Source of the DNA: Burkholderiales bacterium
GTDB taxonomy: Bacteria; Pseudomonadota; Gammaproteobacteria; Burkholderiales; SHXO01
Assembly: GCA_036787045.1 (NCBI GenBank)
Contig: DAIQQA010000007.1
Span: 1,870 to 65,869 of the forward strand
Direction: 5' to 3'
Length of the DNA: 64,000 nucleotides
Position numbers and translations under genes: made by a program. The notes below the pieces were generated by a model, which was given only the letters and a program-made list of their open reading frames with translations, was not told where the DNA came from and made no database searches. Positions 1 through 64,000 of this stretch are shown piece by piece. The first letter of the stretch is position 1, and each line of letters opens with the position of its first letter.

Positions 1-162
1 AGACATGACGCAAGGGGCAGACGCAACAACCTGAGTCTAGCCTATCTTGCTGCCGAGGCGATGAGCGTGGCCGGCCGCAGCGCCACCAGCGCGGCCGAGA
101 GGATCCTTCAGGCTTGTCCGACTGTTTGAGCGAGGGCGTATCGCGCCCGCTCCGCAAACAGC

Positions 163-184
163 AAGGCCGCCGTGCGGCGGCCTT
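163..184 (-). terminator. Possible hairpin terminator downstream of the YceI-like gene
   Basis: Perfect 9-bp stem AAGGCCGCC / GGCGGCCTT with a 4-nt loop, about 60 nt past the stop at 243. The U-tract on the minus strand is weak (GCTGTTTGC). Confidence 0.35.
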
Positions 185-242
185 CCTCGTTCAGCCTGGG
201 CACCGGCGCGCACCCGCGCGCGGTGCCGCGAACGCGCCTTGG

Positions 243-809
243 TCAGTCCTTGAGCGCTTCCACGTTGATCAGGAGCTTCACTTCGTCGCCCAGACCCGGC
301 ACCAGGCTGTTCATGCCGAACTCGGAGCGCTTGATGGTCGCCACCGCGTCGGCGCCGCACGCCTCCTTCTTGGCGAAGGGGTTGGGTGCGCAGTGGAACG
401 TGTCGATGGTCAGCGTCAAAGGCCTGGTTACGCCGAGCATCGTGAACTCCCCGTCGACCGAAGCCGGCTTGTCGCCGCTGAAGTTGACCTGCTTCGATCT
501 GAATGTCATCGACGGGTACTTCGCAGTGTTGAAGAAGTCTTCGCTGCGCAGGTGCTCGTCGAGCTTGTCCACGCCGCTGCTCACCGACGCAACGTCGATG
601 GATACCTCGACCGTGCCGCGCTTGGCCGCGCGGTCTAGCGTGATCTTGCCCGTCACGTTGTCGAAGCGGCCGCGCTGTGTCGACCAGCCGAAGTGGTTGA
701 TCTCGTAGGTGGGATGGGTATGCCGCGGATCGATGGTGTAAGAGTCGGCGGCCAGTGCGGGGGCGCTGAGCGCGGTGCCGAGCGCGGCGATGAGCAGCTT
801 GGTCTTCAT
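243..809 (-). CDS. YceI family periplasmic (polyisoprenoid-binding-like) protein
   Basis: 188-aa ORF with ATG start and AGGAGA SD. Sec signal MKTKLLIAALGTALSAPALA. Full-length YceI-like pattern (YTIDPRHTHPTYEINHFGWSTQRGRF ... MLGVTRPLTL). Confidence 0.85.
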   Translation of the reverse strand: MKTKLLIAALGTALSAPALAADSYTIDPRHTHPTYEINHFGWSTQRGRFDNVTGKITLDRAAKRGTVEVSIDVASVSSGVDKLDEHLRSEDFFNTAKYPSMTFRSKQVNFSGDKPASVDGEFTMLGVTRPLTLTIDTFHCAPNPFAKKEACGADAVATIKRSEFGMNSLVPGLGDEVKLLINVEALKD

Positions 810-870
810 GCTTTCTCCTGGATGTTGGTGGATAAACGCTGCGAGTCTGTTGCAACAGACAACTCGCGAG

Positions 871-1434
871 CTACTTTCTGTCGGTGCCCGTCAACTTGAA
901 GCGGATCTGGACTTCGTCTGCAACGGTCTCGGTGTCAGACCAGACGCCTTCGCCGATGCCGTACTCCAGGCGTTTGAGCGTGAATGCCCCTTCGAAGACA
1001 GTCGTGCCGTTCAGCTGCGTGACCGTAAACGGCGCAGCGATGTCCCGCGTACGGCCCTTGATGGTCAGCTTGCCGGTCACCTCATAGCGGCCTGTGCCCA
1101 GGGGCTTCACCGCAGACGATACGAACTTCGCCGTGGGGAACTGGGCCGTGTCGAACCACGCCCTGCGCTTGACCTCGGTGTCGACCTCGGTCACACCGGT
1201 GTCGATGCTGGCGAGCTCGATCTCGATCTGCGCCCGGGCTGCGGCAAGCCGGGCCGGATCGAACGTGACTTGCGCAGTGAAGCGTCCGAACCCGCCCTCC
1301 GCGGGGACGCCCATTTGCCGGGCGACGAAGGTGACCTCGCTGCGGGCGGGATCGATGGCCTGTACCGGCTCGGCCTGCACTGGCAGCGACATGCCCAGAC
1401 ACATAGCGATGGAAACCGATCTCAGACTTTTCAC
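871..1434 (-). CDS. YceI family periplasmic protein (paralog)
   Basis: 187-aa ORF with a GTG start 6 nt after the upstream stop. Signal peptide present. YceI-like pattern (IDPARSEVTFVARQMGVPAEGGF ... GKLTIKGRTRDI). Confidence 0.85.
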   Translation of the reverse strand: MKSLRSVSIAMCLGMSLPVQAEPVQAIDPARSEVTFVARQMGVPAEGGFGRFTAQVTFDPARLAAARAQIEIELASIDTGVTEVDTEVKRRAWFDTAQFPTAKFVSSAVKPLGTGRYEVTGKLTIKGRTRDIAAPFTVTQLNGTTVFEGAFTLKRLEYGIGEGVWSDTETVADEVQIRFKLTGTDRK

Positions 1435-1440
1435 GGAGGA

Positions 1441-1989
1441 TCACCTGCCGGTGCGGGGACGAACGAACGGCAGCATCCGATGCAGGACATCATCGCGGTC
1501 ACCGAAGTGGTGCCTTAGCGCCGCCGCTGCATGCACTGCGACCAGCGCGGCCAGGGTCAAGTTCAGTGTTCCGTGCACGACCTTGAGCTGCTCGCCCAGC
1601 ACCTTGTCCTTCGCGACCAGGTCCGGCAGGGGAACGACGCCAAGATAGACAGTCTGAACGCCGAGTGCCGAGCTCATCAGCCAGCCGGACAGGGGGATCA
1701 CGAGGAGCAGCAGATAGAGCAGGAAATGGCTGACCGCTGCCGCCTTCCGTTGCCAACGTGGCGTCGCAGCGGGCAGAGGCGGGGCCGGATGCATCAGCCG
1801 CCAGAGCACCCGTAGCACGGCCAGCAGGAAGATGGTTACGCCGAGCCACTTGTGCCAGGAATACAGCTTCAGCTTCGCGGGGCTGAGCGAAAGACCCACC
1901 ATGTACAGGCCGAGCGCCGCCGAGCACACCACCAGCACAGCGAGTAACCAGTGCAGCGCGATTGCAGTTGCGGTGTAGCGACGGACCAT
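1441..1989 (-). CDS. Cytochrome b561 family protein (CybB/YceJ-like)
   Basis: Four-TM haem-b protein with family-typical N-terminus MVRRYTATAIALHWLLAVLVV and conserved His (HWL, HKWLG, HGTLN, HAAAALRHH). I chose the ATG at 1989; the track ORF extends to 2019. Classic yceJ-yceI arrangement. Confidence 0.8.
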   Translation of the reverse strand: MVRRYTATAIALHWLLAVLVVCSAALGLYMVGLSLSPAKLKLYSWHKWLGVTIFLLAVLRVLWRLMHPAPPLPAATPRWQRKAAAVSHFLLYLLLLVIPLSGWLMSSALGVQTVYLGVVPLPDLVAKDKVLGEQLKVVHGTLNLTLAALVAVHAAAALRHHFGDRDDVLHRMLPFVRPRTGR

Positions 1990-2125
1990 GATTCCCGGAC
2001 CGGGCCACCGGGGCCTCACCAGCGGATTCGGTGTATCAGCCGAGGCAGTCTAGTGAAATGCGAATCACGCGCAAAGCGAACGTTTTTGCGCGACTCGCTC
2101 AGAGGTCCTGAACGATCGGGCCCGC

Positions 2126-2374
2126 TCAGGCGTCGGGCTTACGCTCCCGCTGCTCGAGCTGGGCCAGCTGGGCTTCGAGCTTCTCCAGCTTCTCTCGGGT
2201 GCGCAGCAGCACCTGGCGTTGGATATCGAACTCTTCCCGGGTGACCAGATCCAGGCGCGCAAAGAACGCAGACAGCATGGCCTTCAGGTTCTTCTCCACA
2301 TCCTTCGCCGGGCTGTGCGCAAGGATCTCGCTCACTTTGCTCTGCAGCTGCTCGAACAATGTCTGGCTGGTCAT
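2126..2374 (-). CDS. ubiK: Ubiquinone biosynthesis accessory factor UbiK (YqiC/BMFP family)
   Basis: 82 aa. Its [27 protein letters not shown] matches the E. coli YqiC core [23 protein letters not shown]. Confidence 0.85.
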   Translation of the reverse strand: [82 protein letters not shown]

Positions 2375-2450
2375 CGGAATCGCTTTCCTGGGATCGGCTG
2401 AGTCTAGCAGAGCGGGAAAGATCGACTGGTCATCGGCTCAAGGCCGAGCG

Positions 2451-2467
2451 CGCACCGCTCTGGTGCG
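2451..2467 (+). promoter_or_regulatory. NtrC-type enhancer site (TGCACC-N5-GGTGCA-like)
   Basis: cGCACC-GCTCT-GGTGCg dyad about 95 nt upstream of the sigma-54 promoter. Further half-sites GCACCA (2470) and GGTGCG (2492). Confidence 0.45.
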
Positions 2468-2559
2468 GAGCACCAAAAGCCCGCTTCACTCTGGTGCGCA
2501 AAACCTTCGCTCACAGCTGAATATCCATATATCACATTGATAATAAATGAATTGTTTAT

Positions 2560-2575
2560 TGGCACAGGAAATGCT
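2560..2575 (+). promoter_or_regulatory. Sigma-54 (-24/-12) promoter for glnK-amtB
   Basis: TGGCAC-aggaa-ATGCT, with GG and GC spaced as in the TGGCAC-N5-TTGCW consensus. It is preceded by an AT-rich tract and lies about 115 nt upstream of the glnK ATG. Confidence 0.6.
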
Positions 2576-2634
2576 GACGCCCTCTCTCGCCTTGGTTCAC
2601 CGCAATGTCAGGGAAGATATCCGGCATGCGATGA

Positions 2635-3027
<393 letters not shown>

Positions 3028-3045
3028 CGATTGAGGGAGATACCA

Positions 3046-4503
3046 ATGAGAAAGTTCCTGCTGTTGCTGACCCTGTGCGCCTCGTTCGGCCTGAGCCTGC
3101 CGACCGTGGCCCAGGACACGGCGGCCGAGCCGGCGCCCGCTGCGGAGGCGCCGGCCGAGGCGGCCGCGCCCGAGGCAGCCGCGCCGTCGGCGCCGACTCC
3201 GGACAAGGGCGACACCGCCTGGATGCTGATCGCGACCGTGCTGGTGATCCTGATGACCATCCCGGGCCTGGCGCTGTTCTACGGCGGCATGGTGCGCGCC
3301 AAGAACATGCTCTCTGTGCTGATGCAGGTATTCGCCACCTTCAGCCTGCTCGCCATCCTGTGGGCGGTGTACGGCTACAGCGTGGCCTTCACCGAGGGCA
3401 ATGCCTTTTTCGGGGGGTTGTCCAAGATGTTCCTCTCCGGCGTCACCACCGAGTCGATGGCGGCTACCTGGAGCAAGGGCGTGGTCATTCCCGAATACGT
3501 CTACATCGTGTTCCAGCTCACCTTCGCAGCCATCACGCCCGCGCTGATCATCGGGGCGTTCGCCGAGCGCATGAAGTTCTCCGCTGTGCTGCTGTTCATG
3601 GTGATCTGGTTCACCTTCTCCTACCTGCCCATAGCGCACATGGTCTGGTACTGGGCCGGCCCCGACGCGTATACGGACCAGGCAGCCGCCGACGCGGCCA
3701 CTGCAACAGCAGGCTTCCTGTTCCAGAAGGGTGCCCTGGACTTCGCGGGCGGCACAGTGGTGCACATCAACGCCGGCATCGCCGGCCTGATCGGCGCGCT
3801 GATGCTGGGCAAGCGGGTAGGCTACGGACGCGAGGCGATGCCTCCGCACAGCCTGGTCATGACGATGGTCGGCGCCTCCCTGCTGTGGGTCGGCTGGTTC
3901 GGCTTCAACGTCGGCTCCAACCTCGAGGCCACGGGTCTTGCCGCGATGGTGATGGTCAACACGCTGCTGGCCACCGCCGCGGCGGCGCTGTCCTGGATGT
4001 TCGTCGAGTGGATGGTGCGCGGCAAGCCCACGATGCTGGGCATCGCCTCGGGTGCGATTGCCGGCCTGGTAGCCATCACTCCCGCCTGCGGCTTCGTGGG
4101 TCCGATGGGCTCGATCGTGCTGGGCGCCATCGCCGGCGCGGTCTGCCTCTGGGCTGTGGTGTGGTTGAAGGCCAAGCTCGGGTACGACGACTCGCTCGAC
4201 GTATTCGGCGTGCACGGCATCGGCGGGATACTCGGCGCTCTGGGCACCGGCATCTTCGCCTCGCCGTCGCTGGGCGGCACCAGCTGGTACGACTACGTGG
4301 CCAATGGCGCCGGCGCATTCAGCATGAGCGGCCAGCTTACCAGCCAGCTCTGGGCCGTAGCCGTGTCGATCGTCTGGTCGGGCATCGTGGCATTCATCGG
4401 CTTCAAGATCGTGGACCTGGTCATCGGCCTGCGTGTCAACGAAGAGCATGAGCGCGAAGGCCTGGACGAAACCCAGCACGGCGAGCGCGCCTACCATCTG
4501 TGA
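3046..4503 (+). CDS. amtB: Ammonium transporter AmtB
   Basis: Multi-TM Amt family protein (DTAWMLIATVLVILMTIPGLALFYGG, FAGGTVVHINAGIAGL, VFGVHGIGGILG). ATG at 3046 sits 5 nt after GAGGGAGA; the track start at 3031 is TTG. Confidence 0.95.
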   Translation: MRKFLLLLTLCASFGLSLPTVAQDTAAEPAPAAEAPAEAAAPEAAAPSAPTPDKGDTAWMLIATVLVILMTIPGLALFYGGMVRAKNMLSVLMQVFATFSLLAILWAVYGYSVAFTEGNAFFGGLSKMFLSGVTTESMAATWSKGVVIPEYVYIVFQLTFAAITPALIIGAFAERMKFSAVLLFMVIWFTFSYLPIAHMVWYWAGPDAYTDQAAADAATATAGFLFQKGALDFAGGTVVHINAGIAGLIGALMLGKRVGYGREAMPPHSLVMTMVGASLLWVGWFGFNVGSNLEATGLAAMVMVNTLLATAAAALSWMFVEWMVRGKPTMLGIASGAIAGLVAITPACGFVGPMGSIVLGAIAGAVCLWAVVWLKAKLGYDDSLDVFGVHGIGGILGALGTGIFASPSLGGTSWYDYVANGAGAFSMSGQLTSQLWAVAVSIVWSGIVAFIGFKIVDLVIGLRVNEEHEREGLDETQHGERAYHL

Positions 4504-4543
4504 GCATAGATCTCCTCCCCCGGTAGAAACACTGCCGGTTCAA

Positions 4544-4570
4544 GGGCGCCCTGCGGGGCGCCCTTTTTTT
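4544..4570 (+). terminator. Rho-independent terminator of amtB
   Basis: GGGCGCCC-TGCG-GGGCGCCC hairpin followed by T7, 40 nt after the amtB stop. Confidence 0.8.
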
Positions 4571-4603
4571 CTGGGCGCTCGCCAGCGCGCCAACTCAGGC
4601 GAA

Positions 4604-4759
4604 CCTCTCACCACGAAGGCACGAAGACACGAAGAAAGGCGCAGGCAACAGGTTTCCAGGGCGCGGGATGCGGACTCGGAGCGCCTCTAGCCGCTTTGCC
4701 GCTGAACACGATCAACTCATTTCAGGCTTTGCTTTTCTTCGTGCCTTCGTGGTGAGCGG
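4604..4759. repeat. Foldback-like element A (CACGAAG subfamily)
   Basis: Left arm 4604-4639: CCTCTCACC-ACGAAGGC-ACGAAGAC-ACGAAGAAAGG. Unique core of about 90 bp. Right arm 4732-4759 is the reverse complement with 2 units (CTTTTCTTCGTGCCTTCGTGGTGAGCGG). The right arm ends 17 nt past the fhs stop. Confidence 0.85.
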
Positions 4760-4776
4760 TTGGTAGCAGTCGGAGG

Positions 4777-6492
4777 CTAGAAAAGCCCGACGATCCGGCC
4801 GTCGTCAGCGATATCGATGCGCTCCGCCGCGGGCACCTTGGGCAGCCCGGGCATGGTCATGATATCGCCGCAGATCATGACGACGAACTCGGCGCCGGCG
4901 GCGAGCCGCACCTCGCGGACGTTGACGACGTGGCCGGAGGGCGCACCGCGCAATCCAGGGTCGGTGGAGAAGGACGACTGGGTCTTGGCCACGCAGATCG
5001 GGCAGCGCCCGTAGCCCTCGGCTTCCAGCCTGTCGATCTGCGCGCGCACTTTGCTGTCCGCCGCGACCTCGGCCGCACCGTAGATCTTTGTCGCCACGGC
5101 CCGCAGCTTGTCCCAGAGACTGGCCGCGTCCTCGTAGACGAAGTGGAAGTCGGTGGGCGTGCGCTCGATCAGCTCGACCACCGTGCGCGCCAGCGCCTCG
5201 GCACCCTTTCCGCCCTCGGCCCAGTGACGCGCGAGCACGACCGGGGCCTCGTGATGCGCCATCTTGCGCTGGAGCAGCTCGATCTCGGCCGGCGTGTCGT
5301 GGGTGAAGTGATTGATCGACACCACGCAAGGCAGGCCATAGTGGTTGCGCACGTTGTTGACATGCCGCTCCAGATTGGCGATGCCCTGCTTCAGGGCCCC
5401 AAGGTTCTCAGTATTGAGCGTCTTGAGATCGGCGCCGCCGTGGTACTTGAGCGCCCGGATCGTCGCCACGATCACGCACGCGTCCGGTCGCAGCCCGGAC
5501 TTGCGGCACTTGATGTCGACGAACTTCTCCGCGCCGAGGTCCGCGCCGAACCCCGCTTCGGTGACGACGTAGTCGGCCAGCTTCAGCGCGGCCCCGGTGG
5601 CAATCACCGAGTTGCAGCCGTGGGCGATGTTGGCGAACGGACCGCCGTGAATGAAAGCGAGATTGTGCTCGAGGGTCTGCACCAGGTTCGGCTTGAGGGC
5701 GTCCTTGAGCAGCACGGCCATGGCCCCGTCGGCCTTGAGATCGCGCGCACGAACCGGCTTCTGGTCGCGGGTGTACGCGACCACGATGTTGCCCAGCCTC
5801 TGCTTCAGATCCTTCAACGACGTGGCGAGACAGAAGATCGCCATCACCTCCGAGGCGACGACGATGTCGAAGCCGTCCTGGCGCGGGTAGCCGTTGGCCG
5901 TGCCGCCCAGCGAGACCACGATATCGCGCAGCGCACGGTCGTTCATGTCCACTACGCGCTTCCAGGTGATCCTGCGCAGGTCGATCCCCAGCTCGTTGCC
6001 CTGGTGGATGTGGTTGTCCAGCATCGCCGCGAGGAGATTATTGGCCAGTGCTATGGCGCTGAAGTCGCCGGTGAAGTGCAGGTTGATGTCCTCCATCGGC
6101 ACCACCTGGGCGTAGCCGCCGCCGGCCGCGCCGCCCTTCACGCCGAATACCGGGCCCAGACTCGGCTCGCGCAGGCAGATCATCGCCTTCTTGCCGATCC
6201 GGTTGAGCGCATCGCCCAGGCCGACGGTGGTGGTGGTCTTGCCTTCGCCCGCCGGCGTCGGGCTGATGGCGGTCACGAGGACGAGCTTCCCTTGCTTGCG
6301 CCCAGCGAGGGAATCCAGATAGTCGAGGGACACCTTGGCCTTGTAGTGCCCGTAGGGTTCCAGCACTTCGTCGGGAATGCCGAGCCGTTCCTGCGCAAGC
6401 TCTGCAATGCGGCGCAGCTTCGACTGCTGCGCGATTTCGATGTCGGTGAGCAAGGGGGCTCCTGGGGTGGTTGCCTCGGGCGCGGGCGCCAT
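4777..6492 (-). CDS. fhs: Formate--tetrahydrofolate ligase
   Basis: 571 aa with full-length FTHFS pattern (DIEIAQ ..., P-loop [35 protein letters not shown]). Confidence 0.95.
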
Positions 6493-6530
6493 TCTAGCGT
6501 GCTGGACGGCCTGCTACGAAAAGGGCGAAG

Positions 6531-6705
6531 CTCTCACCACGAAGACACGAAGGCACGAAGAAAATCGAAGAGCTCATCTGCCCTGCGCAGATCTGGATCT
6601 GTGGGTTGGACGTACGGCTGAGAAGGAAAGCGCGCGAAGGGCAACGATTGGGGTTCTCCATTACGTCATGTTTTCTTCGTGCCTTCGTGCCTTCGTGGTG
6701 AGAGG
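6531..6705. repeat. Foldback-like element B (CACGAAG subfamily)
   Basis: Left arm 6531-6564: CTCTCACC-ACGAAGAC-ACGAAGGC-ACGAAGAAAA. Right arm 6671-6705: TTTTCTTCGTGCCTTCGTGCCTTCGTGGTGAGAGG. Unique core of about 105 bp. It fills the spacer between the regulator stop (6724) and the fhs start (6492). Confidence 0.9.
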
Positions 6706-6723
6706 TAAGCCGTAGTCGCAGCC

Positions 6724-7872
6724 TCAGCGTCCGCCGCGGTTCGAGACGCGACGTTCCAGAGCACGGCCGCCAGGGCGCGAGACGTTGCCCTCCGTCAGCC
6801 ACGGAAACGCCTGCGTCAGCTCCAGGATCTCGCCGGCGCGGTCGGCGCGATAGCCCGGGAGCGAGCGCGTGAGCTCCTCGAACTCGGGCCCGCGCAGCAG
6901 CCGCAGCAACTCCTGCACGGACGGATAGGCCAGTGTCTCGCGGCCGGTGAGCAGGAGGTAGCGCTCGCTCGCCACCGGCACGAAGTCGAGGTCGAACTGG
7001 CGCGCCGCCGCCTCCACGCCGAAACCGGCATCGGCCATGCCGCTGGCCACGTACGCCGCGACAGCGGCATGCGTGTACTCCTCGTTCGGCCAGCCGTTGA
7101 TCCGCTGCGGATCGAGTCCCTGCTCCTCGAGCATCGTTTCGAGCAGAAGCCTGGTCCCCGAGCCGCGCTGGCGGTTGATGAACCGCACGTCCGGCCGGGC
7201 CAGCGCCGCGATCGAATCGATCTGCTTCGGGTTGTGCGGGCGCACGAAGATCCCCTGCTGCCGGCGCACCAGGAAGATCAGGCACTGGTCCGCGGGCCGA
7301 AGCCAGCTGCGGTATTCGGCCACCGCACGCGCGCCGCGGTCGCCCTCGGGAACATGGAAGCCTGCTATGTCGCAGGCGCCGCGGGCAAGCGACGCGAGCG
7401 AGTCGGCGGCAGAGAGGTACTGCAGATCGAGGCCTATGCGAGTGTGCCGGCGCAGCAGCTCCGGCAGCTGCGCGACCGCATAGCCGTAGCTGGCGTGGAT
7501 GCGCAGCGTCGGGCTGTGCTCGGCGAGCGCGCGGCTCAGCTCGAGGTTGAGCTCCGAGGCGATGTTCTCGAGCTGCGGCAGCAGGCGGGCGCGGGCACGG
7601 GCCTGGGCCCACACCAGCTTTTCCCCCAACGGCGAGAGCGTTGCGCCGCGCCCCTGCCGCAACAGGACCAGCTCGGAGCCGAAGAACTCGGACCAGCGCG
7701 CGATGATGTTCCAGGCGTGCCGGTAAGACATCCCGGCGCGCTGCGCGGCTGTCGTGAGCTTGCCGCTCTCGTGCACGGCATGCAACAGGTCGAACAGACG
7801 ATGGTCGACCTCCTCTCCGGCCTCGTTGCTGAACACCCACGCAGGGCGGATCTCCATGCGCCTCATATGCAC
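6724..7872 (-). CDS. Transcriptional regulator: ModE-like winged HTH N-terminus plus periplasmic-binding-protein-like (oxyanion-type) domain
   Basis: 382 aa. The N-terminus LLHAVHESGKLTTAAQRAGMSYRHAWNIIARWSEFFGSELV..RGGATLSPLG is ModE/LysR-HTH-like. The C-terminal ~250 aa resemble a PBP-type ligand domain. Divergent from fdsG. Confidence 0.7.
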   Translation of the reverse strand: MHMRRMEIRPAWVFSNEAGEEVDHRLFDLLHAVHESGKLTTAAQRAGMSYRHAWNIIARWSEFFGSELVLLRQGRGATLSPLGEKLVWAQARARARLLPQLENIASELNLELSRALAEHSPTLRIHASYGYAVAQLPELLRRHTRIGLDLQYLSAADSLASLARGACDIAGFHVPEGDRGARAVAEYRSWLRPADQCLIFLVRRQQGIFVRPHNPKQIDSIAALARPDVRFINRQRGSGTRLLLETMLEEQGLDPQRINGWPNEEYTHAAVAAYVASGMADAGFGVEAAARQFDLDFVPVASERYLLLTGRETLAYPSVQELLRLLRGPEFEELTRSLPGYRADRAGEILELTQAFPWLTEGNVSRPGGRALERRVSNRGGR

Positions 7873-7941
7873 TCCAATTCATATTGAAGCCGGACAGGCA
7901 TGCTGCTAGCTTGGTAGGTCCTGCCTGATGATACCTGACAT

Positions 7942-8508
7942 ATGCACTGCTTTGCATATGTCGAGGTGAACCTACCGGGCGTCGAACAGGAGCGACGGGT
8001 GAACGACGGCGGACGATCCGCGGCGGAAAGCGGCACGCTTTCCGGAGCGCAGCAGGAGGCCGTCGAGCGCGCCATCGCCCTCCACCAGCCCCGTCCGGGC
8101 GCGCTGCTGCCCCTCCTGCATGCGATACAGGACGTGCTCGGTTTCGTGCCGCCCGCGGCGTTGTCACGCATCGCGCAGGCGCTGAACCTCTCGCGCGCCG
8201 AAGTGCACGGTGTCGTCGGCTTCTATCACGACTTCCGCACCCACGCTCCCGGACGCCGCGTGCTGCGGCTCTGCCGGGGCGAAGCGTGCCAGTCGATGGG
8301 CGCCGAGCGGCTGGCGGATCTCGCGCAGCGCATACTTGGCATCGCGTTGGGCGGCACTTCGGGAGACGGCGCGGTCACACTGGAACCCGTGTACTGCCTG
8401 GGCAACTGCGCGTGCGCTCCGGCAGCCATGCTGGACGGACAGGTGCATGGCCGCCTGAACGAAGCCACGCTGCGCGCGCTGCTGCAGGGCGCGGGGGAGA
8501 CGCTGTGA
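7942..8508 (+). CDS. fdsG: NAD-dependent formate dehydrogenase gamma subunit (NuoE-like 2Fe-2S)
   Basis: NuoE/FdsG pattern (LLPLLHAIQDVLGFVP, AEVHGVVGFYHDF, CRGEACQSMG ... CLGNCACAP). Start uncertain; a GTG near 7999 (VNDGG) is an alternative. The stop overlaps the fdsB start (GTGA). Confidence 0.85.
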   Translation: MHCFAYVEVNLPGVEQERRVNDGGRSAAESGTLSGAQQEAVERAIALHQPRPGALLPLLHAIQDVLGFVPPAALSRIAQALNLSRAEVHGVVGFYHDFRTHAPGRRVLRLCRGEACQSMGAERLADLAQRILGIALGGTSGDGAVTLEPVYCLGNCACAPAAMLDGQVHGRLNEATLRALLQGAGETL

Positions 8509-10058
8509 GCACGACCGTCTGGGTGCCACGCGACACGTCGGCCATCTCGGTCGGTGCGGAGGACGTCGCACGTGGGATCCAGGCCGAGGCGCAGCGACGC
8601 GGCGAGGCGGTCCGGATCAGACGCAACGGGTCGCGCGGGCTGTACTGGCTGGAACCGCTGATCGAAGTCGAGACGCCGGCCGGGCGCATCGCCTATGGAC
8701 CGACTGCGCCTGGCGATGTCGGCTCGCTGTTCGACGCAGAATTCCTCGCCGGGGGTGCACATGTGCTCAGGCACGGCCCCACCGAGACCATCCCCTTCCT
8801 CGCCCGTCAGGAGCGCCTGTGCTTTGCGCGCATGGGCGTGATCGACCCGCTCAGCATCGAGGACTACGTCGCGCATGGCGGCTTTACCGGCCTGCGCACA
8901 GCCCTGGCGATGAGCGGCACGCAGATCGTGCAACAGGTCACCGACTCTGGCCTGCGCGGGCGAGGGGGCGCGGCCTTCCCGACCGGCATCAAATGGAAGA
9001 CGGTGCTGGATGCGCCCGCAACGCCGAAGTACATCGTCTGCAACGCCGACGAAGGCGATTCGGGTACCTTCTCCGACCGCATGCAGATGGAGGGCGATCC
9101 TCTCGCGCTCATCGAGGGGATGCTCATCGCGGGCCTCGCCGTAGGCGCGGAGCAAGGTTACGTCTACATCCGCTCCGAGTATCCGCTGGCCGAGCGAATC
9201 CTGACCGAGGCGATCGAGCTGGCCGCTCGCGCCGAGTACCTGGGCGAGAGCATCGCGGGCAGCGGCAAGCGCTTCTTCCTGGAGGTTCGGCGCGGCGCCG
9301 GCGCATACATCTGTGGCGAGGAGACGGCCCTGCTCGAAAGCCTGGAAGGCAAGCGCGGCATGGTGCGCTACAAACCACCGCTGCCGGCGCTGCAGGGGCT
9401 GTTCGGCAAGCCCACCGTGGTCAACAATGTGATCACCTTCGCGTCCCTGCCGATCATCCTCGAGAAAGGCGCCGCGTTCTATCGCGACTACGGCATGGGT
9501 CGTTCGCGCGGCACGCTGCCGTTCCAGCTCGCGGGGAACATCAAGCGAGGCGGCTTAGTCGAAAAAGCATTCGGGCTCACACTGCGCGAGCTGCTGTACG
9601 ACTACGGCGGCGGGTCCGCCACCGGCCGGCCGATCCGCGCCGTGCAGGTGGGCGGACCACTCGGCGCTTTCCTTCCCGAGAAGCTGTTCGACACACCGCT
9701 CGACTACGAGGCCTTCGCGCAGGTCGACGGCATGATCGGCCACGGCGGCGTGGTTGCGTTCGACGACACCGTCGACATGGCGCACATGGCCCGTTACGCC
9801 ATGGAGTTCTGCGCCATCGAGTCCTGCGGCAAGTGCACGCCTTGCCGCATCGGCTCCACGCGTGGCGTGGAGGTGATCGACCGCATCGTGGCCGACGAGA
9901 GCCGCGACAAGAACCTGACGCTTCTGCAGGACCTGTGCGAGACGATGCTGCACGGGTCGCTGTGCGCGCTCGGGGGGATGACGCCTTTCCCGGTGTTGAG
10001 CGCGCTCAAGCACTTCCCCGAGGATTTTCGCAAGCTCGCTTCGCGGCGTGCTGCTTAG
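8505..10058 (+). CDS. fdsB: NAD-dependent formate dehydrogenase beta subunit (NuoF-like, FMN/NAD/4Fe-4S)
   Basis: GLRGRGGAAFPTGIKW, CNADEGDSGTF, ESCGKCTPCRIG motifs. GTG at 8505 overlaps the fdsG TGA; the track ORF from 8286 overlaps fdsG and is too long. Confidence 0.9.
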   Translation: MSTTVWVPRDTSAISVGAEDVARGIQAEAQRRGEAVRIRRNGSRGLYWLEPLIEVETPAGRIAYGPTAPGDVGSLFDAEFLAGGAHVLRHGPTETIPFLARQERLCFARMGVIDPLSIEDYVAHGGFTGLRTALAMSGTQIVQQVTDSGLRGRGGAAFPTGIKWKTVLDAPATPKYIVCNADEGDSGTFSDRMQMEGDPLALIEGMLIAGLAVGAEQGYVYIRSEYPLAERILTEAIELAARAEYLGESIAGSGKRFFLEVRRGAGAYICGEETALLESLEGKRGMVRYKPPLPALQGLFGKPTVVNNVITFASLPIILEKGAAFYRDYGMGRSRGTLPFQLAGNIKRGGLVEKAFGLTLRELLYDYGGGSATGRPIRAVQVGGPLGAFLPEKLFDTPLDYEAFAQVDGMIGHGGVVAFDDTVDMAHMARYAMEFCAIESCGKCTPCRIGSTRGVEVIDRIVADESRDKNLTLLQDLCETMLHGSLCALGGMTPFPVLSALKHFPEDFRKLASRRAA

Positions 10059-10107
10059 ACCTTTACACCCAACGCCTTGCGTTGAGATTTGGATTTAGGA
10101 GGGAACG

Positions 10108-12957
10108 ATGTACTCCGTCCGAGAAACCGACTACGGCACCCCGGCCCGCCTGTCCGAGCGTCTGGTCACGCTCGAGATCGACGGTGTGGAAGTCAGCGTA
10201 CCCGAGGGCATCTCGGTCATGCGTGCCGCGACGCAAGCCGGCTACAGCATCCCCAAGCTGTGCGCGACCGACATGTTGGAGTCCTTCGGCTCCTGCCGGC
10301 TGTGCCTGGTGGAGATCGAGGGCCGCAAAGGCTATCCGGCTTCCTGCACCACACTGGTGTCCGCAGGCATGCAGGTGCGCACGCAAAGCCCGGCGCTGGC
10401 CAAGCTGCGCCGTAACGTGATGGAGCTGTACATCTCCGATCATCCGCTCGACTGTCTGACATGCCCCGCCAACGGCAACTGCGAGCTGCAGGACATGGCG
10501 GGTGTGGTGGGGCTGCGGGAGGTGCGCTACGGCTACGACGGCGCCAATCATCTGACAGCCGAGAAGGACCAGTCCAACCCGTATTTCACCTTCGATCCCA
10601 CCAAGTGCATCGTCTGCTCGCGCTGCGTGCGTGCCTGCGAAGAGGTGCAGGGCACCTACGCGCTGACCGTGGACGGCCGCGGCTTCGCCTCGATGATCTC
10701 GCCGAGCGCGAAGGAAAGCTTCTTCGACTCCGAATGCGTTTCCTGCGGCGCCTGTGTGCAGGCCTGCCCGACCGCCACGCTTATGGAGAAGTCGATCATC
10801 GACCACGGGCAGCCCGAGCGCAGCGTGGTCACCACCTGCGCCTACTGCGGAGTGGGCTGCTCGTTCCGTGCGGAGATGCAGGGCACCCAGGTCGTGCGCA
10901 TGGTGCCGAACAAGGACGGCAAGGCCAACCACGGCCATTCCTGCGTCAAGGGCCGGTTTGCCTGGGGCTACGCGACCCATCCGGATCGCATCATCAAGCC
11001 GATGATTCGCAGCCGCATTACCGACCCCTGGAAGGAGGTGACCTGGAACGAGGCAATAGCCTACGCCGCCGCGGAGTTCAAGCGCATCCAGGCCAAGCAC
11101 GGCCGCGGAGCCGTCGGCGGCATCACCTCCTCCCGCTGCACCAACGAGGAGACCTACCTGGTGCAGAAGCTGGTGCGCGCGGCCTTCGGCAACAACAACG
11201 TGGACACCTGCGCGCGGGTGTGCCATTCGCCGACCGGCTACGGGCTCAAGCAGACGCTCGGCGAGTCGGCCGGCACGCAAAACTTCGATTCGGTTGAACA
11301 GGCCGATGTCATCATGGTCATCGGCGCGAACCCTACCGAGGGCCACCCGGTGTTCGCCTCGCAGCTGAAGCGCCGGCTGCGTGAAGGCGCGAAGCTCATC
11401 ATCGTGGACCCGCGCACGATCGAGCTGGTGCGGCAGCCCCATGTGCAGGCCAGCCATCATCTGAAGCTTCTGCCCGGCACCAACGTCGCCGTGATCAATG
11501 CGCTGGCGCACGTGGTGGTGACGGAGGGGTTGACGAAGGAAGACTACGTGCGCGAGCGCTGCGATCTGCGCGAGTACGAAAAGTGGAAGTCGTTCATCAG
11601 CCAGCCGCGCAATTCACCCGAGGCCATGGAGCCGATAACCGGCGTACCTGCTGCGGAGGTTCGCGCGGCCGCGCGCCTGTATGCCGGCGCGCACAACGCC
11701 GCCATCTACTACGGTCTGGGTGTAACAGAGCACAGCCAGGGCTCGACGATGGTGATCGGCATCGCCAACCTCGCCATGGCCACCGGCAACCTCGGCCGGT
11801 CAGGCGTAGGCGTCAATCCCCTGCGGGGCCAGAACAACGTGCAAGGCTCCTGCGACATGGGCTCGTTCCCGCATGAGCTGCCCGGCTACCGACACGTCTC
11901 CGACGCTGCGGTGCGCGGGCTGTTCGAGTCGGAATGGCACGTTTCGCTCGATGCCGAGCCCGGGCTGCGCATCCCCAACATGCTCGACGCCGCGCTGGAC
12001 GGCAGTTTCCGCGGCCTGTATGTACAGGGCGAAGACATCGCGCAGTCCGACCCCAACACGCAACATGTGACCGACGCGCTCGGCGCGCTGGAGTGCCTCG
12101 TGGTGCAGGATCTGTTCCTCAACGAGACTGCCAGGTTCGCGCACGTCTTCCTGCCCGGCTCATCGTTCCTGGAGAAGAACGGCACCTTTACGAATGCGGA
12201 GCGGCGCATCTCGCCGGTGCGCAAGGTCATGCCGCCGCTGTCGGGGATGGAGGACTGGGAAGTGACTGCGGCGCTCTCGAACGCACTGGGCTACCCGATG
12301 CACTACGACCACCCGGCGCAGATCATGGACGAGATCGCGCGCCTGACCCCCACTTTCACCGGCGTGAACTACGCGAAGCTCGAGCGCCTGGGCAGCATCC
12401 AATGGCCGTGCAACGACAAGGCGCCGGAAGGCACGCCGGTGATGCACGTCGAACAGTTCGTGCGCGGCAAGGGCAAGTTCATCCTCAGCGAGTACATCCC
12501 CACCGACGAGCGAGCAACGTGGGAGTACCCGCTGCTCATGACTACCGGCCGCGTGCTCAGCCAGTACAACGTCGGTGCCCAGACCCGGCGCACCGAGAAC
12601 AACCGCTGGCATCACGAGGACGTGCTGGAGATCCATCCCCACGACGCCGAGCAGCGCGGCGTCCGCGAGGGCGACTGGGTGGGGGTGCGCAGCCGCGCGG
12701 GCGAGACCGTGCTGCGGGCAACCCTCACCGAACGTGTTCAGCCGGGCGTGGTCTATACGACCTTCCACTTCCCCTGGTCAGGCGCCAACGTCGTGACCAC
12801 CGAGAACTCGGACTGGGCTACCAACTGTCCGGAGTACAAGGTCACGGCCGTCCAGGTCAGCCGGGTGATGCAGCCGTCCGAGTGGCAGAAAGACTATGCG
12901 CGCTTCTCGCAGGTGCAGGACCGGCTGCTCCAGGAGCGCGAGCGCACCCAGGTTTGA
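10108..12957 (+). CDS. fdsA: NAD-dependent formate dehydrogenase alpha subunit (Mo/W-bisPGD)
   Basis: 949 aa, ATG after AGGAGGGA. N-terminal 2Fe-2S/4Fe-4S cysteine clusters (SCRLCLVEI, CIVCSRCVRAC, CVSCGACVQACP, CAYCGVGC). The metal ligand is Cys in SSRCTNEETY, so there is no Sec codon. Confidence 0.95.
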   Translation: MYSVRETDYGTPARLSERLVTLEIDGVEVSVPEGISVMRAATQAGYSIPKLCATDMLESFGSCRLCLVEIEGRKGYPASCTTLVSAGMQVRTQSPALAKLRRNVMELYISDHPLDCLTCPANGNCELQDMAGVVGLREVRYGYDGANHLTAEKDQSNPYFTFDPTKCIVCSRCVRACEEVQGTYALTVDGRGFASMISPSAKESFFDSECVSCGACVQACPTATLMEKSIIDHGQPERSVVTTCAYCGVGCSFRAEMQGTQVVRMVPNKDGKANHGHSCVKGRFAWGYATHPDRIIKPMIRSRITDPWKEVTWNEAIAYAAAEFKRIQAKHGRGAVGGITSSRCTNEETYLVQKLVRAAFGNNNVDTCARVCHSPTGYGLKQTLGESAGTQNFDSVEQADVIMVIGANPTEGHPVFASQLKRRLREGAKLIIVDPRTIELVRQPHVQASHHLKLLPGTNVAVINALAHVVVTEGLTKEDYVRERCDLREYEKWKSFISQPRNSPEAMEPITGVPAAEVRAAARLYAGAHNAAIYYGLGVTEHSQGSTMVIGIANLAMATGNLGRSGVGVNPLRGQNNVQGSCDMGSFPHELPGYRHVSDAAVRGLFESEWHVSLDAEPGLRIPNMLDAALDGSFRGLYVQGEDIAQSDPNTQHVTDALGALECLVVQDLFLNETARFAHVFLPGSSFLEKNGTFTNAERRISPVRKVMPPLSGMEDWEVTAALSNALGYPMHYDHPAQIMDEIARLTPTFTGVNYAKLERLGSIQWPCNDKAPEGTPVMHVEQFVRGKGKFILSEYIPTDERATWEYPLLMTTGRVLSQYNVGAQTRRTENNRWHHEDVLEIHPHDAEQRGVREGDWVGVRSRAGETVLRATLTERVQPGVVYTTFHFPWSGANVVTTENSDWATNCPEYKVTAVQVSRVMQPSEWQKDYARFSQVQDRLLQERERTQV

Positions 12958-13004
12958 AAGGCGGTCACGCCTCGCCCCTCACGTCTCGAACCTCGCGCCT
13001 CGCA

Positions 13005-13232
13005 ATGGACCCCCAGCGCCTGGTCCACATGGCCAACCAGATCGGGGCCTTCTTCAGCGCCGAGCCCGATCGCGCCGTCGCGCTCAACGGGATCGCAGGC
13101 CATCTCAAGCGCTTCTGGGACCCGCGCATGCGCAGCCAGATCCTCGCCTGGGTCGATGAGCATGGCGGCGAGGGCTTGACCGATCTGGTCGCGGAGGCGA
13201 TCCGGAGGCATCGTGACACGCTGGCGACGTAG
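13005..13232 (+). CDS. fdsD: Formate dehydrogenase delta subunit
   Basis: 75 aa (MDPQRLVHMANQIGAFFSAEPDRAVALNGIAGHLKRFWDPRMR), typical of the FdsD family. It is embedded in a longer spurious track ORF (11934-13232). Confidence 0.8.
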   Translation: MDPQRLVHMANQIGAFFSAEPDRAVALNGIAGHLKRFWDPRMRSQILAWVDEHGGEGLTDLVAEAIRRHRDTLAT

Positions 13233-13307
13233 GCCTGGATCTCGCAGCGCTCGTGAGCAAGCTCGATTCGTCACGTGTGAACCCCACACCGCCCCGGCGG
13301 CTGCGCC

Positions 13308-13392
13308 GCCACCCCGCCTCGTGAGAGGCGGGGAGGAGTAAGTTCCTCCCCTCCTGCCCGAGGAGGGGTGGCCCGAAGGGCCGGGGTGGTGG
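13308..13392. repeat. REP-like G/C-tract multi-hairpin element
   Basis: Outer pairing GCCACCCCG ... CGGGGTGGTGG encloses hairpins CCCCGCCTC-GTGA-GAGGCGGGG, CCCCTCCT-GCCCG-AGGAGGGG and TGGCCC-GAA-GGGCCG. Lies between the convergent fdsD and RraA-like genes. Confidence 0.7.
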
Positions 13393-13432
13393 GAGCTTGC
13401 CCGAGGTGGCCGAAGGCGTCGGCGTCAGGCGC

Positions 13433-14155
13433 TTACGCCGAACCCTTGCCGCTCTTGCCGCGGGTCGCGGCCTCGTAGCGCGCCCGGTTCTCGTCATTGA
13501 TGGGGTAGAGACCCGGGAGCTTCGCGCCCCGCTCGACCTCTCCCATGATCCAGCCCTCCAGCTGTTCCTGCTCGGGCGCGGTCGCGAGGACGTGCTCCAG
13601 CAACGCCGCGGGGATGAGGACGGCGCCGTCGCCATCCGCCACGACGACGTCATTCGGATAGACCGCCACACCACCGCAGCCGATCGGCTCCTGCCAATTG
13701 ACGAAGGTCAGGCCAGCAACGGACGGTGGCGCGGCCCCACCCTGGCACCACACGGGAAGGCCGGTGGCGAGCACACCTGCCACGTCGCGCAGCACGCCGT
13801 CGGTGACCAGGCCCGCGACGCCGCGCGGCTTCATCCGCGCGCACAGGATGTCACCGAAGATGCCGGCGTCGGTGACGCGCATCGCGTCGACGACCGCGAT
13901 GCACCCCCCGGGCATGTCCTCTATCGCCGCGCGCGTGGATCGCGGCGACGACCACGACTCCGGCGTCGCCAGGTCCTCGCGCGCGGGAACGAAGCGCAGC
14001 GTGAACGCCTCGCCCACTTGCCGCGACTGATCGTATCGCAGCGGCCGGGTTCCACGCATCCAGACGTTGCGCAATCCCTTCTTCAGCAGAACTGTCGTAA
14101 TGGTCGCTGTCGAGACTGCGCGAAGCGTTTCGACCGTCTTGGTGTCGAGTGTCAT
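13433..14155 (-). CDS. RraA family protein (RNase E regulator / HMG-aldolase-like fold)
   Basis: 240 aa. RraA-family core (GGCIAVVDAMRVTDAGIFGDILCARMKPRGVAGLVTDGVLRD ... GDGAVLIP). Confidence 0.8.
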   Translation of the reverse strand: MTLDTKTVETLRAVSTATITTVLLKKGLRNVWMRGTRPLRYDQSRQVGEAFTLRFVPAREDLATPESWSSPRSTRAAIEDMPGGCIAVVDAMRVTDAGIFGDILCARMKPRGVAGLVTDGVLRDVAGVLATGLPVWCQGGAAPPSVAGLTFVNWQEPIGCGGVAVYPNDVVVADGDGAVLIPAALLEHVLATAPEQEQLEGWIMGEVERGAKLPGLYPINDENRARYEAATRGKSGKGSA

Positions 14156-14428
14156 TTGAGCAGAGCGCCTCCAGGTGGCTCGATCGGAGTTTAGCAGTCT
14201 CCGCCCATACAGACGCGGTCATGAGCATGCAGCCAGCACCTTCCTCTTGCTGCCCTGCAGCGGGAGACGCCGCGAGCCCTACGCCATGCAGCTCCCCGGG
14301 CTAGGCCGGTAGACCTGCCCCCATCCTTTGGTCCAAACTGAGCGGCCCACGAAGATTTCGGGGCCGCCTGGAGCGCGTGCGAGGTCAGCTCCGGAAACAA
14401 CACGTCCAATGAGAATGAGGAGGAGAGC

Positions 14429-15520
14429 ATGAAAGCGAGGTCAACCGTTTCGCTCGTAGCGCTCTGTGCCGCCGTACCACTGCTCTTGGTCTCCTGCGGG
14501 GAGCGCAGTCCGTCGGAACAGGCTGCACCAGCACAGGCGCAGCCGGCCAAGACAGTTCAGCTCAATATGGCCAGCGTGTTTCCCACCAGCCTCACGCTAC
14601 TGGGCGAGGCAGCGCCGAAGCTCGCCGAGAAGCTCAGGCGTGCCTCGGGCGGAACCATCGACCTCAAGGTCTACGAACCGGGTGCACTGGTGCCGGGTCT
14701 GGAGACCATCCAGGCCGTTTCCAAAGGATCGGTGGCTTCGGCCTGGTCGAGCCCCGGCTTCTTCTCGGGCACCGACTCGGCGTTCGCCTTCTTCACGACC
14801 GTTCCCTTCGGTCCGGGGATCCCCGAGTTCCTCGCCTGGATGTACTACGGTGGCGGCCTGGAGCTGCAGAACGAGATGTTCGGCCAGCACCACATCCACG
14901 CCATTCCCTGTGGCATCACGCCGCCCGAGGCTTCCGGCTGGTTCCGGCGCGAGATCACGTCGGTAGCCGATCTCAAGGGCCTCAAGATGCGGTTCTTCGG
15001 CCTGGGGGCCAAGGTCATGGACAGGCTCGGCGTATCGACCCAGCTGCTCGCGCCAGGCGACATCTTCCAGGCGCTGCAGCTGGGCACCATCGACGCCACC
15101 GAGTTCGCGAACCCGTCCCTGGACGAGAAGCTGGGCTTCTACCAGGTGGCCAAGTACTACTACTTCCCGGGCTGGCACCAGCAGGCTTCCATCCTCGACT
15201 TCTTCATCAACCAGGAGGTCTGGGATGGGCTGTCCGACCAGCACAAGGCCATCATCGAGCAAGCCTGCGGCGATATGCTGCGGCAGATCATGGCCGAGGG
15301 TGAGGCGACCCAGTGGGCGGCGATGAAGCGGATGCGCGACCAGCACGGGGTGCAGATCAAGCGCTGGCCGCCGGCCATCCTGAAGGCCTACGAGGAGACC
15401 TGGAACGAGGTGGTCGCCGAAGAATCGAAGGCCAATCCCAACTTCAAGAAGGTCTACGACTCGTACTCGGCCTTCCGCGCCAACTATGCGATCTGGCGCG
15501 ACTACGGTTACCTGCAGTAG
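14429..15520 (+). CDS. TRAP transporter substrate-binding protein (DctP superfamily), lipoprotein
   Basis: 363 aa, ATG after GAGGAGGAGA, lipobox LLLVSC. The TRAP solute-receptor pattern runs throughout. No DctQ/M genes are adjacent. Confidence 0.85.
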   Translation: MKARSTVSLVALCAAVPLLLVSCGERSPSEQAAPAQAQPAKTVQLNMASVFPTSLTLLGEAAPKLAEKLRRASGGTIDLKVYEPGALVPGLETIQAVSKGSVASAWSSPGFFSGTDSAFAFFTTVPFGPGIPEFLAWMYYGGGLELQNEMFGQHHIHAIPCGITPPEASGWFRREITSVADLKGLKMRFFGLGAKVMDRLGVSTQLLAPGDIFQALQLGTIDATEFANPSLDEKLGFYQVAKYYYFPGWHQQASILDFFINQEVWDGLSDQHKAIIEQACGDMLRQIMAEGEATQWAAMKRMRDQHGVQIKRWPPAILKAYEETWNEVVAEESKANPNFKKVYDSYSAFRANYAIWRDYGYLQ

Positions 15521-15565
15521 CAGGCTCTGAGTGTTCGCGCCGCACGTGCACCGGGCTACCGTGTT

Positions 15566-16216
15566 TCAGCCCTGATCCTCCGGTCCATAGACGATGACGG
15601 AGAGGAGATGAATGGGCGTCTCGATCAGCCGCTCGGGGCCGTGCGGCACGTCGCCGCGAAACGTAAGGGCGTCACCCGGCTCGAGCATATACGTCTGCTT
15701 GCCGTGCCGGTACTCGATCTTGCCTTTGAGCAGGTAGAGGAACTCGGTACCGGGATGCTCGAAGCTTGGAAAGACCTCCGAGGCATCGTCCATCGTCACC
15801 AGGAACGGCTCGAAGCTCTTGCGCGGCCCCTTGTCGTAGGCGAGCAGATGATAGGTGTGCCCGCGCTTGGTGCCACGACGCACCACCTCCATCCCTTCGC
15901 TCGCCTTCACGAGCTGCGCGCCGCCCGCGGGCAGCTCGTAGTCACGGAACATCTGCGACATCGACACACCCAGCGCCTGGGCGATGCGGGACAGGGTGTC
16001 CAGGCTCGTTGCGGCCTGCCCGTTCTCGATCTTGGACAGCATGCCGCGGCTGATGCCCGCTTGCGCCGCGACATCTGCGATCGTGAGGTGGTCGCGCTGC
16101 CGCAGCGCGCGGATCACCCCGCCGAGGTAGCGCTCGAGTGAGCGAGTGGCCGCCGGCTCGGGTGCGCGCTCTGTGGCCACGCGCGGGCCCTTTTTCGTGG
16201 ATGGAGGACGGCTCAC
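15566..16216 (-). CDS. XRE-family HTH plus cupin-domain transcriptional regulator
   Basis: HTH LTIADVAAQAGISRGMLSKIENGQAATSLDTLSRIAQALGV, followed by a C-terminal cupin (GTEFLYLLKGKIEYRHG...GDALTFRGDVPH). Confidence 0.85.
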   Translation of the reverse strand: MSRPPSTKKGPRVATERAPEPAATRSLERYLGGVIRALRQRDHLTIADVAAQAGISRGMLSKIENGQAATSLDTLSRIAQALGVSMSQMFRDYELPAGGAQLVKASEGMEVVRRGTKRGHTYHLLAYDKGPRKSFEPFLVTMDDASEVFPSFEHPGTEFLYLLKGKIEYRHGKQTYMLEPGDALTFRGDVPHGPERLIETPIHLLSVIVYGPEDQG

Positions 16217-16222
16217 TGCCTA

Positions 16223-16361
16223 CCTCTCTCTTCACCACAGAAGCGCAGAGAACCCCGAAGCGCGGTGACTGAAGTTAGCCGGAGTGGGATCCAGCGTGCA
16301 TCGACTCCCAGCATGGGAACGGCCTCGTTTTCTCTGTGCCTCTGTGCCTCTGTGGTTCGAG
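16223..16361. repeat. Foldback-like element L (ACAGAGG subfamily; left arm degenerate)
   Basis: Right arm 16327-16361: GTTTTCTCTGTGCCTCTGTGCCTCTGTGGTTCGAG. Degenerate left arm 16223-16265: CCTCTCTCTTCACC-ACAGAAGC-GCAGAGAAC-CCCGAAGC. The right arm ends 7 nt past the GS-like stop. Confidence 0.65.
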
Positions 16362-16368
16362 TCTTGCG

Positions 16369-17703
16369 TCAGAAAAACTCGAGATAGCGCTCGACTTCCC
16401 ACTGGGAAACGTGGCGCTGGTACTCCACCCACTCCATGCGCTTGAGGCGGATGAGCTCCTCGGCGAGGTCCTTGCCGATCGCCTCGCACAGCACCCCGTC
16501 CGTCTCCAGAGCATCCAGCGCCTCGTTGAGGTTCTGCGGCAGCACGCCGATGCCCGCTTTCTTCAGATCGGCGCTGCTCCACTCGTACAGGTTGGTGTTG
16601 TTCGGGGGACCCGGGTCCATCTTCTTCGCGACGCCGTCCATGCCGGCCGCGAGGATTGCCGCGGAAGCGAGATAGGGATTGCAAGAGCCGTCCGGCAGGC
16701 GCATCTCCAGGCGGCCGTACGGGATGCGGACCATGCACGTGCGGTTGTTGTCGCCGTAGGTGATGTAGGCCGGCGCCCAGGTCGCCCCGGAAAGGGCGCG
16801 GCCCACCACCAGGCGCTTGTAGGAGTTGACGGTCGGCGCACAGATTGCGGTCAGAGCCCGCGCATGGTGCAGCAGGCCGCCCAGGAACTGGTAACCCATC
16901 TTCGACAAGCCCAGCCCGTTCTTGTCCTTGTCGTCGTGGAACAGGTTCTTAGTCTTGTCGTCGCCGATGGAGATGTGGAAGTGGCCGCCGGTGCCCGTGC
17001 GAGTGGAGAACGGCTTGGGCATGAAGGTGGCGATCATGCCCATCTGGTTGGCGATCTCCGAGGCCGCCATCTTGAGATAGATATGCCGGTCCGCCGTGGT
17101 CAGGGCGTCGCCGTAGGTGAAGTTGACTTCGAACTGACCGTTGGCGTCCTCGTGGTCGATCTGATACACATCGATCCCGACCTGCCGCAGCGAGTCGACC
17201 AGCCGCTCCAGGAAGGCGGCGCTGCGCGCCAGCCCCTTGTAGTCGTAGCAGGGCTTCTCGAGGTTGTCCGTGTCGTCGCATGGGCCGACGCTCCCATCCG
17301 CGCGGCGCTTGAGCAGCATGAACTCGGGCTCGATACCCGTGTACATGGTCATGCCCTTCTTCGCCAAGACATCGAGCGCGCTCTTGAGTGCCAGGCGAGA
17401 GTCGTACGGGTAGGGCTTGCCACGCACATGCCCCCAGGTGGCCATGCGCGCAAACCCCGGCATCCATGGGATCACCTGCAGCGTGTCGAGGTCGCCGACG
17501 GCCATGTAATCCGGCCCGTGCGGCCCCATGCCGAAGCCCCAAAGCGCGAAGCCGGCAAACCCGGCGCCGTCGGTCAGCACCATTTCCAGGTGCTCGACGG
17601 GGACCGCCTTGGCCTTGGCCGAGCCGTGGATGTCCACGAACTGGGCCAGGATGAACTTGATGTTGTTGTCCTTGAGGAATTTCCTCGCTTGCTGAGCTGT
17701 CAT
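16369..17703 (-). CDS. Type III glutamine-synthetase family ligase (GlnT / gamma-glutamylmethylamide synthetase-like)
   Basis: 444 aa. GS catalytic-domain motifs ([28 protein letters not shown]...[17 protein letters not shown]). Last gene of the sarcosine-oxidase-like / glutamate-synthase-like cluster. Confidence 0.85.
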
Positions 17704-17739
17704 GGTCTCCCCTCTTCTCCCTGCGCCATCAGAAAAACA

Positions 17740-18408
17740 TCAGCCGCCCGCTGCGTCCGCAAACAGCTTGCCGAATCCTACCGCTGCACCGCCGACTTCG
17801 CGCACGATCCCGAGCAGCGTTTCCCAGAGATACGGGGCGAAGGTGCCGTCGCACCAGATCCGAAGCCACGGCCTGCCGCGGACCTCGTCCCAGAGCGCCA
17901 GCACCGACACCCCAACCATGGAAGTCATGACTACGCCGCGCTCGCCCGGTGCATGGGCATTGAAGTTCACGTTGCAGGTTTGTGCCAATAGATCGTTCAA
18001 CCGCTCGCCGGCCAGCGCCAGCGCCGCGTCCTGCCGGATGACCGGATAAACCCCAGGCGCTACTTCGAGGACACTGCGCCAACGCTCCACGGCATTGCCT
18101 GCGGGTCGATCCTCCAGGAAGAACTCCGAGCGCGCGAGGCGGGCGACGGTCACGCCCTCGGGCGTGCGCGTCCAGGTGTTCACTCCATCCGGCACGCTCA
18201 CACCCTGGCTGCGCAGCCATTCCTCTGCTTTGGGCCCCTTCACGCCCATGCGCGGGAGACAGCTTGCGTCGGCCAGCATGATGGGAGCGGCTGCAGCGTC
18301 ACGCGGCAGCTTGAGCGCCGTCTGCATGCCGTGCATCTCGGTCCATCCCGGGCTCTCGGGGATCAGCAGGTCGTGCAGCGGGCTGCGGCGCAGGGTTGCT
18401 GTCGTCAT
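17740..18408 (-). CDS. Sarcosine-oxidase gamma-subunit-like protein (SoxG/MgdD-like)
   Basis: 222 aa in the SoxG-typical position directly after the alpha subunit (4-nt overlap). Pattern RRSPLHDLL ... RMGVKGPKAEEWL. Confidence 0.75.
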   Translation of the reverse strand: MTTATLRRSPLHDLLIPESPGWTEMHGMQTALKLPRDAAAAPIMLADASCLPRMGVKGPKAEEWLRSQGVSVPDGVNTWTRTPEGVTVARLARSEFFLEDRPAGNAVERWRSVLEVAPGVYPVIRQDAALALAGERLNDLLAQTCNVNFNAHAPGERGVVMTSMVGVSVLALWDEVRGRPWLRIWCDGTFAPYLWETLLGIVREVGGAAVGFGKLFADAAGG

Positions 18409-21302
18409 TTCTGGTGTTCCGCACCAGGATCGTAGAAGGGCGTCTTCACCACAACAGCCTCGACCATCCGTCCGGCGTCGGCGCGGATATTGAACCGGGC
18501 GCCCTCATTGGCAAGCATCGGGGCTACGAAGGCCAGACCGACGTGGTGCCCCAGGCTCTCGCTGAAGCCGATGCTCGTCACGCGTCCGGCGATGTTGCCG
18601 TCGCGGATGACGAGATGAGATTCCTTGGGAGGCTCGCCGGACAATCCCTTGTCCAGCGCGAAGCCGACGAGCTTCTGCTTGCGCACCTGCGGCTGGATGA
18701 TGCGCAGGCTGCGCTGGCCGACGAAGAACGGCTTGTCCATTCGCACCACCCATTCCAGGGCAGCCTCGTAGGGCGTGGTCAGCCCGTCGGTGTCCTGGCC
18801 GATGATGATGTGGCCTTTCTCCAGCCGCAGCAGCCGCTGCGCTTCCACGCCGAAGGGACGGATACCGAGCTCCCCGCCGGCCTCTATCAGGGCGTCCCAC
18901 AGGTGCGCCGCATGCTCGGCGGGCGTGTGGAGCTCGTAGCCCAGCTCACCGACGAAGCCCACCCGCATCACGCGCACCGGCACGCCGGCCGCCGTGCCCT
19001 CGCGCACCGCGAGGTATGGAAAAGCCTCGCCGGACAGATCGATGGATGTCAACGGCGCGAGCGCCTCGCGCGACTTCGGCCCGGCGAGGTTCATGGCGGC
19101 GTAGGCGCCGGTGACGTTGACCACGCCGACCTGCATGCCCCACATCGTGTTCAGCCGCGTAAGCTCCCGATACACGGTGGCCGAGCCGGTGGTCGTCGTC
19201 GTGAAGTAGAAGTGTTGATCGGAGAGGCGGGCGACGACGCCGTCGTCGATCACGACGCCGCTCTCCTCGAGCATGACGGCGTAGCGCGTCATGCCGACTT
19301 TGAGGTTGGCGAACTTGCCCGTGTAGACCCGCTCGAGAAACGCTGCCGCATCGGCGCCGAACAGGTCCATCTTCCCCAGCGTGCCCACGTCGATGATGCC
19401 GAGCTGGCTGCGCACGGCACGCGCTTCTTCGCGCACACACTCTGCCTTACTGCTGCCAGGACGCGCGTAGAATTCCGGCCGCAGCCAGTTGCCCGCCTGC
19501 ATCCAGACTGCGCCTGCCGCCTCGTGCCGGCTGTGCATGGGCGTGCGCCGCATGGGGGTGAACCCGCGCCCGGCGAGATGCGACATGGGCACCGGATGAA
19601 AGAAGGGGCGCGCGGTGGTGGTGCCCACTTTCTCGATCGGCTCGCCACGGATCCTGGCAAGGATGCGCACCGCGTTCATGTTCGAGTGCTTACCCTGACT
19701 GGGGCCCATACCAACCGTGGAGTAGCGCTTCAGCAGCTCGATGTTGTCGAAGCCCTCCTGCGCCGCGTTGAAGAAATCCTTGAGCTGGAGATCCTCGTCG
19801 AAGTCGACGAAGTTCTTGCCGTCCGGGTGCGCGAAGCAGGGGTAGGGATGCGTGGGTGCGCGTGACTCCGGACGGGTGGAGGGCAGCGGTCCGGTGGACA
19901 GACCGATGTGCTGCGCCGCCTGCATGCCGGCGCGCTCGCCGTCGCGCAGCTTCTGGTCGAGATCGTAGATCCCGTTCAGCCGGCCCGCAGCGAACACGCC
20001 GGGCGGCAAAGAGGCTGACACGAACTGCTCGGTCGCGCTGTCGTATCGCATCCTGGCACCGGCCTGGTACAGCAGGTTCGCAGCCGGCGTGAAGCCCACG
20101 CTCATCAGGATCCCGTCGCAGGGGATGCTCTCCCGGCGCGACGCATTGGCCTCGCCGTTCGTGCCGAGCGGACAAACCACCGCCGCCGACACGCCGGCGC
20201 CTGAGCCAATCGCTTCGTAGATGCACGCGCCTTTCACCACGCGAATTCCGGCCTGCTCGACACGTGGCCCGGCCGGACCGCTCTCGCCTGCGGGTCTCAG
20301 GTCGACGACGCACGCGACCTTCACGCCCGCTTGGAGAAGATCCAGCGCAGCCTCGTAGCCCTCGCTGTTGGCAGCCAGCACCACCGCGGCATCCATGGGC
20401 TTGACCGCGTAGCGGTAGATCAGGCGCTGCGCGGCAGAACCGAGCATGACGCCCGGCAGGTCGTTGTTGCGGAACACGGCCGGCTGCTCGAACACCCCGC
20501 CGGCCATGACGACCGCGCGCGCGCGCAGTTTGGTCATGCGCCGTGGGTCGACCAGCGGCACCCAGTGGTCGGCGTAGTAGCCGGCCGCGCAGGTACCAGG
20601 TCGGATCTGCAGTGTCGGCAGAGAACGGGCCTCCTGCAGCAGCATGCCGAGCTTGCCCAGCGCATCCGCCGCGCCCCCGCGCGCATAGGTCAGGCTGCCG
20701 CCGGGGTGCGCGTTCTCGTCGGCGACAATTACGGTGGCCCCGGCCCTGGCCGCCGCGATCGCTGCGGCGAGGCCCGTCGGTCCCGCGCCGATCACCAGCA
20801 CGTCGCAGAAGTCGTAGCGCTTGGCGGTGACGAGCCGTGGCGCATCGAATTTGACCTTGCCCAATCCGGTCATGAAACGGAAAAAGCGCTCCCAGGTCGG
20901 CGCGAGCGCCTTGGGGCTGTGGAAGGTCTTGTAGTAAAAGCCGACAGGCAGCACTGCGGAGACCTTGTCCACGATCCTCGCGCGGTCGCCCCTCACCCCG
21001 CCGCCGAACGTGTTGACCGCCGAGACGTCCATCCCGTCGCGCAGCGGCGTGACGTCCGCTCGCAGGTTGATGTGGGCGCGGTCCTCGACCAGCGCATTGA
21101 CGTCATGGTTGGCCAAGGACAGCACCCCCCGCGCACGGTGGTACTTGAAGCTGCGGCCGAGCACCTTGATGCCCGATGCGAGCAGTGCGCTGCTGATCAC
21201 GTCGCCGGCGAATCCGGTGTAGGTGCGGCCTTCGAAGCGGAAGGTGAGCTCCTGCGAGCGGTCGAGCCACTCGCCTGCGACTGGTGGCAGCCGGCTGGTC
21301 AT
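18405..21302 (-). CDS. Sarcosine-oxidase alpha-subunit-like protein (SoxA/MgdC-like; NAD/FAD fold plus GcvT-type folate domain)
   Basis: 965 aa. N-terminus LTFRFEGRTYTGFAGDVISSALLASG, dinucleotide fold DVLVIGAGPTGLAAAIAAARAG, and a C-terminal aminomethyltransferase-like domain (GELGYELH...). Confidence 0.9.
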   Translation of the reverse strand: MTSRLPPVAGEWLDRSQELTFRFEGRTYTGFAGDVISSALLASGIKVLGRSFKYHRARGVLSLANHDVNALVEDRAHINLRADVTPLRDGMDVSAVNTFGGGVRGDRARIVDKVSAVLPVGFYYKTFHSPKALAPTWERFFRFMTGLGKVKFDAPRLVTAKRYDFCDVLVIGAGPTGLAAAIAAARAGATVIVADENAHPGGSLTYARGGAADALGKLGMLLQEARSLPTLQIRPGTCAAGYYADHWVPLVDPRRMTKLRARAVVMAGGVFEQPAVFRNNDLPGVMLGSAAQRLIYRYAVKPMDAAVVLAANSEGYEAALDLLQAGVKVACVVDLRPAGESGPAGPRVEQAGIRVVKGACIYEAIGSGAGVSAAVVCPLGTNGEANASRRESIPCDGILMSVGFTPAANLLYQAGARMRYDSATEQFVSASLPPGVFAAGRLNGIYDLDQKLRDGERAGMQAAQHIGLSTGPLPSTRPESRAPTHPYPCFAHPDGKNFVDFDEDLQLKDFFNAAQEGFDNIELLKRYSTVGMGPSQGKHSNMNAVRILARIRGEPIEKVGTTTARPFFHPVPMSHLAGRGFTPMRRTPMHSRHEAAGAVWMQAGNWLRPEFYARPGSSKAECVREEARAVRSQLGIIDVGTLGKMDLFGADAAAFLERVYTGKFANLKVGMTRYAVMLEESGVVIDDGVVARLSDQHFYFTTTTTGSATVYRELTRLNTMWGMQVGVVNVTGAYAAMNLAGPKSREALAPLTSIDLSGEAFPYLAVREGTAAGVPVRVMRVGFVGELGYELHTPAEHAAHLWDALIEAGGELGIRPFGVEAQRLLRLEKGHIIIGQDTDGLTTPYEAALEWVVRMDKPFFVGQRSLRIIQPQVRKQKLVGFALDKGLSGEPPKESHLVIRDGNIAGRVTSIGFSESLGHHVGLAFVAPMLANEGARFNIRADAGRMVEAVVVKTPFYDPGAEHQK

Positions 21303-21319
21303 CGCCCCCCACCCCCAAA

Positions 21320-21500
21320 CCTCTCACCACGAAGACACGAAGACACGAAGGAAGACAAGAACGGATGAGCAGAAAACACCGCATGCGGCTGGGTTGCGGG
21401 TAGACACGCCGGATGCAATCGCCCACGCGATCCTTGACGCAACCCGCTGACCGACTCCATTCTGTTTTTCTTCGTGTCTTCGTGTCTTCGTGGTGAGCGG
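21320..21500. repeat. Foldback-like element C (CACGAAG subfamily)
   Basis: Left arm 21320-21357: CCTCTCACC-ACGAAGAC-ACGAAGAC-ACGAAGGAAG. Right arm 21465-21500: TTTTTCTTCGTGTCTTCGTGTCTTCGTGGTGAGCGG, with 3 of 3 units matching. Unique core of about 105 bp. Lies between the soxD-like stop and the soxA-like start. Confidence 0.9.
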
Positions 21501-21507
21501 TTGTCGT

Positions 21508-21762
21508 TCATCCCTCACCCCACAGATACGTCCGCACCACCCGATCGGCAGCCGTATCGCGCTCGGCGATGAACCACACACCGCTGGCGAGGTGACACCA
21601 CCACTCCTTCTTGATGCCGGGCGAGCCGTTGCGGTTGAAGACGTAGTCGGCCCACTGCTCGTCGGTGCAGGTGTCCGGGTCAGGCATGGGGCGCACTTCG
21701 CCGGCGTAGGCGAACTCCGACACCGGGCGGGGGCCGTTGATCGGGCAGGTCATTATTTTCAT
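21508..21762 (-). CDS. Sarcosine-oxidase delta-subunit-like protein (SoxD/MgdB-like)
   Basis: 84 aa. MKIMTCPINGPRPVSEFAYAGE ... parallels the SoxD N-terminus (LIxCPxCGPRxxxEFxxGGE). Confidence 0.85.
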   Translation of the reverse strand: MKIMTCPINGPRPVSEFAYAGEVRPMPDPDTCTDEQWADYVFNRNGSPGIKKEWWCHLASGVWFIAERDTAADRVVRTYLWGEG

Positions 21763-21788
21763 TCTGGTACTACTTCAGTCGACTACTT

Positions 21789-22144
21789 CTCAACCCAAAT
21801 GCCCAAAGTCCGCAAAGGGCGCAAAGGAAACGCAGTTCAGTGAAGCCATACGGTCACTGCCGTGCCTGCGAGCAGTACACACCTGGTCACGCATCCCGGC
21901 AGCACGGCACAACAGTGCCCGCCTGAGTGGCTCAGCGGGTCGCTCTGGGGCTGGATCGAGAAGCACCCTTCGTTTGTCTACACCTCACCCCCCGCCTCCG
22001 GCAAGGGAAAGGGCGCCTCGCCTGCCAGGCTTCCGGCTAATGGAAGCGCCGATCGCTTTCCTTTGCGGACCTCTGCACCTCTGCATTGAGATCTTTCTGT
22101 TTTCTCTTTGCGCCCTTTGCGTCCTTTGCGCCTCTGCGTTGAGG
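21789..22144. repeat. Composite foldback-like element D (GCAAAGG/GCAGAGG subfamilies, nested)
   Basis: Left arm 21789-21835: CTCAAC-CCAAATGC-CCAAAGTCC-GCAAAGGGC-GCAAAGGAAAC. Two tandem right arms: 22055-22090 (..CCTTTGCGGACCTCTGCACCTCTGCATTGAG) and 22094-22144 (..CTCTTTGCGCCCTTTGCGTCCTTTGCGCCTCTGCGTTGAGG). Possible degenerate inner left arm / REP-like piece at 21983-22018. Confidence 0.8.
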
Positions 22145-22155
22145 TGTAAACGCTG

Positions 22156-24696
22156 TCAGGCAGCATCGGGCACGCGATTCATTCCAGCGAGCGGCACGCC
22201 GGTGGCGCGCGCAGTCGCGATCGTGATCGAGCGCAGGTCCTCCGGCTCCAGGTTCTGCACGTTCGTTTTGCCCGTGCACCGGGCCATGATCGAGCACTCC
22301 TCCCGCAGCGCGCGCAGGTAGGAGGCCGCGCGGTCGCGGCGCTCCTCGTCATCGACGTCGGAGTAGAACTGCAGGCCATCGCCTTCCACCACACCGCCTA
22401 CGGCAAAACCCATCCCGGCGCCGACTACGACCGCCTTGCAGCCGAGGCTGACGACCTTGGCCACATCGGTGCCGGAACGGATGCCGCCGAAGTAGAGCAG
22501 GTCGATGTCCTCCTCGCGGTTCATCCGGCGCAGGATCCTTACGGCGTCGCGCATCACCGAGAGATCGGGATGGCCGCCAAGCTCGCCCCACGGCTCGTCC
22601 ATCCGGCCCGACCCGGAAAGCACCAGCAGGTCGAGCTTGTGCTCGAGCGCGAACGGAATCGCGCGCTCGAGATCGTCGGGCCCTGCGACCAGGCCACAGA
22701 GTTGTGCAGCGCGTGCCCGCTGCGGGTCGAAGCTGCGGAAGTCGCCGGGCGTGACATGCACGACGCCCAACGCATCCGGATCGGGCGAGTCCTCGCCCGC
22801 CACAGCCAGCTGGATCCAAGGCGTGGCGGCATCCGGGCAACTGCGGCCCAGGTAGGCCACGCCGGTCTCGCGCACACCGTGCTCGACTGCCTCGCGCACC
22901 TGCTCGGGGACATCGTCGAAGCCGGTGACCAGATAGGGAAGCTCGAGCTTGACGCGATCCGCGAGTGTGACTGACACCGTGCAAGCGTCCCGATACGGGT
23001 CGATCACCAGACGCGACAGGTTGGCCGGCAGGAAGACCAGATCGTCGAGCGTCGGTGGCCGGCCTTCGGGGAACGGGTTGGGCCGCTTCTTGAGGCGTTT
23101 GTGCAGCATCGCAGTCTGGGTCGCCGCGTCGAGCGAGTTGGTGCGCGCCATCACGAAGATGTCCTCGCGCGTGCGCACATCGTAGTTGGCGGTGCCGGTC
23201 TCGGCGTCGCAGCGGTAGCAGCGTGCGGCCTCCGCGCGTGCTTCCGCTTCGCCGTAGGTCGACTCGATCTCCGGGAACTGCACCGGGTTCTTGCCCAGTC
23301 CGTGGAAGGGCTGGTGCTGGCGGTTGATCACCTCCCACTCCGGGTCCTGCGCGGGTGCCACCCGACGCGTGCGGTAGGGAGTGCGATAGGGCACCGGCTC
23401 CTTGCGTCCGTCGAGAAACGCCTTGATGTAGTAGGCCACGCGATGCCCGTGCTGCATGGCCATCACGATGGTCGAGCCGCCGAAGGCGCCGTCGCCCGCG
23501 GCGAATACCTTGGGATCCGACGTGCGCATGCTGCTCCACTGCGTGCGCACACGGTCGACGTTCATCAGCCCGCGGCTGTCCAGTTCCTCGCACTCCGCCT
23601 TCTGGCCGACCGCCAGGATCACCAGGCCGCAATGCAGGTCGTGCTCGCTGCCTAGGATGTTTTCGGCCTGACGGCGGCCATCCTTCCCTGGCGCACCAAG
23701 CTGGGTCAGCATGCAGCGCAGCGCATAGCCCCGATCGGTGTCGAGGGCGGCGATGGGCTGGGTGTTGTAGATGAACTCGATGCCTTCCTTGAGCGCACCC
23801 TCCAACTCATCGCGGCGCGCGGGGATCTCCTTCGGACCACGGCGGTAAGCCACCGTGACATGCTTGCAGCCGGGCAGACGCCGCGCTGCACGGCAGGCAT
23901 CCATCGCTACGTCACCGCCGCCGACCACGATGACCTTCTCGGGCATGTGCGGCCGCTCGCCGGCATTGATCCGGCGCAGGAAGCCTACGCCATCCACCAC
24001 ACGGGGATCGTCGGCGCCCTGCATGTCCATGGACTTGCCCCACCAGGAGCCGATCGCCAGCAGCACTGCATCGTGGCGCGATTTCAGCTCGTCCAGGGTC
24101 ACATCCCGGCCCAGTGCGGTGTTGAGGTGCACCTTGATGCCCGGGCAGTGGTTGAGCATGCGCTGGGTGTCTTCCTCGATGATGCCGGGCGGAAGGCGGA
24201 AGGCGGGAATGCCCCATACCATCATGCCGCCGAGGCGGTCGGTCATCTCGTAGACGTGGACCTGGAACCCTGCTTCGGCCAGATCCTGCGCGGCGGTGAG
24301 TCCCGCCGGGCCGGACCCGACGATGCCGATGGTCTCCTTGCGCGTCACCGGCACCGGCGGCACGTGATAGCTCTTGCCGAGCTTGTCCATCACGTATCGC
24401 TTCAGGTTGCGGATGGCGATCGGGCCGTCGCTGTCGGTGCGCCGGCAGGCCGGCTCGCAGGGCGCGTCGCACACCCGCCCGCAGATCGAGCTGAACGGAT
24501 TGGTGGCGGTGATCGCCTCGAAGGCCTTTTCGATCTGGCCTTCCCAGATGTACGCGATATAGGACGGTGCGTCGGTGCCGATCGGGCAGGCGACCTGGCA
24601 GGGTGCCGGGACGAAGTTGACGTCGTCGATGTCTTCGCTGAACCCCTCGGGGGTGGGGCCCGGGTCGATGCGGTGGATGTCGTAAACGGAGCTCAT
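22156..24696 (-). CDS. Fusion protein: GltD-like NAD(P)H-dependent Fe-S flavoprotein plus C-terminal glutamate-synthase FMN-barrel-like domain
   Basis: 846 aa. N-terminal ~470 aa carry GltD hallmarks (CQVACPIGTD, CGRVCDAPCEPACRR, IGIVGSGPAGLTAAQDLAEAG, VIVVGGGDVAMDACRAA, VFAAGDGAFGGSTIV). The C-terminal ~330 aa resemble a GltB FMN domain (LDLLVLSGSG..., LLYFGGIRSGTDVAKVVSLGCKAVVVGAG) but lack the GGTGA-type motif. Confidence 0.8.
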   Translation of the reverse strand: MSSVYDIHRIDPGPTPEGFSEDIDDVNFVPAPCQVACPIGTDAPSYIAYIWEGQIEKAFEAITATNPFSSICGRVCDAPCEPACRRTDSDGPIAIRNLKRYVMDKLGKSYHVPPVPVTRKETIGIVGSGPAGLTAAQDLAEAGFQVHVYEMTDRLGGMMVWGIPAFRLPPGIIEEDTQRMLNHCPGIKVHLNTALGRDVTLDELKSRHDAVLLAIGSWWGKSMDMQGADDPRVVDGVGFLRRINAGERPHMPEKVIVVGGGDVAMDACRAARRLPGCKHVTVAYRRGPKEIPARRDELEGALKEGIEFIYNTQPIAALDTDRGYALRCMLTQLGAPGKDGRRQAENILGSEHDLHCGLVILAVGQKAECEELDSRGLMNVDRVRTQWSSMRTSDPKVFAAGDGAFGGSTIVMAMQHGHRVAYYIKAFLDGRKEPVPYRTPYRTRRVAPAQDPEWEVINRQHQPFHGLGKNPVQFPEIESTYGEAEARAEAARCYRCDAETGTANYDVRTREDIFVMARTNSLDAATQTAMLHKRLKKRPNPFPEGRPPTLDDLVFLPANLSRLVIDPYRDACTVSVTLADRVKLELPYLVTGFDDVPEQVREAVEHGVRETGVAYLGRSCPDAATPWIQLAVAGEDSPDPDALGVVHVTPGDFRSFDPQRARAAQLCGLVAGPDDLERAIPFALEHKLDLLVLSGSGRMDEPWGELGGHPDLSVMRDAVRILRRMNREEDIDLLYFGGIRSGTDVAKVVSLGCKAVVVGAGMGFAVGGVVEGDGLQFYSDVDDEERRDRAASYLRALREECSIMARCTGKTNVQNLEPEDLRSITIATARATGVPLAGMNRVPDAA

Positions 24697-24725
24697 TCGA
24701 GTGCCAGTAGCGCAGAAACCCCTAA

Positions 24726-24909
24726 CCTCTCACCACGAAGGCACGAAGACACGAAGGAAAGACACTAATAATAAGAAGAGCGCGTTCCTCGATTAGGAGC
24801 CGCGAGCGCGACACCGATCGTATTGTTCTCCCACGTTTGACTTCCACCGTGTCCTCCTTGGTCTAGCTTTTGTTACTGAGGTTTTCTTCGTGTCTTCGTG
24901 GTGAGAGGT
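24726..24909. repeat. Foldback-like element E (CACGAAG subfamily)
   Basis: Left arm 24726-24761: CCTCTCACC-ACGAAGGC-ACGAAGAC-ACGAAGGAAAG. Right arm 24881-24909: GTTTTCTTCGTGTCTTCGTGGTGAGAGGT (2 units). The inverted repeat extends outward (CCCCTAA.. / ..TAGGGG). The unique core is AT-richer than its surroundings. Confidence 0.9.
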
Positions 24910-24926
24910 AGGGGTAGCTCCTCGCC

Positions 24927-26882
24927 TTAGGAAGCCTTCCGGTAGGGCGCCTGCTCGCGCAGCTCGGGGGCGTAAGGCAGACGCGTGATCGCAGCGGCTT
25001 CGGGCGTCAGAGCAACCAAGTCGTCGCGGCTCAGCTGGTGCACGTCCGCATGGCCTAGTGCGTGGGTGATCGCGGCGAGCTGCCAGCGCACCGACTCGAG
25101 GTAGCGATGGATGTTCTGCGCCTCGACCGGCACGTTGTAGCGCTTCTCGTGCTCGGGATCCTGGGTGGCGATGCCCACCACGCACTGGCCGACGTGGCAC
25201 TGCAGGCAGGCGATGCATCCGCCGGCGATAATCGCGCCCGTGCCGAGCGCCACGGCATGCGCGCCCAACGCGATGGCCTTCGCCGCATCAACGCCGTCCT
25301 TGATGCCACCCATCAGGAGAATCGGCATCTTGCCGGTCGCGCCCAGCTCGGCCAGCGCGTCCATCGCCTCCTGGATGGCGGCCAGCGTAGGAATGCCCAC
25401 GTACTCCAGCACTTCGTGCGAGGCCGCTCCGGTCGAGCCCTGCAGGCCGTCCAGCTCGACGAAATCGAAGCCGTCCTTGTAGGCGATCTTGATGTCGTCA
25501 CGCACCCTGCCCGCACCCAGTTTCACCGACACCGGGATGCGATAGCTGGTGGCCTCGCGGAACTCCTCGACCTTGATCACCAGGTCATCTGCGCCCAGCA
25601 CGTCGGGGTGACGTGAGGGCGAGCGCAGGTCGATGCCCTCGGGAATGCCCCGGATGCGGGCGATCTCCTTGGTCACCTTCTTGGCCATGAGCTGACCGCC
25701 CAGCCCCGGCTTGGCCCCCTGCGAGATGTAGATCTCCAGCCCGTTCGCGCGACGCATGTCGTGGATGTTCCACCCCAGGCGGCCGGACAGGCACTGGTAG
25801 ATGATCTGATCGGCCTCGCGGCGCTGCTCGTCCGACATCCCGCCCTCGCCCGTGTTCTCGGAAACGCCGGATAAGCGTGAAGCGATGGCGAGCGCGATCT
25901 TGGTGGACTTGGACAGCGCCCCGTAGCTCATCGGCGCGATCGTCACCGGCATGCTCAACCGCAGTGGGACGGCACCGGTGCGGCCGCCGACCTCGGTCTT
26001 GAGGTTGACCTTGGCAACGACGTCCCGGTCGAGCTGGATTCCGGAGAGGTCCTTGCGGAAGGCGATATCGGTGAGATGTGGCAGGGCGCGCGACGCGCCG
26101 TAGCCGCGGATTCGGTAGCGCCCGATGCGCGAGCGGATGAAGATGTCCTCCTGGACCTTCGGGTTCCAGTAGCCGGACTGGCTGCCGGAGGCCATGAAGA
26201 AGGGGCCCTGGCGTACGCGCGGTTCGGTGCGCGGGTAGCGCAGCTTCTTCCCGGCGTTGACGATTTTCTGGAACGACCCGCTGTAGGAGATGTTGTAGCG
26301 GTCCAGGAACGCAAGCAGATCGTCCCGTTCGGCCGCCGGCAGGTCGATGAGCTGGGCATCGGTGCCGAGCGAGTTCACCTTGCCGCCGACGTAGATCGTG
26401 CCGCCGGTCATGTCCTGGCCGACCTGCGCGCCGGACTCGCCGAGGATCACGATGCGCCCGCCGTACATCATGTAGCCGGCCATGAAGTTGGCGTTGCCGC
26501 AGCACAGCAGGGTGCCTTCTTTCATCACCTGGCCGGCGCGTGAGCCGATGTTGCCCTTGACGACCACCTCGGCGCCGCGGATGGCCACACCGGCGATGGC
26601 GCCGGCATTGCCGTTGACCACGATCGAGCCCTTGAGCATGTTGTCGGCCAAGCCCCAGCCGACATTGGCATCGACCTCGAAGCGCGGCCCGTCGGTCAGC
26701 CCGGCGCAGAAGTAGCCCGCCGAGCCGCGGATGCGGACCTGGATGGGATGGACGAGTCCGACCCCGATGTGGTGGCGCGCGTCGGGATTGAGAATCTCGA
26801 CGTCCTCGCCATCCTCGCCGTAGCGGCGAAGCAGCTCGTTGGCCTCGCGTACCGGCAGTTGGGCTAGATCGATCGACGCCAT
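24927..26882 (-). CDS. Fusion of glutamate-synthase GXGXG domain and FMN-binding glutamate-synthase domain (MgsB-MgsC-like / GlxC-GlxD-like)
   Basis: 651 aa. N-terminal beta-helix GXGXG repeats (GSAGYFCAGL, GNAGAIAGV, GNIGSRAGQ, GNANFMAGY, GESGAQVGQ). The C-terminal FMN barrel has SQGAKPGLGGQL, LQGSTGAAS, LLMGGIKDGVDAAKAIALGA and CIACLQCHVGQC. Confidence 0.85.
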   Translation of the reverse strand: MASIDLAQLPVREANELLRRYGEDGEDVEILNPDARHHIGVGLVHPIQVRIRGSAGYFCAGLTDGPRFEVDANVGWGLADNMLKGSIVVNGNAGAIAGVAIRGAEVVVKGNIGSRAGQVMKEGTLLCCGNANFMAGYMMYGGRIVILGESGAQVGQDMTGGTIYVGGKVNSLGTDAQLIDLPAAERDDLLAFLDRYNISYSGSFQKIVNAGKKLRYPRTEPRVRQGPFFMASGSQSGYWNPKVQEDIFIRSRIGRYRIRGYGASRALPHLTDIAFRKDLSGIQLDRDVVAKVNLKTEVGGRTGAVPLRLSMPVTIAPMSYGALSKSTKIALAIASRLSGVSENTGEGGMSDEQRREADQIIYQCLSGRLGWNIHDMRRANGLEIYISQGAKPGLGGQLMAKKVTKEIARIRGIPEGIDLRSPSRHPDVLGADDLVIKVEEFREATSYRIPVSVKLGAGRVRDDIKIAYKDGFDFVELDGLQGSTGAASHEVLEYVGIPTLAAIQEAMDALAELGATGKMPILLMGGIKDGVDAAKAIALGAHAVALGTGAIIAGGCIACLQCHVGQCVVGIATQDPEHEKRYNVPVEAQNIHRYLESVRWQLAAITHALGHADVHQLSRDDLVALTPEAAAITRLPYAPELREQAPYRKAS

Positions 26883-27775
26883 GTGCGGTAGGTCCCTGGC
26901 GGAGGTTCGGTGGTGTTGAGGGCCTGGCCCGGGAACAGACGGTTGAGCGACACCTCCTCGGAGGCGATCGCGATGAGATCGTCGGTCTCCACCATCACCA
27001 TGGGCTTGGCCGCCAGGTGATCCTTGGCGAAGCCGATCTCGTCCTTGGTCGACACGAGGAAGGAGAAAGTGCCGTCGAGGTCCTCGATGGAGTCCTTGAG
27101 CGCCTGCTCCAGCGTGCAGCCCTGGGACAGCTTGTCGGCCAGGTAGACTGCGATCAGCTCGCTGTCGTTGCTGGTGTTGAAGGCGAAGCCGCGCTTTTCC
27201 AGCCGGCGGCGCATCTTGTAGTAGTTGGTGATCTGGCCGTTGTGCACGATCGCCACGTCGGAGAAGCCGGTTGCCCAGAACGGGTGCGAGGCATCGGCGC
27301 TCACGTCCGATTCCGTGGCGAGCCGCACGTGGCCGATGCCGTGCGTGCCGTGGAACTCGCGCACGTGGTAAGCGTCGTCGACGTCGTGCGCGCCGCCGAG
27401 GTCCTTGACGATGTCCAGGCTCTCGCCGATGGAGAACAGCTTGGCGGCGCGCTCCATGTCGTAGGAGAGCTTCTGCACGTCGCCGTCGAAGTGGACGTTC
27501 ACACTGTAGCTGGTTCCCGCGCGCTCCTCCTTGAGGATATGCGCGCGATGCTCTGCCAGCTTGGCGTGGATCTTCTCGATGGCCGCGTCAGCCTCCTCGC
27601 GCGTGCCGACGAAGAAGCGCAGGCGCATCTCGCCGGGATGCGTCTCGTGGTAGAGCGCGAAGCCGGTCGAGTCCGGCCCGCGATGCTGGCAGCCGTCCAG
27701 CATGCTGATGAGCGCCTTGCCCACCTGCGCCTGCGCGCCGTTGCGCTTGTACATGATGCCCGCTATGCCGCACAT
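26864..27775 (-). CDS. Class II (Ntn) glutamine amidotransferase, GltB-domain-1-like (MgsA/GlxB-like)
   Basis: 303 aa. N-terminal MCGIAGI has the nucleophile Cys directly after Met. HVRLATES and NGQITNY motifs. The 3' end overlaps the next gene by 19 nt. Confidence 0.85.
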   Translation of the reverse strand: MCGIAGIMYKRNGAQAQVGKALISMLDGCQHRGPDSTGFALYHETHPGEMRLRFFVGTREEADAAIEKIHAKLAEHRAHILKEERAGTSYSVNVHFDGDVQKLSYDMERAAKLFSIGESLDIVKDLGGAHDVDDAYHVREFHGTHGIGHVRLATESDVSADASHPFWATGFSDVAIVHNGQITNYYKMRRRLEKRGFAFNTSNDSELIAVYLADKLSQGCTLEQALKDSIEDLDGTFSFLVSTKDEIGFAKDHLAAKPMVMVETDDLIAIASEEVSLNRLFPGQALNTTEPPPGTYRTWRRSI

Positions 27776-27812
27776 GTTTCCCTCGCTCGTCTACTACTGC
27801 TACTTCCAGAAG

Positions 27813-28004
27813 CGCTCAACGCCAAGGACGCCAAGGAAAGCAAGATCATTTCCGTGTACGACCTGCCGCGCTCCCTCGCGTTGCGAATGGTGCTGCGGCC
27901 CCCTGCGACGTGCTCCGGGGTTGCGCGCCGCGCCGAGGCTGCCCCTTGCCTCTCCATTGAGCTTTGCTTTCCTTGGCGTCCTTGGCGTCCTTGGCGTTGA
28001 GCGG
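27813..28004. repeat. Foldback-like element F (GCCAAGG subfamily)
   Basis: Left arm 27813-27845: GCTCAAC-GCCAAGGAC-GCCAAGGAAAGCAAG. Right arm 27962-28004: CTTTGCTTTCCTTGGCGTCCTTGGCGTCCTTGGCGTTGAGCGG (3 units). Unique core of about 115 bp. Confidence 0.9.
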
Positions 28005-28023
28005 TAAAGCTCTGCGCCTTGGT

Positions 28024-29265
28024 TCAGTGCCCTACCGATGCAGCGCCCTTCTCCCCCGTCAGCTCGTACCGTGCGAAGCGGGACAGCGAAAAAGCCCGGA
28101 TCAGCGGATGGTCCTCGTCCTTGGCCAGGGTATGGCTCATGGTCTTGCCGCACACCGGCGTGGCCTTGAAGCCCCACGTGCCCCACCCGGAGTCGAGGTA
28201 GAAGCCCTCGATCGGCGTCTTGCCCATGATCGGCGCGAAGTCCGGGGTCATGTCCGCCATGCCCGCCCACTGGCGGTTGACCTTGGCGGTGGACAGGAAC
28301 GGGAACATGTCGAGAATATGCGCCGAGAGCCCCTCTGCGAAGTCCAGCGTCGAGCGCGTGGATTGCACCTCGTAGGGATCCAGCGAAGCACCCATGACCA
28401 GCTCGCCGCGCGCCGACTGGCTGACGTACACGTGCAGGCTGCCCGACACGAAGATCTGGTCGAGCCATGGCTTCATGGGTTCGCTCACCATGGCCTGGAG
28501 GGGATGTACGTAGATCGGCGAGCGCAGCCCGACCATGTCGAGGATCCGAGGCGTGAAGCCCGCTACCGCGCACAACACCTTGGGCGTGGATATGGTCCCG
28601 CGGCTGGTGCGCACCCCTGCGACCTTGCCACCCCGGACCTCGATACCGGTAACTTCGGTCTGCTGGTGGATCTCCACGCCGCGACGATCGGCGCCGCGGC
28701 CGTAGCCCCAGGCCACAGCGTCGTGCCGGGCGATGGCGCCGGGCGCGTGGTAGAGGGCGCCCAAGATCGGGGCATGTCCGCCGCAGGTGATATCGATCTG
28801 CGGGCACGATCGCTTGATGAACTCCGGCCCGACCAACTCGCTGTTCACGCCCAGGTGCTTGTTCACCTCCGCGCGCCAGCGCATTGTGCGGACCGCGGAA
28901 TCAGTATGCGCAAGCGTGAAGTGGCCGCGGGTGGAGTAGAACAGATTGAGATCGAAGTCCTCCGCCAGATCCTGGTACAACCTCACGCTCTCGTCGTAGA
29001 AGGCCACGCCCTCCGGCGTCAGGTAGTTCGAGCGGATGATGGTAGTGTTGCGACCGGTGTTACCGCCGCCCAGATACCCTTTCTCCAGCACCGCTACGTT
29101 GGTCATCCCGTGGTCGCGCGCCAGGTAGTAGGCCGCGGCCAGCCCATGGCCGCCCGCGCCGATGATCACCGCGTTGTAGGCCGGCTTGAGCCGGTCGTGG
29201 ACACGGAACATCCGCGGCTCGGGATACTCCCGGCTCAGGGCGAAACGAAGCAACCCCAGGGGCAT
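28024..29265 (-). CDS. Sarcosine-oxidase beta-subunit-like FAD flavoprotein (SoxB/MgdA-like)
   Basis: 413 aa, collinear with heterotetrameric SoxB (VIIGAGGHGLAAAYYLARDHGMTNVAVLEKGYLGGGNTGRNTTIIRSNY ... HDAVAW ... SGWGTWGFKATP). An internal Met at 29211 is an alternative start. Confidence 0.9.
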   Translation of the reverse strand: MPLGLLRFALSREYPEPRMFRVHDRLKPAYNAVIIGAGGHGLAAAYYLARDHGMTNVAVLEKGYLGGGNTGRNTTIIRSNYLTPEGVAFYDESVRLYQDLAEDFDLNLFYSTRGHFTLAHTDSAVRTMRWRAEVNKHLGVNSELVGPEFIKRSCPQIDITCGGHAPILGALYHAPGAIARHDAVAWGYGRGADRRGVEIHQQTEVTGIEVRGGKVAGVRTSRGTISTPKVLCAVAGFTPRILDMVGLRSPIYVHPLQAMVSEPMKPWLDQIFVSGSLHVYVSQSARGELVMGASLDPYEVQSTRSTLDFAEGLSAHILDMFPFLSTAKVNRQWAGMADMTPDFAPIMGKTPIEGFYLDSGWGTWGFKATPVCGKTMSHTLAKDEDHPLIRAFSLSRFARYELTGEKGAASVGH

Positions 29266-29469
29266 GCGACGGTCTGACGTAAGGAACTGAACGGCCTATA
29301 TTTTCGGGTTTCGCCGAGCCTGCTGTCAAGAACGGTGGGAAACATTTTTTCCCTTGAGGAAACAACGCGAAGCCTGCGGCTGTCTCGCAGGAGCACTCTT
29401 TCAGTCGGTATCCCTGACATACGTCATTGTTTACAATCCCTCCCTGACCCACTCGCTGACAGGCCTCCC

Positions 29470-30783
29470 ATGATCGCCGCCGAACTGTCCTCCGGGCTGA
29501 GCGGGCCGCTGCTGCAACTGGAGCAGCAGATCCTCCGCAGCCAGCAGCCCATCGAGCACTGGCTGCGCACGCACTGGCTGGAGCACGAGACGCCCTTCTA
29601 TGCCTCGGTGGATCTGCGCAACAGCGGCTTCAAGCTTGCCCCGGTGGACACCAACCTGTTCCCCGGCGGATTCAACAACCTGAAGCCCGAGTTCCTGCCG
29701 CTCTGCGTGCAGGCCGTGATGGCTGCAGTGCAGAAGCTCTGCCCCGACGCGAAAGGAGTGCTGCTCGTCCCGGAGAGCCACACGCGCAATCAGTTCTACC
29801 TGCAGAACGTGGTCCAGCTGCAGACCATCCTGCGCATGGCCGGGATGAAGGTGCGGGTGGGCACTTTGATCCCCGAGATCACGGCGCCCACGCAGCTCGA
29901 TCTGGCGAGCGGCGCCAAGCTCACCCTCGAACCGCTGGTCCGTCGCGGCAACCGCATCGGGCTGCAGGACTTCGACCCCTGCGTTGCCCTGCTCAACAAC
30001 GACCTGTCGGCCGGGATCCCCGAGATACTGGAGAACCTGGAGCAGCGGGTCATTCCGCCGTTGTTCGCCGGCTGGGCCACGCGGCGCAAGTCGCGCCACT
30101 TCGGAGCATACAGCCGCGTCGCGGCCGACTTCGCCCGGCTGGTCGACATCGATCCCTGGCTGATCGATCCCTATTTCGGCGTATGCGGAGAGATCAACTT
30201 CCAGGAGCGCACCGGCGAGGAATGCCTGGCCGGCTGGGTCGATGTGATCCTCGGAAAAGTGCGCGCCAAGTATAAGGAGTACGGCATCGACCGCGAGCCC
30301 TTCGCGATCGTGAAGGCCGACGCGGGCACCTACGGCATGGGCATCATGACCGTGAAGGACCCAGCCGACGTGCGCGACCTGAACCGCAAGCAGCGCACCA
30401 AGATGGCGGTGGTCAAGGAAGGCCTGAGCGTCACCGACGTGCTGGTGCAGGAGGGGGTCTATACGTTCGAGACGGTGAAGGACGCCGTGGCCGAGCCGGT
30501 GATCTATATGATCGACCAGTTCGTGGTAGGCGGCTTCTATCGGGTGCACACCGGGCGCGGCCCGGACGAGAACCTGAACGCGCCCGGCATGCACTTCGAG
30601 CCCATGCCCTTCGACACCTGTTGCCTGCTGCCCGACCCGGAGGCGAGCCCCGACTGCGCAGTGAATCGGATGTATGCCTATGGCGTCATTGCGCGCCTGG
30701 CCTTGGCCGCTGCCAGTCTCGAATTGGAAGAGATGGCGGTGGAGTACGAGGCGCAGGCGGAGCGGATGCGTAAGCTGGCTTAG
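29470..30783 (+). CDS. gshA: Glutamate--cysteine ligase (Acidithiobacillus-ferrooxidans-type GshA)
   Basis: 437 aa from the ATG at 29470 (the track ORF starts upstream at 29335). Pattern ETPFYASVDLRNSGFKLAPVDTNLFPGGFNNL. Followed by gshB. Confidence 0.85.
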   Translation: MIAAELSSGLSGPLLQLEQQILRSQQPIEHWLRTHWLEHETPFYASVDLRNSGFKLAPVDTNLFPGGFNNLKPEFLPLCVQAVMAAVQKLCPDAKGVLLVPESHTRNQFYLQNVVQLQTILRMAGMKVRVGTLIPEITAPTQLDLASGAKLTLEPLVRRGNRIGLQDFDPCVALLNNDLSAGIPEILENLEQRVIPPLFAGWATRRKSRHFGAYSRVAADFARLVDIDPWLIDPYFGVCGEINFQERTGEECLAGWVDVILGKVRAKYKEYGIDREPFAIVKADAGTYGMGIMTVKDPADVRDLNRKQRTKMAVVKEGLSVTDVLVQEGVYTFETVKDAVAEPVIYMIDQFVVGGFYRVHTGRGPDENLNAPGMHFEPMPFDTCCLLPDPEASPDCAVNRMYAYGVIARLALAAASLELEEMAVEYEAQAERMRKLA

Positions 30784-30797
30784 TTCTCGACACCAGA

Positions 30798-30998
30798 CCT
30801 CAACGCAAAGACGCGAAGGACGCAAAGGGCGCAAGTAAGATCCCTTGCGACTGCCCGCCTGCGGATAGCACAAGGCCGGTCCATACCCCGAATTGCTTTG
30901 TCAGGCAAACGGAGGTCACCGGATCAAGTGGTTAGACTCGACCGACACGAAATCCTTGTTCCGTTTTTCTTTGCGTTCTTTGCGCCTTTGCGTTGAGG
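30798..30998. repeat. Foldback-like element G (GCAAAGG subfamily)
   Basis: Left arm 30798-30835: CCTCAAC-GCAAAGAC-GCGAAGGAC-GCAAAGGGC-GCAAG. Right arm 30964-30998: TTTTTCTTTGCGTTCTTTGCGCCTTTGCGTTGAGG. Unique core of about 128 bp. Starts 14 nt after the gshA stop and ends 13 nt before the gshB ATG. Confidence 0.9.
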
Positions 30999-31011
30999 TT
31001 TTGCCTGCATC

Positions 31012-31956
31012 ATGAAGCTTGCCTTCGTCCTCGACCCGCTCGATTCGATCAAGACCTACAAGGACTCCTCCTACGCCATGATGGAGGAGGCGGGGCGGCG
31101 CGGACATGAGCTGGCGGTGCTGCACCAGGAGCACATCCTCTTCCGTGAGGGCCGGGTGCTGGGCCGCGCTGCGCCGATCACACTCACGGGCGACAAGCAC
31201 GCCTGGTACAAGCTGGGCGAGGAAACCGAGCTGCCGCTGTCCGCGTTCGATGCGGTCCTCATGCGCAAGGACCCGCCGTTCGACATGGAGTACGTCTACA
31301 GCACCTACCTGCTGGAGCTCGCCGAGACGCAGGGCGCGCGCATCGTCAACCGGGCGCGCAGCCTGCGCGACTACAACGAGAAGTTCTCCGTCACCCGGTT
31401 CAACCAGCTCACCGTGCCCACGCTCGTGACCCGGCTGGAAAGCGAGATCCGCGCTTTCCTCGACACCCACGGTGACATCGTGCTCAAGCCGCTCGACGGC
31501 ATGGGCGGGGCCTCCGTGTTCCGGCTGCACCGGCAGGATCCCAACATCGGCGTGGTCATCGAGACGCTAACCCATTACGGGCGCCGCACTGTCATGGCCC
31601 AGCGCTACATCCTGGAGATCAGCAAGGGCGACAAGCGCATCCTGCTGGTGGACGGCAAGGCAGCGCCCTACGCGCTCGCGCGCATCCCGAAGCCCGGCGA
31701 GACGCGCGGCAACCTCGCTGCCGGCGCCCGCGGTGTAGCTCAACCGCTGTCGGACCGGGACCGGGAGATCGCGGAAGCCGTAGGCCCTACCGTGGCCGCA
31801 GATGGCCTGGTTCTCGTTGGGCTCGACGTGATCGGGGACTATCTCACCGAGATCAACGTCACCAGCCCGACCGGCATGCGCGAGATCCAGGACCAGACCG
31901 GGTTCAGCGTGGCGGGGATGATGATCGATGCGCTGGAGCGGCTGGCCGGCCGCTAG
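31012..31956 (+). CDS. gshB: Glutathione synthetase
   Basis: 314 aa. Full-length GshB pattern (MKLAFVLDPLDSIKTYKDSSYAMM ..., ATP-grasp KPLDGMGG, DYLTEINVTSPTG). Confidence 0.95.
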   Translation: MKLAFVLDPLDSIKTYKDSSYAMMEEAGRRGHELAVLHQEHILFREGRVLGRAAPITLTGDKHAWYKLGEETELPLSAFDAVLMRKDPPFDMEYVYSTYLLELAETQGARIVNRARSLRDYNEKFSVTRFNQLTVPTLVTRLESEIRAFLDTHGDIVLKPLDGMGGASVFRLHRQDPNIGVVIETLTHYGRRTVMAQRYILEISKGDKRILLVDGKAAPYALARIPKPGETRGNLAAGARGVAQPLSDRDREIAEAVGPTVAADGLVLVGLDVIGDYLTEINVTSPTGMREIQDQTGFSVAGMMIDALERLAGR

Positions 31957-31977
31957 TACTTCAACCCATTGATTCCA

Positions 31978-32259
31978 CCTCTCACCACGAAGGCACGAAG
32001 ACACGAAGAAAACCGAAAGGAGGAAGACAGGTGCGCCTTGCCGATGTTCCACGTCTGCCAGGCGATGTTTCGTAGCTACCGTGTCGCTGTATAGCTGCCC
32101 CCAAAGGCAGGAACGCAAAGGACGCAAAGAACAACGACGTAGCGGATCCCGCCCGCTGACAGACAGCTGGGGTCAAACCGGCACCTTGCCAGTGGAATGA
32201 GCTCCGATTTGCTTCGCGGATTCTCCTTCGCGTACCTTGGCGTCCTTCGCGCTGAAGGG
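31978..32259. repeat. Composite/chimeric foldback-like element H
   Basis: Left arm H1 31978-32012: CCTCTCACC-ACGAAGGC-ACGAAGAC-ACGAAGAAAACC. Capless inner left arm 32098-32137: ..GGAAC-GCAAAGGAC-GCAAAGAAC... Right arm 32208-32259 belongs to a different subfamily; its reverse complement is CCCTTCAGC-GCGAAGGAC-GCCAAGGTAC-GCGAAGGAGAA.. Confidence 0.75.
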
Positions 32260-32341
32260 TCGCGCGGGGCTCTGGTCTCGCGCCTCGCTCCTGCGGGCAG
32301 GGTAGAATCAGCAGCATCGAATCTCTGCAAACCACTTCCGC

Positions 32342-32758
32342 ATGGTCGGTATCCTCATCGTCGCCCACGGTACCCTGGGAGAGAGCCTCATCCACTGCGC
32401 CAGCCAAATGCTGGGCACCCGGCCGCTCAATCTCATGCAGGTCGGGGTGACCATCCACGACGATCCGCAGCAGATGCTGCCTCAGGCCGTCAAGCTCGTG
32501 CGCCAGCTGGACCAGGGCGACGGCGTGCTCGTGCTGACCGACGTGTATGGCGCCACGCCGTCCAACCTCGCCTCGAAACTCCTGATCCCGGGCCGGGTGG
32601 AAGGCGTGGCGGGCGTGAATCTGCCGATGCTGGTGAGGGCCCTCACCTACCGCAAGGAACCGCTCGATGTTGTGGTCCGCAAGGCCGTGTCGGGCGGCAT
32701 CGAAGGGGTGACGCAGATGCCGGTGGCGAGCCGCGGAAATGCAGCAGCGGGAAGTTGA
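32342..32758 (+). CDS. PTS EIIA component, mannose/fructose family
   Basis: 138 aa. N-terminal MVGILIVAHGTLGESL contains the phospho-His motif. In the gshB-EIIA-HPr-EI arrangement. Confidence 0.85.
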   Translation: MVGILIVAHGTLGESLIHCASQMLGTRPLNLMQVGVTIHDDPQQMLPQAVKLVRQLDQGDGVLVLTDVYGATPSNLASKLLIPGRVEGVAGVNLPMLVRALTYRKEPLDVVVRKAVSGGIEGVTQMPVASRGNAAAGS

Positions 32759-33008
32759 GATCATCAACAAGCTCGGCCTGCACGCGCGCGCGTCGGCCAA
32801 GCTTACCCAGCTCGCCGGCCAGCATCAGTGCGAGGTATGGCTGTCGCGCAACGGTCGGCGGGTCAACGCCAAGAGCATAATGGGCGTGATGATGCTCGCC
32901 GCCGCAAAGGGTTCCAGGGTCATTATCGAGACCAGTGGAGCGGACGAAGGAGCGGCGATGAACGCCATCGTACAGTTGATTGCGGAGAAGTTCGGAGAAA
33001 GCGAGTGA
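32739..33008 (+). CDS. ptsH: Phosphocarrier protein HPr
   Basis: 89 aa. The active-site context INKLGLHARASAKL contains His15. Overlaps the EIIA gene by 20 nt. Confidence 0.9.
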   Translation: MQQREVEIINKLGLHARASAKLTQLAGQHQCEVWLSRNGRRVNAKSIMGVMMLAAAKGSRVIIETSGADEGAAMNAIVQLIAEKFGESE

Positions 33009-33118
33009 GCGAGTGAGGCGTGAGGCGTACGGTGCAGTCCCATGGAGTGCCGTGACCCGAAGCTGAACCCTCGCCCTTCTCGGCCCACGCCTCACGCCTA
33101 ACGCCTCACGCCTCACGC
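33003..33118. repeat. Foldback-like element I (GTGAGGC subfamily)
   Basis: Left arm 33003-33028: GAGTGAGC-GAGTGAGGC-GTGAGGC-GT, which overlaps the ptsH stop codon (33006-33008). Right arm 33086-33118: CACGCCTCACGCCTAACGCCTCACGCCTCACGC, ending 2 nt before the ptsI ATG. Confidence 0.85.
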
Positions 33119-33120
33119 AC

Positions 33121-34845
33121 ATGTCCTTCACCATCCACGGCATCGGCGTCTCCGGCGGCATCGCCATCGGCCGCGCGCACCTGCTGACCAACACCCGGTT
33201 GGAGGTCACGCACTACGACCTCGCCGAGAGCGAGGTGCATGCGGAGATGGACCGCTTCGACAGCGCGATCGCGACGGCGCGCAGCGAGCTGGCCGCGCTG
33301 GTGGAGCATATCCCGGAGAATGCCCCGCCGGAGTTCGAAGCGTTCCTCAACCTGCACCACATGATCCTGGGGGACAGCACCCTGTCCGAGGCTCCCAAGG
33401 AGATCATCGCGAAGCAGCGCTCCAACGCCGAATGGGCGCTCACGCAGCAGGCCGAGGCGCTGCTCAGCCAGTTCGACCGTATGGAGGACGCCTACCTGCG
33501 CGAGCGCAAGGCCGATGTCGTGCAGGTCGTCGAGCGCGTGCTCAAGGCACTTACCGGGCAGCCGCGCACCATTCCCGCGCCACGCCACCCCGAGGAAGAC
33601 AGCATCCTGGTCGCACACGATCTGTCGCCCGCGGATGTGATCCTGTTCAAGCAACACCGTTTCGCCAGCTTCGTCACCGACCTGGGCGGAGCCACATCGC
33701 ACACCGCGATCCTCGCGCGCAGCCTGAACATTCCCTCCATCGTCGCACTCCACCACGCCCGCCAGCTCATCCGGGAGAGCGAGCTGCTGATCGTCGACGG
33801 CAGCAGCGGCGTAGTGATCGTCAACCCGGATGCCAACGTACTGATGGAGTACGAGCTGCGCCGGGAGCAGTGGCAGCTCGAGCGCGAGAAGCTCAAGCGC
33901 CTGAAGACCACCCGTGCCGCCACGCTGGACGGCACCCGGGTCGAGCTGCAGGCCAACATCGAGCTGCCCGAGGACGTCGACCAGGCCAAGGACAACGCGG
34001 CCGCCGGGATCGGCCTGTTCCGCAGCGAGTTCCTGTTCTTGAGCCGCACGGACCTGCCCTCGGAGGACGAGCAGTTCGAAGCCTACCGCAAGGTGGCGGT
34101 GGAGATGGACGGGCTCCCGGTCACCATCCGAACCCTCGACCTGGGCGCCGACAAGCACCTCAATGGAGTCCAGCGCTTCTCGCCCAACCCGGCGCTCGGG
34201 CTGCGCGCCATACGCTTGTGCCTGGCCGAGCCGCAGCTTTTTCATCGCCAGCTACGGGCAATCCTGCGTGCCTCGCACTACGGGAAGATCAAGATCCTGG
34301 TGCCGATGCTCTCTACGGTGCACGAGCTCAACCAGACCCTGCATCTGATCGGCGAAGCCAAGCGCAGCCTGGACGAGGACGGCATCGCCTACGGCAGCGA
34401 GACCCCCGTCGGCGGGATGATCGAGGTTCCCGCAGCGGCACTGTCGCTGGGCGCGTTCGTCAAGAGGCTGGACTTCGTCTCTATCGGCACCAACGACCTG
34501 ATCCAGTACACGCTCGCCATCGATCGCACCGACGACGCGGTCGCGCATCTGTATGACCCGCTGCACCCGGCCGTGCTGACCCTGGTGGCGCAGATCATCC
34601 GCGGTGCGCAGAAGGCGGGCAAGCCGGTGGCGGTGTGCGGCGAGATGGCCGGTGACGTCAAGCTTACCCGGGTCCTCCTCGGATTCGGACTGCGGCAGTT
34701 CTCGATGCACCCCGCGCATCTGCTGAGCATCAAGCAACAGGTGCTGCGCTCCGACCTGGAGGAAGTTACCCAGCTCGCCAACAGGATGCTGAAGACCGAG
34801 GAGCCGGACAAGCTGCAGGGCCTGCTGGAGAAGATGAATGCCTGA
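33121..34845 (+). CDS. ptsI: Phosphoenolpyruvate--protein phosphotransferase (Enzyme I)
   Basis: 574 aa. Pattern GIGVSGGIAIGRAHLL, phospho-His GGATSHTAILARSL, and a PEP-utilising C-terminal domain (GTNDLIQYTLAIDR, CGEMAGD). Confidence 0.95.
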   Translation: MSFTIHGIGVSGGIAIGRAHLLTNTRLEVTHYDLAESEVHAEMDRFDSAIATARSELAALVEHIPENAPPEFEAFLNLHHMILGDSTLSEAPKEIIAKQRSNAEWALTQQAEALLSQFDRMEDAYLRERKADVVQVVERVLKALTGQPRTIPAPRHPEEDSILVAHDLSPADVILFKQHRFASFVTDLGGATSHTAILARSLNIPSIVALHHARQLIRESELLIVDGSSGVVIVNPDANVLMEYELRREQWQLEREKLKRLKTTRAATLDGTRVELQANIELPEDVDQAKDNAAAGIGLFRSEFLFLSRTDLPSEDEQFEAYRKVAVEMDGLPVTIRTLDLGADKHLNGVQRFSPNPALGLRAIRLCLAEPQLFHRQLRAILRASHYGKIKILVPMLSTVHELNQTLHLIGEAKRSLDEDGIAYGSETPVGGMIEVPAAALSLGAFVKRLDFVSIGTNDLIQYTLAIDRTDDAVAHLYDPLHPAVLTLVAQIIRGAQKAGKPVAVCGEMAGDVKLTRVLLGFGLRQFSMHPAHLLSIKQQVLRSDLEEVTQLANRMLKTEEPDKLQGLLEKMNA

Positions 34846-34858
34846 AAGCGAGAACGGC

Positions 34859-34983
34859 GGACCTAGGACGTGGGACGTAGGACATCGCGGCGGCGGGCAC
34901 GTGCCGGCGCGCCCGGGCGGACGCCGCCGGCGCGACAGATGAGCGGCGCCGGAGAGATTCTCCACGTCCCACGTCCAAGGTCC
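34859..34983. repeat. Foldback-like element J (GGACGT subfamily), possible ptsI terminator
   Basis: Left arm GGACCTAGGACGTGGGACGTAGGAC (34859-34883). Right arm TCCACGTCCCACGTCCAAGGTCC (34961-34983). About 22 of 24 nt are complementary. The GC-rich palindromic core is followed by TCGGTTTTCCC. Confidence 0.8.
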
Positions 34984-35350
34984 TCGGTTTTCCCATGCTG
35001 CGTGAGACCGGGAGAAGGCTGCGAAGTACGTTTTCCGCGCACACAGGAGCCGCTTCTGACAGCATGATGCAAAATGCGAGATCTCACTCCGACCATGCCG
35101 CTGAACCAATGCATGCGAACGCTCAATCAAGGAGTTGCTGCGCGGGTGCGCGCCGGAGCGTGGAGGAGGGGCCCCGCTTGCGGGGATCCGACCGCGGAGG
35201 CGCGCATAGAGACGCGGTGATAACGGCCCGCTCGATCCGCTGCGGGGTCGCATCCACCGGCCAAGGCCGGCGGAACCTGCTCCGCCCTCCACGGATCCCA
35301 CCAGAAAGCCCGGAGGCGCGCCGCGAAGCCACTCTTGCAGCAGCCCGCTA

Positions 35351-36400
35351 ATGCGCATCGACTCGGAGCAGCTCGGCCAGCACCTCAGGCGCGCACTGAA
35401 GCCGCTGTACACGGTCTACGGTGACGAGACGCTGCTGGCGCTGGAGGCGGCCGACCGCATCCGCGCGCAGGCACGCGCAGCCGGGCACTCGGAGCGCGAA
35501 GTGCTGACAGTGGAGTCGGGATTCGACTGGTCGCTGCTGGCGATGAGCGGCAACAGCCTGTCCCTGTTCGGCACGCGCCGCATCCTCGAGCTGCGCATCC
35601 CCAATGGCAAGCCCGGCGCCGAGGGTGCCGAAGCCATCAAGCGGTTGGCCGCCGATCTGCCGCCGGACACGATTACGCTGGTCCTCTTGCCCAAGCTCGA
35701 CAAGGCTACGCTCGCAACCGCCTGGTTCGAGGCGCTGGATGCGGCAGGTGTCACCGTGGCAACGAACCCTGTGTCGCCCGCCCGCCTGCCCGAATGGCTG
35801 GCGGGCCGCCTTGAGCAGCAGGGCCAGCAGGCCGACCCGCAGACGCTGCAATTCCTGGCGGACATGGTCGAGGGCAACCTGCTCGCCGCGCAGCAGGAGG
35901 TGCACAAGCTCGCACTGCTGTTCCCGCCCGGAATGCTCACCCTGGAAGCAGTGGAGCCGGCGATCGCAGACGTGGCACGCTACGACGTGTTCAAGCTCGG
36001 CGAGGCGCTGCTGTCGGCGGATCGCGCGCGCTTCGTGCGCATGCTCGACGGGCTGAAGGGCGAAGGCGTGGCCCCGCCCCTGGTCCTGTGGGCGATCTCC
36101 GAGGAGATCCGGGCGCTGCTGAGGGTGTCCACCGCCGTATCGCAGCGGCGTCCCATGCAGGTTGCATTGCGCGAGGCGCGGGTCTGGGGTGCGCGCGCCG
36201 AGCTGCTGCCGCGGGCGCTGCAGCGTATGCAGGCCAGCGAGCTCGAGGACGCTCTGCTGGAGGCCGCGGCCGCTGACCGCATGAGCAAGGGTCTGGTGCG
36301 GGGCGACGTCTGGGACGCGCTGCTGCGCCTCGGGCTGCGTCTCATGCCGGCGCCCGCCGCGAGGCCCGCCAGAGGGAATCGCGGTAGAATCGCTCGATAG
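35351..36400 (+). CDS. holA: DNA polymerase III delta subunit
   Basis: 349 aa. HolA pattern ([50 protein letters not shown]). Confidence 0.85.
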
Positions 36401-36417
36401 TCGGTCGCAATCCGCAC

Positions 36418-37674
36418 ATGGACATCCAATCCTACATGCATGGCGTCGGGCGCGAGGCACGCCGGGCCGCGCGCGAGATGGCGCGCGCGCAGACGCAGGC
36501 CAAGGACGCCGCATTGCTTTCGATGGCGGCAGCCATCGAGCGCGACGGCGCCCGGTTGCTCGACGCCAACCGCCAGGACGTCGATGCGGCGCGCGCCAAG
36601 GGCATCGAGGCGGCGATGCTCGACCGGCTGACCCTCACGCACAAGAGCGTCGCTGCCATGGCGGAGGGTTTGCGCCAGATCGCGCAGCTGCGCGACCCGG
36701 TAGGCGAGATCACCGATTTGGCCTATCGGCCAACCGGTATCCAGGTTGGACGCATGCGCGTGCCGCTCGGAGTCGTGGCCATCATCTACGAGGCACGCCC
36801 GAACGTCACCGCCGATGCCGCGGGCCTGTGCTTGAAGGCGGGCAACGCCGCCATCCTGCGCGGCGGATCCGAGGCGATCCGCTCCAACCAGGCCGTCGCG
36901 TCCTGCGTGCGCGAGGGGCTCGCCAGCGCCGGGCTGCCCGAGACCGCGGTGCAGGTCATCGAAACCACCGATCGAGCCGCAGTCGGCGAGCTGATCACCA
37001 TGAAGGACTACGTCGACATCATCGTCCCCCGCGGGGGCAAGGGTCTCATCGAGCGCGTGTCCAGCGAGGCGCGCATCCCCGTGCTCAAGCACCTGGACGG
37101 CGTCTGCCACGTCTACATCGACGACCGCGCGGACCCGGACAAGGCCGTCCGCATTGCCGACAACGCCAAGACGCAGCGCTACGGCACCTGCAACACCATG
37201 GAAACGCTGCTGGTGCATCGGGACATTGCCCCTGCGGTCCTGCCGTCGCTGGCGAAGATCTATGCGGAGAAGGGCGTGGAGCTGCGTGGGTGCGCCCGCT
37301 CACGCGAGATCGTGCCGCAGATGAAGGAAGCCACCGAAGAGGACTGGTTCACCGAGTACCTCGCGCCGATCCTGAGCGTACGGGTGGTGGACGGGCTGGA
37401 CCAGGCCATGGAGCACATCGCCACCTACGGCTCCCAGCACACCGACGCGATCGTCACCGAGGACTACACGCGCGCCCGCCGTTTCCTGCGCGAAGTGGAC
37501 TCCAGCTCGGTGCTGGTGAACGCCTCCACGCGCTTCGCCGACGGCTTCGAGTACGGCCTGGGCGCCGAGATCGGCATCTCCACCGACAAGCTGCACGCGC
37601 GCGGCCCGGTCGGGCTGGAAGGGCTCACCTCGCAGAAGTACATCGTGCTGGGCGACGGCCAAATCCGCTCGTAG
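36418..37674 (+). CDS. proA: Glutamate-5-semialdehyde dehydrogenase
   Basis: 418 aa. Full-length ProA pattern ([58 protein letters not shown]). Confidence 0.95.
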
Positions 37675-37727
37675 CCATACCCGCTCGCCGCGGGCAGGCA
37701 TGACAACCAGAACAAACAGATCGGGCC

Positions 37728-39500
37728 ATGAGCAACGTCATCGAGGTCAAGGTCCCCGACATCGGGGACTTCAAGGACATCCCCGTCATCGAGTTGCTGG
37801 TCAAACCCGGCGATCGTGTCGAAAAGGAAACGTCCCTGCTCACGCTGGAATCGGACAAGGCCACCATGGACGTGCCCTCGCCCGAGGCCGGACTGGTGCA
37901 GGAGCTCAAGGTGAAGGTCGGCGACAAGGTCTCCGAGGGCACGGTGATCCTGACGCTGGAGGCAGCGGGCGCAGGTGCGGCCGCACCTGCGCCCGCTGCT
38001 GAGGCCGCCGCCGTCAAGGTTGCGCCAGCAGCGCCCTCCACACCCCCGACCGCCCTGGCGCCCGCCCCTCAAGCCTCAGCCGTTGCCACCGGCGGCTTTC
38101 ATGCCGACGTCCTGGTACTGGGCTCCGGGCCCGGCGGCTACACCGCCGCGTTCCGCGCGGCCGATCTCGGCAAGAAGGTCGTGCTGGTCGAGCGCTACGC
38201 CACGCTCGGCGGCGTGTGTCTCAACGTCGGCTGCATCCCCTCAAAAGCGCTTCTGCACGCCGCCCGCGTCATCTCGGAAGCCGAGGAGATGTCGCACTTC
38301 GGCCTACAGTTCGGCAGCCCCAGCATCGATTTGGGCAAGCTGCGCGATTGGAAGGACAGTGTCGTCGCACGATCGACCAGGGGCCTGGCGGGACTCGCCA
38401 AGCAGCGCAAAGTGCAGGTCGTTACGGGCGTGGCCAAGTTCACCGGCCCGCATGCGGTCGAGGTCGAAACGGCAGACGGCAGGAAGAGTTTCTCCTTCGA
38501 CTACTGCATCATCGCCGCCGGCTCGCAGGCAGCCCGGATCCCCGGCTTTCCCTACGACGACCCGCGCCTGATGGACTCGACCAGCGCGCTGGAGCTCGCG
38601 GACATCCCCAAGCGCATGCTGGTTATCGGCGGCGGCATCATCGGCCTGGAGATGGCCACGGTGTACGACGCGTTGGGCTCGAGGATCACTGTAGTCGAGC
38701 TGCTCGACGGCCTGATTCCCGGGGCGGACCGGGACATCGTCAGGCCGCTGCACAAGCGCATCGAAAAGCATTACGAAGCCATCCTGCTCAAAACCAAGGT
38801 TACCCGCATCGAGGCGCTGCCGGAGGGGTTGCGCGCCACATTCGAGGGCGAAGGCGCCCCGGCTCCGCAAGTTTTCGACCGCATCCTGCTGTCGGTGGGG
38901 CGCCGCCCCAACGGCAAGGCGGTCAATGCCGAGGCCGCGGGGGTGCAGGTCAACGAGCGCGGGTTCATCCCTGTGAACAATCAGATGCGCACCAATGTGC
39001 CCCACATCTATGCCATCGGCGACATCGTCGGGGAGCCGATGCTGGCGCACAAGGCGACTCACGAAGGCAAGCTCGCTGCGGAGGTGATTGCCGGGCACAA
39101 GGCGGCGTTCGACGCACGCACCATCCCCTCGGTAGCCTACACCGATCCGGAGGTGGCATGGATGGGTCTCACCGAGACGATGGCGAAGGCCCAGGGCCTG
39201 GAGATCGAAAAAGGTGTGTTCCCGTGGGCCGCCAGCGGCCGGGCGCGCGCCACCGCGCGCGACGAGGGCATCACCAAGCTGCTGTTCGACAAGAGCACGC
39301 GCCGGCTGCTGGGTGCGGCCATGGTCGGCCCCAACGCCGGCGAGCTGATTGCCGAGACGGTGCTGGCGCTGGAGATGGGAGCAGAGGTGCAGGACATCGG
39401 ACTGACCATCCATCCGCATCCGACGTTGTCCGAGACGGTCTTCTTCGCGGCGGAGATCGCCGACGGCAGCATCACCGATCTGTACATGCCAAAGCGGTGA
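37728..39500 (+). CDS. lpdA: Dihydrolipoyl dehydrogenase (E3) with N-terminal lipoyl domain
   Basis: 590 aa. Lipoyl domain ([12 protein letters not shown]), Ala/Pro linker, FAD fold [17 protein letters not shown], redox disulfide [13 protein letters not shown], and C-terminal HPHPTLSE. Confidence 0.9.
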
Positions 39501-39544
39501 GACGCCGAGCCGCAGCGGACGCAGGAGGACGCGGGGAATCCGGC

Positions 39545-40387
39545 ATGGCAGATCTGTTCATCCCTCTGATCGTCCCGCCGGCATCGATCGCTGAGCCGGC
39601 CCTTTGGTTCGCGTTCCAGGGCAACCAGGTTTTGGTGCGTCGCGAGGAAACGCGCGCGCAGTTGCCGGTCGGTACCCATATTCGCGAGATCGGCGTCGAG
39701 CCGATCCGTGTCCAGTACATCGGCCAGTATGCCGGACAGCACTGCTTTTCGTGCGAGGTTGCCGCTGACGTGCCGGCGCCGGGAGGGCTGAGCTGGGCCG
39801 GGCTGCGCAGCCTGTTCGGCGCCATCGACGACAGGTTGTTCGCGGTGATCGGCCGGGCCATCCAGATCATGGATTGGGACCGCTCGCACCAGTTCTGCGG
39901 GCGCTGCGGCACTCCTACGGTGATGAAGACCGGGGAGCTCGCGCGGCAGTGCCCAGGTTGCGGGCAGACTCACTACCCGCGCATCGCACCCGCCGTGATG
40001 GCGCTGGTGCGCAGGGGCGACCGGCTCCTGCTGGCGCGCTCGCCGCACTTCCCGCCCGGCATGCATAGCGCGTTGGCCGGCTTCGTCGAGCCGGGCGAGA
40101 GCCTCGAGCAGTGCCTTCGCCGCGAGGTGCGGGAAGAGGTGGGCCTGGAAGTGACCGACCTGCGCTACTTCTCCAGCCAGCCCTGGCCCTTCCCGCATTC
40201 CCTGATGATCGCATTCACCTGCGAGTACGCAGGCGGCGAGATCGTGCCCGAGCCGGGCGAGATCGAGGCGGCGGCATGGTTCGACCTGGACAACCTGCCC
40301 GTGCTGCCCAACAGAATCAGCATTGCGCGCCGGCTGATCGACGCGACCATCGCACAGATCCGGTCCGAGAAGGCTGTGACCAACTAG
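39545..40387 (+). CDS. nudC: NAD(+) diphosphatase (NADH pyrophosphatase)
   Basis: Zinc ribbon CGRCG..CPGCG, Nudix box GFVEPGESLEQCLRREVREEVG, NudC signature SQPWPFPHS. ATG at 39545 lies within a longer spurious track ORF. Confidence 0.85.
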   Translation: MADLFIPLIVPPASIAEPALWFAFQGNQVLVRREETRAQLPVGTHIREIGVEPIRVQYIGQYAGQHCFSCEVAADVPAPGGLSWAGLRSLFGAIDDRLFAVIGRAIQIMDWDRSHQFCGRCGTPTVMKTGELARQCPGCGQTHYPRIAPAVMALVRRGDRLLLARSPHFPPGMHSALAGFVEPGESLEQCLRREVREEVGLEVTDLRYFSSQPWPFPHSLMIAFTCEYAGGEIVPEPGEIEAAAWFDLDNLPVLPNRISIARRLIDATIAQIRSEKAVTN

Positions 40388-40410
40388 CTCGCTTTCCTAC
40401 AGGAGGGGCC

Positions 40411-41031
40411 ATGCTCAAGATCTGGGGACGCAACAACTCGGTCAATGTCCAGAAGGTGCTGTGGTGCTGCGATGAAATGGGGGTGAAGTACGAGCGCATC
40501 GACGCGGGTGGGCAGTTCGGCGTGGTCAACACGCCGCAGTACCGGGCGCTCAACCCCAACGGGCTGGTCCCCACCATCGAGGACGGGCCCTTCGTCCTGT
40601 GGGAGTCCAACACCATCGTGCGCTACCTCACCGCGAAGCACAGCTCCGGCAAGCTGTGGCCGGAAGATCTGAAGATCCGGGGAGTGGCCGACAAGTGGAT
40701 GGACTTCATGCTCACCACGTTCTGGCCGGCCTTCCGGCCGCTGTTCTGGAACCTGGTGCGCACCCCGGTCGACCAGCGCAATGCAGAGGCGATGGAAGAG
40801 TCCCGCCTGAAGAGCGCCGAGGTGCTGGGCTATCTCGACGCGCACCTGAAGAACCGCACCTACGTTGCGGGCGACGACCTGACGATGGGCGACATTCCGA
40901 TGGGCTGTGCCGCCTGGCGCTGGTACGGGCTGCAGTTCGACCGGCCGGAGCTGCCCAACCTGCAGCGCTGGTTCGACAACCTCAGGCAGCGACCGGCCTA
41001 TCAGAACATCGTGCTCCTGCCGCTGACGTGA
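40411..41031 (+). CDS. Glutathione S-transferase
   Basis: 206 aa, ATG after AGGAGGGG. GST N-terminal fold (NPNGLVPTIEDGPFVLWESNTIVRYL) and a C-terminal helical domain. Confidence 0.85.
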   Translation: MLKIWGRNNSVNVQKVLWCCDEMGVKYERIDAGGQFGVVNTPQYRALNPNGLVPTIEDGPFVLWESNTIVRYLTAKHSSGKLWPEDLKIRGVADKWMDFMLTTFWPAFRPLFWNLVRTPVDQRNAEAMEESRLKSAEVLGYLDAHLKNRTYVAGDDLTMGDIPMGCAAWRWYGLQFDRPELPNLQRWFDNLRQRPAYQNIVLLPLT

Positions 41032-41108
41032 GTGCCAGGTGGCCGAGATGGAAAGGACTACCCATGCGTCGCTTGCCCAGTCCTGGTCTTGCATAGGATT
41101 GGATCGAG

Positions 41109-41522
41109 ATGCCACTGCGCATGGATTCGGTAAGGAAGGCATGGCTGACCGCCGGGTGGATCGGGATCGTGCTGGTCGTGTATCTATCCCTCACCCCGAC
41201 CCCGCCCGATTTGGACCTCGGCGCCCACACCGACAAGTGGGAGCACATGACCGCGTACGCGGTGCTCATGTGGTGGTTCTGCCAGCTGCGGACCTCGCTT
41301 CCCGACCGATTACAGACAGCCGCCTCGCTCGTTGCGCTCGGCATCGCCCTCGAGTTCGGCCAGCGGACCACGGGATTCCGCAGCTTCGAGGTCGCGGACA
41401 TGGTCGCAGGGAGCATGGGAGTGGCGTTGGGCTGGCTGCTCGCCCCCCCGCGGACGCCTGACCTGCTCGGCTGGTGCGAGCGTCGGCGGGCGCGGGCAGC
41501 GGAGGAGCCGGGCACGCGTTAA
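41109..41522 (+). CDS. VanZ-like membrane protein
   Basis: 137 aa, 3-4 TM segments, with the D-K-x-x-H motif (HTDKWEHMTAYAVL) and E-F-x-Q (ALEFGQ) typical of the VanZ family. Confidence 0.65.
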   Translation: MPLRMDSVRKAWLTAGWIGIVLVVYLSLTPTPPDLDLGAHTDKWEHMTAYAVLMWWFCQLRTSLPDRLQTAASLVALGIALEFGQRTTGFRSFEVADMVAGSMGVALGWLLAPPRTPDLLGWCERRRARAAEEPGTR

Positions 41523-42261
41523 CCGGGGCGGCACCGCCATCGCACTACGGCGTGCCGCGTCGTTGCAAGCCGAGGGGGGCCAGCGTCAAGCGGGAACCGC
41601 TTCGGCTAGCTAGGCTCCAGGGCATCTGCCCGGTGAGCCACGACCTGCATGACCGCATCTTCCCTGACTCCACGCCCGCCCTGGACTGCATAGTCTCGCG
41701 CCGCACCAGCCAGCAGCGCAGCACTCCCCTCCGCCCCCAGGCGGCAGGCGGCCGGAACCCTCTCCACAGCCTCCCTGCCTAAGGCGATATGAGGTTCCGC
41801 AGGTTTACGCCGGTCGCCTGGTCTGGCACAAGTGATGCTCGAAATCGATCGAGCGCGCGCTGTCGCGGCAGAATGTAAACGGAGGTCGAAATGAAAGACG
41901 ACACGCCCCATGGAAGTGTGTTCGGCGGCTACGGGTTCTTTTCGTACGCCGCGATGCGCAACCGCCCGTCCGCGGGCAACAATCCGCCGCCTTCCCCGCG
42001 ATCGTCCGGCCGCCCCGGCTTGCGTCTGCGCTTGTTGCAGCGCGGTGCCAGCGCACTGCTCGCTCGTTGGACCCGCAACTGATGACGTGTAAGACCTACA
42101 CCACTCCTGCGCTTAGCCTGCGCACAAGTGCGCGGGGCGAGACAGGCCGCGTGGTTCTGGGGGAAGTATCGGATCGCTGAACGGACCGATGCTGTCGCAG
42201 TGACCTGATCATGGTGCTCCGCGTTGCCATGATTTCGTTTCAGCCGAACCAATTGTCCAGC

Positions 42262-42307
42262 GTTTGCTTTGCGTTCCTCTGCGTCTCTGCGCCTCTGCGG
42301 TTACAGG
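42262..42307. repeat. Lone foldback-type arm (GCAGAGG subfamily)
   Basis: GTTTGCTTTGCGTTCCTCTGCGTCTCTGCGCCTCTGCGGTTACAGG. The reverse complement is CCTGTAACC-GCAGAGGC-GCAGAGAC-GCAGAGGAAC-GCAAAGCAAAC. No partner arm seen in the preceding ~700 bp. Confidence 0.7.
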
Positions 42308-42382
42308 GTGTTGCGCTAGATCAACGCCCATCCCGTCTACGCCCGCTAAGGTGCACCCTCGACGTCTCATCCGAGGTGCGCC

Positions 42383-43012
42383 ATGGTCGATCGTCGCCAA
42401 TTTATTGGCATGCTCCTGATTCCCGCCGCGCTCGCCAACGCGCGCGCGGCCCAGTCGATTCCGCTCCCGCCGCCACAGCTCGATGACCCGGCCCCGCTGA
42501 TGCAGGCGCTGAGAGCGCGGCGTTCGACCCGCGCGTTCGCTCAGCGCCCTCTGCCGGCGCAGGTGCTGTCCAGCCTCTTGTGGGCAACCCTCGGCGTCAA
42601 CCGCCCGGAGACCGGTGGGCGAACCGCGCCCTCGGCGCATAACCGGCAGGAGATCGATGTCTATGTGGCCCTCGCGGAAGGCGCGTATCTCTACGACGCC
42701 AAGGCCCATGCGCTGTCGCTCATAGTCGCCGAGGACCTACGCGCCCAGACGGGGATGCAAGACTTCGCCGGCAGCGCGCCCGTCAATCTGGTGTACGTGG
42801 CCGACCTCGGGAAGGTCGGCGCGGCCGGAGGCGAGTTCTATGCTGCCACCGACACCGGCTTCGTATCGCAGAATGCCTACCTCTACTGCGCGGCGGCCGG
42901 GCTGGCCACTGTCGTGCGCGGCTGGGTCGATCGCGACGCACTGGGCCGGTCGTTGAAGCTGCGGCGCGACCAGCGTGTGATGCTGGCTCAGACCGTGGGG
43001 TATCCGAGGTAG
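42383..43012 (+). CDS. Nitroreductase-family (SagB-type) protein with Tat-like signal
   Basis: 209 aa. N-terminus MVDRRQFIGMLLIPAALANARA. Nitroreductase-fold pattern (RRSTRAF, LSSLLWATLGVNRP, PSAHNRQEIDVYV). Confidence 0.7.
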   Translation: MVDRRQFIGMLLIPAALANARAAQSIPLPPPQLDDPAPLMQALRARRSTRAFAQRPLPAQVLSSLLWATLGVNRPETGGRTAPSAHNRQEIDVYVALAEGAYLYDAKAHALSLIVAEDLRAQTGMQDFAGSAPVNLVYVADLGKVGAAGGEFYAATDTGFVSQNAYLYCAAAGLATVVRGWVDRDALGRSLKLRRDQRVMLAQTVGYPR

Positions 43013-43057
43013 CCGCGCCTGTCGCCTGCGGCTTCCGCGGCGGGCGACAAAGCGGGG

Positions 43058-43399
43058 TCATCGCGCACCGGGCACCGGCAGCCCGTCCGCGCGCGCCTTG
43101 AAGTAGGCGTAGATCGCCGCTGCATTCTCCGCTACGCGCGGAACCGAGCGGTAGGCCGGCATCCCCCGCTCCGGGTTTCCATCCAGCAAGCCGCGCAGGA
43201 ACTCCTCACGCGTGCGGCTGCGGGCTGCCTCCACCAGCGACGGACCCACGCTGCCCTCGAAGTTTCCGCCGTGGCAACGCGCACAGTCGAACTGGCGGAT
43301 CGTGCGCCAGCCCGCCTCCATTGCATCGATGCTTTGGCCGTCCTGCGCGGCGCTCGATGCCATGGACACGACGAACGTTGCGACGGCAACAACGAGCAC
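43058..43399 (-). CDS. Monohaem c-type cytochrome (start uncertain)
   Basis: CxxCH haem motif CARCH with a distal Met in GMPAY, preceded by a hydrophobic leader. The long track ORF (to 43702) overlaps the neighbouring lipoprotein gene, so a GTG at 43399 is proposed. Confidence 0.6.
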   Translation of the reverse strand: MLVVAVATFVVSMASSAAQDGQSIDAMEAGWRTIRQFDCARCHGGNFEGSVGPSLVEAARSRTREEFLRGLLDGNPERGMPAYRSVPRVAENAAAIYAYFKARADGLPVPGAR

Positions 43400-43553
43400 G
43401 ACTCTACGTGCGATGGCGCTGCCGGCGTGGTCGGCCCAACGAGGTCCGCGCCGGGCCGATCGGCGGGCTTTCTTCTCCGCTGAGTCTTGTTCCGGCCCCA
43501 AGACGACAAGGCCCACCTCAGGGTGGGCCTGGCGCGCGCCGCGGACCAGGCGC

Positions 43554-44132
43554 TTACTGGCCTGCCGGCGTGAGGCCGAGCGAGGCGGCGATCTCCATCG
43601 CCTTGGCTTTGATGGCATTTCCAGCCTCGACTGCCCTAGCCAAGTCCTCGCCCGCCGCCGTCTTGGCCTCCTCGAACTGCTTGGCTGCCTCGTCGTATGC
43701 ACTTTGCAGCTCGGCGAGCTTTTCCTTGGTCATGTCTGCGGGCAGCTTCTTGGCCTGCGCCAGAATATCGAGCCGGCTTTTCAGCGCCTCCATCATCTGC
43801 GGTATGCCGGCCTGCAGCTCGTCCCAGCTTGCAGTCAACTCGGCCTTCTTGTCTGCCGCAGCCTTGGCCACTTCCTGCGCCTTGGCAGCCAGCCCGCCCG
43901 CCGCCTCCAGCGCCTGCTTGTATTCCTTTTTCGCGAACGCGTCCTGCGCCGCCTTGAGCTGCCCCTCGAGCTGAGCGAACTGTTCGCTGGCGAACTTCGA
44001 GGCGTCGCCACGGATCTGCTCGACGGCAGCGGCGCCCTGCTTGAGGGCTTCCTCGGCCGGACCCTTGTCGGGCGAGCACGCAACGAGTGCTATTGCGAGG
44101 GCGAGAACTGCGAGGTGCTTCCAGAGCTTCAT
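43554..44132 (-). CDS. Alpha-helical lipoprotein of unknown function
   Basis: 192 aa, lipobox LALVACS. Ala/Lys/Glu/Gln-rich helical sequence with codon usage typical of the genome. Confidence 0.6.
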   Translation of the reverse strand: MKLWKHLAVLALAIALVACSPDKGPAEEALKQGAAAVEQIRGDASKFASEQFAQLEGQLKAAQDAFAKKEYKQALEAAGGLAAKAQEVAKAAADKKAELTASWDELQAGIPQMMEALKSRLDILAQAKKLPADMTKEKLAELQSAYDEAAKQFEEAKTAAGEDLARAVEAGNAIKAKAMEIAASLGLTPAGQ

Positions 44133-44165
44133 GGGGTCTCCATTCGTGTGGGAAAAGCGCGTGGT

Positions 44166-44369
44166 TCAGGGAATGCGAAGCTTCTGACCGACCTTGATCA
44201 GGTCCGGGTCTTTCAGGATGTTCTTGTTCGCTTCGAAGATCTTCATGTACAGGCTGGCATCGCCGTAGTATTTCTTTGCGATCTTGGACAACGTATCGCC
44301 CGCCACAACCTCGTGCCATTGCTCGAACTTGTAGCCGGCGGGCGTTGCGGGCTTGTCATCCGTACTCAT
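44166..44369 (-). CDS. Small LysM domain protein
   Basis: 67 aa. LysM consensus HEVVAGDTLSKIAKKYYGDASLYMKIFEANKNILKDPDLIKVGQKLRIP. Confidence 0.8.
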   Translation of the reverse strand: MSTDDKPATPAGYKFEQWHEVVAGDTLSKIAKKYYGDASLYMKIFEANKNILKDPDLIKVGQKLRIP

Positions 44370-44470
44370 GGGTTCCTCCGGGATGGGTTGACGGGGCGCC
44401 TCCCCGTGAGCGGGCGCTTATTCTACAGACAGTTTCGTGGCCCGTGCCACCCCGGACGGGAGCGGCAGGT

Positions 44471-46525
<2,055 letters not shown>

Positions 46526-46634
46526 CGTTCCCCGTCGGGTTGGTCGTGTATGACGCGATTGTGCCTGAAGCCGGCTGCCCGCTCAAAGCCGGGCCGATGG
46601 GCCAACCGGCGCTTCGTCCGGTTGGAGCTGCCAG

Positions 46635-46961
46635 CTAGCGGATGACTTCGTCCACGGTACCTCCGCTCTTGCAGGTCATCGGCAACGCGACGAGACCAGG
46701 GCGCGCCTCCAGGGCCGGTTGGGGCGACAGGCTGAGCAACCGCGGCTCGCCGTCGGCGATCGCCCGCAGGGCCTCGCGCAGCAGCGTCGATCGGGTGCAA
46801 CCCCCACCAATCCAGCCGTGCACGTCACCGGATGCGGTCACCAGCGCAGTATCGCCGACGTGCGCCGAACTGGGTGGCTCCCTTCTGACTACGGTAGCCA
46901 GGGCGAACCCTTCCCCGCGCGCCGCAAGCCCGGAGGCGAGCTCCAGCAATTCAGGCCGCAT
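46635..46961 (-). CDS. XdhC/CoxI-family N-terminal-domain protein (short)
   Basis: 108 aa from the ATG at 46961. GEGFALATVVRREPPSSAHVGDTALVTASGDVHGWIGGGC is typical of the XdhC_CoxI N-terminal domain. No C-terminal Rossmann part. Confidence 0.65.
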   Translation of the reverse strand: MRPELLELASGLAARGEGFALATVVRREPPSSAHVGDTALVTASGDVHGWIGGGCTRSTLLREALRAIADGEPRLLSLSPQPALEARPGLVALPMTCKSGGTVDEVIR

Positions 46962-47269
46962 CGCCAGCTCCCAACCTGGATAACTCACGAGGGACTCGGG
47001 ATGATGGCGAGCCAAGTTCCAAGCCGGATACGAAGGGTGATTCCTCAAACCATCCGTGAGGCTATTCTAAGCGTTCTGCGACGGAATGCAGGACGCAGAC
47101 GGGATGAGAACGGGATAGCGGCCTGGCGCCGGCGACTTGCTGCCGGCCGGTCCGTTTCACGAGAATCGAGCTGATCTGGGCCAAGGTCCATCCTGTCCTT
47201 CGCTCAACCGGCTGCGCATCCCCTAGTCTAGAATGGGTTCTGGAGTTTGATTGGCAACGGGCGGCAACC

Positions 47270-48136
47270 GTGAATAGCAAAGACGATCGAACGCACGAGA
47301 GCACGAGCAACATCGTGCTGCTCGAGCACGTCAATGTCACCGTCCCAGACCAGCGCGTAGCCACGCTGTTCTACGTGTCGGGCCTCGGCTTCACGCGCGA
47401 CCCCTACCTGATGGTCGGCGTGGAGAACATGTGGATCAACATTGGCCGCAGCCAGATGCATCTGCCGACCAGCCGCCCGCAGCGGCTCAGGGGCACGATC
47501 GGCCTGGTAGTTCCGGATCTGTCGTTGCTCAAGGAACGCTTGCGGCGGGTCGCGCCGGATCTGGCTGCAACCGAGTTCGCCTTCGCCGACCACGGCACCT
47601 TCGTCGCCGTGACCTGCCCCTGGGGCAACCGCTTCCGCTGCCACGCACCCGCCGCGGAGTTCGGAAGCGCCGAGCTGGCAATGCCCTACGTCGAGCTCGA
47701 CGTCCCTGCCGGGACCGCGGCCGGGATTGCCCGCTTCTACTCGGCGATCCTGCGTGCGAACACAGAGGTCCTCACGCGGGCGGGGATGCCCGCGGCCTGC
47801 GTATATGCGGGTGAGCATCAGCGCCTGTGGTTCCGGGAGAACGCCGACGCGATTCCGCCCTACGACGGTCATCACGTCCAGATCTACATCGCCGATTTCG
47901 CGGGCCCCTACGGTCTCTTGCTGGAGCGCAAGCTCATCACACGGCAGCCCAATGAGCACGAGTGGCGCTTCCGGGACATCGTCGACCTCGACACCGGCCG
48001 GCTGCTGTTCACCATCGAGCACGAAGTACGCAGCCTCGACAATCCGCTCTACGCGCGGCCGCTGGCCAACCGCAACCCGGCGCAGACCAACGTCGCCTAC
48101 GTGCCGGGGCGGGATGCGTTCTCCGGGAGCTACTGA
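47270..48136 (+). CDS. Hypothetical protein, possibly VOC/glyoxalase-fold
   Basis: 288-aa ORF with genome-typical codon bias. LEHVNVTVPD and the two-module organisation hint at a vicinal-oxygen-chelate fold. Family not confidently recognised. Confidence 0.5.
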   Translation: MNSKDDRTHESTSNIVLLEHVNVTVPDQRVATLFYVSGLGFTRDPYLMVGVENMWINIGRSQMHLPTSRPQRLRGTIGLVVPDLSLLKERLRRVAPDLAATEFAFADHGTFVAVTCPWGNRFRCHAPAAEFGSAELAMPYVELDVPAGTAAGIARFYSAILRANTEVLTRAGMPAACVYAGEHQRLWFRENADAIPPYDGHHVQIYIADFAGPYGLLLERKLITRQPNEHEWRFRDIVDLDTGRLLFTIEHEVRSLDNPLYARPLANRNPAQTNVAYVPGRDAFSGSY

Positions 48137-48142
48137 TAAACG

Positions 48143-48373
48143 CGTCAACCGCGGAGGACGCAGAGGACGCGGAGCAAAGACGATTACCGTCGTGGGCTTG
48201 GCACTCGCAGGAGGACGTCCGCGCGAACCGGTCGCCTCTCCCCCTGGCGGGAGAAGCTAGTACAGCGACACATTGGTTTCGAAACATCGGACGGTAAAGC
48301 CGGCGAGCGCCGGAAGCGCTTTTGGCCCCTCGTTCCGGTTTTCTTCGTGCCTTCGTGTCTTCGTGGTGAGAGG
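48143..48373. repeat. Chimeric foldback-like element K
   Basis: Left arm 48143-48182: CGTCAACC-GCGGAGGAC-GCAGAGGAC-GCGGAGCAAAGACG. Right arm 48338-48373 is CACGAAG type: GTTTTCTTCGTGCCTTCGTGTCTTCGTGGTGAGAGG. The core contains a REP-like hairpin, TCTCCC-CCTGGC-GGGAGA. Confidence 0.8.
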
Positions 48374-48439
48374 TGGAAGTTTGGTGTGTTGCAGTACCAG
48401 AGGTGAGGGGGCTGGCTTGGCTGAAGGCTCAGGCGGCCG

Positions 48440-49093
48440 ATGACTACCGCGTCGCACGGTGTCGACATCGCCTCGCAATGGACCGACGAGCTGGACCTGG
48501 AGGCGCTGCGCTTCGTGGTTTCGCCGAAGATCCCCAAGCGCGTCGCAATGGACCTCGGATGCGGCCTCGGCACGCAAGGCATCCGCTTCGCGGTGCTCGG
48601 CTGTCGCTCCTTCCTCTACGACATCGTCGACATCGGTGAGCGGATCGAGCGGATCAGACAGGCATTGGACATCACGGCGCTCGAGTTCAGGAAGCTCGAC
48701 CTGCGGCAGGCCACACCCGAGGACTTTCCCGCCGACGCTGGTGTGGCCTACTCGCAGAGGTTCATTCACTATCTTAGGTTCGACGAGGCGTCTCGCCTAC
48801 TGCGATCGCTGGCAGGCCGGCTGTGCGCGAAGGCCCGGCTGTTCCTCTCCGCCTCCGGCCTGGGCAGCGAGCTCGGGAGCGGATATGCCGACGCCACAGT
48901 GCCAATGGAGGATCGGTTTGCGCCGCTTGCGAGCGCGATGCAGGCGAAACACGGAGTCCGCGAGCCGGTGTGCCTGTACACGAAGGAGGAGTTGGAGCGG
49001 CTGGTCGTCGCACACGGCTTCGCAGCGGTCAGGACCTGGACCACGCCGTTCGGCAACGTCAAGGGCGTGTTCGAGCGTCAATCGACAGGATGA
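48440..49093 (+). CDS. Class I SAM-dependent methyltransferase
   Basis: 217 aa. SAM motif I VAMDLGCGLGTQG, followed by an acidic residue after strand 2 (FLYDIVD). Confidence 0.7.
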   Translation: MTTASHGVDIASQWTDELDLEALRFVVSPKIPKRVAMDLGCGLGTQGIRFAVLGCRSFLYDIVDIGERIERIRQALDITALEFRKLDLRQATPEDFPADAGVAYSQRFIHYLRFDEASRLLRSLAGRLCAKARLFLSASGLGSELGSGYADATVPMEDRFAPLASAMQAKHGVREPVCLYTKEELERLVVAHGFAAVRTWTTPFGNVKGVFERQSTG

Positions 49094-49120
49094 TCAGGAT
49101 TCTCCAGGATTGACAGGATT
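49086..49120. repeat. Tandem CAGGAT(T) x4 array, possible lone foldback-type arm
   Basis: CAGGATGAT-CAGGATTCTC-CAGGATTGA-CAGGATTCG with 9-10 nt periodicity, preceded by TCAATCGA. It overlaps the methyltransferase stop codon (49091-49093). No inverted partner found. Confidence 0.5.
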
Positions 49121-49291
49121 CGCTTCTCGGCGGGGACCCGGGAGGGTATGGAAACGAAGCTCCCCCTCCGTCTCGCCTGCAGGACGCGGGCGAGGCGGAA
49201 GAGCTGAGAGCGCAAGCTTCCGGAAAGACTAGGCCTCCATGATGCTGTACTCTTGCCGGCGACCAGACGGCACACCTTCCGCACATCGCTC

Positions 49292-50542
49292 ATGAACCCA
49301 GCCACCTCTGCCGCCGCCGGCGAGCCCCTTCTCGCCGGGCTCACTGTCCTCGATTTCACGCGCGTTCTGGCCGGCCCGCACTGCACGCGCCTGCTCGCAG
49401 ACCTCGGCGCACGTGTGATCAAGGTGGAGCGGCCTGGGGAAGGCGACGAAGTGCGCTACACGGTGCTGCAACTGGAGCCCGGTCGCACCGATCAGAGCAG
49501 CTACTTCGTGCGCCTGAACGTCGGCAAGCAGGGGATCGCGATCGACCTCGCACATCCGCAGGGCCGCGAAGTGGCGCTCGACCTGGTGCGCATGGCGGAT
49601 GTCGTCGTCGAGAACTTCTCGCCCGGCGTGATGGCACGCTATGGCCTGGACGAGACAACGCTGCGGGAAGTGCGTCCCGACCTCGTGTACTGCGCGATCT
49701 CGGGCTTCGGCCAGACCGGCCCGCTCAGCTCGATGCAGGCGTACGCTCACTTGATCAACGCGGTGTCCGGGATCATGGACCTCGAGCGGGGCGGTGGAAC
49801 TCAGCCGCGCGTGTCGTACCTGCAGGCCGCCGATGTGCTCGCCGGCGCGCATGCCTTCGGGTCGATCTGTGCCGCGCTCGTGCGCCGCGCTCGCACCGGC
49901 CGCGGAGCCTTTCTCGACGTCTCGATGCTCGAGTGCCTGGTGTGTGCCGACGACATCACCTACACTGCGGCGCTCAATGGCGCGGCTGTCCAGCGCCAGC
50001 CTCGTGTCGGCATGGTGGTGCATCCGATCGGAGACGGTTATGTCGCTCTGCAGACGGCCGGCGCCCCGCATCTGTGGTCCCGTCTCGTGGCCCTGATCGG
50101 CAGACCCGAGCTGGCATCCGACGCACGCTTCGCGACCCCGATCGCCAGGCGTGCGAACTGGGGAGACCTGCTGGAAATCCTGCGCCAATGGCTCAACGGC
50201 TTCGAGAGCGTCGGCCAGGCCGTCGCTGCAATCTCGGCGGGCCGGGTACCCTGCGTGCCGATGCTGTCGCCCGAGGAACTGATCGATCACCCTCACATGA
50301 CCGCGCGAGCCGCGTTTCCGCAGGTCAGCCACCCGGCGCGCGGCAGCGTGCGCGTGACGGCCACACCGTTTCATGTCGATGGGCAGCCGGTCGGGCCCGC
50401 GGGTCCGGCGCCACATCTGGTGGGAGAGCACACCCGGCAGGTACTCACCGATCTGCTCGGCTACACCGAGGAGCGGGTGATGGAACTGACGCAGGCGGAG
50501 GCCGTAGCTAACGGACAGCAATGCCGCCGGCCTCTGGCGTGA
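49292..50542 (+). CDS. Family III CoA-transferase (CaiB/BaiF)
   Basis: LAGLTVLDFTRVLAGPHCTRLLADLGARVIKVERPGEGD is the family-typical N-terminus. ATG at 49292; the track start is 49253. Confidence 0.85.
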   Translation: MNPATSAAAGEPLLAGLTVLDFTRVLAGPHCTRLLADLGARVIKVERPGEGDEVRYTVLQLEPGRTDQSSYFVRLNVGKQGIAIDLAHPQGREVALDLVRMADVVVENFSPGVMARYGLDETTLREVRPDLVYCAISGFGQTGPLSSMQAYAHLINAVSGIMDLERGGGTQPRVSYLQAADVLAGAHAFGSICAALVRRARTGRGAFLDVSMLECLVCADDITYTAALNGAAVQRQPRVGMVVHPIGDGYVALQTAGAPHLWSRLVALIGRPELASDARFATPIARRANWGDLLEILRQWLNGFESVGQAVAAISAGRVPCVPMLSPEELIDHPHMTARAAFPQVSHPARGSVRVTATPFHVDGQPVGPAGPAPHLVGEHTRQVLTDLLGYTEERVMELTQAEAVANGQQCRRPLA

Positions 50543-50562
50543 ATCAGAGAGGAGACAGCAGA

Positions 50563-50973
50563 ATGACAGAGCGACCGCTTCCGGCCATCACACCGGAAAC
50601 CCGGCACTTCTGGGACGGAACCCGAGCCGGGGAGCTGCGGCTGCAAAGATGCGCGACCTGCAGCCACGTCTACTTCCCGCCGCGGCCATTCTGCCCGCAG
50701 TGCGCATCCCAGAAGGTCGGCGTGTTCCGCGCCAGCGGCCGGGCCACGCTGTACAGCTATGTGATCCATCATCGTGCGGCGCCGGGCTTCGTGCCGCCCT
50801 ACTCGATCGCCGTGGTGCAGCTCGAGGAGGGTCCGCGGATGATGACCAACATCGTGGAGGTCGAGCAGACGCCCGAAGCGCTGCAGCTCGACATGCCGCT
50901 CGAAGTGGTCTTTCAGCGGATGAGCGACGAGATCTCCCTGCCGCTGTTCCGCCCCGCGGGGAGCGCCGCATGA
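50563..50973 (+). CDS. Zn-ribbon/OB-fold protein (DUF35), thiolase partner
   Basis: 136 aa. CxxC...CxxC ribbon (CATCSHVYFPPRPFCPQC) plus an OB fold. The stop overlaps the next start (ATGA). Confidence 0.8.
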   Translation: MTERPLPAITPETRHFWDGTRAGELRLQRCATCSHVYFPPRPFCPQCASQKVGVFRASGRATLYSYVIHHRAAPGFVPPYSIAVVQLEEGPRMMTNIVEVEQTPEALQLDMPLEVVFQRMSDEISLPLFRPAGSAA

Positions 50974-52112
50974 AGCCCGGCAGCATCGCAATCGTCGGCG
51001 CCGCCGAGACGACCGAGCTCGGCGTGATCCCGAGCATGTCGCAGATTCAGCTGCACGCGGATGCGGCGTTGAACGCCTTGCGCGATGCGGGGCTGAAGCC
51101 GTCCGATATCGACGGCGTTGCCTGCGCCGGCGAGGTGCCGACCAACGTCGCCCACTACCTCGGTCTCGTGCCGAAGTGGGTCGACGGCACCGCGGTCGGC
51201 GGCTGCTCATTCATGTTGCACGTGCGGCACGCGACAGCCGCGATCAGCGCCGGCTTGTGCAAGACGGTGCTGATCACACACGGCGAGAGCGGCCGCTCGC
51301 GCATCGGTGCCCTGCCCCGGACCATTCCCCCCGCAACCCTGCAGGGACAGTTCGAAGCGCCCTTCGGCATAATGGGCCCGCCCACGATGTTCACCATTCC
51401 GGTCCTGCGCTACCTGAAGACCTACGGGATCACCCAGGAGCAGCTCGCGATGGTGGCTGTGGTGCAGCGCGAATGGGCGGCGCGCAACCCGCGCGCCATG
51501 ATGAAAGATCCGATCACCGTCGACGACGTGCTCGGGTCCAGGATGATTGCCTACCCGTTCAGGCTTTTCATGTGCTGCCTGGTCACCGACGGCGGCGGCG
51601 CGCTGATCCTGACCTCCGCCGATCGCGCGAAGGACTTCCCGCAGAAGCCGGTGTACATCCTCGGGAGCGGCGAAAGCGTCGAGACCCCGATGATCAGCCA
51701 GATGGCGGACTTCACCTCATCGCGCGCGTTCCGAGTCGCTGGCAAAGAGGCGTTCGACAGCGCCGGCATCCGCCATGCCGACGTCGATCACCTGATGATC
51801 TACGACGCGTTTGCGCACTTGCCGTTGTACGGGCTCGAAGACCTCGGCTTCGTCGGCCGCGGCGAGGCGGCGGCGTTCATCGCCGAGCGCAACACCGCGC
51901 CCGGCGGCAAGCTGCCGCTGAATACCAACGGCGGAGGTTTGAGCTACACCCATACCGGCATGTACGGCATGTTCGCGCTGCAGGAGAGCGTGCGGCAGGT
52001 GCGCGGCACTGCACCCGCGCAGGTAAAGGACGTACACGTCGCGGTCTGCCACGGTGTGGGTGGCATGTTTGCCGCGAGTGGAACTGTCGTGATGGCGGAC
52101 CGGCAGCCTTGA
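50970..52112 (+). CDS. Thiolase-like protein (SCP-x/non-specific lipid-transfer type)
   Basis: 380 aa. Thiolase fold (IAIVGAAET, GCSFMLHV, NTNGGGLSYTHTGMYGM). Canonical pairing with the DUF35 protein. Confidence 0.85.
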   Translation: MKPGSIAIVGAAETTELGVIPSMSQIQLHADAALNALRDAGLKPSDIDGVACAGEVPTNVAHYLGLVPKWVDGTAVGGCSFMLHVRHATAAISAGLCKTVLITHGESGRSRIGALPRTIPPATLQGQFEAPFGIMGPPTMFTIPVLRYLKTYGITQEQLAMVAVVQREWAARNPRAMMKDPITVDDVLGSRMIAYPFRLFMCCLVTDGGGALILTSADRAKDFPQKPVYILGSGESVETPMISQMADFTSSRAFRVAGKEAFDSAGIRHADVDHLMIYDAFAHLPLYGLEDLGFVGRGEAAAFIAERNTAPGGKLPLNTNGGGLSYTHTGMYGMFALQESVRQVRGTAPAQVKDVHVAVCHGVGGMFAASGTVVMADRQP

Positions 52113-52173
52113 ACGGCAGGCTGGCCGAGTGTGCCGTGTAAGCGGCGCGTCGCAGTATCGAAAAGGGGGACGC

Positions 52174-52998
52174 ATGGGACAACTCGACGGCAAGGTGGCA
52201 ATCGTGACCGGCTCCGGCCGCGGCATCGGACAGCAGATCGCGCTGCGGCTGGCGCGCGACGGCGCCAGTGTGGTGGTCAACGACCTGGACGAGGGCCCAG
52301 CAAAGGAGACCGTCGCAATGATCGAGGCGCTCGGCGGACGCGCGGCAGCATGCAACGGCGACGTCACCGCGGCCGACTTCGGGGAGCGCATCGTCAAGAC
52401 CGCCGTCGACAGCTTCGGCGGCTGCCACATCCTGGTGAACAACGCCGGCTACACCTGGGACAACGTGATCCAGAAGATGAGCGACGAGCAGTGGTATGCC
52501 ATCCTCGAGGTGCATCTCACTGCGCCCTTCCGCATCCTGCGCGCCTTCGTCAACCACCTGCGACCGGCGGTCGAAGCCGAGCAGAAGTCAGGCAAGCGCG
52601 TGGTGCGCAAGGTCGTCAACATCTCGTCCGTCTCCGGCGTCAACGGCAATCCCGGCCAGGTGAACTACTCGGCGGCCAAGGCCGGCATCATGGGCTTGAC
52701 CAAGACGCTGGCCAAGGAGTGGGGGCGCTACAACGTAACGGTCAATGCGGTCGCCTTCGGCTTAATCCAGACCCGGCTCACGCAACCGCTGCAGGCGGGC
52801 GAGTCGGGAACCATCGACGTGCAGGGCCGAACTGTGAAAGTCGGCGTGCAGGGCGAACGGCTGGCAGTGCTGAACCAGATGATCCCGCTCGGCCGCGGCG
52901 GCACGCCGGAGGAGGCGGCCGGCGCGGTGTATTTGTTCTGCGGTCCGGATAGCGACTACGTAAGTGGGCAGACGCTGGTGGTGAACGGCGGGATGTGA
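52174..52998 (+). CDS. SDR-family oxidoreductase (FabG-like)
   Basis: LDGKVAIVTGSGRGIG, NNAG, and the catalytic YSAAK motif. Confidence 0.9.
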   Translation: MGQLDGKVAIVTGSGRGIGQQIALRLARDGASVVVNDLDEGPAKETVAMIEALGGRAAACNGDVTAADFGERIVKTAVDSFGGCHILVNNAGYTWDNVIQKMSDEQWYAILEVHLTAPFRILRAFVNHLRPAVEAEQKSGKRVVRKVVNISSVSGVNGNPGQVNYSAAKAGIMGLTKTLAKEWGRYNVTVNAVAFGLIQTRLTQPLQAGESGTIDVQGRTVKVGVQGERLAVLNQMIPLGRGGTPEEAAGAVYLFCGPDSDYVSGQTLVVNGGM

Positions 52999-53104
52999 TG
53001 ATCGGAAACCAGTCGCAGGCGGTATCACCGGCTAGTTCCGCCGGACTGCAATGTCCAACTCGGCTCAAGGGCGCGGGTAGGGCGAGTCGGCCAGGGAACA
53101 GACA

Positions 53105-54079
53105 ATGACACGAGGAGCACATGCCTTGCTGGCCCTCGCTGCGGTCTTGTTGACTACACCGGAGTGGCCGGCCGAGAGCAGTGCGCAGGTAAAGCCTCAA
53201 CGCGTCGGAATCGTATCCAATCTTGAAAGTGATCCGACGTTCGCGGTTTTCGAGCGGGCGCTCGCCGATCACGGCTGGGTCAAGGGCAAGAGCATAACGC
53301 TCGAGTACCGCATCACCGGCGGAGATGCGGCGCAAATTGCCCAAGCCACCGCAGAGATGGTACGGCTCAACGTTGCTGTGATGTACTCCACGGGTGCGCC
53401 AGCGCTTCGCGAGGCCTACTCGGCAACGCGCGCGATTCCAATCGTTGCCCTGGACCTCACGACAGACCCCGTCGCAGCCGGCTATGCCGACAGCTACAAT
53501 CGGCCCGGCCGCAACGTCACGGGCGTTTTTCTGGATGCACCCGAGTTTGCCGCGAAGTGGCTCGAGTTCCTCAAGACCATCGTGCCGGGACTCGCACGCG
53601 TCGCCGTCGTGTGGGATCCCGCCCCGGGCGCGATACATCTGCGAGCAGTCCAGGGTGCCGCCCGGTCCCTCGGAGTAGAAGTGCAGGTCGTGGAAGTACG
53701 TAAACCGGAAGAGATCGACAAGGCTTTCTCTGCGTTCCGCCCACGACCTCAGGCCGTCATCGTGCTGCCTTCGCCAATGATGTACGTGAACAAGAAACGA
53801 ATCGCCGAACTCGCGATGAGGCAGCGACTGCCTACGACTTCTATCTTCAGGGATTTCGCCGAAGCAGGTGGCGCGGTCAGTTATGGCCCCGACCTGGCCG
53901 CCATGGCCGAGCGTTGTGGTGTGCTTGTTGCAAGGATCCTAAGCGGCACCCAGCCGGGCGACCTGCCGATCGAACGGCCCACCAAGTTCGAGTTCATCGT
54001 CAACCTGAAGACCATGAAAGCGCTGGGACTGTCCGTCCCGAATTCGGTGCTGCTGCGCGCGGACGAGGTGATCCGGTGA
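53105..54079 (+). CDS. ABC-transporter substrate-binding protein (ABC_sub_bind/BMP-like family), paralog 1
   Basis: 324 aa with signal peptide. Pattern RVGIVSNL...YRPGRNVTGVF ... PTKFEFIVNLKTMKALGLSVP. Confidence 0.8.
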   Translation: MTRGAHALLALAAVLLTTPEWPAESSAQVKPQRVGIVSNLESDPTFAVFERALADHGWVKGKSITLEYRITGGDAAQIAQATAEMVRLNVAVMYSTGAPALREAYSATRAIPIVALDLTTDPVAAGYADSYNRPGRNVTGVFLDAPEFAAKWLEFLKTIVPGLARVAVVWDPAPGAIHLRAVQGAARSLGVEVQVVEVRKPEEIDKAFSAFRPRPQAVIVLPSPMMYVNKKRIAELAMRQRLPTTSIFRDFAEAGGAVSYGPDLAAMAERCGVLVARILSGTQPGDLPIERPTKFEFIVNLKTMKALGLSVPNSVLLRADEVIR

Positions 54080-54125
54080 CGCCTCCGCTATCACCAAGCT
54101 CATCCGAGGCGGACGGGGAAAGACC

Positions 54126-55100
54126 ATGACGCATAGAGTTCGTGGTCCGCTGGTCCTGACCGCGGCCCTGCTGGGAACGCTCCAGTGGGGACCTGAAGCG
54201 TGGGCGCAAACCAAGCTTCCACGCATTGGAGTCGTGGCCAACCTCAAGAATGATCCGATGTTCGAAGTCTTCGAGCGGGCGCTCGCCAGCCGCGGCTGGA
54301 TCAAGGGCAAGACCGTTGCCCTCGAATACCGCGTCACCGGTGGCGATGCGGCGCAGATTGCCAAGGCCACCGAAGAGCTGGTGCAGCTCGACAGCGATGT
54401 CATCTATTGCTGGAGTGCGCCGGCTCTCCGCGCAGCATACGCGGCAACGCGCGCCGTTCCGATCGTCGCCATGGACCTCACCACGGACCCGGTCGCGGCT
54501 GGCTATGTCGAAAGCTACAGCCGTCCAGGTCGCAACGTCACCGGGGTATTCCTGGATGCACCCGAGTTCGCCGCCAAATGGTTGGAGTGGATGAAGATCA
54601 TCGTCCCGGGACTGTCGCGGATCGCGGTGCTCTGGGATCCCGGCCCGGGGACAGCGCACCTGCGAGCAGTCCAAGGTGCCGCCCGGTCTTTCGGAGTTCA
54701 GGTCCAGGTTCTAGAAGTGCGGACGCCGGAGGACATGAACAGGGCCTTTTCTGAGTTTCGCGGACGCCCGCAGGCCGTCATCCTGTTGCCATCGCCAATC
54801 ATGTACGCGAATAACAAGCGCATCGCGGAGCTTGTGATGAAGCACCGGCTGCCTGCCATTTCGATCTTCCGTGAGTTCGCCGAATCGGGTGGCACGCTGA
54901 GCTACGGCCCCAGCCAGGCCGAAACCATCGAGCGGGGCGCCGCGCTGGTGGCGAGCATTCTGCGCGGCGCCAAGCCCGGCGACCTCCCGATCGACCGACC
55001 CAACAAGTTCGAGTTCATCGTCAACCTCAAGGCGCTCAAGGCGCTGGGGCTGTCGGTCCCGGATTCCGTCTTGCTGCGCGCCGACGAGGTGATCCGGTAA
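54126..55100 (+). CDS. ABC-transporter substrate-binding protein, paralog 2
   Basis: 324 aa. Collinear with the preceding gene, same length and roughly 70 percent identity by eye. No permease or ATPase gene nearby. Confidence 0.8.
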   Translation: MTHRVRGPLVLTAALLGTLQWGPEAWAQTKLPRIGVVANLKNDPMFEVFERALASRGWIKGKTVALEYRVTGGDAAQIAKATEELVQLDSDVIYCWSAPALRAAYAATRAVPIVAMDLTTDPVAAGYVESYSRPGRNVTGVFLDAPEFAAKWLEWMKIIVPGLSRIAVLWDPGPGTAHLRAVQGAARSFGVQVQVLEVRTPEDMNRAFSEFRGRPQAVILLPSPIMYANNKRIAELVMKHRLPAISIFREFAESGGTLSYGPSQAETIERGAALVASILRGAKPGDLPIDRPNKFEFIVNLKALKALGLSVPDSVLLRADEVIR

Positions 55101-55191
55101 GGGGCGCTTGCCAATGTAATCGCACTTGCCACCATCGACAGGCGCCACGGCTTTGTTCCTGAGCGCTACCCCCGCTGCGGTTGCTCCGGAT

Positions 55192-56052
55192 TCAGCAGCG
55201 GACGCGCGCGCTCGGCGCCGGCTCCCCCTCGCGCCACCAGGCGTGCGGCATCGACGCGGTCCCGTGAGCAACGCCGATATCACCTGCGCGCGACAACAGG
55301 ATGAAGCCGGCCTCCGCGCCGACGCCGGCCGCCATTTCCCGCAGAAGCGATTCGGATGCGGCCTGGGGATGCTCCCCGCGCGCGACGCGATCGCACAGGT
55401 CCTTGGCTGCCACGACGCGCATCATCAGCTCGCCGTGCCCGGTTGCCGAGCACGCTGCGGCCGTGTGCGCATAGTTTCCGGCACCCAGGATGGGCGAATC
55501 GCCCACGCGGCCCGGAAGCTTGAGTGTCACGCCGCCAGTGGAGGTTGCTGCGGCGAGGTGCCCATGGCGGTCGAGCGCGACTGCCCCGACTGTTCCCGCC
55601 GGCGGTGTGCGCTTGCGCAGCCACGCCTCGCGTGCGCGCTGGGTGAACGGATCGTAGTCGACGAAACCCTCGGCGCGAGCAAACTGCAGCGCACCTTCGC
55701 CTACAAGCATCACGTGCGGCGTGCGCTCCATCACATACCGCGCCGCCAGAACGGGATTGCGCACGCGCCGCAAGCCCGCCACCGCGCCGCAGCGCAGATC
55801 GTGACCGCACATGACGGAAGCGTCCATCTCGACATCCCCGTCTCGGTTGAGCGCTGCCCCCGTGCCGGCGTTGAACAATGGATCGTCCTCGAGTACGACC
55901 ACGGCCGCCACCGCCGCGTCCAGCGCGCTGCCGCCTCTCGCGAGGATATCCGCCGCGGTGCGTACTGCGGCGGTCACGCCCGCGATCGCTGCCGCCTCGT
56001 CCTTCGGCTGCCATTCGCCCGCGCCGCCATGTATCAGGATCGCCCACTGCAT
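55192..56052 (-). CDS. Isoaspartyl peptidase / L-asparaginase (Ntn hydrolase, plant-type)
   Basis: ILIHGGAG, DDPLFNAGTGAALN, autoprocessing site GTVGAVALD, and GAGNYA. Confidence 0.85.
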   Translation of the reverse strand: MQWAILIHGGAGEWQPKDEAAAIAGVTAAVRTAADILARGGSALDAAVAAVVVLEDDPLFNAGTGAALNRDGDVEMDASVMCGHDLRCGAVAGLRRVRNPVLAARYVMERTPHVMLVGEGALQFARAEGFVDYDPFTQRAREAWLRKRTPPAGTVGAVALDRHGHLAAATSTGGVTLKLPGRVGDSPILGAGNYAHTAAACSATGHGELMMRVVAAKDLCDRVARGEHPQAASESLLREMAAGVGAEAGFILLSRAGDIGVAHGTASMPHAWWREGEPAPSARVRC

Positions 56053-56224
56053 AGCGCTATCCTATCCCGGTTCGCCGCACCTGCTGATCGACGACGCTCC
56101 TCGACGCTTGCGGGTGAAGGCTCGTCCGAGCCGACGAACGCAACTTCAGCTCGGCGTGTGCGAGAATCCGCGAGGCGGCATGTTTCGCGCGCTTGAGCCG
56201 GACGGCCTGGCAGGGGAGAACGGG

Positions 56225-57112
56225 ATGGAGCTGAGCTTGAACGCATCGGCAGCTTTCGCGAGCACACTGCCCCGACCGCTTAGCGCCCAGGAGATCGCCG
56301 ACTACCGCGAAGGCGGCGCGGTGGTCATCCGCGCAATCCTGCCGCTCGAATGGGTGGAAAGAATGGGGCGTGCGGTCGACCGGATCCTGGCGAACCCCGG
56401 CAGTGCCTCGGTCGAATACACGCCCAAAGAGAAGCAAGGCCGCTACTACGGCGATTTCTTCGTCTGGCTGCGCGATCCCGACTTCAAGGCGCTGATGATG
56501 GACTCGCCGCTGCCGGAGCTGGCGGCCCAGCTCATGGGCGCCAGACAGGTGTCGTTCTTCTACGATCAGCTCCTGGTCAAGGAGCCCGGCACGCAAGAGC
56601 CGACACCTCTGCATCAGGACCTGCCCTACTGGCCGGTCAAGGGCGAGCACATCATGTCGGTTTGGGTGCCGTTCGATCCGGTGCGCTTCGATTCCGGCGT
56701 GGTCCAGTACGTATACGGCTCGCACAAGTGGGGCAAGCTTTTCGCACCCAAGGCCTTCGGTCAAAACACCGGCTTTGGCGACATGTATGCGAAGTCCGGC
56801 TTCGAGCAGATGCCGCCCGAGGAGCAGTTGCTCCAGGGCCAGAGGATCCTAAAGTGGGAGACGGAGCCGGGCGACGTGATCGTCCACCATCCCCGCACGC
56901 TGCATTTCTCGGAGGGCAATACACGCCGCGATCTGCGCCGGCGCGCCGTGGCGCTGCGCTATCTCGGGGACGACGCCTGGTTCGACGCGCGCCCGGGGAC
57001 CTTCATGGAGAACCCCAAGGTGCGCGCCCTGCTCCGCCCCGAATCGCTCGCCTTCGGGGATGGCGATCGCATGATCAACGATGAGTTCCCGCTTGTGTGG
57101 CCGCGTAGGTGA
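56225..57112 (+). CDS. Phytanoyl-CoA dioxygenase (PhyH) family Fe(II)/2-oxoglutarate oxygenase
   Basis: HQD facial-triad motif (PLHQDLPYWP) and distal His (VIVHHPRTLH). ATG at 56225 follows GGGGAGA; the ATG at 56180 is an alternative. Confidence 0.75.
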   Translation: MELSLNASAAFASTLPRPLSAQEIADYREGGAVVIRAILPLEWVERMGRAVDRILANPGSASVEYTPKEKQGRYYGDFFVWLRDPDFKALMMDSPLPELAAQLMGARQVSFFYDQLLVKEPGTQEPTPLHQDLPYWPVKGEHIMSVWVPFDPVRFDSGVVQYVYGSHKWGKLFAPKAFGQNTGFGDMYAKSGFEQMPPEEQLLQGQRILKWETEPGDVIVHHPRTLHFSEGNTRRDLRRRAVALRYLGDDAWFDARPGTFMENPKVRALLRPESLAFGDGDRMINDEFPLVWPRR

Positions 57113-57154
57113 AAAGGCGCTGACAGCCCACGGCATGCCCTGGCGTGCTGACGC

Positions 57155-58927
57155 TCAACCCCCAAGCTCAGCGGCTCCCGCGCGCCTCCCCAAGACAGCG
57201 AACATGCGCGACAACGCATCGAGCTTCGCGTCGTCGGTGGCCAACGTATCGGAGAGGGATATGGCCCATTGCCACTGATCCAGCGACGCCGCGACTGCGA
57301 TGGCACGCACCAAGTCCTGATCGGAGACGGCCTGTGCTCCCGAACGTTGCCGCATCGCGGCCACGTCCTCTAGCGCGGCTTCGGCTCGACTGCGGTCCCC
57401 CACCTTCCAGGCGGTCTCCGCAAGCGCGACCCCGGCGTGGGACTTGGCGGGGTCGCTTCCGATCCTGGCGGCCTCCTGCGCCGCTTTGCTCAACAAGGTC
57501 TGCGCCTGGGCCGGGTCACCCAGTTTCGCAGCGACCTCGGCAACGGCAAGGAAGAGAGCGGCTCGCTCTGCCTCGCCGCGGCTTTTTTCTGCCGCTGCCA
57601 ACACGCCCTCCAATATCGCACGCCCCTGCGCGGGGTCAGCGAGCTTCCCGGCTGTCTGGGCGACACTGATGAGCACGCGAGGTCTCAGCGAGGCGTCTGC
57701 AACCTTGTCCGTCTCCTGCAGCACCCGATACATCAGGCTCCTCGCCTCGACCGGATCGCCTAGCTTTGCGCCAGCCCAGGCAACGCTCTCGAGTACCCGG
57801 ATTCTGCCAAAGTCGCTACCCACAGCCTCGGCCGAGCGCAGGGCATGCTCCGCCAGGTCTCGAACCCGCGCGGCGTCTCCCAGCTTGACTCCGGCTTCGA
57901 CCAGTGCGACCAGGAGCCAGCGGTCCTTGGCGAATTCACTGCCGATCTTGTCCGCAGCCTCGAAGACCGCCGAGAGCACCGCGCGACCCTGAGCAGGATC
58001 CCGCAGGTCCGCTGCGGCTCCGGAGACACTGGCAAGGACTCGTGCCTTCCCGAGATCGCTCGCCACGTTGTCTGTCACCCCGATGATGCTTTCCAGGACC
58101 ACGCGCCCTTGCGCGGGATCGCCGAGCCTCGCTGCACCCTGGGCGACAACGCCGAGGACACGAGCCCTGGCCAGGTCGTCATCCATCTGGTCCGCAGCCT
58201 GCAACGCACCGACCAGGAGCCCGCGCCCCTGCTCTGTGTCGCCGAGCGTGGCGGCGACCTGCGCAAGCTGGGTGAGGGCCAGGGCCTTCGTCGAGTCCGC
58301 CGCGATCCTGTCTGCCGCATCCAGCGCCTGGTTCAGCAAAGTGCTCCCCTGAGCGCCATCGCCCACCTTGCCGGCGGTTTCAGCCAGGCTGCCAAGTACG
58401 CTTGCTTTCGACGATTCCTCGGAGATCCTGCCGGTGGCGTGCCGTGCCCGGGCAAGCAGATCGCGCGCCTTGGCCGGATCGCCCAGCGTAACGGCAGCCG
58501 CTGCACCGGCGGCCAGAACGCGTGCTTTGCCGGTGTCGCTCCCGACCTTGCCTGCGGCATTCAGCACCTGGGCCAGCACGGCATGCGCCTGGGGCCGATC
58601 CAGCAGCTCCCTTGCTTTGTTCAGTATCGCGACCAGCGTGTTGACTCTGCTTTGCTCATTGCCGATCTGGCTCGCGAACTTCAGGCTGAACTGCCAATCT
58701 CCCGTCGCGAGAATGGCCTGAACGGGTTGGGGCACTGCGTCGGGGCTCTTCTCCGGCGGCGGCCCCAGAGTCGGCGCGAGCGCCAGAAGCCGACGCTCGA
58801 GCTGGAGCGCTTGATCCTCGGGACTCGCCGCCCGACCGCTCATGGTGAGCACAAGGCACAGCAGCCCAGGGATCGCGGCGCTTACCTCGTGCCGCCGGGT
58901 CTGTTTGACGCGATTCGTCGCACACAT
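57155..58927 (-). CDS. Secreted/periplasmic helical-repeat protein (about ten 40-aa HEAT/TPR-like repeats)
   Basis: About 590 aa with an N-terminal hydrophobic leader. Tandem 40-aa units with consensus LGDPAQGRxLLxxALxAAdxIxsDxxKArVLxxVAxxAAK. ATG at 58927; a TTG at 58936 overlaps the upstream stop. Confidence 0.7.
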   Translation of the reverse strand: MCATNRVKQTRRHEVSAAIPGLLCLVLTMSGRAASPEDQALQLERRLLALAPTLGPPPEKSPDAVPQPVQAILATGDWQFSLKFASQIGNEQSRVNTLVAILNKARELLDRPQAHAVLAQVLNAAGKVGSDTGKARVLAAGAAAAVTLGDPAKARDLLARARHATGRISEESSKASVLGSLAETAGKVGDGAQGSTLLNQALDAADRIAADSTKALALTQLAQVAATLGDTEQGRGLLVGALQAADQMDDDLARARVLGVVAQGAARLGDPAQGRVVLESIIGVTDNVASDLGKARVLASVSGAAADLRDPAQGRAVLSAVFEAADKIGSEFAKDRWLLVALVEAGVKLGDAARVRDLAEHALRSAEAVGSDFGRIRVLESVAWAGAKLGDPVEARSLMYRVLQETDKVADASLRPRVLISVAQTAGKLADPAQGRAILEGVLAAAEKSRGEAERAALFLAVAEVAAKLGDPAQAQTLLSKAAQEAARIGSDPAKSHAGVALAETAWKVGDRSRAEAALEDVAAMRQRSGAQAVSDQDLVRAIAVAASLDQWQWAISLSDTLATDDAKLDALSRMFAVLGRRAGAAELGG

Positions 58928-58932
58928 GGCGA

Positions 58933-59415
58933 TCAACGTTTCCCGATCGTGATGACAAGGGCTACCGGCAGCGTGACCGGGAACAGGCAGTACCTGTCGT
59001 CACAGGCCTGGTATCGCAGCGTCCCCTTCAAGGTCACCGGCTCGCCAGCCGTCGCGTTGGGCGCAACCTTGATCGGGAGGGCGATGGCGAAGGTGCCGTC
59101 GTACACCACCAGATCCTGGCTGTCCCCGCGGAGCCGCATGCGCTTGGCAGCCGGGTAGACCGGTTCCCCAACGGACACGCTTCCCGCCGCATCGATCTTG
59201 AGCGTGAGCGGGATCAGGTCCGGGTTCTCCACGGGATTTGCCTGCACGTGGTAGCCGGCCTTGACCACGACCTGAAGCACGACGTGGGTGTCCGCTCCGG
59301 GCTGCACCACGACATTGGATGGCGGCAGCACCGTAACAACCTCGATCGCGCGCGCATTGATCGGCGTGGCACCGAGCGCCGTGAGGACGGCGAGCACTGC
59401 GAGATGCCGGGGCAT
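58933..59415 (-). CDS. DsbD-N-terminal-domain-like (DsbC-type disulfide corrector fold) periplasmic protein
   Basis: 160 aa with signal peptide. GYHVQANP and the C-terminal Cys pair YQACDDRYCLFP are typical of the DsbD alpha-domain family. Confidence 0.7.
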   Translation of the reverse strand: MPRHLAVLAVLTALGATPINARAIEVVTVLPPSNVVVQPGADTHVVLQVVVKAGYHVQANPVENPDLIPLTLKIDAAGSVSVGEPVYPAAKRMRLRGDSQDLVVYDGTFAIALPIKVAPNATAGEPVTLKGTLRYQACDDRYCLFPVTLPVALVITIGKR

Positions 59416-59976
59416 CTACTGGCTCGGGAGCAACCCGTCCAGCGTTGCGCGCAGCTTGGTCAGCCTGGCATCGAAACTGGTGACGTCCTCGTTGAGCGCG
59501 AGGAAGCGGATTGTGCCTCCAGGGTCGATGATCATGAACGAGGCGATCATCACTTCTTCGCGCTTGAGGTCGGGCACGAAGTCCGGCGGCGGAGCATAGC
59601 TGGTGGTCACCTCTCCCGTGCCATCGAGCAGTACCGGGCAGCTCAGCTTGTGCCTCTTGACCCAGCCGGAAACGATGTCGGGATTCTCCGAGACGTCGAC
59701 AATGATTGCCTTGACGCCGCGCTTGCCATAGTCCTGGGTGAGCTTCTCGAAGTGCGGGGCGGCGGCGTTGCAGAATGGGCACCAGGTGGTCATGAAGCTC
59801 ACCACCACCCACTGACCCTTGAGGTCAGCGGAGCGGTAGGTGGTGCCGTCCAGGGACTCGAGCTGGAATTGCGGAGCGGGTTCGCCGATGCGGTAGTTCC
59901 AGCCCGCGGCTGCCGGGTTAGGCTGTCCAAGGAGGGTAGCGAACAGGATCACTGCCAGATGGGCAGGTCGCGGCAT
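59416..59976 (-). CDS. TlpA-family periplasmic thiol-disulfide oxidoreductase
   Basis: 186 aa, AAGGAGA SD, signal peptide, thioredoxin-fold active site WCPFC. Its stop directly abuts the next ATG (TAGATG). Confidence 0.85.
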   Translation of the reverse strand: MPRPAHLAVILFATLLGQPNPAAAGWNYRIGEPAPQFQLESLDGTTYRSADLKGQWVVVSFMTTWCPFCNAAAPHFEKLTQDYGKRGVKAIIVDVSENPDIVSGWVKRHKLSCPVLLDGTGEVTTSYAPPPDFVPDLKREEVMIASFMIIDPGGTIRFLALNEDVTSFDARLTKLRATLDGLLPSQ

Positions 59977-60223
59977 AAGGGTCTCCTTATCCGGCTCTCG
60001 ATCGGCATCGGGGGACGCGGTCTCCCAACCGTCTAGCCATGATGCGCCCGATGATCTGCGGCTGCAACGGGGAGACCTCGGCAGAGCCCGGCACCCCTGC
60101 GCGGCTGCCGATCGAGTGCATCGCGATGGCGCGAGACCGAGAAAGACGTCAACACAAGGAGCCGCCGATCCGGTCCGGTGGCTGATTGCGACAGCAACAG
60201 CAGGCGCGGCGGCATTGGCGGCC

Positions 60224-62320
60224 TCACATCAGCTCGATGACGATGTTCTCGCCCGTGTCGAGCCCGGCACGCCAGCCGGGTGGAATGACGCAGGTGGCGT
60301 CGTACTCTTCGACGATGACCGGCCCAGAGCGTGGGGTCGACAGTTCCGACCTGCGGAGCACCGGCGCTTGCATCCAACCCTTCTGCGCTCCGAAGTAGGC
60401 TAGCCGCGGCGGAGGAGGCGGCGGCTCCGATCGACTCGAATTCACGCGTTCGTGGATGCCCGCGCCGGTACCGATCCCCTGGCCCACGACTTGAATCGTG
60501 ACCAGCTCGACCGGCTCATCGGGGCCTGCTCGATGGCCGTAGGTCCTCTCGTGCTCCCGGCCGAATGCTTCCTCGAGGTACGCAACCATCGCCTGATCGA
60601 CGGGGCCTTCGGGCACAGGCACGGTCAGCTCGTAGGTCTGCCCTTGATAGTGAAGCGCCGCGTTGCGACGCAATCGGGCGCGCGCTCCGGTGAAGCCCTC
60701 GGCCGCGAGCTGCTCGGTCGCCTGCCGAGCCAACATTGCCCATGCGCGCTCGACCGCAGCGAGGTCGCACCTGCGCAGCAAGCGGCGGAAAGTTCTCCCG
60801 TAGTGGTGCTCGACATCGGCGTACAGGAGACCGAAGGACGAGAACAGCCCAGCGCACGGCGGGACAACCACGCGGCTCATGCCCAGTGCCTCCGCCATGC
60901 CGCAGGCGAACAGCGGGCCGTTCCCGCCGAACGCGAACAGCGCGAACTCGCGGGCGTCGCGGCCGCGTTCGGTCGACACGGCCTGGATGGCACGGATCAT
61001 GTTGGAGGCCGCGATTAGATGCGCCCCGTGCGCTGCCCGTTCGATCGACATTCCCATTGGCCGGGCAATAGCCTGCTCGAAGACGGCCCGCGCCTTCTCC
61101 GCATTGAGCTTCACTGCGCCACCGATCAGGTAGTGCGGATTGAGGTAACCGAGCAGGACGTTCGCGTCCGTGACTGTCGGTGTAGTGCCGCCCAAGTCGT
61201 AGCAGACCGGACCGGGATAGGCGCCAGCGCTCTCGGGGCCGATCTGAAGGCTTCCACCCGGATCGATCCACACGTGCGAGCCGCCTCCGGCACCGACCTC
61301 GGCGAGGTCGATCGCGGGCACCTTGAGCGTGTAGCCTGCACCGGTGAGCAGGCGGGAGCCGATCATGATCCCGGCGCCGACCGAGTACTCGGCAGCACGA
61401 GTGACTTCACCCTTCTCGACGACGGAGGCCTTGGCGGTCGTTCCGCCCATGTCGAAGGTGATGACGTTGGGTAGTTGCCTCGCACGCGCGTGCGCCTGTG
61501 CGCCCACCACGCCACCCGCCGGTCCGGATTCGATGATGTCCACCGGCCGGCCGGCTGCTGCAGTGTCCGTGGTCAGTCCGCCATTCGACTGCATGAGCAG
61601 CAGGCGAGCCGGAACTCCGGCGGCGTCTAGACCCTTGCGCAGTGCAGCCAAGTAAGTCGCGACGACCGGCATGACGTAGGCGTTCATCACCGTCGTGGAC
61701 GTACGCTCGTACTCCTTGATCTCCGGCAGCACTTCGTACGAGATGCTTACCGGCATGTCCGGTACCCGTCGTTTGATGATGTCGCGGATCGCCAGCTCGT
61801 GGACCGGGTTGGCATAGGAGTGGAGCAGGCACACGGCGATGGTTTCGACCCGTTCGGCCAGCAGCGCTGCCACGGCGCGTTCGGCGTCCTGCGGGTCGAG
61901 AGCCCGCTCAACGTTGCCATGCGCATCGATGCGCTCGTCGACGACTTGCCGGAGATAGCGTTCGACCAGCGGGACCGGCTTGGTCCAGGTGAGATCGTAG
62001 AGCCGGGGCATGCGCAAAGTGCGGATCTCGAGCACATCGCGAAATCCCTTGGTCGTAATGAGCCCGGTGCGCGCGCCCTTGTATTCCAGGATCGCATTCG
62101 AGGCGACCGTCGTGCCGTGGCGGATCTCCTCGATGACATCTCCGGCCAGCCCGGTCTCAGCGAAGAGCTCTTTCAGGCCCTCGACGATGGCGCGTGCGTA
62201 GTTGTCTACGCTCGAGGAGATCTTCTTGGTGTGAATGGTCCCGTCGGAGCCGAGCAGGACGATGTCGGTGAAGGTGCCGCCGATGTCGACGCCGATGCGG
62301 TAGGTGGTCATCTGCGGCAT
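60224..62320 (-). CDS. hyuA: Hydantoinase/oxoprolinase family protein, A-type (HyuA)
   Basis: YRIGVDIGGTFTDIVL N-terminus and full-length HyuA pattern. Starts at the ATG at 62320 or 62311. The track ORF start (62455) runs into the REP-like element. Confidence 0.9.
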   Translation of the reverse strand: MPQMTTYRIGVDIGGTFTDIVLLGSDGTIHTKKISSSVDNYARAIVEGLKELFAETGLAGDVIEEIRHGTTVASNAILEYKGARTGLITTKGFRDVLEIRTLRMPRLYDLTWTKPVPLVERYLRQVVDERIDAHGNVERALDPQDAERAVAALLAERVETIAVCLLHSYANPVHELAIRDIIKRRVPDMPVSISYEVLPEIKEYERTSTTVMNAYVMPVVATYLAALRKGLDAAGVPARLLLMQSNGGLTTDTAAAGRPVDIIESGPAGGVVGAQAHARARQLPNVITFDMGGTTAKASVVEKGEVTRAAEYSVGAGIMIGSRLLTGAGYTLKVPAIDLAEVGAGGGSHVWIDPGGSLQIGPESAGAYPGPVCYDLGGTTPTVTDANVLLGYLNPHYLIGGAVKLNAEKARAVFEQAIARPMGMSIERAAHGAHLIAASNMIRAIQAVSTERGRDAREFALFAFGGNGPLFACGMAEALGMSRVVVPPCAGLFSSFGLLYADVEHHYGRTFRRLLRRCDLAAVERAWAMLARQATEQLAAEGFTGARARLRRNAALHYQGQTYELTVPVPEGPVDQAMVAYLEEAFGREHERTYGHRAGPDEPVELVTIQVVGQGIGTGAGIHERVNSSRSEPPPPPPRLAYFGAQKGWMQAPVLRRSELSTPRSGPVIVEEYDATCVIPPGWRAGLDTGENIVIELM

Positions 62321-62408
62321 GTTGATCGACGTTGATAATCTGAGCCGGTACGCGAGCGACGTGAGTTCCGCCGCTTGCGTGAACACACTTTGGAATTGCC
62401 TGTCCGCC

Positions 62409-62520
62409 AACCCATCCCCACCCCAGCCCTCCCTTTGAAGGGGAGGGAGCCGCACCCCACGCTTCGCACTACGCGCAGGGTCCCTCCCCTTCAGGGGGAA
62501 GGACAGGATGGGGGTGGGTT
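62409..62520. repeat. REP-like G/C-tract multi-hairpin element
   Basis: Outer stem AACCCATCCCCACCCC ... GGATGGGGGTGGGTT encloses hairpins CCCTCCC-TTTGAAG-GGGAGGG and TCCCTCCCC-TTCA-GGGGGAAGGA. Located in the hyuB-hyuA spacer. Confidence 0.75.
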
Positions 62521-62602
62521 AGCACTGCTGCCACCCCCATGCTCGGGCCATTACCTTCTCCTCGCCGGGAGCGACATCCCAGGCGGGTCCAACATATCGA
62601 GG

Positions 62603-64000
62603 TCATTTGCTGAGGACTGGCTCGGAAGCCCGCTGCACCGTATCGGATTGCGGCTCCGACATCGGATCGAGCCACTGCACCTTCGGCACCTCGCGCCAGC
62701 CCCGCCGGGCGCGAATATCGGCGCGGCGCCGCTCGGTCGCAGCTCGGTCCACCGTCCGCGTTGCTGGGTCGATGACCACACCGTAATCGGCCGCCGCCTT
62801 CGCCGGCGACAACAGCTCGTTGCGCACGTCCTTCAACACTGCATCCGGATCGCGCTCCAAGGGATCGCCCCAGCCCCCTGCGCCCGCCAGCACGTGACGG
62901 AACACCTCGCCTTTCCTGATCGTCATGGTGAACTTGCCGGGCAGCTCCCGGTTTTCGCTGTCGGGGTTGAGATAGTTCTCCGAGGGCTGCCCCGGGCTGC
63001 CGCCGTACAGCCCGAACGGCCGATGCGTGCGGCGGTCGGAGCGTACCTGCAGTACGGCCTCTTCTTCGAGGAACCGGTAATCGCGTCGGAACGGGACCCC
63101 ACCGCGGTACTTGCCGGCACCGGCCTTGTCCGGAACGAACTCGTAGGCGAGCAGCTGAATGGGCTGCTCGGCCTCGGTCACCTCGACCGAGTGCGAGGCC
63201 ATGTTCGCGAACATGTGCGAGTTGCCGTCGAGCCCGTCTGCCCAGGGGCGCGCACCCCAGGCACCGCAGGTGAAATCGACGTAGATGAACGGCGAGCGGT
63301 CCTGATAGTACCCGCCGATGGAAACTCCGGTGTTCCCACCATCGCCAGCAGCCTTGACCTTGTCGGGAAGCATCATGGCCAGCGCCCCGAACATGCAGTC
63401 GGTCATGCGGAAGCCGGTAAGTCCGCGGGCGGCGCAGGCGGCCGGCAGCACCCCGTTGCCTACCGTGCCGGGCGGACAGATCACCTCGATCGCCCGAAAC
63501 ACGCCTTCGTTGTTCGGGATGCCCTGCGGCAGTACCGAACGTACACCCGTATATGAAGCCGCCTTGGTGTACGACAGCGTGTTGTTGATCGCGCCTTTGA
63601 CCTGCGGATGGGTGCCGGTCCAGTCGACGATCATATGGCCGCCCTTCTTCCTCAGCGTCACGAATAGCCGGATCGGCTGGCCGTAGTCGATGCCGTCGTC
63701 GTCGATCCAGTCCTCGAAGCTCCATTCGCCGTCCGGCAGTTTCTCAAGCGCTGCGCGCGTGAGGCGCTCGGCGTAGTCGATGGTCTCCTGCATGTAGAGC
63801 CGGGTCTGCTCCGGACCGTACTTCGCCACCAGCTCGCGGAATTGCTTCTCAGCGATGTGGCAAGCCGCCAACTGCGCGCGCAGATCGCCGAAGACCTTGA
63901 CGGGGAGCCGGACGTTCTTCTCGATGAAGGCGACCAGGGTCTCGTTGCGCTTGCCAGCTTCGAAGAACTTCAGCGGCGGAATGCGCAGGCCCTCGGCGTA
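62603..64000 (-). CDS. hyuB: Hydantoinase B/oxoprolinase family protein (HyuB), 5' end outside window
   Basis: HyuB pattern (VFGDLRAQLAACHIAEK ..., GGYYQDRSPFIYVDFTCGAWGARP, GGWGDPLERDP). My manual translation shows the frame stays open from 63871 to the window edge. Confidence 0.85.
   Translation of the reverse strand, partial: YAEGLRIPPLKFFEAGKRNETLVAFIEKNVRLPVKVFGDLRAQLAACHIAEKQFRELVAKYGPEQTRLYMQETIDYAERLTRAALEKLPDGEWSFEDWIDDDGIDYGQPIRLFVTLRKKGGHMIVDWTGTHPQVKGAINNTLSYTKAASYTGVRSVLPQGIPNNEGVFRAIEVICPPGTVGNGVLPAACAARGLTGFRMTDCMFGALAMMLPDKVKAAGDGGNTGVSIGGYYQDRSPFIYVDFTCGAWGARPWADGLDGNSHMFANMASHSVEVTEAEQPIQLLAYEFVPDKAGAGKYRGGVPFRRDYRFLEEEAVLQVRSDRRTHRPFGLYGGSPGQPSENYLNPDSENRELPGKFTMTIRKGEVFRHVLAGAGGWGDPLERDPDAVLKDVRNELLSPAKAAADYGVVIDPATRTVDRAATERRRADIRARRGWREVPKVQWLDPMSEPQSDTVQRASEPVLSK

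What the first reader, a model, noticed from the sequence alone, without database searches (positions are those of the whole stretch)
4604..49120. Foldback-like intergenic element family: inverted arms of tandem 7-9 nt purine-rich units around unique cores
Twelve two-armed sites and two lone arms share one architecture. On the left there is a short cap (CCTCTCACC, CCGCTCACC, CCTCAAC, GCTCAAC, CTCGAACC, GTCAACC). It is followed by 2-4 tandem units (ACGAAGRC; GCAAAGGRC; GCCAAGGAC; GCRGAGGAC; ACAGAGGC; GTGAGGC; GGGACGT) and an A-rich tail. Then comes a core of roughly 55-220 bp that differs in every copy. The right side is the inverted mirror: T-rich tail, complementary units, and a GGTGAGAGG or GTTGAGG cap. 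Copies: A 4604-4759, B 6531-6705, L 16223-16361, C 21320-21500, D 21789-22144, E 24726-24909, F 27813-28004, G 30798-30998, H 31978-32259, I 33003-33118, J 34859-34983, K 48143-48373. Lone arms: 42262-42307 and 49086-49120. Patterned ends combined with non-conserved cores do not fit REP/BIME or ERIC elements, MITEs (whose cores are conserved) or CRISPR (direct repeats). The closest analogy I know is eukaryotic foldback transposons, whose long inverted termini are arrays of short tandem repeats around variable loops. I do not recognise a named bacterial family. Translated arms give strings such as TTKARRHEE and FFVPSCLRGE, which pollute ORF calls here.
Basis: seen in the sequence. Interest (0 to 1): 0.85.

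Follow-up and report, generated by a model that had tools for sequence, protein, structure and literature searches.

The report
Tandem-repeat-armed hairpin inserts after stop codons
The window holds a dozen real hairpin-forming insertions just after stop codons, whose arms are short tandem repeats; the same arms occur across many bacterial phyla and elsewhere bracket two families of small, uncharacterised genes, which suggests an unnamed class of selfish mini-cassettes and their gene-less relics.

Summary
All twelve two-armed sites and the lone arm at 42262 exist as described. Arm-like strings number 22, against 1.5±1.3 in shuffles, and 21 of 22 are intergenic. Matched arms fold into 25-42 bp stems (z −4 to −9.5). 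Every element starts 0-21 nt after a stop codon, and none lies in a divergent promoter region.

They are insertions. Relatives with 87-93% identical proteins have the two genes flanking element E abutting (TAG-C-ATG).

The exact arm CTCACCACGAAGNCACGAAG occurs in more than 104 loci across many phyla, mostly as simple hairpins. Purine-rich arms come first in 77 pairs and second in 5. In orthologous elements the arms covary while the cores are unalignable.

New lead: the same octamer arms bracket GxxExxY (PD-(D/E)XK) genes. Heptamer arms like those of element I bracket PF05635 four-helix-bundle ("23S rRNA intervening-sequence", Avd-like) genes in 5 of 5 gene families.

Most likely these are gene-less members of an IVS-like hairpin-cassette family that forms long double-stranded RNA stems in operon transcripts. 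How they insert is unknown.

Similar paired tandem repeats were reported, unexplained, in Geobacter (2009) and Xanthomonas (2015). Rfam has no match. The foldback-transposon analogy is only superficial.

The parts
4602..4761 (.). Element A. Left arm 4602-4640 is CCTCTCACC plus ACGAAGRC x3. Right arm 4731-4761 ends in GGTGAGCGG. It lies 16 nt after the fhs (-) stop; amtB (+) has its own terminator at about 4546-4575.
   Evidence: I9, 96% complementary; z -6.8 / -5.8
6531..6705 (.). Element B, type-1 arms (3 units each). Complementarity extends outward to 6513-6722. It lies 2-18 nt after the stop of the 6724-7872 (-) gene.
   Evidence: I1; z -7.9 / -9.5
12965..13004 (.). Lone pyrimidine-type heptamer array (CGCCTCG/CACGCCT, about 5 units) just after the stop at 12957.
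16223..16361 (.). Element L. Right arm is CTCTGTGC x3 plus GGTTCGAG; left arm is degenerate. It lies 7 nt after the stop of the glutamine-synthetase-like gene (16369-17703, -), which I read as gmaS.
   Evidence: z about -1
21318..21502 (.). Element C, type-1 arms (ACGAAGAC x3 on both sides). It lies 5 nt after the soxD-like stop, inside the sarcosine-oxidase-like (N-methylglutamate dehydrogenase) cluster.
   Evidence: I3, 93%; z -7.7 / -9.3
21789..22148 (.). Element D, CTCAAC cap plus GCAAAGGRC units. It has an extra inner pyrimidine arm at about 22056-22091 and a 220-nt core. It lies 7-11 nt after the stop of 22156-24696 (-).
   Evidence: I2; z -4.3 / -6.6
24720..24914 (.). Element E, type-1 arms, 12 nt after the stop at 24927. 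It is an insertion: in relatives the two flanking genes abut.
   Evidence: (I8)
27813..28004 (.). Element F. Caps are GCTCAAC ... GTTGAGC; units are GCCAAGGAC. It lies 19 nt after the stop at 28024.
   Evidence: I6, I10; z -6.0 / -7.0
30797..30999 (.). Element G. Caps are CCTCAAC ... GTTGAGG; units are GCAAAGRC. It lies 13 nt after the stop at 30783.
   Evidence: I7; z -7.5 / -6.2
31978..32259 (.). Element H, composite. It has a type-1 left arm (31978-32012), an inner purine arm GCAAAGGAC (about 32099-32135) and a right arm CCTTCGCG/CCTTGGCG (32216-32259). It lies 21 nt after the stop at 31956.
   Evidence: (z -0.2 / -1.4)
33003..33118 (.). Element I, heptamer class (GTGAGGC / GCCTCAC x2-5), 56-nt core. 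It starts at the stop of 32739-33008. Its unit is the same as in the arms that bracket PF05635 genes elsewhere.
   Evidence: I22; z -4.2 / -4.5
34850..34992 (.). Element J, heptamer class (GGGACGT/TAGGACG), GC-rich 70-nt core. It lies 4-13 nt after the stop at 34845 and about 358 nt before the next gene.
   Evidence: I5; z -6.1 / -6.3
42262..42307 (.). Lone pyrimidine-type arm (CCTCTGCG x3 plus GGTTACAGG), about 76 nt upstream of the 42383 (+) gene.
48143..48373 (.). Element K, with mixed arms. Left is CGTCAACC plus GCRGAGGAC; right is CTTCGTGY x3 plus GGTGAGAGG. It lies 6 nt after the stop at 48136.
   Evidence: (z -1.2 / -0.5)
49084..49120 (.). CAGGATT array (period 9-10, 70% matches) across a stop codon. 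Membership in the family is not established.

Best explanation
The elements are gene-less members of a widespread, unnamed family of hairpin insertions.

Anatomy. Each consists of two self-complementary arms: an outer cap, then 2-5 tandem purine-rich units of 7-9 nt, then an A/T tail. The arms enclose an unconstrained interior.

Full-length relatives. These carry one small gene in the interior. With octamer/nonamer arms (CACGAAGN and similar) the gene is a GxxExxY PD-(D/E)XK nuclease-like gene. With heptamer arms (GTGAGGC and similar) it is a PF05635 four-helix-bundle gene ('23S rRNA intervening-sequence protein', Avd-like). The purine arm sits directly before the start codon and the pyrimidine arm directly after the stop.

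Insertion. By an unknown route, the elements land between a host stop codon and the next ribosome-binding site, so they are co-transcribed with host operons.

Action in the transcript. The arms pair into a 25-42 bp duplex. This loops the insert out and brings the two host flanks together. I infer that, as with rRNA intervening sequences, this stem is an RNase III-type processing or stability determinant and is what makes such insertions tolerable inside operons.

Maintenance. The arms are kept complementary by concerted change, either copying of one arm from the other or selection for pairing.

Shown: the anatomy, insertion status, stop-codon proximity, covariation, cross-phylum spread and the gene-arm association. 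Inferred: action at the RNA level, RNase III processing, any role of the two proteins, and the mobility mechanism.
For: Insertion:
- Element E splits a junction that reads TCC-TAG-C-ATG or TGA-GC-ATG in relatives with 87-93% identical proteins.
- Only 2 of 80 orthologous loci (about 0.9 Mb) hold any purine-then-pyrimidine pair, against 12 in this 64 kb. One of the two (L119) is an independent short hairpin at the same junction.
- Filled versus empty orthologous sites: L094 against window 37675-37727, L091 against L099, and L077 against L045.

Position:
- 12 of 12 window elements begin 0-21 nt after a stop codon. 0 of 4 divergent intergenic regions has one.
- Across phyla, 54 of 99 elements lie within 25 nt of the stop of an ORF of at least 100 aa, against 14.2±3.5 for random placement.

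Pairing:
- Fold z scores are -4 to -9.5.
- Arms of one element resemble each other more than arms of other type-1 elements (0 of 2000 permutations).
- Orthologous arms covary: CGCAAAGG/CCTTTGCG in one genome against CGCAGAGG/CCTCTGCG in the other, while the cores are unalignable. One element has a 29-nt insertion at mirror positions in both arms.

Spread:
- More than 104 loci from many phyla carry the exact 19-nt arm (about 4 expected by chance, my estimate). 33 viral contigs carry a 17-nt version.
- Orientation: 77 purine-then-pyrimidine pairs against 5 of the reverse order.

Cargo genes:
- PF05635 genes are bracketed by inverted heptamer arrays in 5 of 5 gene families examined: L077, L188-197, L198-207, L208-217 and L268.
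- GxxExxY genes have the CACGAAGN arm directly before the start codon in L027, L030, L218, L224, L227/228, L262 and L266. The CTTCGTG...GGTGA arm lies directly after the stop in L027, L030, L081 and L262.
- The catalytic-type residues E30, D70, E80 and K82 are 95-100% conserved in 120 homologues.
- PF05635 is the family found in 23S rRNA intervening sequences and is related to Avd (Pfam name; PMC10053308). PDB 2GSC has 5 chains.
Against: - No cargo gene, and no detectable remnant of one, lies in any window core. Descent of the gene-less copies from cassettes is therefore inferred from shared arms only.
- The cores share nothing with each other, so recent copy-and-paste of whole elements is not shown.
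- No insertion mechanism, target duplication or enzyme in cis was found.
- Stability is the same on sense and antisense strands, so nothing singles out RNA over single-stranded DNA.
- Three window elements (H, K, L) have arms that do not pair, and lone arms exist. Pairing is therefore not obligatory.
- RNase III cleavage is untested.
- GxxExxY genes turned up in only 4 of 104 arm-selected loci.
Confidence: 0.5

Rival explanations
1. These are host-selected REP-like RNA hairpins with no selfish or mobile origin. They would be stop-codon-proximal stem-loops that each lineage evolves in place to tune mRNA decay, ribosome release or relative expression within operons. The tandem units would simply be an easy way to grow a long stem by slippage.
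For: - The elements are stop-codon-proximal and lie inside operons.
- The arms covary while the cores drift.
- Unit number varies between near-identical strains, 4.6-10.4 copies.
- No mobility enzyme was found nearby.
- From my own knowledge, E. coli REPs within about 15 nt of a stop codon affect upstream translation and mRNA stability.
Against: - The same cap and unit sequence is kept from 42% to 70% GC genomes in many phyla and in viral contigs. Structure-only selection does not predict this.
- The elements appear abruptly at junctions where relatives have abutting or overlapping genes.
- The identical arms bracket two families of small, horizontally scattered genes.
Confidence: 0.2
2. These are DNA-level binding sites. 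Under this reading the tandem units are iterated sites for a nucleoid-associated or global regulatory protein, bound on duplex DNA at both ends of an intergenic region. This is the IHF/HU idea of Aklujkar et al. for G. metallireducens; the cargo proteins themselves are another candidate binder.
For: - The units are iterated and the orientation is fixed, 77 against 5.
- Mismatched arms (K, H) and lone arms exist, so pairing is not always needed.
- The Geobacter authors proposed this, and IS elements sit at a fixed distance from such sites (PMC2700814).
- The PF05635 homologue crystallised with 5 chains, and arms hold 3-5 units.
Against: - Unit periods of 7, 8 and 9 bp are out of phase with the DNA helix.
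- Many different unit sequences share one architecture.
- Compensatory changes and a mirrored insertion between arms point to pairing or arm-to-arm copying, not to a fixed binding motif.
- No element lies in any of the four divergent promoter regions.
Confidence: 0.12
3. These are foldback-type or MITE-type transposons. The arms would be terminal inverted repeats built of transposase-binding subrepeats, and the cores would be passenger DNA, mobilised in trans.
For: - Inverted termini made of tandem subrepeats surround variable interiors.
- Presence/absence differences occur between related genomes.
- Arms occur in composite and stacked arrangements (D, H).
Against: - There are no target-site duplications at three resolved junctions.
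- The inverted repeat often runs past the cap into copy-specific sequence (I1, I8, I9).
- No transposase was found among the neighbours of 104 loci.
- No two cores are alike.
- Most family members are plain hairpins with 8-30 nt loops.
Confidence: 0.07
4. These are integron attC-like recombination sites (a cluster of attC sites lacking an integrase).
For: - The caps of F (GCTCAAC ... GTTGAGC) fit the attC R''/R' consensus RYYYAAC/GTTRRRY as I recall it. G and D nearly fit.
- The sites are imperfect inverted repeats with variable centres placed after genes.
Against: - Type-1 caps (CTCACC/GGTGAG) do not fit.
- The genes between the sites are core metabolism, in an order conserved with relatives that lack the elements.
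- The stems are near-perfect, without the fixed extrahelical bases of attC.
- Lengths reach 356 bp.
- I saw no integrase among the window genes I examined (partial).
Confidence: 0.02

Closest known systems
Paired tandem octa-, nona- and heptanucleotide sites of Geobacter metallireducens (Aklujkar et al. 2009, PMC2700814; classes 1-3)
   Same: Both have two arrays of 3-5 tandem 7-9 nt units on opposite strands, at variable distance, in intergenic regions and between genes of one operon (e.g. proBA). Mixed-class pairs occur in both. The class 2 unit TCTCCGTS is the reverse complement of CACGGAGA, which fits the unit grammar found here.
   Different: They were described only in one genome and interpreted as binding sites for IHF/HU-type global regulators. 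Caps, stop-codon proximity, insertion status, cross-phylum spread and cargo genes were not reported.
Convergent GGGAATC heptamer pairs of Xanthomonas and GGGGAYT repeats of Nostoc (Rehm et al. 2015, PMC4692102); TAACTGA repeats of Beggiatoaceae and cyanobacteria (MacGregor 2015, PMC4679880)
   Same: These are tandem heptamers, about 90% intergenic. 70-75 convergent plus/minus-strand pairs occur per Xanthomonas genome. They lie about 28 nt from the upstream ORF and about 160 nt from the next. Repeat length varies between close species.
   Different: The units differ. They were studied as G-quadruplex formers or translational signals. No link to hairpin insertion or to PF05635 was made. PDB 2GSC, the closest solved relative of the PF05635 cargo, is from Xanthomonas campestris, but I could not inspect its flanks.
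23S rRNA intervening sequences (IVS)
   Same: Both are sporadic insertions whose two ends pair into a long stem around a variable interior, which in some bacteria encodes a PF05635 protein. Here the same protein family sits between complementary heptamer arms.
   Different: IVSs lie in rRNA helices and, from my own knowledge, are excised by RNase III. The elements here lie in mRNA intergenic spacers, and processing is untested. I could not check whether rRNA IVS stems are built of tandem units.
REP/BIME elements of enterobacteria
   Same: Both are abundant intergenic hairpins, often just after stop codons and inside operons. Neither occurs at divergent promoters. Both are known or suspected to modulate mRNA decay, and both serve as insertion targets for IS elements.
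   Different: REPs are imperfect palindromes of about 35 nt with one conserved sequence per host and are tied to RAYT transposases. They have no tandem-unit arms, no long unique core and no cross-phylum sequence identity.
Eukaryotic foldback transposons; bacterial MITEs and mobile insertion cassettes
   Same: Both have inverted termini containing tandem subrepeats (foldback elements) and variable passengers between conserved ends (mobile insertion cassettes).
   Different: Here there are no target-site duplications, no transposase and no conserved core. Most members are simple hairpins.
Free-standing homing endonuclease genes of phages
   Same: Both involve small nuclease-fold genes wedged between conserved host genes, with presence/absence polymorphism.
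   Different: This is an analogy only. No cleavage or homing has been shown for GxxExxY proteins, and homing genes lack self-complementary flanks.

Membership tests
REP/BIME | A short (about 20-40 nt) imperfect palindrome with one conserved consensus per genome | tested here: not met
   The arms are tandem 7-9 nt units and are not palindromic on their own. At least 7 unit types occur in one window.
REP/BIME | Association with a RAYT (TnpA-REP) gene | tested here: inconclusive
   None was found among ORFs of 104 arm-bearing loci. Whole genomes were not available.
MITE | Conserved internal sequence among copies and target-site duplications | tested here: not met
   The cores share no similarity. 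No duplications occur at three resolved junctions.
CRISPR array | Direct repeats regularly interspaced by spacers | tested here: not met
   The repeats are inverted, lie in separate intergenic gaps, and are separated by genes.
Integron attC | R''/R' core sites RYYYAAC ... GTTRRRY (consensus recalled from my own knowledge) | tested here: inconclusive
   The caps fit in F, nearly fit in D and G, and do not fit in the type-1 elements A, B, C, E (CTCACC/GGTGAG).
Integron attC | Flanks mobile, promoter-less cassettes next to intI/attI | tested here: not met
   The flanking genes are conserved operon genes that abut in relatives. No integrase was seen among the genes examined.
Intrinsic terminator | A short GC-rich hairpin followed by a U run | tested here: not met
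   The terminator scan gives 7 sites against 9.6 expected, and none is at an element. The T-rich tails lie inside the stem, not after it.
Rfam families (any) | A match to a curated covariance model | tested here: not met
   0 hits at gathering threshold over the window, and 0 at E<=1 over 16000-35500.
Foldback transposon | Long terminal inverted repeats of tandem subrepeats, plus transposition with target duplication | tested here: inconclusive
   The first feature is met in form. The second is not met: no duplication and no transposase.
Paired tandem-repeat sites (Geobacter classes 1-3 / Xanthomonas heptamer pairs) | Two arrays of tandem 7-9 nt units on opposite strands, convergent, at variable spacing, intergenic | tested here: met
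   (77 against 5 in orientation)
rRNA-type intervening sequence (IVS) | An insertion, relative to close relatives, whose ends pair into a long stem | tested here: met
rRNA-type intervening sequence (IVS) | Located in an rRNA helix and excised by RNase III | not testable with these tools
   The window has no rRNA. Processing needs RNA end-mapping.
GxxExxY / PF05635 arm-flanked cassette (proposed here) | A cargo ORF between the arms | tested here: not met
   hmmsearch of both families against the six-frame window found no hit in any core. The window copies are gene-less.
GxxExxY / PF05635 arm-flanked cassette (proposed here) | The same cap, unit and tail sequences as the arms that flank the cargo genes | tested here: met
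   TCTCACC-ACGAAGN units, the GTTTTCTTCGTG junction and the GGTGA(A/G) cap occur in L027, L030, L081 and L262. GTGAGGC units occur in L077, L188 and L268, as in element I.

The most novel reading that the evidence does not exclude
A previously unrecognised, cross-phylum class of selfish mini-cassettes exists. Each is a single small gene bracketed by self-complementary tandem-repeat leader and trailer sequences. The gene is either a GxxExxY PD-(D/E)XK nuclease or an Avd-like four-helix bundle. The cassettes colonise the few nucleotides after host stop codons (and, in rRNA, helix tips), fold themselves out of the host transcript, and decay into the gene-less hairpins seen here. If true, this would unify four unexplained observations: rRNA intervening sequences, the paired heptamer/octamer repeats of Xanthomonas and Geobacter (possibly also the tandem heptamers of cyanobacteria), and two large orphan protein families.
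Probability: 0.3. Interest if true: 0.85.

Novelty: new variant of a known kind. Interest (0 to 1): 0.68.

Why it matters
About 3% of this window, and most of its co-directional gene junctions, are occupied by these hairpins. They sit inside operons for methylamine and one-carbon metabolism, where relatives have abutting genes, so they must affect how the operons are expressed.

The same arms recur from Methylobacter to Gemmatimonadota, Acidobacteriota, Planctomycetota and Verrucomicrobiota, and in viral contigs.

Tying them to GxxExxY and PF05635 genes gives a testable function to two very large orphan protein families. It also offers a possible origin for rRNA intervening sequences and for the long-puzzling 7-9 nt tandem repeats of bacterial intergenic regions.

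There is a practical consequence too. The arms break assemblies (many cargo genes sit on contigs of about 1 kb), create false N-terminal extensions, and inflate ORF calls.

Tried and rejected
- Rfam at gathering threshold and at E<=1: nothing. tRNA/tmRNA scan: none.
- Literature search by arm sequence: only chance primer hits.
- Sigma-70 promoter and terminator scan over 16-35.5 kb: no enrichment and no site in any core. This rules out a simple 'terminator plus promoter' module.
- Clustering all ORFs of 104 arm-bearing loci to find an enzyme in cis: only generic families appeared (ABC-F, histidine kinases, binding proteins), and no transposase.
- Origin of the cores: blastn against each other, against 1.9 Mb of related loci and against PLSDB plasmids gave nothing. 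The exceptions are a marginal 35-41 nt H/K match and a 22-nt match between the core of I and L116.
- Remnants of cargo ORFs in window cores, using HMMs built from 120 homologues of each family with filters off (--max): none.
- Strand test for RNA-level selection, comparing sense and antisense minimum free energies: no consistent difference.
- Integron attC reading: rejected, see the membership test.
- CsrA (GGA), Rho rut and Chi-site readings of the units: I considered these from the unit sequences and dropped them. The units are too varied, and only CRCNRAG is shared.
- G-quadruplex reading (as proposed for Xanthomonas): the octamer units lack G runs.

Full report
**1. What is in the window**

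The window has 65% G+C. It encodes amtB/glnK, formate-tetrahydrofolate ligase and sarcosine-oxidase-like subunits. It also encodes a glutamine-synthetase-like protein and glutamate-synthase-like subunits. From these Pfam hits and the reading frames I read a methylamine (N-methylglutamate) pathway and a formate dehydrogenase.

Three wetland-sediment metagenome contigs are 99.6-99.98% identical to it, without gaps. The nearest genome found is a Burkholderiales MAG, at 76-80% nucleotide identity over one stretch.

A degenerate arm grammar finds 22 arms, against 1.46±1.25 in 200 dinucleotide shuffles, and 21 of the 22 are intergenic.

Nine elements (A, B, C, D, E, F, G, I, J) fold with 25-42 arm-to-arm pairs on either strand, with z scores of -4 to -9.5. 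H, K and L, whose arms are mismatched or degenerate, fold no better than shuffles.

- The array at 49086 is a different, cap-less repeat.
- A lone heptamer array at 12965-13004 had been missed.

**2. Position and insertion status**

Every one of the twelve elements begins 0-21 nt after a stop codon. Eleven lie between co-directional genes and one between convergent genes. None of the four divergent (promoter) gaps has one.

Element E sits where relatives with 87-93% identical proteins read stop-C-ATG or stop-GC-ATG. The whole 230-bp spacer, core included, is therefore new in this lineage. It lies exactly between the stop codon and the next start, without a target duplication.

Among 80 orthologous loci (about 0.9 Mb), only two carry any purine-then-pyrimidine pair. 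One of these (L119) is an independent short hairpin, (CGCAGAGN)3 ... (TCTCTGCG)3-GGTGAA, at the very same junction.

Three further filled-versus-empty comparisons were found. In one of them this window is the empty allele (37675-37727, against L094).

**3. The family is far wider than the window**

The hosts include:

- Burkholderiales, Methylobacter (including M. tundripaludum SV96) and Thiohalophilus;
- Geobacteraceae and other Deltaproteobacteria;
- Gemmatimonadota, Acidobacteriota, Verrucomicrobiota and Planctomycetota;
- Kiritimatiellae, Saprospiraceae, Armatimonadota and SAR324.

Genome G+C ranges from 42% to 70%. Thirty-three IMG/VR viral contigs carry a 17-nt version.

Outside the Betaproteobacteria the element is usually a plain hairpin: TCACC-(ACGAAGNN)2-3, a loop of 8-30 nt, then (NNCTTCGT)2-3-GGTGA. 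Long unique cores are a betaproteobacterial habit.

Other unit types (CGCAAAGG, CACAGAGG, CGCGGAGG, and many G-rich heptamers) co-occur in the same genomes. Their caps follow a T-N-A-[A/C]-C pattern.

- Purine-rich arms come first in 77 adjacent pairs and second in 5.
- Across phyla, 54 of 99 elements lie within 25 nt of a long-ORF stop, against 14.2±3.5 for random placement.

**4. How the arms evolve**

Arms of one element are more alike than arms of different type-1 elements (0 of 2000 permutations).

In orthologous elements of two Burkholderiales MAGs (flanks 84-92% identical), one has CGCAAAGG/CCTTTGCG units and the other CGCAGAGG/CCTCTGCG. The changes are compensatory on both sides, while the cores cannot be aligned.

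Another element has the same 29-nt segment inserted at mirror positions in both arms.

Unit number varies from 4.6 to 10.4 among contigs encoding an identical protein.

The arms therefore change in concert, either by copying one arm from the other or by selection for pairing. The cores drift or turn over.

**5. Cargo genes (the new lead)**

In L077 a heptamer-armed element (GTGAGGC x4 on each side, identical down to a GATAGGC variant) encloses a 125-aa PF05635 protein (E = 3e-32). The orthologous site in a relative at 90-93% identity lacks it.

Starting from its homologues, four further PF05635 gene families were examined. This set includes contigs from the same wetland samples as the window-identical contigs. 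All have an inverted heptamer array directly before the start codon and directly after the stop. That makes 5 of 5 families.

Independently, octamer arms of exactly the window's type flank GxxExxY genes (TIGR04256/PF13366, E about 1e-39):

- The CACGAAGN arm is directly before the start codon in L027, L030, L218, L224, L227/228, L262 and L266.
- The CTTCGTG...GGTGA arm is directly after the stop in L027, L030, L081 and L262.

The PD-(D/E)XK-type residues E30, D70, E80 and K82 are 95-100% conserved. PF05635 is the '23S rRNA intervening-sequence protein' family, related to the DGR protein Avd. Its closest solved relative, Xanthomonas XCC0516 (PDB 2GSC), has five chains. No paper in the searched library links either family to these repeats.

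**6. Interpretation**

The best reading is that the window's elements are gene-less members of a hairpin-cassette family whose full-length members carry one small gene. The purine arm serves as the leader: its GAAGG and GAGG motifs lie 6-10 nt before several cargo start codons. The pyrimidine arm serves as the trailer. This would explain why the purine arm is always 5'.

A long duplex between the ends loops the insert out of whatever transcript it has entered. This is the logic of rRNA intervening sequences. From established knowledge, duplexes longer than about 20 bp are RNase III substrates. From my own recollection, hairpins near stop codons (E. coli REPs) alter upstream translation and decay.

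RNA-level action, processing, any role of the proteins and the insertion mechanism are all inferred. The window cores contain no remnant of either gene, and there is no strand bias in stability.

The rivals are:

- host-evolved REP-like hairpins;
- duplex-DNA binding sites, as proposed for Geobacter;
- a foldback or MITE transposon;
- integron attC sites.

Each is weighed in its own section of this report.

**7. Relation to what is known**

The architecture was catalogued, unexplained, in G. metallireducens. There it appears as paired tandem octa-, nona- and heptamers on opposite strands at variable distance; class 2 has the same unit grammar (PMC2700814). It was also catalogued in Xanthomonas as 70-75 convergent GGGAATC pairs about 28 nt from the upstream ORF (PMC4692102).

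This is therefore not a categorically new kind of repeat. The following appear new relative to the library searched, and Rfam has no model:

- the cap-plus-octamer family;
- its cross-phylum reach;
- its status as an insertion after stop codons;
- its link to two orphan gene families.

Noticed in passing
window 62406-62523 and 13290-13400; also L086 1420-1530, L045 1045-1095: This is a different inverted-repeat family, built on GGGAGGG/CCCTCCC-type motifs (e.g. CCCTCCCCTTCAGGGGGAAGG). It lies between convergent genes, recurs in related Burkholiales-type MAGs, and once sits nested inside the core of a type-1 element.
   Followed up: partly
L208-L217 (contigs encoding identical protein P0119): The pyrimidine-arm heptamer array next to the PF05635 gene varies from 4.6 to 10.4 copies among samples, so it behaves like a VNTR. 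The same loci carry a second heptamer pair (GTGAGGG x4 / CTCCTCA x6) and a TACTAAC x8-12 array.
   Followed up: partly
L091 1120-1150 and 1330-1360; L091 about 4570-4600: A 29-nt segment, CCGCAAGCGGCACAAGTGTTCCCTTGAGG (with a CCGC-AA-GCGG mini-hairpin), is inserted between cap and units at mirror positions in both arms of one element. In another element it is in only one arm.
   Followed up: no
L240/L254 (IMGVR_UViG_3300035698_017911): One viral contig carries five purine-type octamer arms. Four of them are followed about 30-40 nt later by a terminator-like hairpin (CCCCCGGTG...CACCGGGGG) instead of a complementary arm.
   Followed up: no
L027 3540-4140 (Geobacteraceae MAG): About 35 nt of flank (TTATGCAGATTCTCTC-ATAACC-TG-AAAAC) is repeated after two successive GGTGAA caps. 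One follows a gene-less hairpin and the other follows a GxxExxY cassette. This may be a footprint of how the cassette entered.
   Followed up: no
window 33063-33084 vs L116 11929-11950: There is a 22-nt match (21 of 22 identical, CTGAACCCTCGCCCTTC-CGGC) between the core of element I and the intercistronic spacer of an unrelated operon junction in a relative (E about 0.001 in a 1.9 Mb search).
   Followed up: no
L115 about 3730-3790: A tandem 15-mer (GGCACCGTTAGACAG x3) sits exactly at a stop/start junction of the orthologous operon in another organism. Gene junctions in this operon seem prone to repeat insertions.
   Followed up: no
L188-L207, L077 (metK-ahcY-[PF05635]-metF): The PF05635 cassette between ahcY and metF is conserved across cargo proteins that are 71-99% identical to the L077 protein, yet absent in L045. 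The pyrimidine arm is read as the first ~10 codons of annotated metF (MNASRL...), a likely mis-annotated start.
   Followed up: partly
window 4546-4575: A canonical intrinsic terminator (GGGCGCCC-TGC-GGGGCGCCC plus T7) follows amtB. Element A therefore belongs to the 3' end of the convergent fhs gene rather than to amtB.
   Followed up: yes

Follow-up and report, generated by a model that had tools for sequence, protein, structure and literature searches.

Two-armed hairpin elements behind stop codons in a Burkholderiales genome as possible ORF-less relatives of bacterial hairpin cassettes

Two-armed inverted-repeat elements were found in 12 spacers between 4.6 and 48.4 kb of a 64,000-nucleotide stretch of DNA from an uncultured member of the Burkholderiales (hereafter called the window); they closely follow stop codons, and the genes on either side are co-directional or convergent. 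Alignment with relatives showed that orthologous spacers have gained and lost elements, that copies of one subfamily are scattered over non-orthologous sites, and that elements in place diversify via turnover of their repeat units while the arms are kept complementary. With a probability of about 0.55, the elements are ORF-less members of a bacteria-wide class of hairpin cassettes, kin to the intervening-sequence-like GxxExxY/PF05635 cassettes.

Each element pairs a purine-rich 5' arm, built from 2-4 tandem units of 7-9 nt, with a 3' arm complementary to it, and elements occur on either strand. An arm opens with an outer flank whose last bases are T-N-A-C (here CCTCTCAC or CTCAAC), followed by 2-4 tandem copies of a unit of the general form C-R-C-N-R-A-G-(G)-N and a short A-run; the outer flank, about 20-26 nt beyond the repeat array, belongs to the conserved module. 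Unit types in the window include CACGAAGR, CGCAAAGG and CGCCAAGG. The pattern CACGAAGNCACGAAGNCACGAAG with at most three mismatches gave 8 window matches against 0.00 expected from shuffles, and the remaining unit types were recovered by TRF and an inverted-repeat search. Stems measure 17-45 bp and loops 72-280 nt, and closing stems were predicted with z = -7.0 and -5.3 in two foldings. Genes in the window were called from GC3, public calls on the L120 locus, and Pfam.

The elements are described here with their stop-side/far-side flanks in nt, for which the outermost base pair of the main stem, as predicted, served as the reference point. Element A (4602..4761, minus strand; arms 4602-4640 and 4731-4761, unit CACGAAGR, loop about 108 nt) lies in a convergent spacer 15 nt past the fhs stop (4777-4779; flanks 15/98), near a canonical amtB terminator at about 4545-4575. 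Element B (6513..6722, minus; 52-nt arms 6513-6564 and 6671-6722 with CACGAAGR three times) separates the stop of a LysR-type regulator (6724) from the fhs start (6492; 19/38). Element L (16228..16362, minus; unit CACAGAGG, arms about 16228-16252 and 16330-16361) stands between a GS-like stop (16369) and the start of an HTH/cupin gene (16216), with flanks of 20/17 and the array itself 7 nt from the stop. Element C (21303..21504, minus; arms 21318-21357 and 21463-21502, outer flank to 21303), with three copies of CACGAAGA and a predicted 45-bp stem, runs from the SoxD stop (21508) to a soxA-like ATG (21302; 4/13). Element D (21789..22143, minus; unit CGCAAAGG, arms 21789-21826 and 22106-22143, loop about 279 nt) lies between the stop of an 846-aa gene (22156) and the SoxD start (21762; 34/48), and element E (24705..24926, minus; CACGAAGR, arms 24725-24757 and 24880-24909, outer flanks to 24705 and 24926) between the stop of a GXGXG/FMN gene (24927) and the start of the 846-aa gene (24696; 0/12). 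Element F (27810..28005, minus; unit CGCCAAGG, arms 27819-27843 and 27964-27997) has flanks of 34/42; the outer flank of the arm is 11 nt from the stop in D and 19 nt in F.

On the plus strand, element G (30797..30999; unit CGCAAAGG, arms 30797-30834 and 30962-30999) joins the gshA stop (30783) to the gshB ATG (31012; 11/10). The feature annotated as H is two elements: H1 (31957..32099, plus), a truncated CACGAAG element directly 3' of the gshB stop TAG with its array at 31986-32008 and a decayed 3' arm, and H2 (32105..32256, plus), with a CGCAAAGG 5' arm at 32108-32131 and a CCTTCGCG/CCTTGGCG 3' arm at 32224-32256. The CACGAAG arm of H begins 21 nt past the gshB stop. Element I (33000..33118, plus; unit GAGGCGT/GTGAGGC, arms 33000-33028 and 33086-33118) overlaps the ptsH stop (33006-33008) with its 5' arm and ends 2 nt before the ptsI ATG (33121; 0/2). 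Element J (34850..34992, plus; unit GGACGTR, arms 34850-34883 and 34962-34992) begins 4 nt past the ptsI stop (4/358); a 128-aa ORF, still intact in the relative L175 but decayed in the window, formerly began right at its far side. K combines a lone CGCGGAGG arm with an H1-type copy in reverse, so its arms do not match: K-left (48146..48175, plus) is the lone purine arm CGCGGAGGA/CGCAGAGGA, 11 nt past the stop of the 47270-48136 gene, and K-right (48260..48398, minus) is the reversed CACGAAG element, with its array at 48343-48365 and its terminus ...GCAGTA at 48398 (11/72). Three lone arrays were also mapped. One of pyrimidine type (12965..13005, plus; units CCTCGCN), absent from the first-pass annotation, fills the space from a fdsA-like stop (12955-12957) to the ATG of a small fdsD-like ORF (13006); a second pyrimidine arm (42270..42305, plus; CCTCTGCG three times and TTTGCG) lies upstream of a nitroreductase gene (42383); and a CAGGATT-type array (49084..49120, plus) overlaps the stop codon 49091-49093, as had been noted earlier.

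All 12 lettered elements lie directly downstream of the stop codon of the gene transcribed toward them, and the distances in the first-pass annotation, which had proposed this proximity, were reproduced to within a few nt of definition. With the outer flank included, the true end of A, B, E and H1 comes to within 0-7 nt of the stop; for C, E and B the distance to the next ATG is 0-15 nt. In 10 of 11 cases the flank on the stop side was shorter than the one on the start side (sign test by hand, p ~0.006); uniform placement of the element within its own spacer was not rejected from the stem-based flanks (Fisher's method by hand, p ~0.13). None of about five divergent spacers in the window held an element. 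The further claim that elements fill the spacer to the next gene stands as an observation, but it is mostly a by-product of small intergenic size, since orthologous element-free spacers measure 2-86 nt and the two flanks of an occupied spacer add up to 2-82 nt, in line with the element-free spacers of the window. To this extent the by-product explanation, which the annotation had itself named as a refutation, holds in part.

At spacers that measure 230, 248, 228, 385, 112 and 505 nt in the window, the relative L128 (85% PtsI identity) has no element and lengths of 2, 51, 86, 43, 27 and 21 nt, respectively. Spacer E is occupied by a CACGAAG element in the window and by a CGCAGAGG element in L126, and the gshA-gshB spacer exists in four different states across the window and relatives. 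H2 has orthologues in L126 and L175, and J is common to the window and L175. The H1-type CACGAAG element of about 140 nt was found as four dispersed homologous copies at non-orthologous sites, including a common truncation point: two in the window, downstream of gshB and ahead of the 48440 gene, and two in L175, downstream of gshA and of an aldehyde dehydrogenase gene. The empty site in L126 can be aligned across the point where H1 is inserted. The examined junctions showed no consistent target-site duplication; CTAG adjoins five of eight H1-type junctions, which is not decisive. A Pfam search detected no transposase in the window, and no GxxExxY or PF05635 gene or remnant was found in the window or its relatives. 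The interiors of A, B, C, E and other elements showed similarity neither to one another nor to any compared locus. Such unique interiors in A, B, C and E are unusual for a young mobile family and count against the cassette reading, as do the missing target-site duplication, the missing cargo gene and transposase, and an interior GC of 62%, equal to that of other spacers.

The arm pattern was found at no fewer than 119 loci in most bacterial phyla, and on viral contigs in 32 stretches against 10 and 2 for same-composition controls. [quoted passage not shown] In a protein-selected sample, 75 of 98 GxxExxY genes lay between inverted arms against 0 of 98 after shuffling, and 56 of these 75 had two or more units of the same family; the sample had been seeded with proteins from CACGAAG-flanked genes and is thus not fully independent. 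Cargo genes start a median of 16 nt past the 5' arm and stop a median of 10 nt before the 3' arm. The surroundings of cassettes were (gene end, gene start) in 25 cases and the reverse in one, and 35 of 59 neighboring gene ends lay within 20 nt, both counts being based on crude gene calls at foreign loci. In other genomes, by similarly crude gene calls, ORF-less and gene-carrying versions alike adjoin gene ends more often and more closely than gene starts. A preference of the elements for gene 3' ends is supported; insertion with such a preference was the better founded of the two options offered by the first-pass annotation, given presence and absence in relatives, dispersed copies, and the gene-end bias elsewhere. 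No published link between tandem-repeat arms of this type and GxxExxY genes was found in the literature.

According to the cassette reading, elements would land and persist in gaps of 2-90 nt behind genes, where insertion would break no gene or promoter. Landing in such short gaps would by itself place both element ends next to a stop and a start, and the slightly longer start-side flank would reflect the room that the next gene needs for ribosome binding. In the transcript the stem of 25-45 bp would loop the insert out and bring stop and start together, so that operon expression might survive as fragmented 23S rRNA survives its intervening sequence, and by the same analogy RNase III would be likely to cut the stem. 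Cargo-carrying cassettes, in which the 5' arm stands 0-10 nt upstream of the ATG of the cargo gene, could have left as a legacy both the purine-first polarity and the units that resemble a Shine-Dalgarno sequence (GAAGG, GGAGG, AAGGA).

A different explanation, which we consider unlikely, is that the hairpins grew purely in place by slippage of 7-9 nt units, with template switching copying changes between the arms, and are immobile and functionless. The HPr-ptsI spacer (element I) speaks for it. In six relatives the arrays take off from one shared stop codon and have lineage-specific units with matching 3' arms; those of the window, L175, L176, L126 and L127 open with the gene's own GAGTGA(G), and the L128 spacer holds only a 6-bp hairpin. 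Judged from these alignments, the array looks to have been seeded from the gene's own 3' end, so growth in place fits here as well as insertion. The parallel change of unit number in both arms of F, whose L126 orthologue has one extra unit in each, points the same way, as do the missing target duplication, the missing G-U strand bias, and the unique interiors. Growth in place leaves unexplained, however, the four homologous copies with their common truncation point, the gain of roughly 100-280 nt of loop DNA in spacers that were ancestrally 2-50 nt long, and the recurrence of outer flank and unit family in most phyla, around GxxExxY genes.

Rather less probable is that the elements are host-selected RNA elements (processing or stabilizing hairpins, U-tract-free terminators, or devices for translation coupling) kept for operon benefit. 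The position of the HPr-ptsI element is kept across relatives with 82-94% PtsI identity, the complementarity of its arms is maintained through unit changes, and ptsI lacks a Shine-Dalgarno sequence in every relative examined; its ATG follows the stem by 2 nt, the 5' arm contains the ptsH stop, and predicted stems are very stable. Against this, the same operon junctions are empty or differently occupied in close relatives, lone arms persist, and arms of the same type flank selfish-looking small genes in other phyla. The stems also have no U-tract on their 3' side, no terminator consensus, no Rfam match even at E <= 1, and no sense-strand G-U bias, sense and antisense folding equally well. With close relatives doing without the elements as well, the earlier suggestion of a terminator, attenuator, stabilizer or processing site was not borne out. 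The elements may have some role at the RNA level, and RNase III processing of the stems is plausible by analogy with rRNA intervening sequences.

That the arms are sites for a sequence-specific DNA- or RNA-binding protein (a regulator, a nucleoid protein, or an S1/CsrA-like protein) is improbable. The repeats are dyad-symmetric and near genes, but at least eight unit sequences with periods of 7, 8 and 9 nt stand side by side within 45 kb of one genome, and a single binder cannot read them all. Cyanobacterial STRR units were reportedly described by Vioque in 1997 as extending both strands of the P12 helix in RNase P RNA. Like these STRR heptamers, published TAACTGA tandem arrays, which have been read as binding sites, are intergenic and beside start or stop codons, share their unit among distant phyla, and differ between strains by indels in multiples of 7 nt (MacGregor 2015, PMC4679880). 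The TAACTGA arrays are nearly all single direct arrays, with one inverted pair in 170 sets (PMC4679880), whereas the window elements are inverted arm pairs.

The closest published description is that of the Xanthomonas GGGAATC inverted heptamer repeats. In Xanthomonas and Nostoc, tandem 7-nt intergenic units (GGGAATC or GGGGA(T/C)T) are over-represented between aligned ORFs and under-represented between divergent ones, and Xanthomonas has 70-75 convergent (inverted) pairs per genome, for which G-quadruplex formation was proposed (Rehm et al. 2015, PLoS One, PMC4692102). Polarity and placement match those of the window elements, and the CAGGATT-type array resembles the GGGAATC/GGGGATT units themselves; that report describes no conserved outer flank, no dispersed copies sharing interiors, no orthologous gain or loss, and no GxxExxY or PF05635 link. 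Despite the likeness, it is very improbable that the elements are non-B DNA signals (G-quadruplex or cruciform) modulating transcription or replication. Window units are mostly 8-9 nt, and the main ones (CACGAAG, CGCAAAGG, CGCCAAGG) have no G-runs, which makes a quadruplex impossible and the Xanthomonas reading not transferable. Loops of 72-280 nt, moreover, would disfavor cruciform extrusion.

Integron attC sites are imperfect inverted repeats directly after stop codons, variable in sequence and conserved in structure, that fill the spacer; the window elements share this placement, and direct copies of a whole element stand on both sides of some GxxExxY genes (L190, L197), but attC-like sites with the flanking genes as cassettes are hardly credible, as those genes belong to core operons that are syntenic in relatives whether or not elements are present, and neither an integrase nor RYYYAAC/GTTRRRY cores on the main family were found. 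MITEs (such as the Neisseria Correia elements) and REP/BIME/REPIN sequences are short, non-autonomous, extragenic inverted repeats near gene 3' ends that are co-transcribed and form hairpins in mRNA. The window elements are likewise short, extragenic and near gene 3' ends, but MITE copies share their interior and most window interiors are unique. REP units are single imperfect palindromes of 20-40 nt with a GTAG or CGTC tag (PMC3733652), their arms not built of tandem units as in the window, and no RAYT was detected there by Pfam search.

[quoted passage not shown] The loop varies, with or without a PF05635 ORF, horizontal transfer is suspected, and the insert, being a self-contained stem-loop, leaves the host RNA functional (PMC4990558; bioRxiv 10.1101/2024.02.27.582315). 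These insertions occupy helices 9, 25 and 45 of 23S rRNA and their cleavage has been demonstrated, whereas the window elements lie in mRNA spacers and their cleavage is predicted by analogy. Both share the inverted-repeat stem, the variable loop and the sporadic distribution, and the PF05635 gene at L039 adds to the likeness.

Two-armed elements were found in 12 gene spacers between 4.6 and 48.4 kb of the window, which has a GC content of 65-66% and derives from an uncultured Burkholderiales population. Each consists of a 5' arm, in which a purine-rich unit of 7-9 nt is repeated two to four times in tandem, a loop, and a 3' arm that is the reverse complement of the 5' arm. The main arm type, CCTCTCAC-(CACGAAGR)x3-AAAAC ... 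GTTTTC-(YCTTCGTG)x3-GTGAGAGG, was present in A, B, C, E, the left-hand portion of H and the right-hand portion of K, and the triple-unit CACGAAG pattern had eight matches in the window against 0.00 expected by chance. The remaining elements were built from other units: CGCAAAGG in D, G and H2 (H, behind gshB, is two elements, H1 and H2), CGCCAAGG in F, CACAGAGG in L, GAGGCGT in I, GGACGTR in J and CGCGGAGGA in the left half of K. Lone arms were located at 42270-42305 and 49084-49120. Convergent arms of tandem 6-9 nt units were seen in all lettered elements except H1, which is truncated, and K, in which a lone CGCGGAGG arm is combined with a CACGAAG element in reverse orientation, a make-up that explains why the arms of K do not match each other. 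When all arms were aligned on CACCACGAAG, an outer flank of about 20-26 nt beyond the array proved common to several copies (for example TACTGCGAC..CAC..ACCTCT). Folding predicted closing stems of 17-45 bp and loops of 72-280 nt. The purine arm was 5' in every window element, a polarity that is true on both strands because the paired arms are palindromic. A lone pyrimidine-type tandem array (TCACGCCTCGCCCCTCACGTCTCGAACCTCGCGCCTCGCA), missing from the first-pass annotation, was observed at 12965-13005 between an fdsA-like stop codon and an fdsD-like ATG. It fills a 48-nt spacer (12955-13008) before the small fdsD-like ORF (13006-13232), and neither a purine partner arm nor a Shine-Dalgarno sequence was found at this spacer.

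Gene ends and starts were assigned from GC3-based calls, Pfam, and public calls on a near-identical contig of the same population (L120). Every element lay behind the stop codon of the gene transcribed toward it, and the distances given in the first-pass annotation were reproduced within a few nucleotides. With the outer flank counted, A, B, E and H1 reached to 0-7 nt from the stop, and the next ATG followed at 0 (C), 8 (E) or 15 nt (B). The gene context was tandem for 11 of the 12 elements, convergent for one and divergent for none, and the window's roughly five divergent spacers contained no element. Proximity within a spacer is, however, largely not special. In L128, a relative with 85% PtsI identity, the element-free orthologous spacers measured 2, 51, 86, 43, 27 and 21 nt; co-directional window spacers without elements were mostly 0-110 nt, and the summed flanks of element-bearing spacers were 2-82 nt. 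In host gaps this short, any insert touches both stop and start. Uniform placement within each spacer was not rejected (p about 0.13, Fisher's method, calculated by hand). It had been foreseen that short orthologous spacers lacking elements would reduce the pattern to a by-product of small intergenic size; the spacers of L128 are indeed short, yet an asymmetry toward gene 3' ends is left over, the stop-side flank being the shorter in 10 of 11 cases (p about 0.006, sign test by hand). A downstream gene that requires 10-40 nt for ribosome binding would produce such a difference, and the absence from divergent spacers corresponds to the usual avoidance of promoters. For the window itself the practical message is modest: the stop-codon proximity is real, yet the places in which such inserts can survive account for most of it. 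That the outer flank GGTGAGAGG supplies the following gene with its Shine-Dalgarno sequence was ruled out, since the flank lies 17-38 nt from the ATG. Element J appeared to have 358 nt of free room behind it; in the relative L175, a 128-aa ORF begins directly after J's 3' arm. The window segment at 34993-35350 is a decayed remnant of this ORF, which is intact in L175 (6240-6626) and of which the relative L126 retains only the last ~100 nt.

Comparison with relatives carrying orthologous spacers revealed gain and loss of elements. Spacer E measures 2 nt in L128 and is occupied by a CACGAAG element in the window; in L126 it contains a CGCAGAGG element and a further palindrome. The latter, a second, unrelated long palindrome (CTGATTAGTGACGAAGCTCAGC ... 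GCTGAGGATCGTCACTAATCAAG; L126 1620-1790), adjoins the CGCAGAGG element and encloses CCGGAATCC/GGATTCCGG repeats. The gshA-gshB spacer was found in four states: a full CGCAAAGG element in the window, the 3' arm alone of that element in L126, elements with other units (GTGATCNG, GTGACTG) in L127 and L176, and a CACGAAG element in L175. This last copy, on the gshA side, is homologous over ~140 nt to window H1, which follows gshB instead; the reversed copy in K is a further homologue, and so is one of the halves of a complete two-armed element that follows the L175 aldehyde dehydrogenase gene. The H1-type subfamily thus comprises four dispersed copies sharing termini and interior. A truncation at one common point, GTGTCGCTGTA, is seen in three of them, which indicates that an already truncated derivative went on to be copied. 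L126 has an empty site behind gshB (CCGCTAGCTAGGGCTCTGCAACCCC), and the window sequence to the left and right of the H1 insert aligns with it, CCGCTAG[TACTTC...GCTGTA]TAGCTGCCCCC. The interiors of A, B, C, D, E, F and G matched no compared locus, the H1/K match being the only one found.

The mode of insertion was examined at the H1-type junctions. TAG stands on both sides of H1, the other H1-type copies are not flanked in this way, and no consistent target duplication was seen. CTAG occurs at five of the eight junctions; across the window it is six-fold under-represented, with 32 occurrences against about 203 expected from base composition, and a role as insertion target is suggestive, not established. 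Nine of these 32 CTAGs fall within element-bearing spacers or at their margins; such spacers account for 5% of the window. No transposase was found within the 64 kb. A foreign origin reflected in lower loop GC was ruled out, as the loops have the same 62% as other spacers. In L175 (2150-2175), a 23-nt mini-hairpin (CCTGCCCTGGACTCGATCCAGGG) has been inserted into the array of the copy that follows gshA, between CACGAAG units one and two. Wetland-sediment contigs (L120-L125) were 99.8% identical to the metagenome-assembled genome of this population (GCA_964470675.1) and showed no variation in unit copy number, so the arrays are not hypermutable at population scale.

The arms of an element evolve in concert. 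The spacer between the HPr gene, ptsH, and ptsI holds a two-armed array in the window, L175, L176/L177, L126 and L127, a weaker and less regular one in L129, and only a 6-bp hairpin in L128. All but that of L129 begin at the same GAGTGA stop, and their units are lineage-specific (GAGGCGT, GGAGTGA, GTGAAGNN, GAGGCAC), with a complementary 3' arm every time. Both arms of element F are longer by one unit in L126 than in the window, and where one arm shows a C-to-A change the other shows the matching G-to-T. Sense and antisense strands folded equally well, with 23 and 28 G-U pairs respectively and no bias, so complementarity could be kept by DNA-level correction as well as by RNA selection. Template switching in quasi-palindromes offers a route for such correction. 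The ptsH stop lies inside the 5' arm of element I and the ptsI ATG 2 nt from its 3' arm. No recognisable Shine-Dalgarno sequence for ptsI was found in the window (33086-33123), L126, L127, L128, L129, L175 or L176, that is, whether or not the spacer has an element. This suggests that ptsI translation is obligatorily coupled to that of ptsH; with the stop in the 5' arm, terminating ribosomes would unmask the ptsI start.

The arm family extends well beyond the Burkholderiales. A scan with the exact pattern, covering one genome per species, yielded at least 119 stretches with the CACGAAG arm, the listed matches coming from Verrucomicrobiota, Planctomycetota, Acidobacteriota, Gemmatimonadota, Chloroflexota, Bacteroidota, Actinomycetota, Nitrospirota, Myxococcota, and Alpha-, Beta- and Gammaproteobacteria. 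Most listed matches were 5'-CACGAAG...CTTCGTG-3' hairpins with loops of 7-340 nt, frequently with a T-N-A-C outer flank, and some were nested in elements of other units. Among the matches listed, the purine arm came first in 55 of 62 detected pairs; crude gene calls gave 24 tandem, 10 convergent and 5 divergent contexts, and placed a neighbouring gene end within 18 nt in 19 of 62 cases and a gene start in 6 of 48. Viral contigs contained 32 stretches with the pattern versus 10 and 2 for control units of the same composition (the shuffled unit GACACAG was unfit as a control, being a family member, CACAGAGA, and other units were used). These contigs (L130-L161) include some with inverted CACGAAG pairs (L135, L140, L147, L149), and five CACGAAG stretches were counted in the viral contig IMGVR_UViG_3300044796_000433.

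Some of these hairpins carry genes. [quoted passage not shown] Eighty metagenome loci were then picked by GxxExxY protein similarity alone. In this sample, which is not fully independent because the query proteins came from CACGAAG-flanked genes, an inverted repeat with a score of at least 12 bracketed 75 of 98 evaluable GxxExxY genes and none when flanks were shuffled, and two or more units of the form C[AG]CN[AG]A[AG] were present in 56 of the 75 bracketing arms. The most frequent cassette units (CGCAAAG, CGCCAAG, CGCGAAG, CGCAGAG, CACGAAG and CGCGGAG) are those of the window repertoire, and the window arms share the cassette module of an outer T-N-A-C, tandem C-R-C-N-R-A-G-(G)-N units, an inner A-run and a 5' purine arm. 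The cargo gene starts a median of 16 nt past the 5' arm, often 0-10 nt, and stops a median of 10 nt ahead of the 3' arm. Cassettes stood behind a co-oriented gene end in 25 cases against one in the reverse arrangement, and 35 of 59 neighbouring gene ends were within 20 nt of a cassette arm. Other GxxExxY genes lie between direct copies of a complete element, or between arms that point their outer flanks toward the gene. Direct repeats of the entire two-armed element (~150 nt, ~85% identical) around some genes look like the outcome of integration through recombination inside the element, and several loci have two or more cassettes in a row (L190, L197, L209 and L223 being the loci noted for these arrangements); the 80 loci contain 112 gene segments.

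A structure model of GxxExxY was confident (pLDDT 87) and resembled only generic PD-(D/E)XK folds of the Cas4 and lambda-exonuclease type (E about 1e-3); the structure comparison gave no hint of a junction resolvase, and no solved relative was identified by sequence. At least 8000 close homologs were returned by one search, and PF13366 is listed as of unknown function (PMC3424549). One source gives many of these proteins (P0159, P0162, P0171 and others) the name 'iron complex transport system substrate-binding protein', probably a propagated mis-annotation.

The closest published description is that of the Xanthomonas GGGAATC and Nostoc GGGGATT heptamer repeats, which form 70-75 inverted pairs between aligned ORFs, at most 50 bp behind the stop when on the sense strand and at most 50 bp ahead of the next ORF when on the antisense strand, and were interpreted as G-quadruplex motifs (PMC4692102). 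Their placement, between aligned ORFs, behind a stop and avoiding divergent spacers, and their polarity are the same as in the window, whereas the G-quadruplex feature is not shared, as CACGAAG, CGCAAAGG, CGCCAAGG and CACAGAG contain no stretch of three or more Gs. The 23S rRNA intervening sequences are similar in that terminal inverted repeats form a long stem around a variable loop, with a 28-bp stem and a PF05635 ORF in the loop in Coxiella (PMC4990558). Their loops occur with or without the PF05635 ORF; the loops of elements related to those of the window have PF05635 or PF13366 genes, and the window copies, with predicted stems of 17-45 bp, are ORF-less. The intervening sequences sit in helix 9, 25 or 45 and are excised by RNase III without ligation, whereas the window elements sit in mRNA spacers. 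TAACTGA arrays (PMC4679880) and cyanobacterial STRR are single-array relatives. MITE copies share termini and interior, as do the four H1-type copies, whereas the interiors of A to G are unique within the DNA compared. Integron attC sites (RYYYAAC ... GTTRRRY, with an integrase) were rejected: the main family ends in CCTCTCAC ... GTGAGAGG, no integrase was found in the window, and the flanking genes are syntenic core genes. REP/REPIN sequences (20-40 nt imperfect palindromes with a GTAG/CGTC tag and a RAYT) were likewise rejected, since the arms are not palindromes individually, GTAG occurs only in some outer flanks, and no RAYT was found in the window. A literature search on the arm sequences gave no relevant match, and no published link between such arms and GxxExxY or PF05635 genes was found.

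Two explanations had been offered for the placement, a role in the mRNA (as terminator, attenuator, stabiliser or processing site) or insertion preferring gene 3' ends or terminators. The placement itself is confirmed, and its interpretation is supported in part: insertion with a 3'-end bias by the gain and loss, the dispersal and the closeness to gene ends in other genomes, while a role in the mRNA is a candidate. No promoter or terminator consensus was found in the loops, and intrinsic (Rho-independent) termination was rejected, as no arm has a terminator-like site and the loops are 72-280 nt long. Rfam gave no match at the gathering threshold and none at E <= 1 over 14.7 kb, and no tRNA (by scan) or rRNA was found in the window. 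The most far-reaching reading, to which we assign a probability of roughly one in four, is a single bacteria-wide family of selfish hairpin cassettes. A cassette with a 5' arm of tandem Shine-Dalgarno-like purine units and a complementary 3' arm would insert directly behind the stop codon of a host gene in the same orientation, host ribosomes terminating there would open the stem and expose the ribosome-binding site of the cargo, and the cargo, a GxxExxY PD-(D/E)XK nuclease or a four-helix-bundle protein, would drive spread. This family would have three faces: intervening sequences of 23S rRNA, the inverted GGGAATC repeats of Xanthomonas and the window elements. The reading held to be most likely is narrower. 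Since no remnant of a GxxExxY gene was found in any window loop, the window copies would be ORF-less derivatives descended from GxxExxY cassettes. Purine-first polarity and Shine-Dalgarno-like units may then be a legacy of supplying the cargo gene's ribosome-binding site. Self-folding inserts would persist in the short gaps behind genes because there they would break neither gene nor promoter. In the transcript, the stem would loop the insert out and bring stop and start together, and it would probably be cut by RNase III, by analogy with the Coxiella intervening sequence (PMC4990558).

The connection with intervening sequences and with two large orphan gene families is possibly new and testable, and bears on the origin of the former and the function of GxxExxY/PF13366 and PF05635. 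Inverted arms of tandem C-R-C-N-R-A-G units behind stop codons provide a handle for finding further copies, and for asking whether the cargo nuclease mobilises the elements and whether RNase III or terminating ribosomes act on the stems. In annotation, the elements lengthen operon spacers by 100-400 nt and, because the arrays have no stop codon in any frame, can be mis-called as ORFs. Element C had no match among plasmids by BLAST. A canonical intrinsic terminator (GGGCGCCCTGCGGGGCGCCC then T7) lies at 4545-4575 behind amtB, with element A between it and the fhs stop, so this genome uses ordinary terminators as well. A different GC-rich palindrome (CCCATCCCCACCCC..CCCTCCC / GGGAGGG..GGGGTGGG), without tandem-unit arms, was seen at 62406-62523 and 13300-13400 and may represent a REP-like family of this genome.
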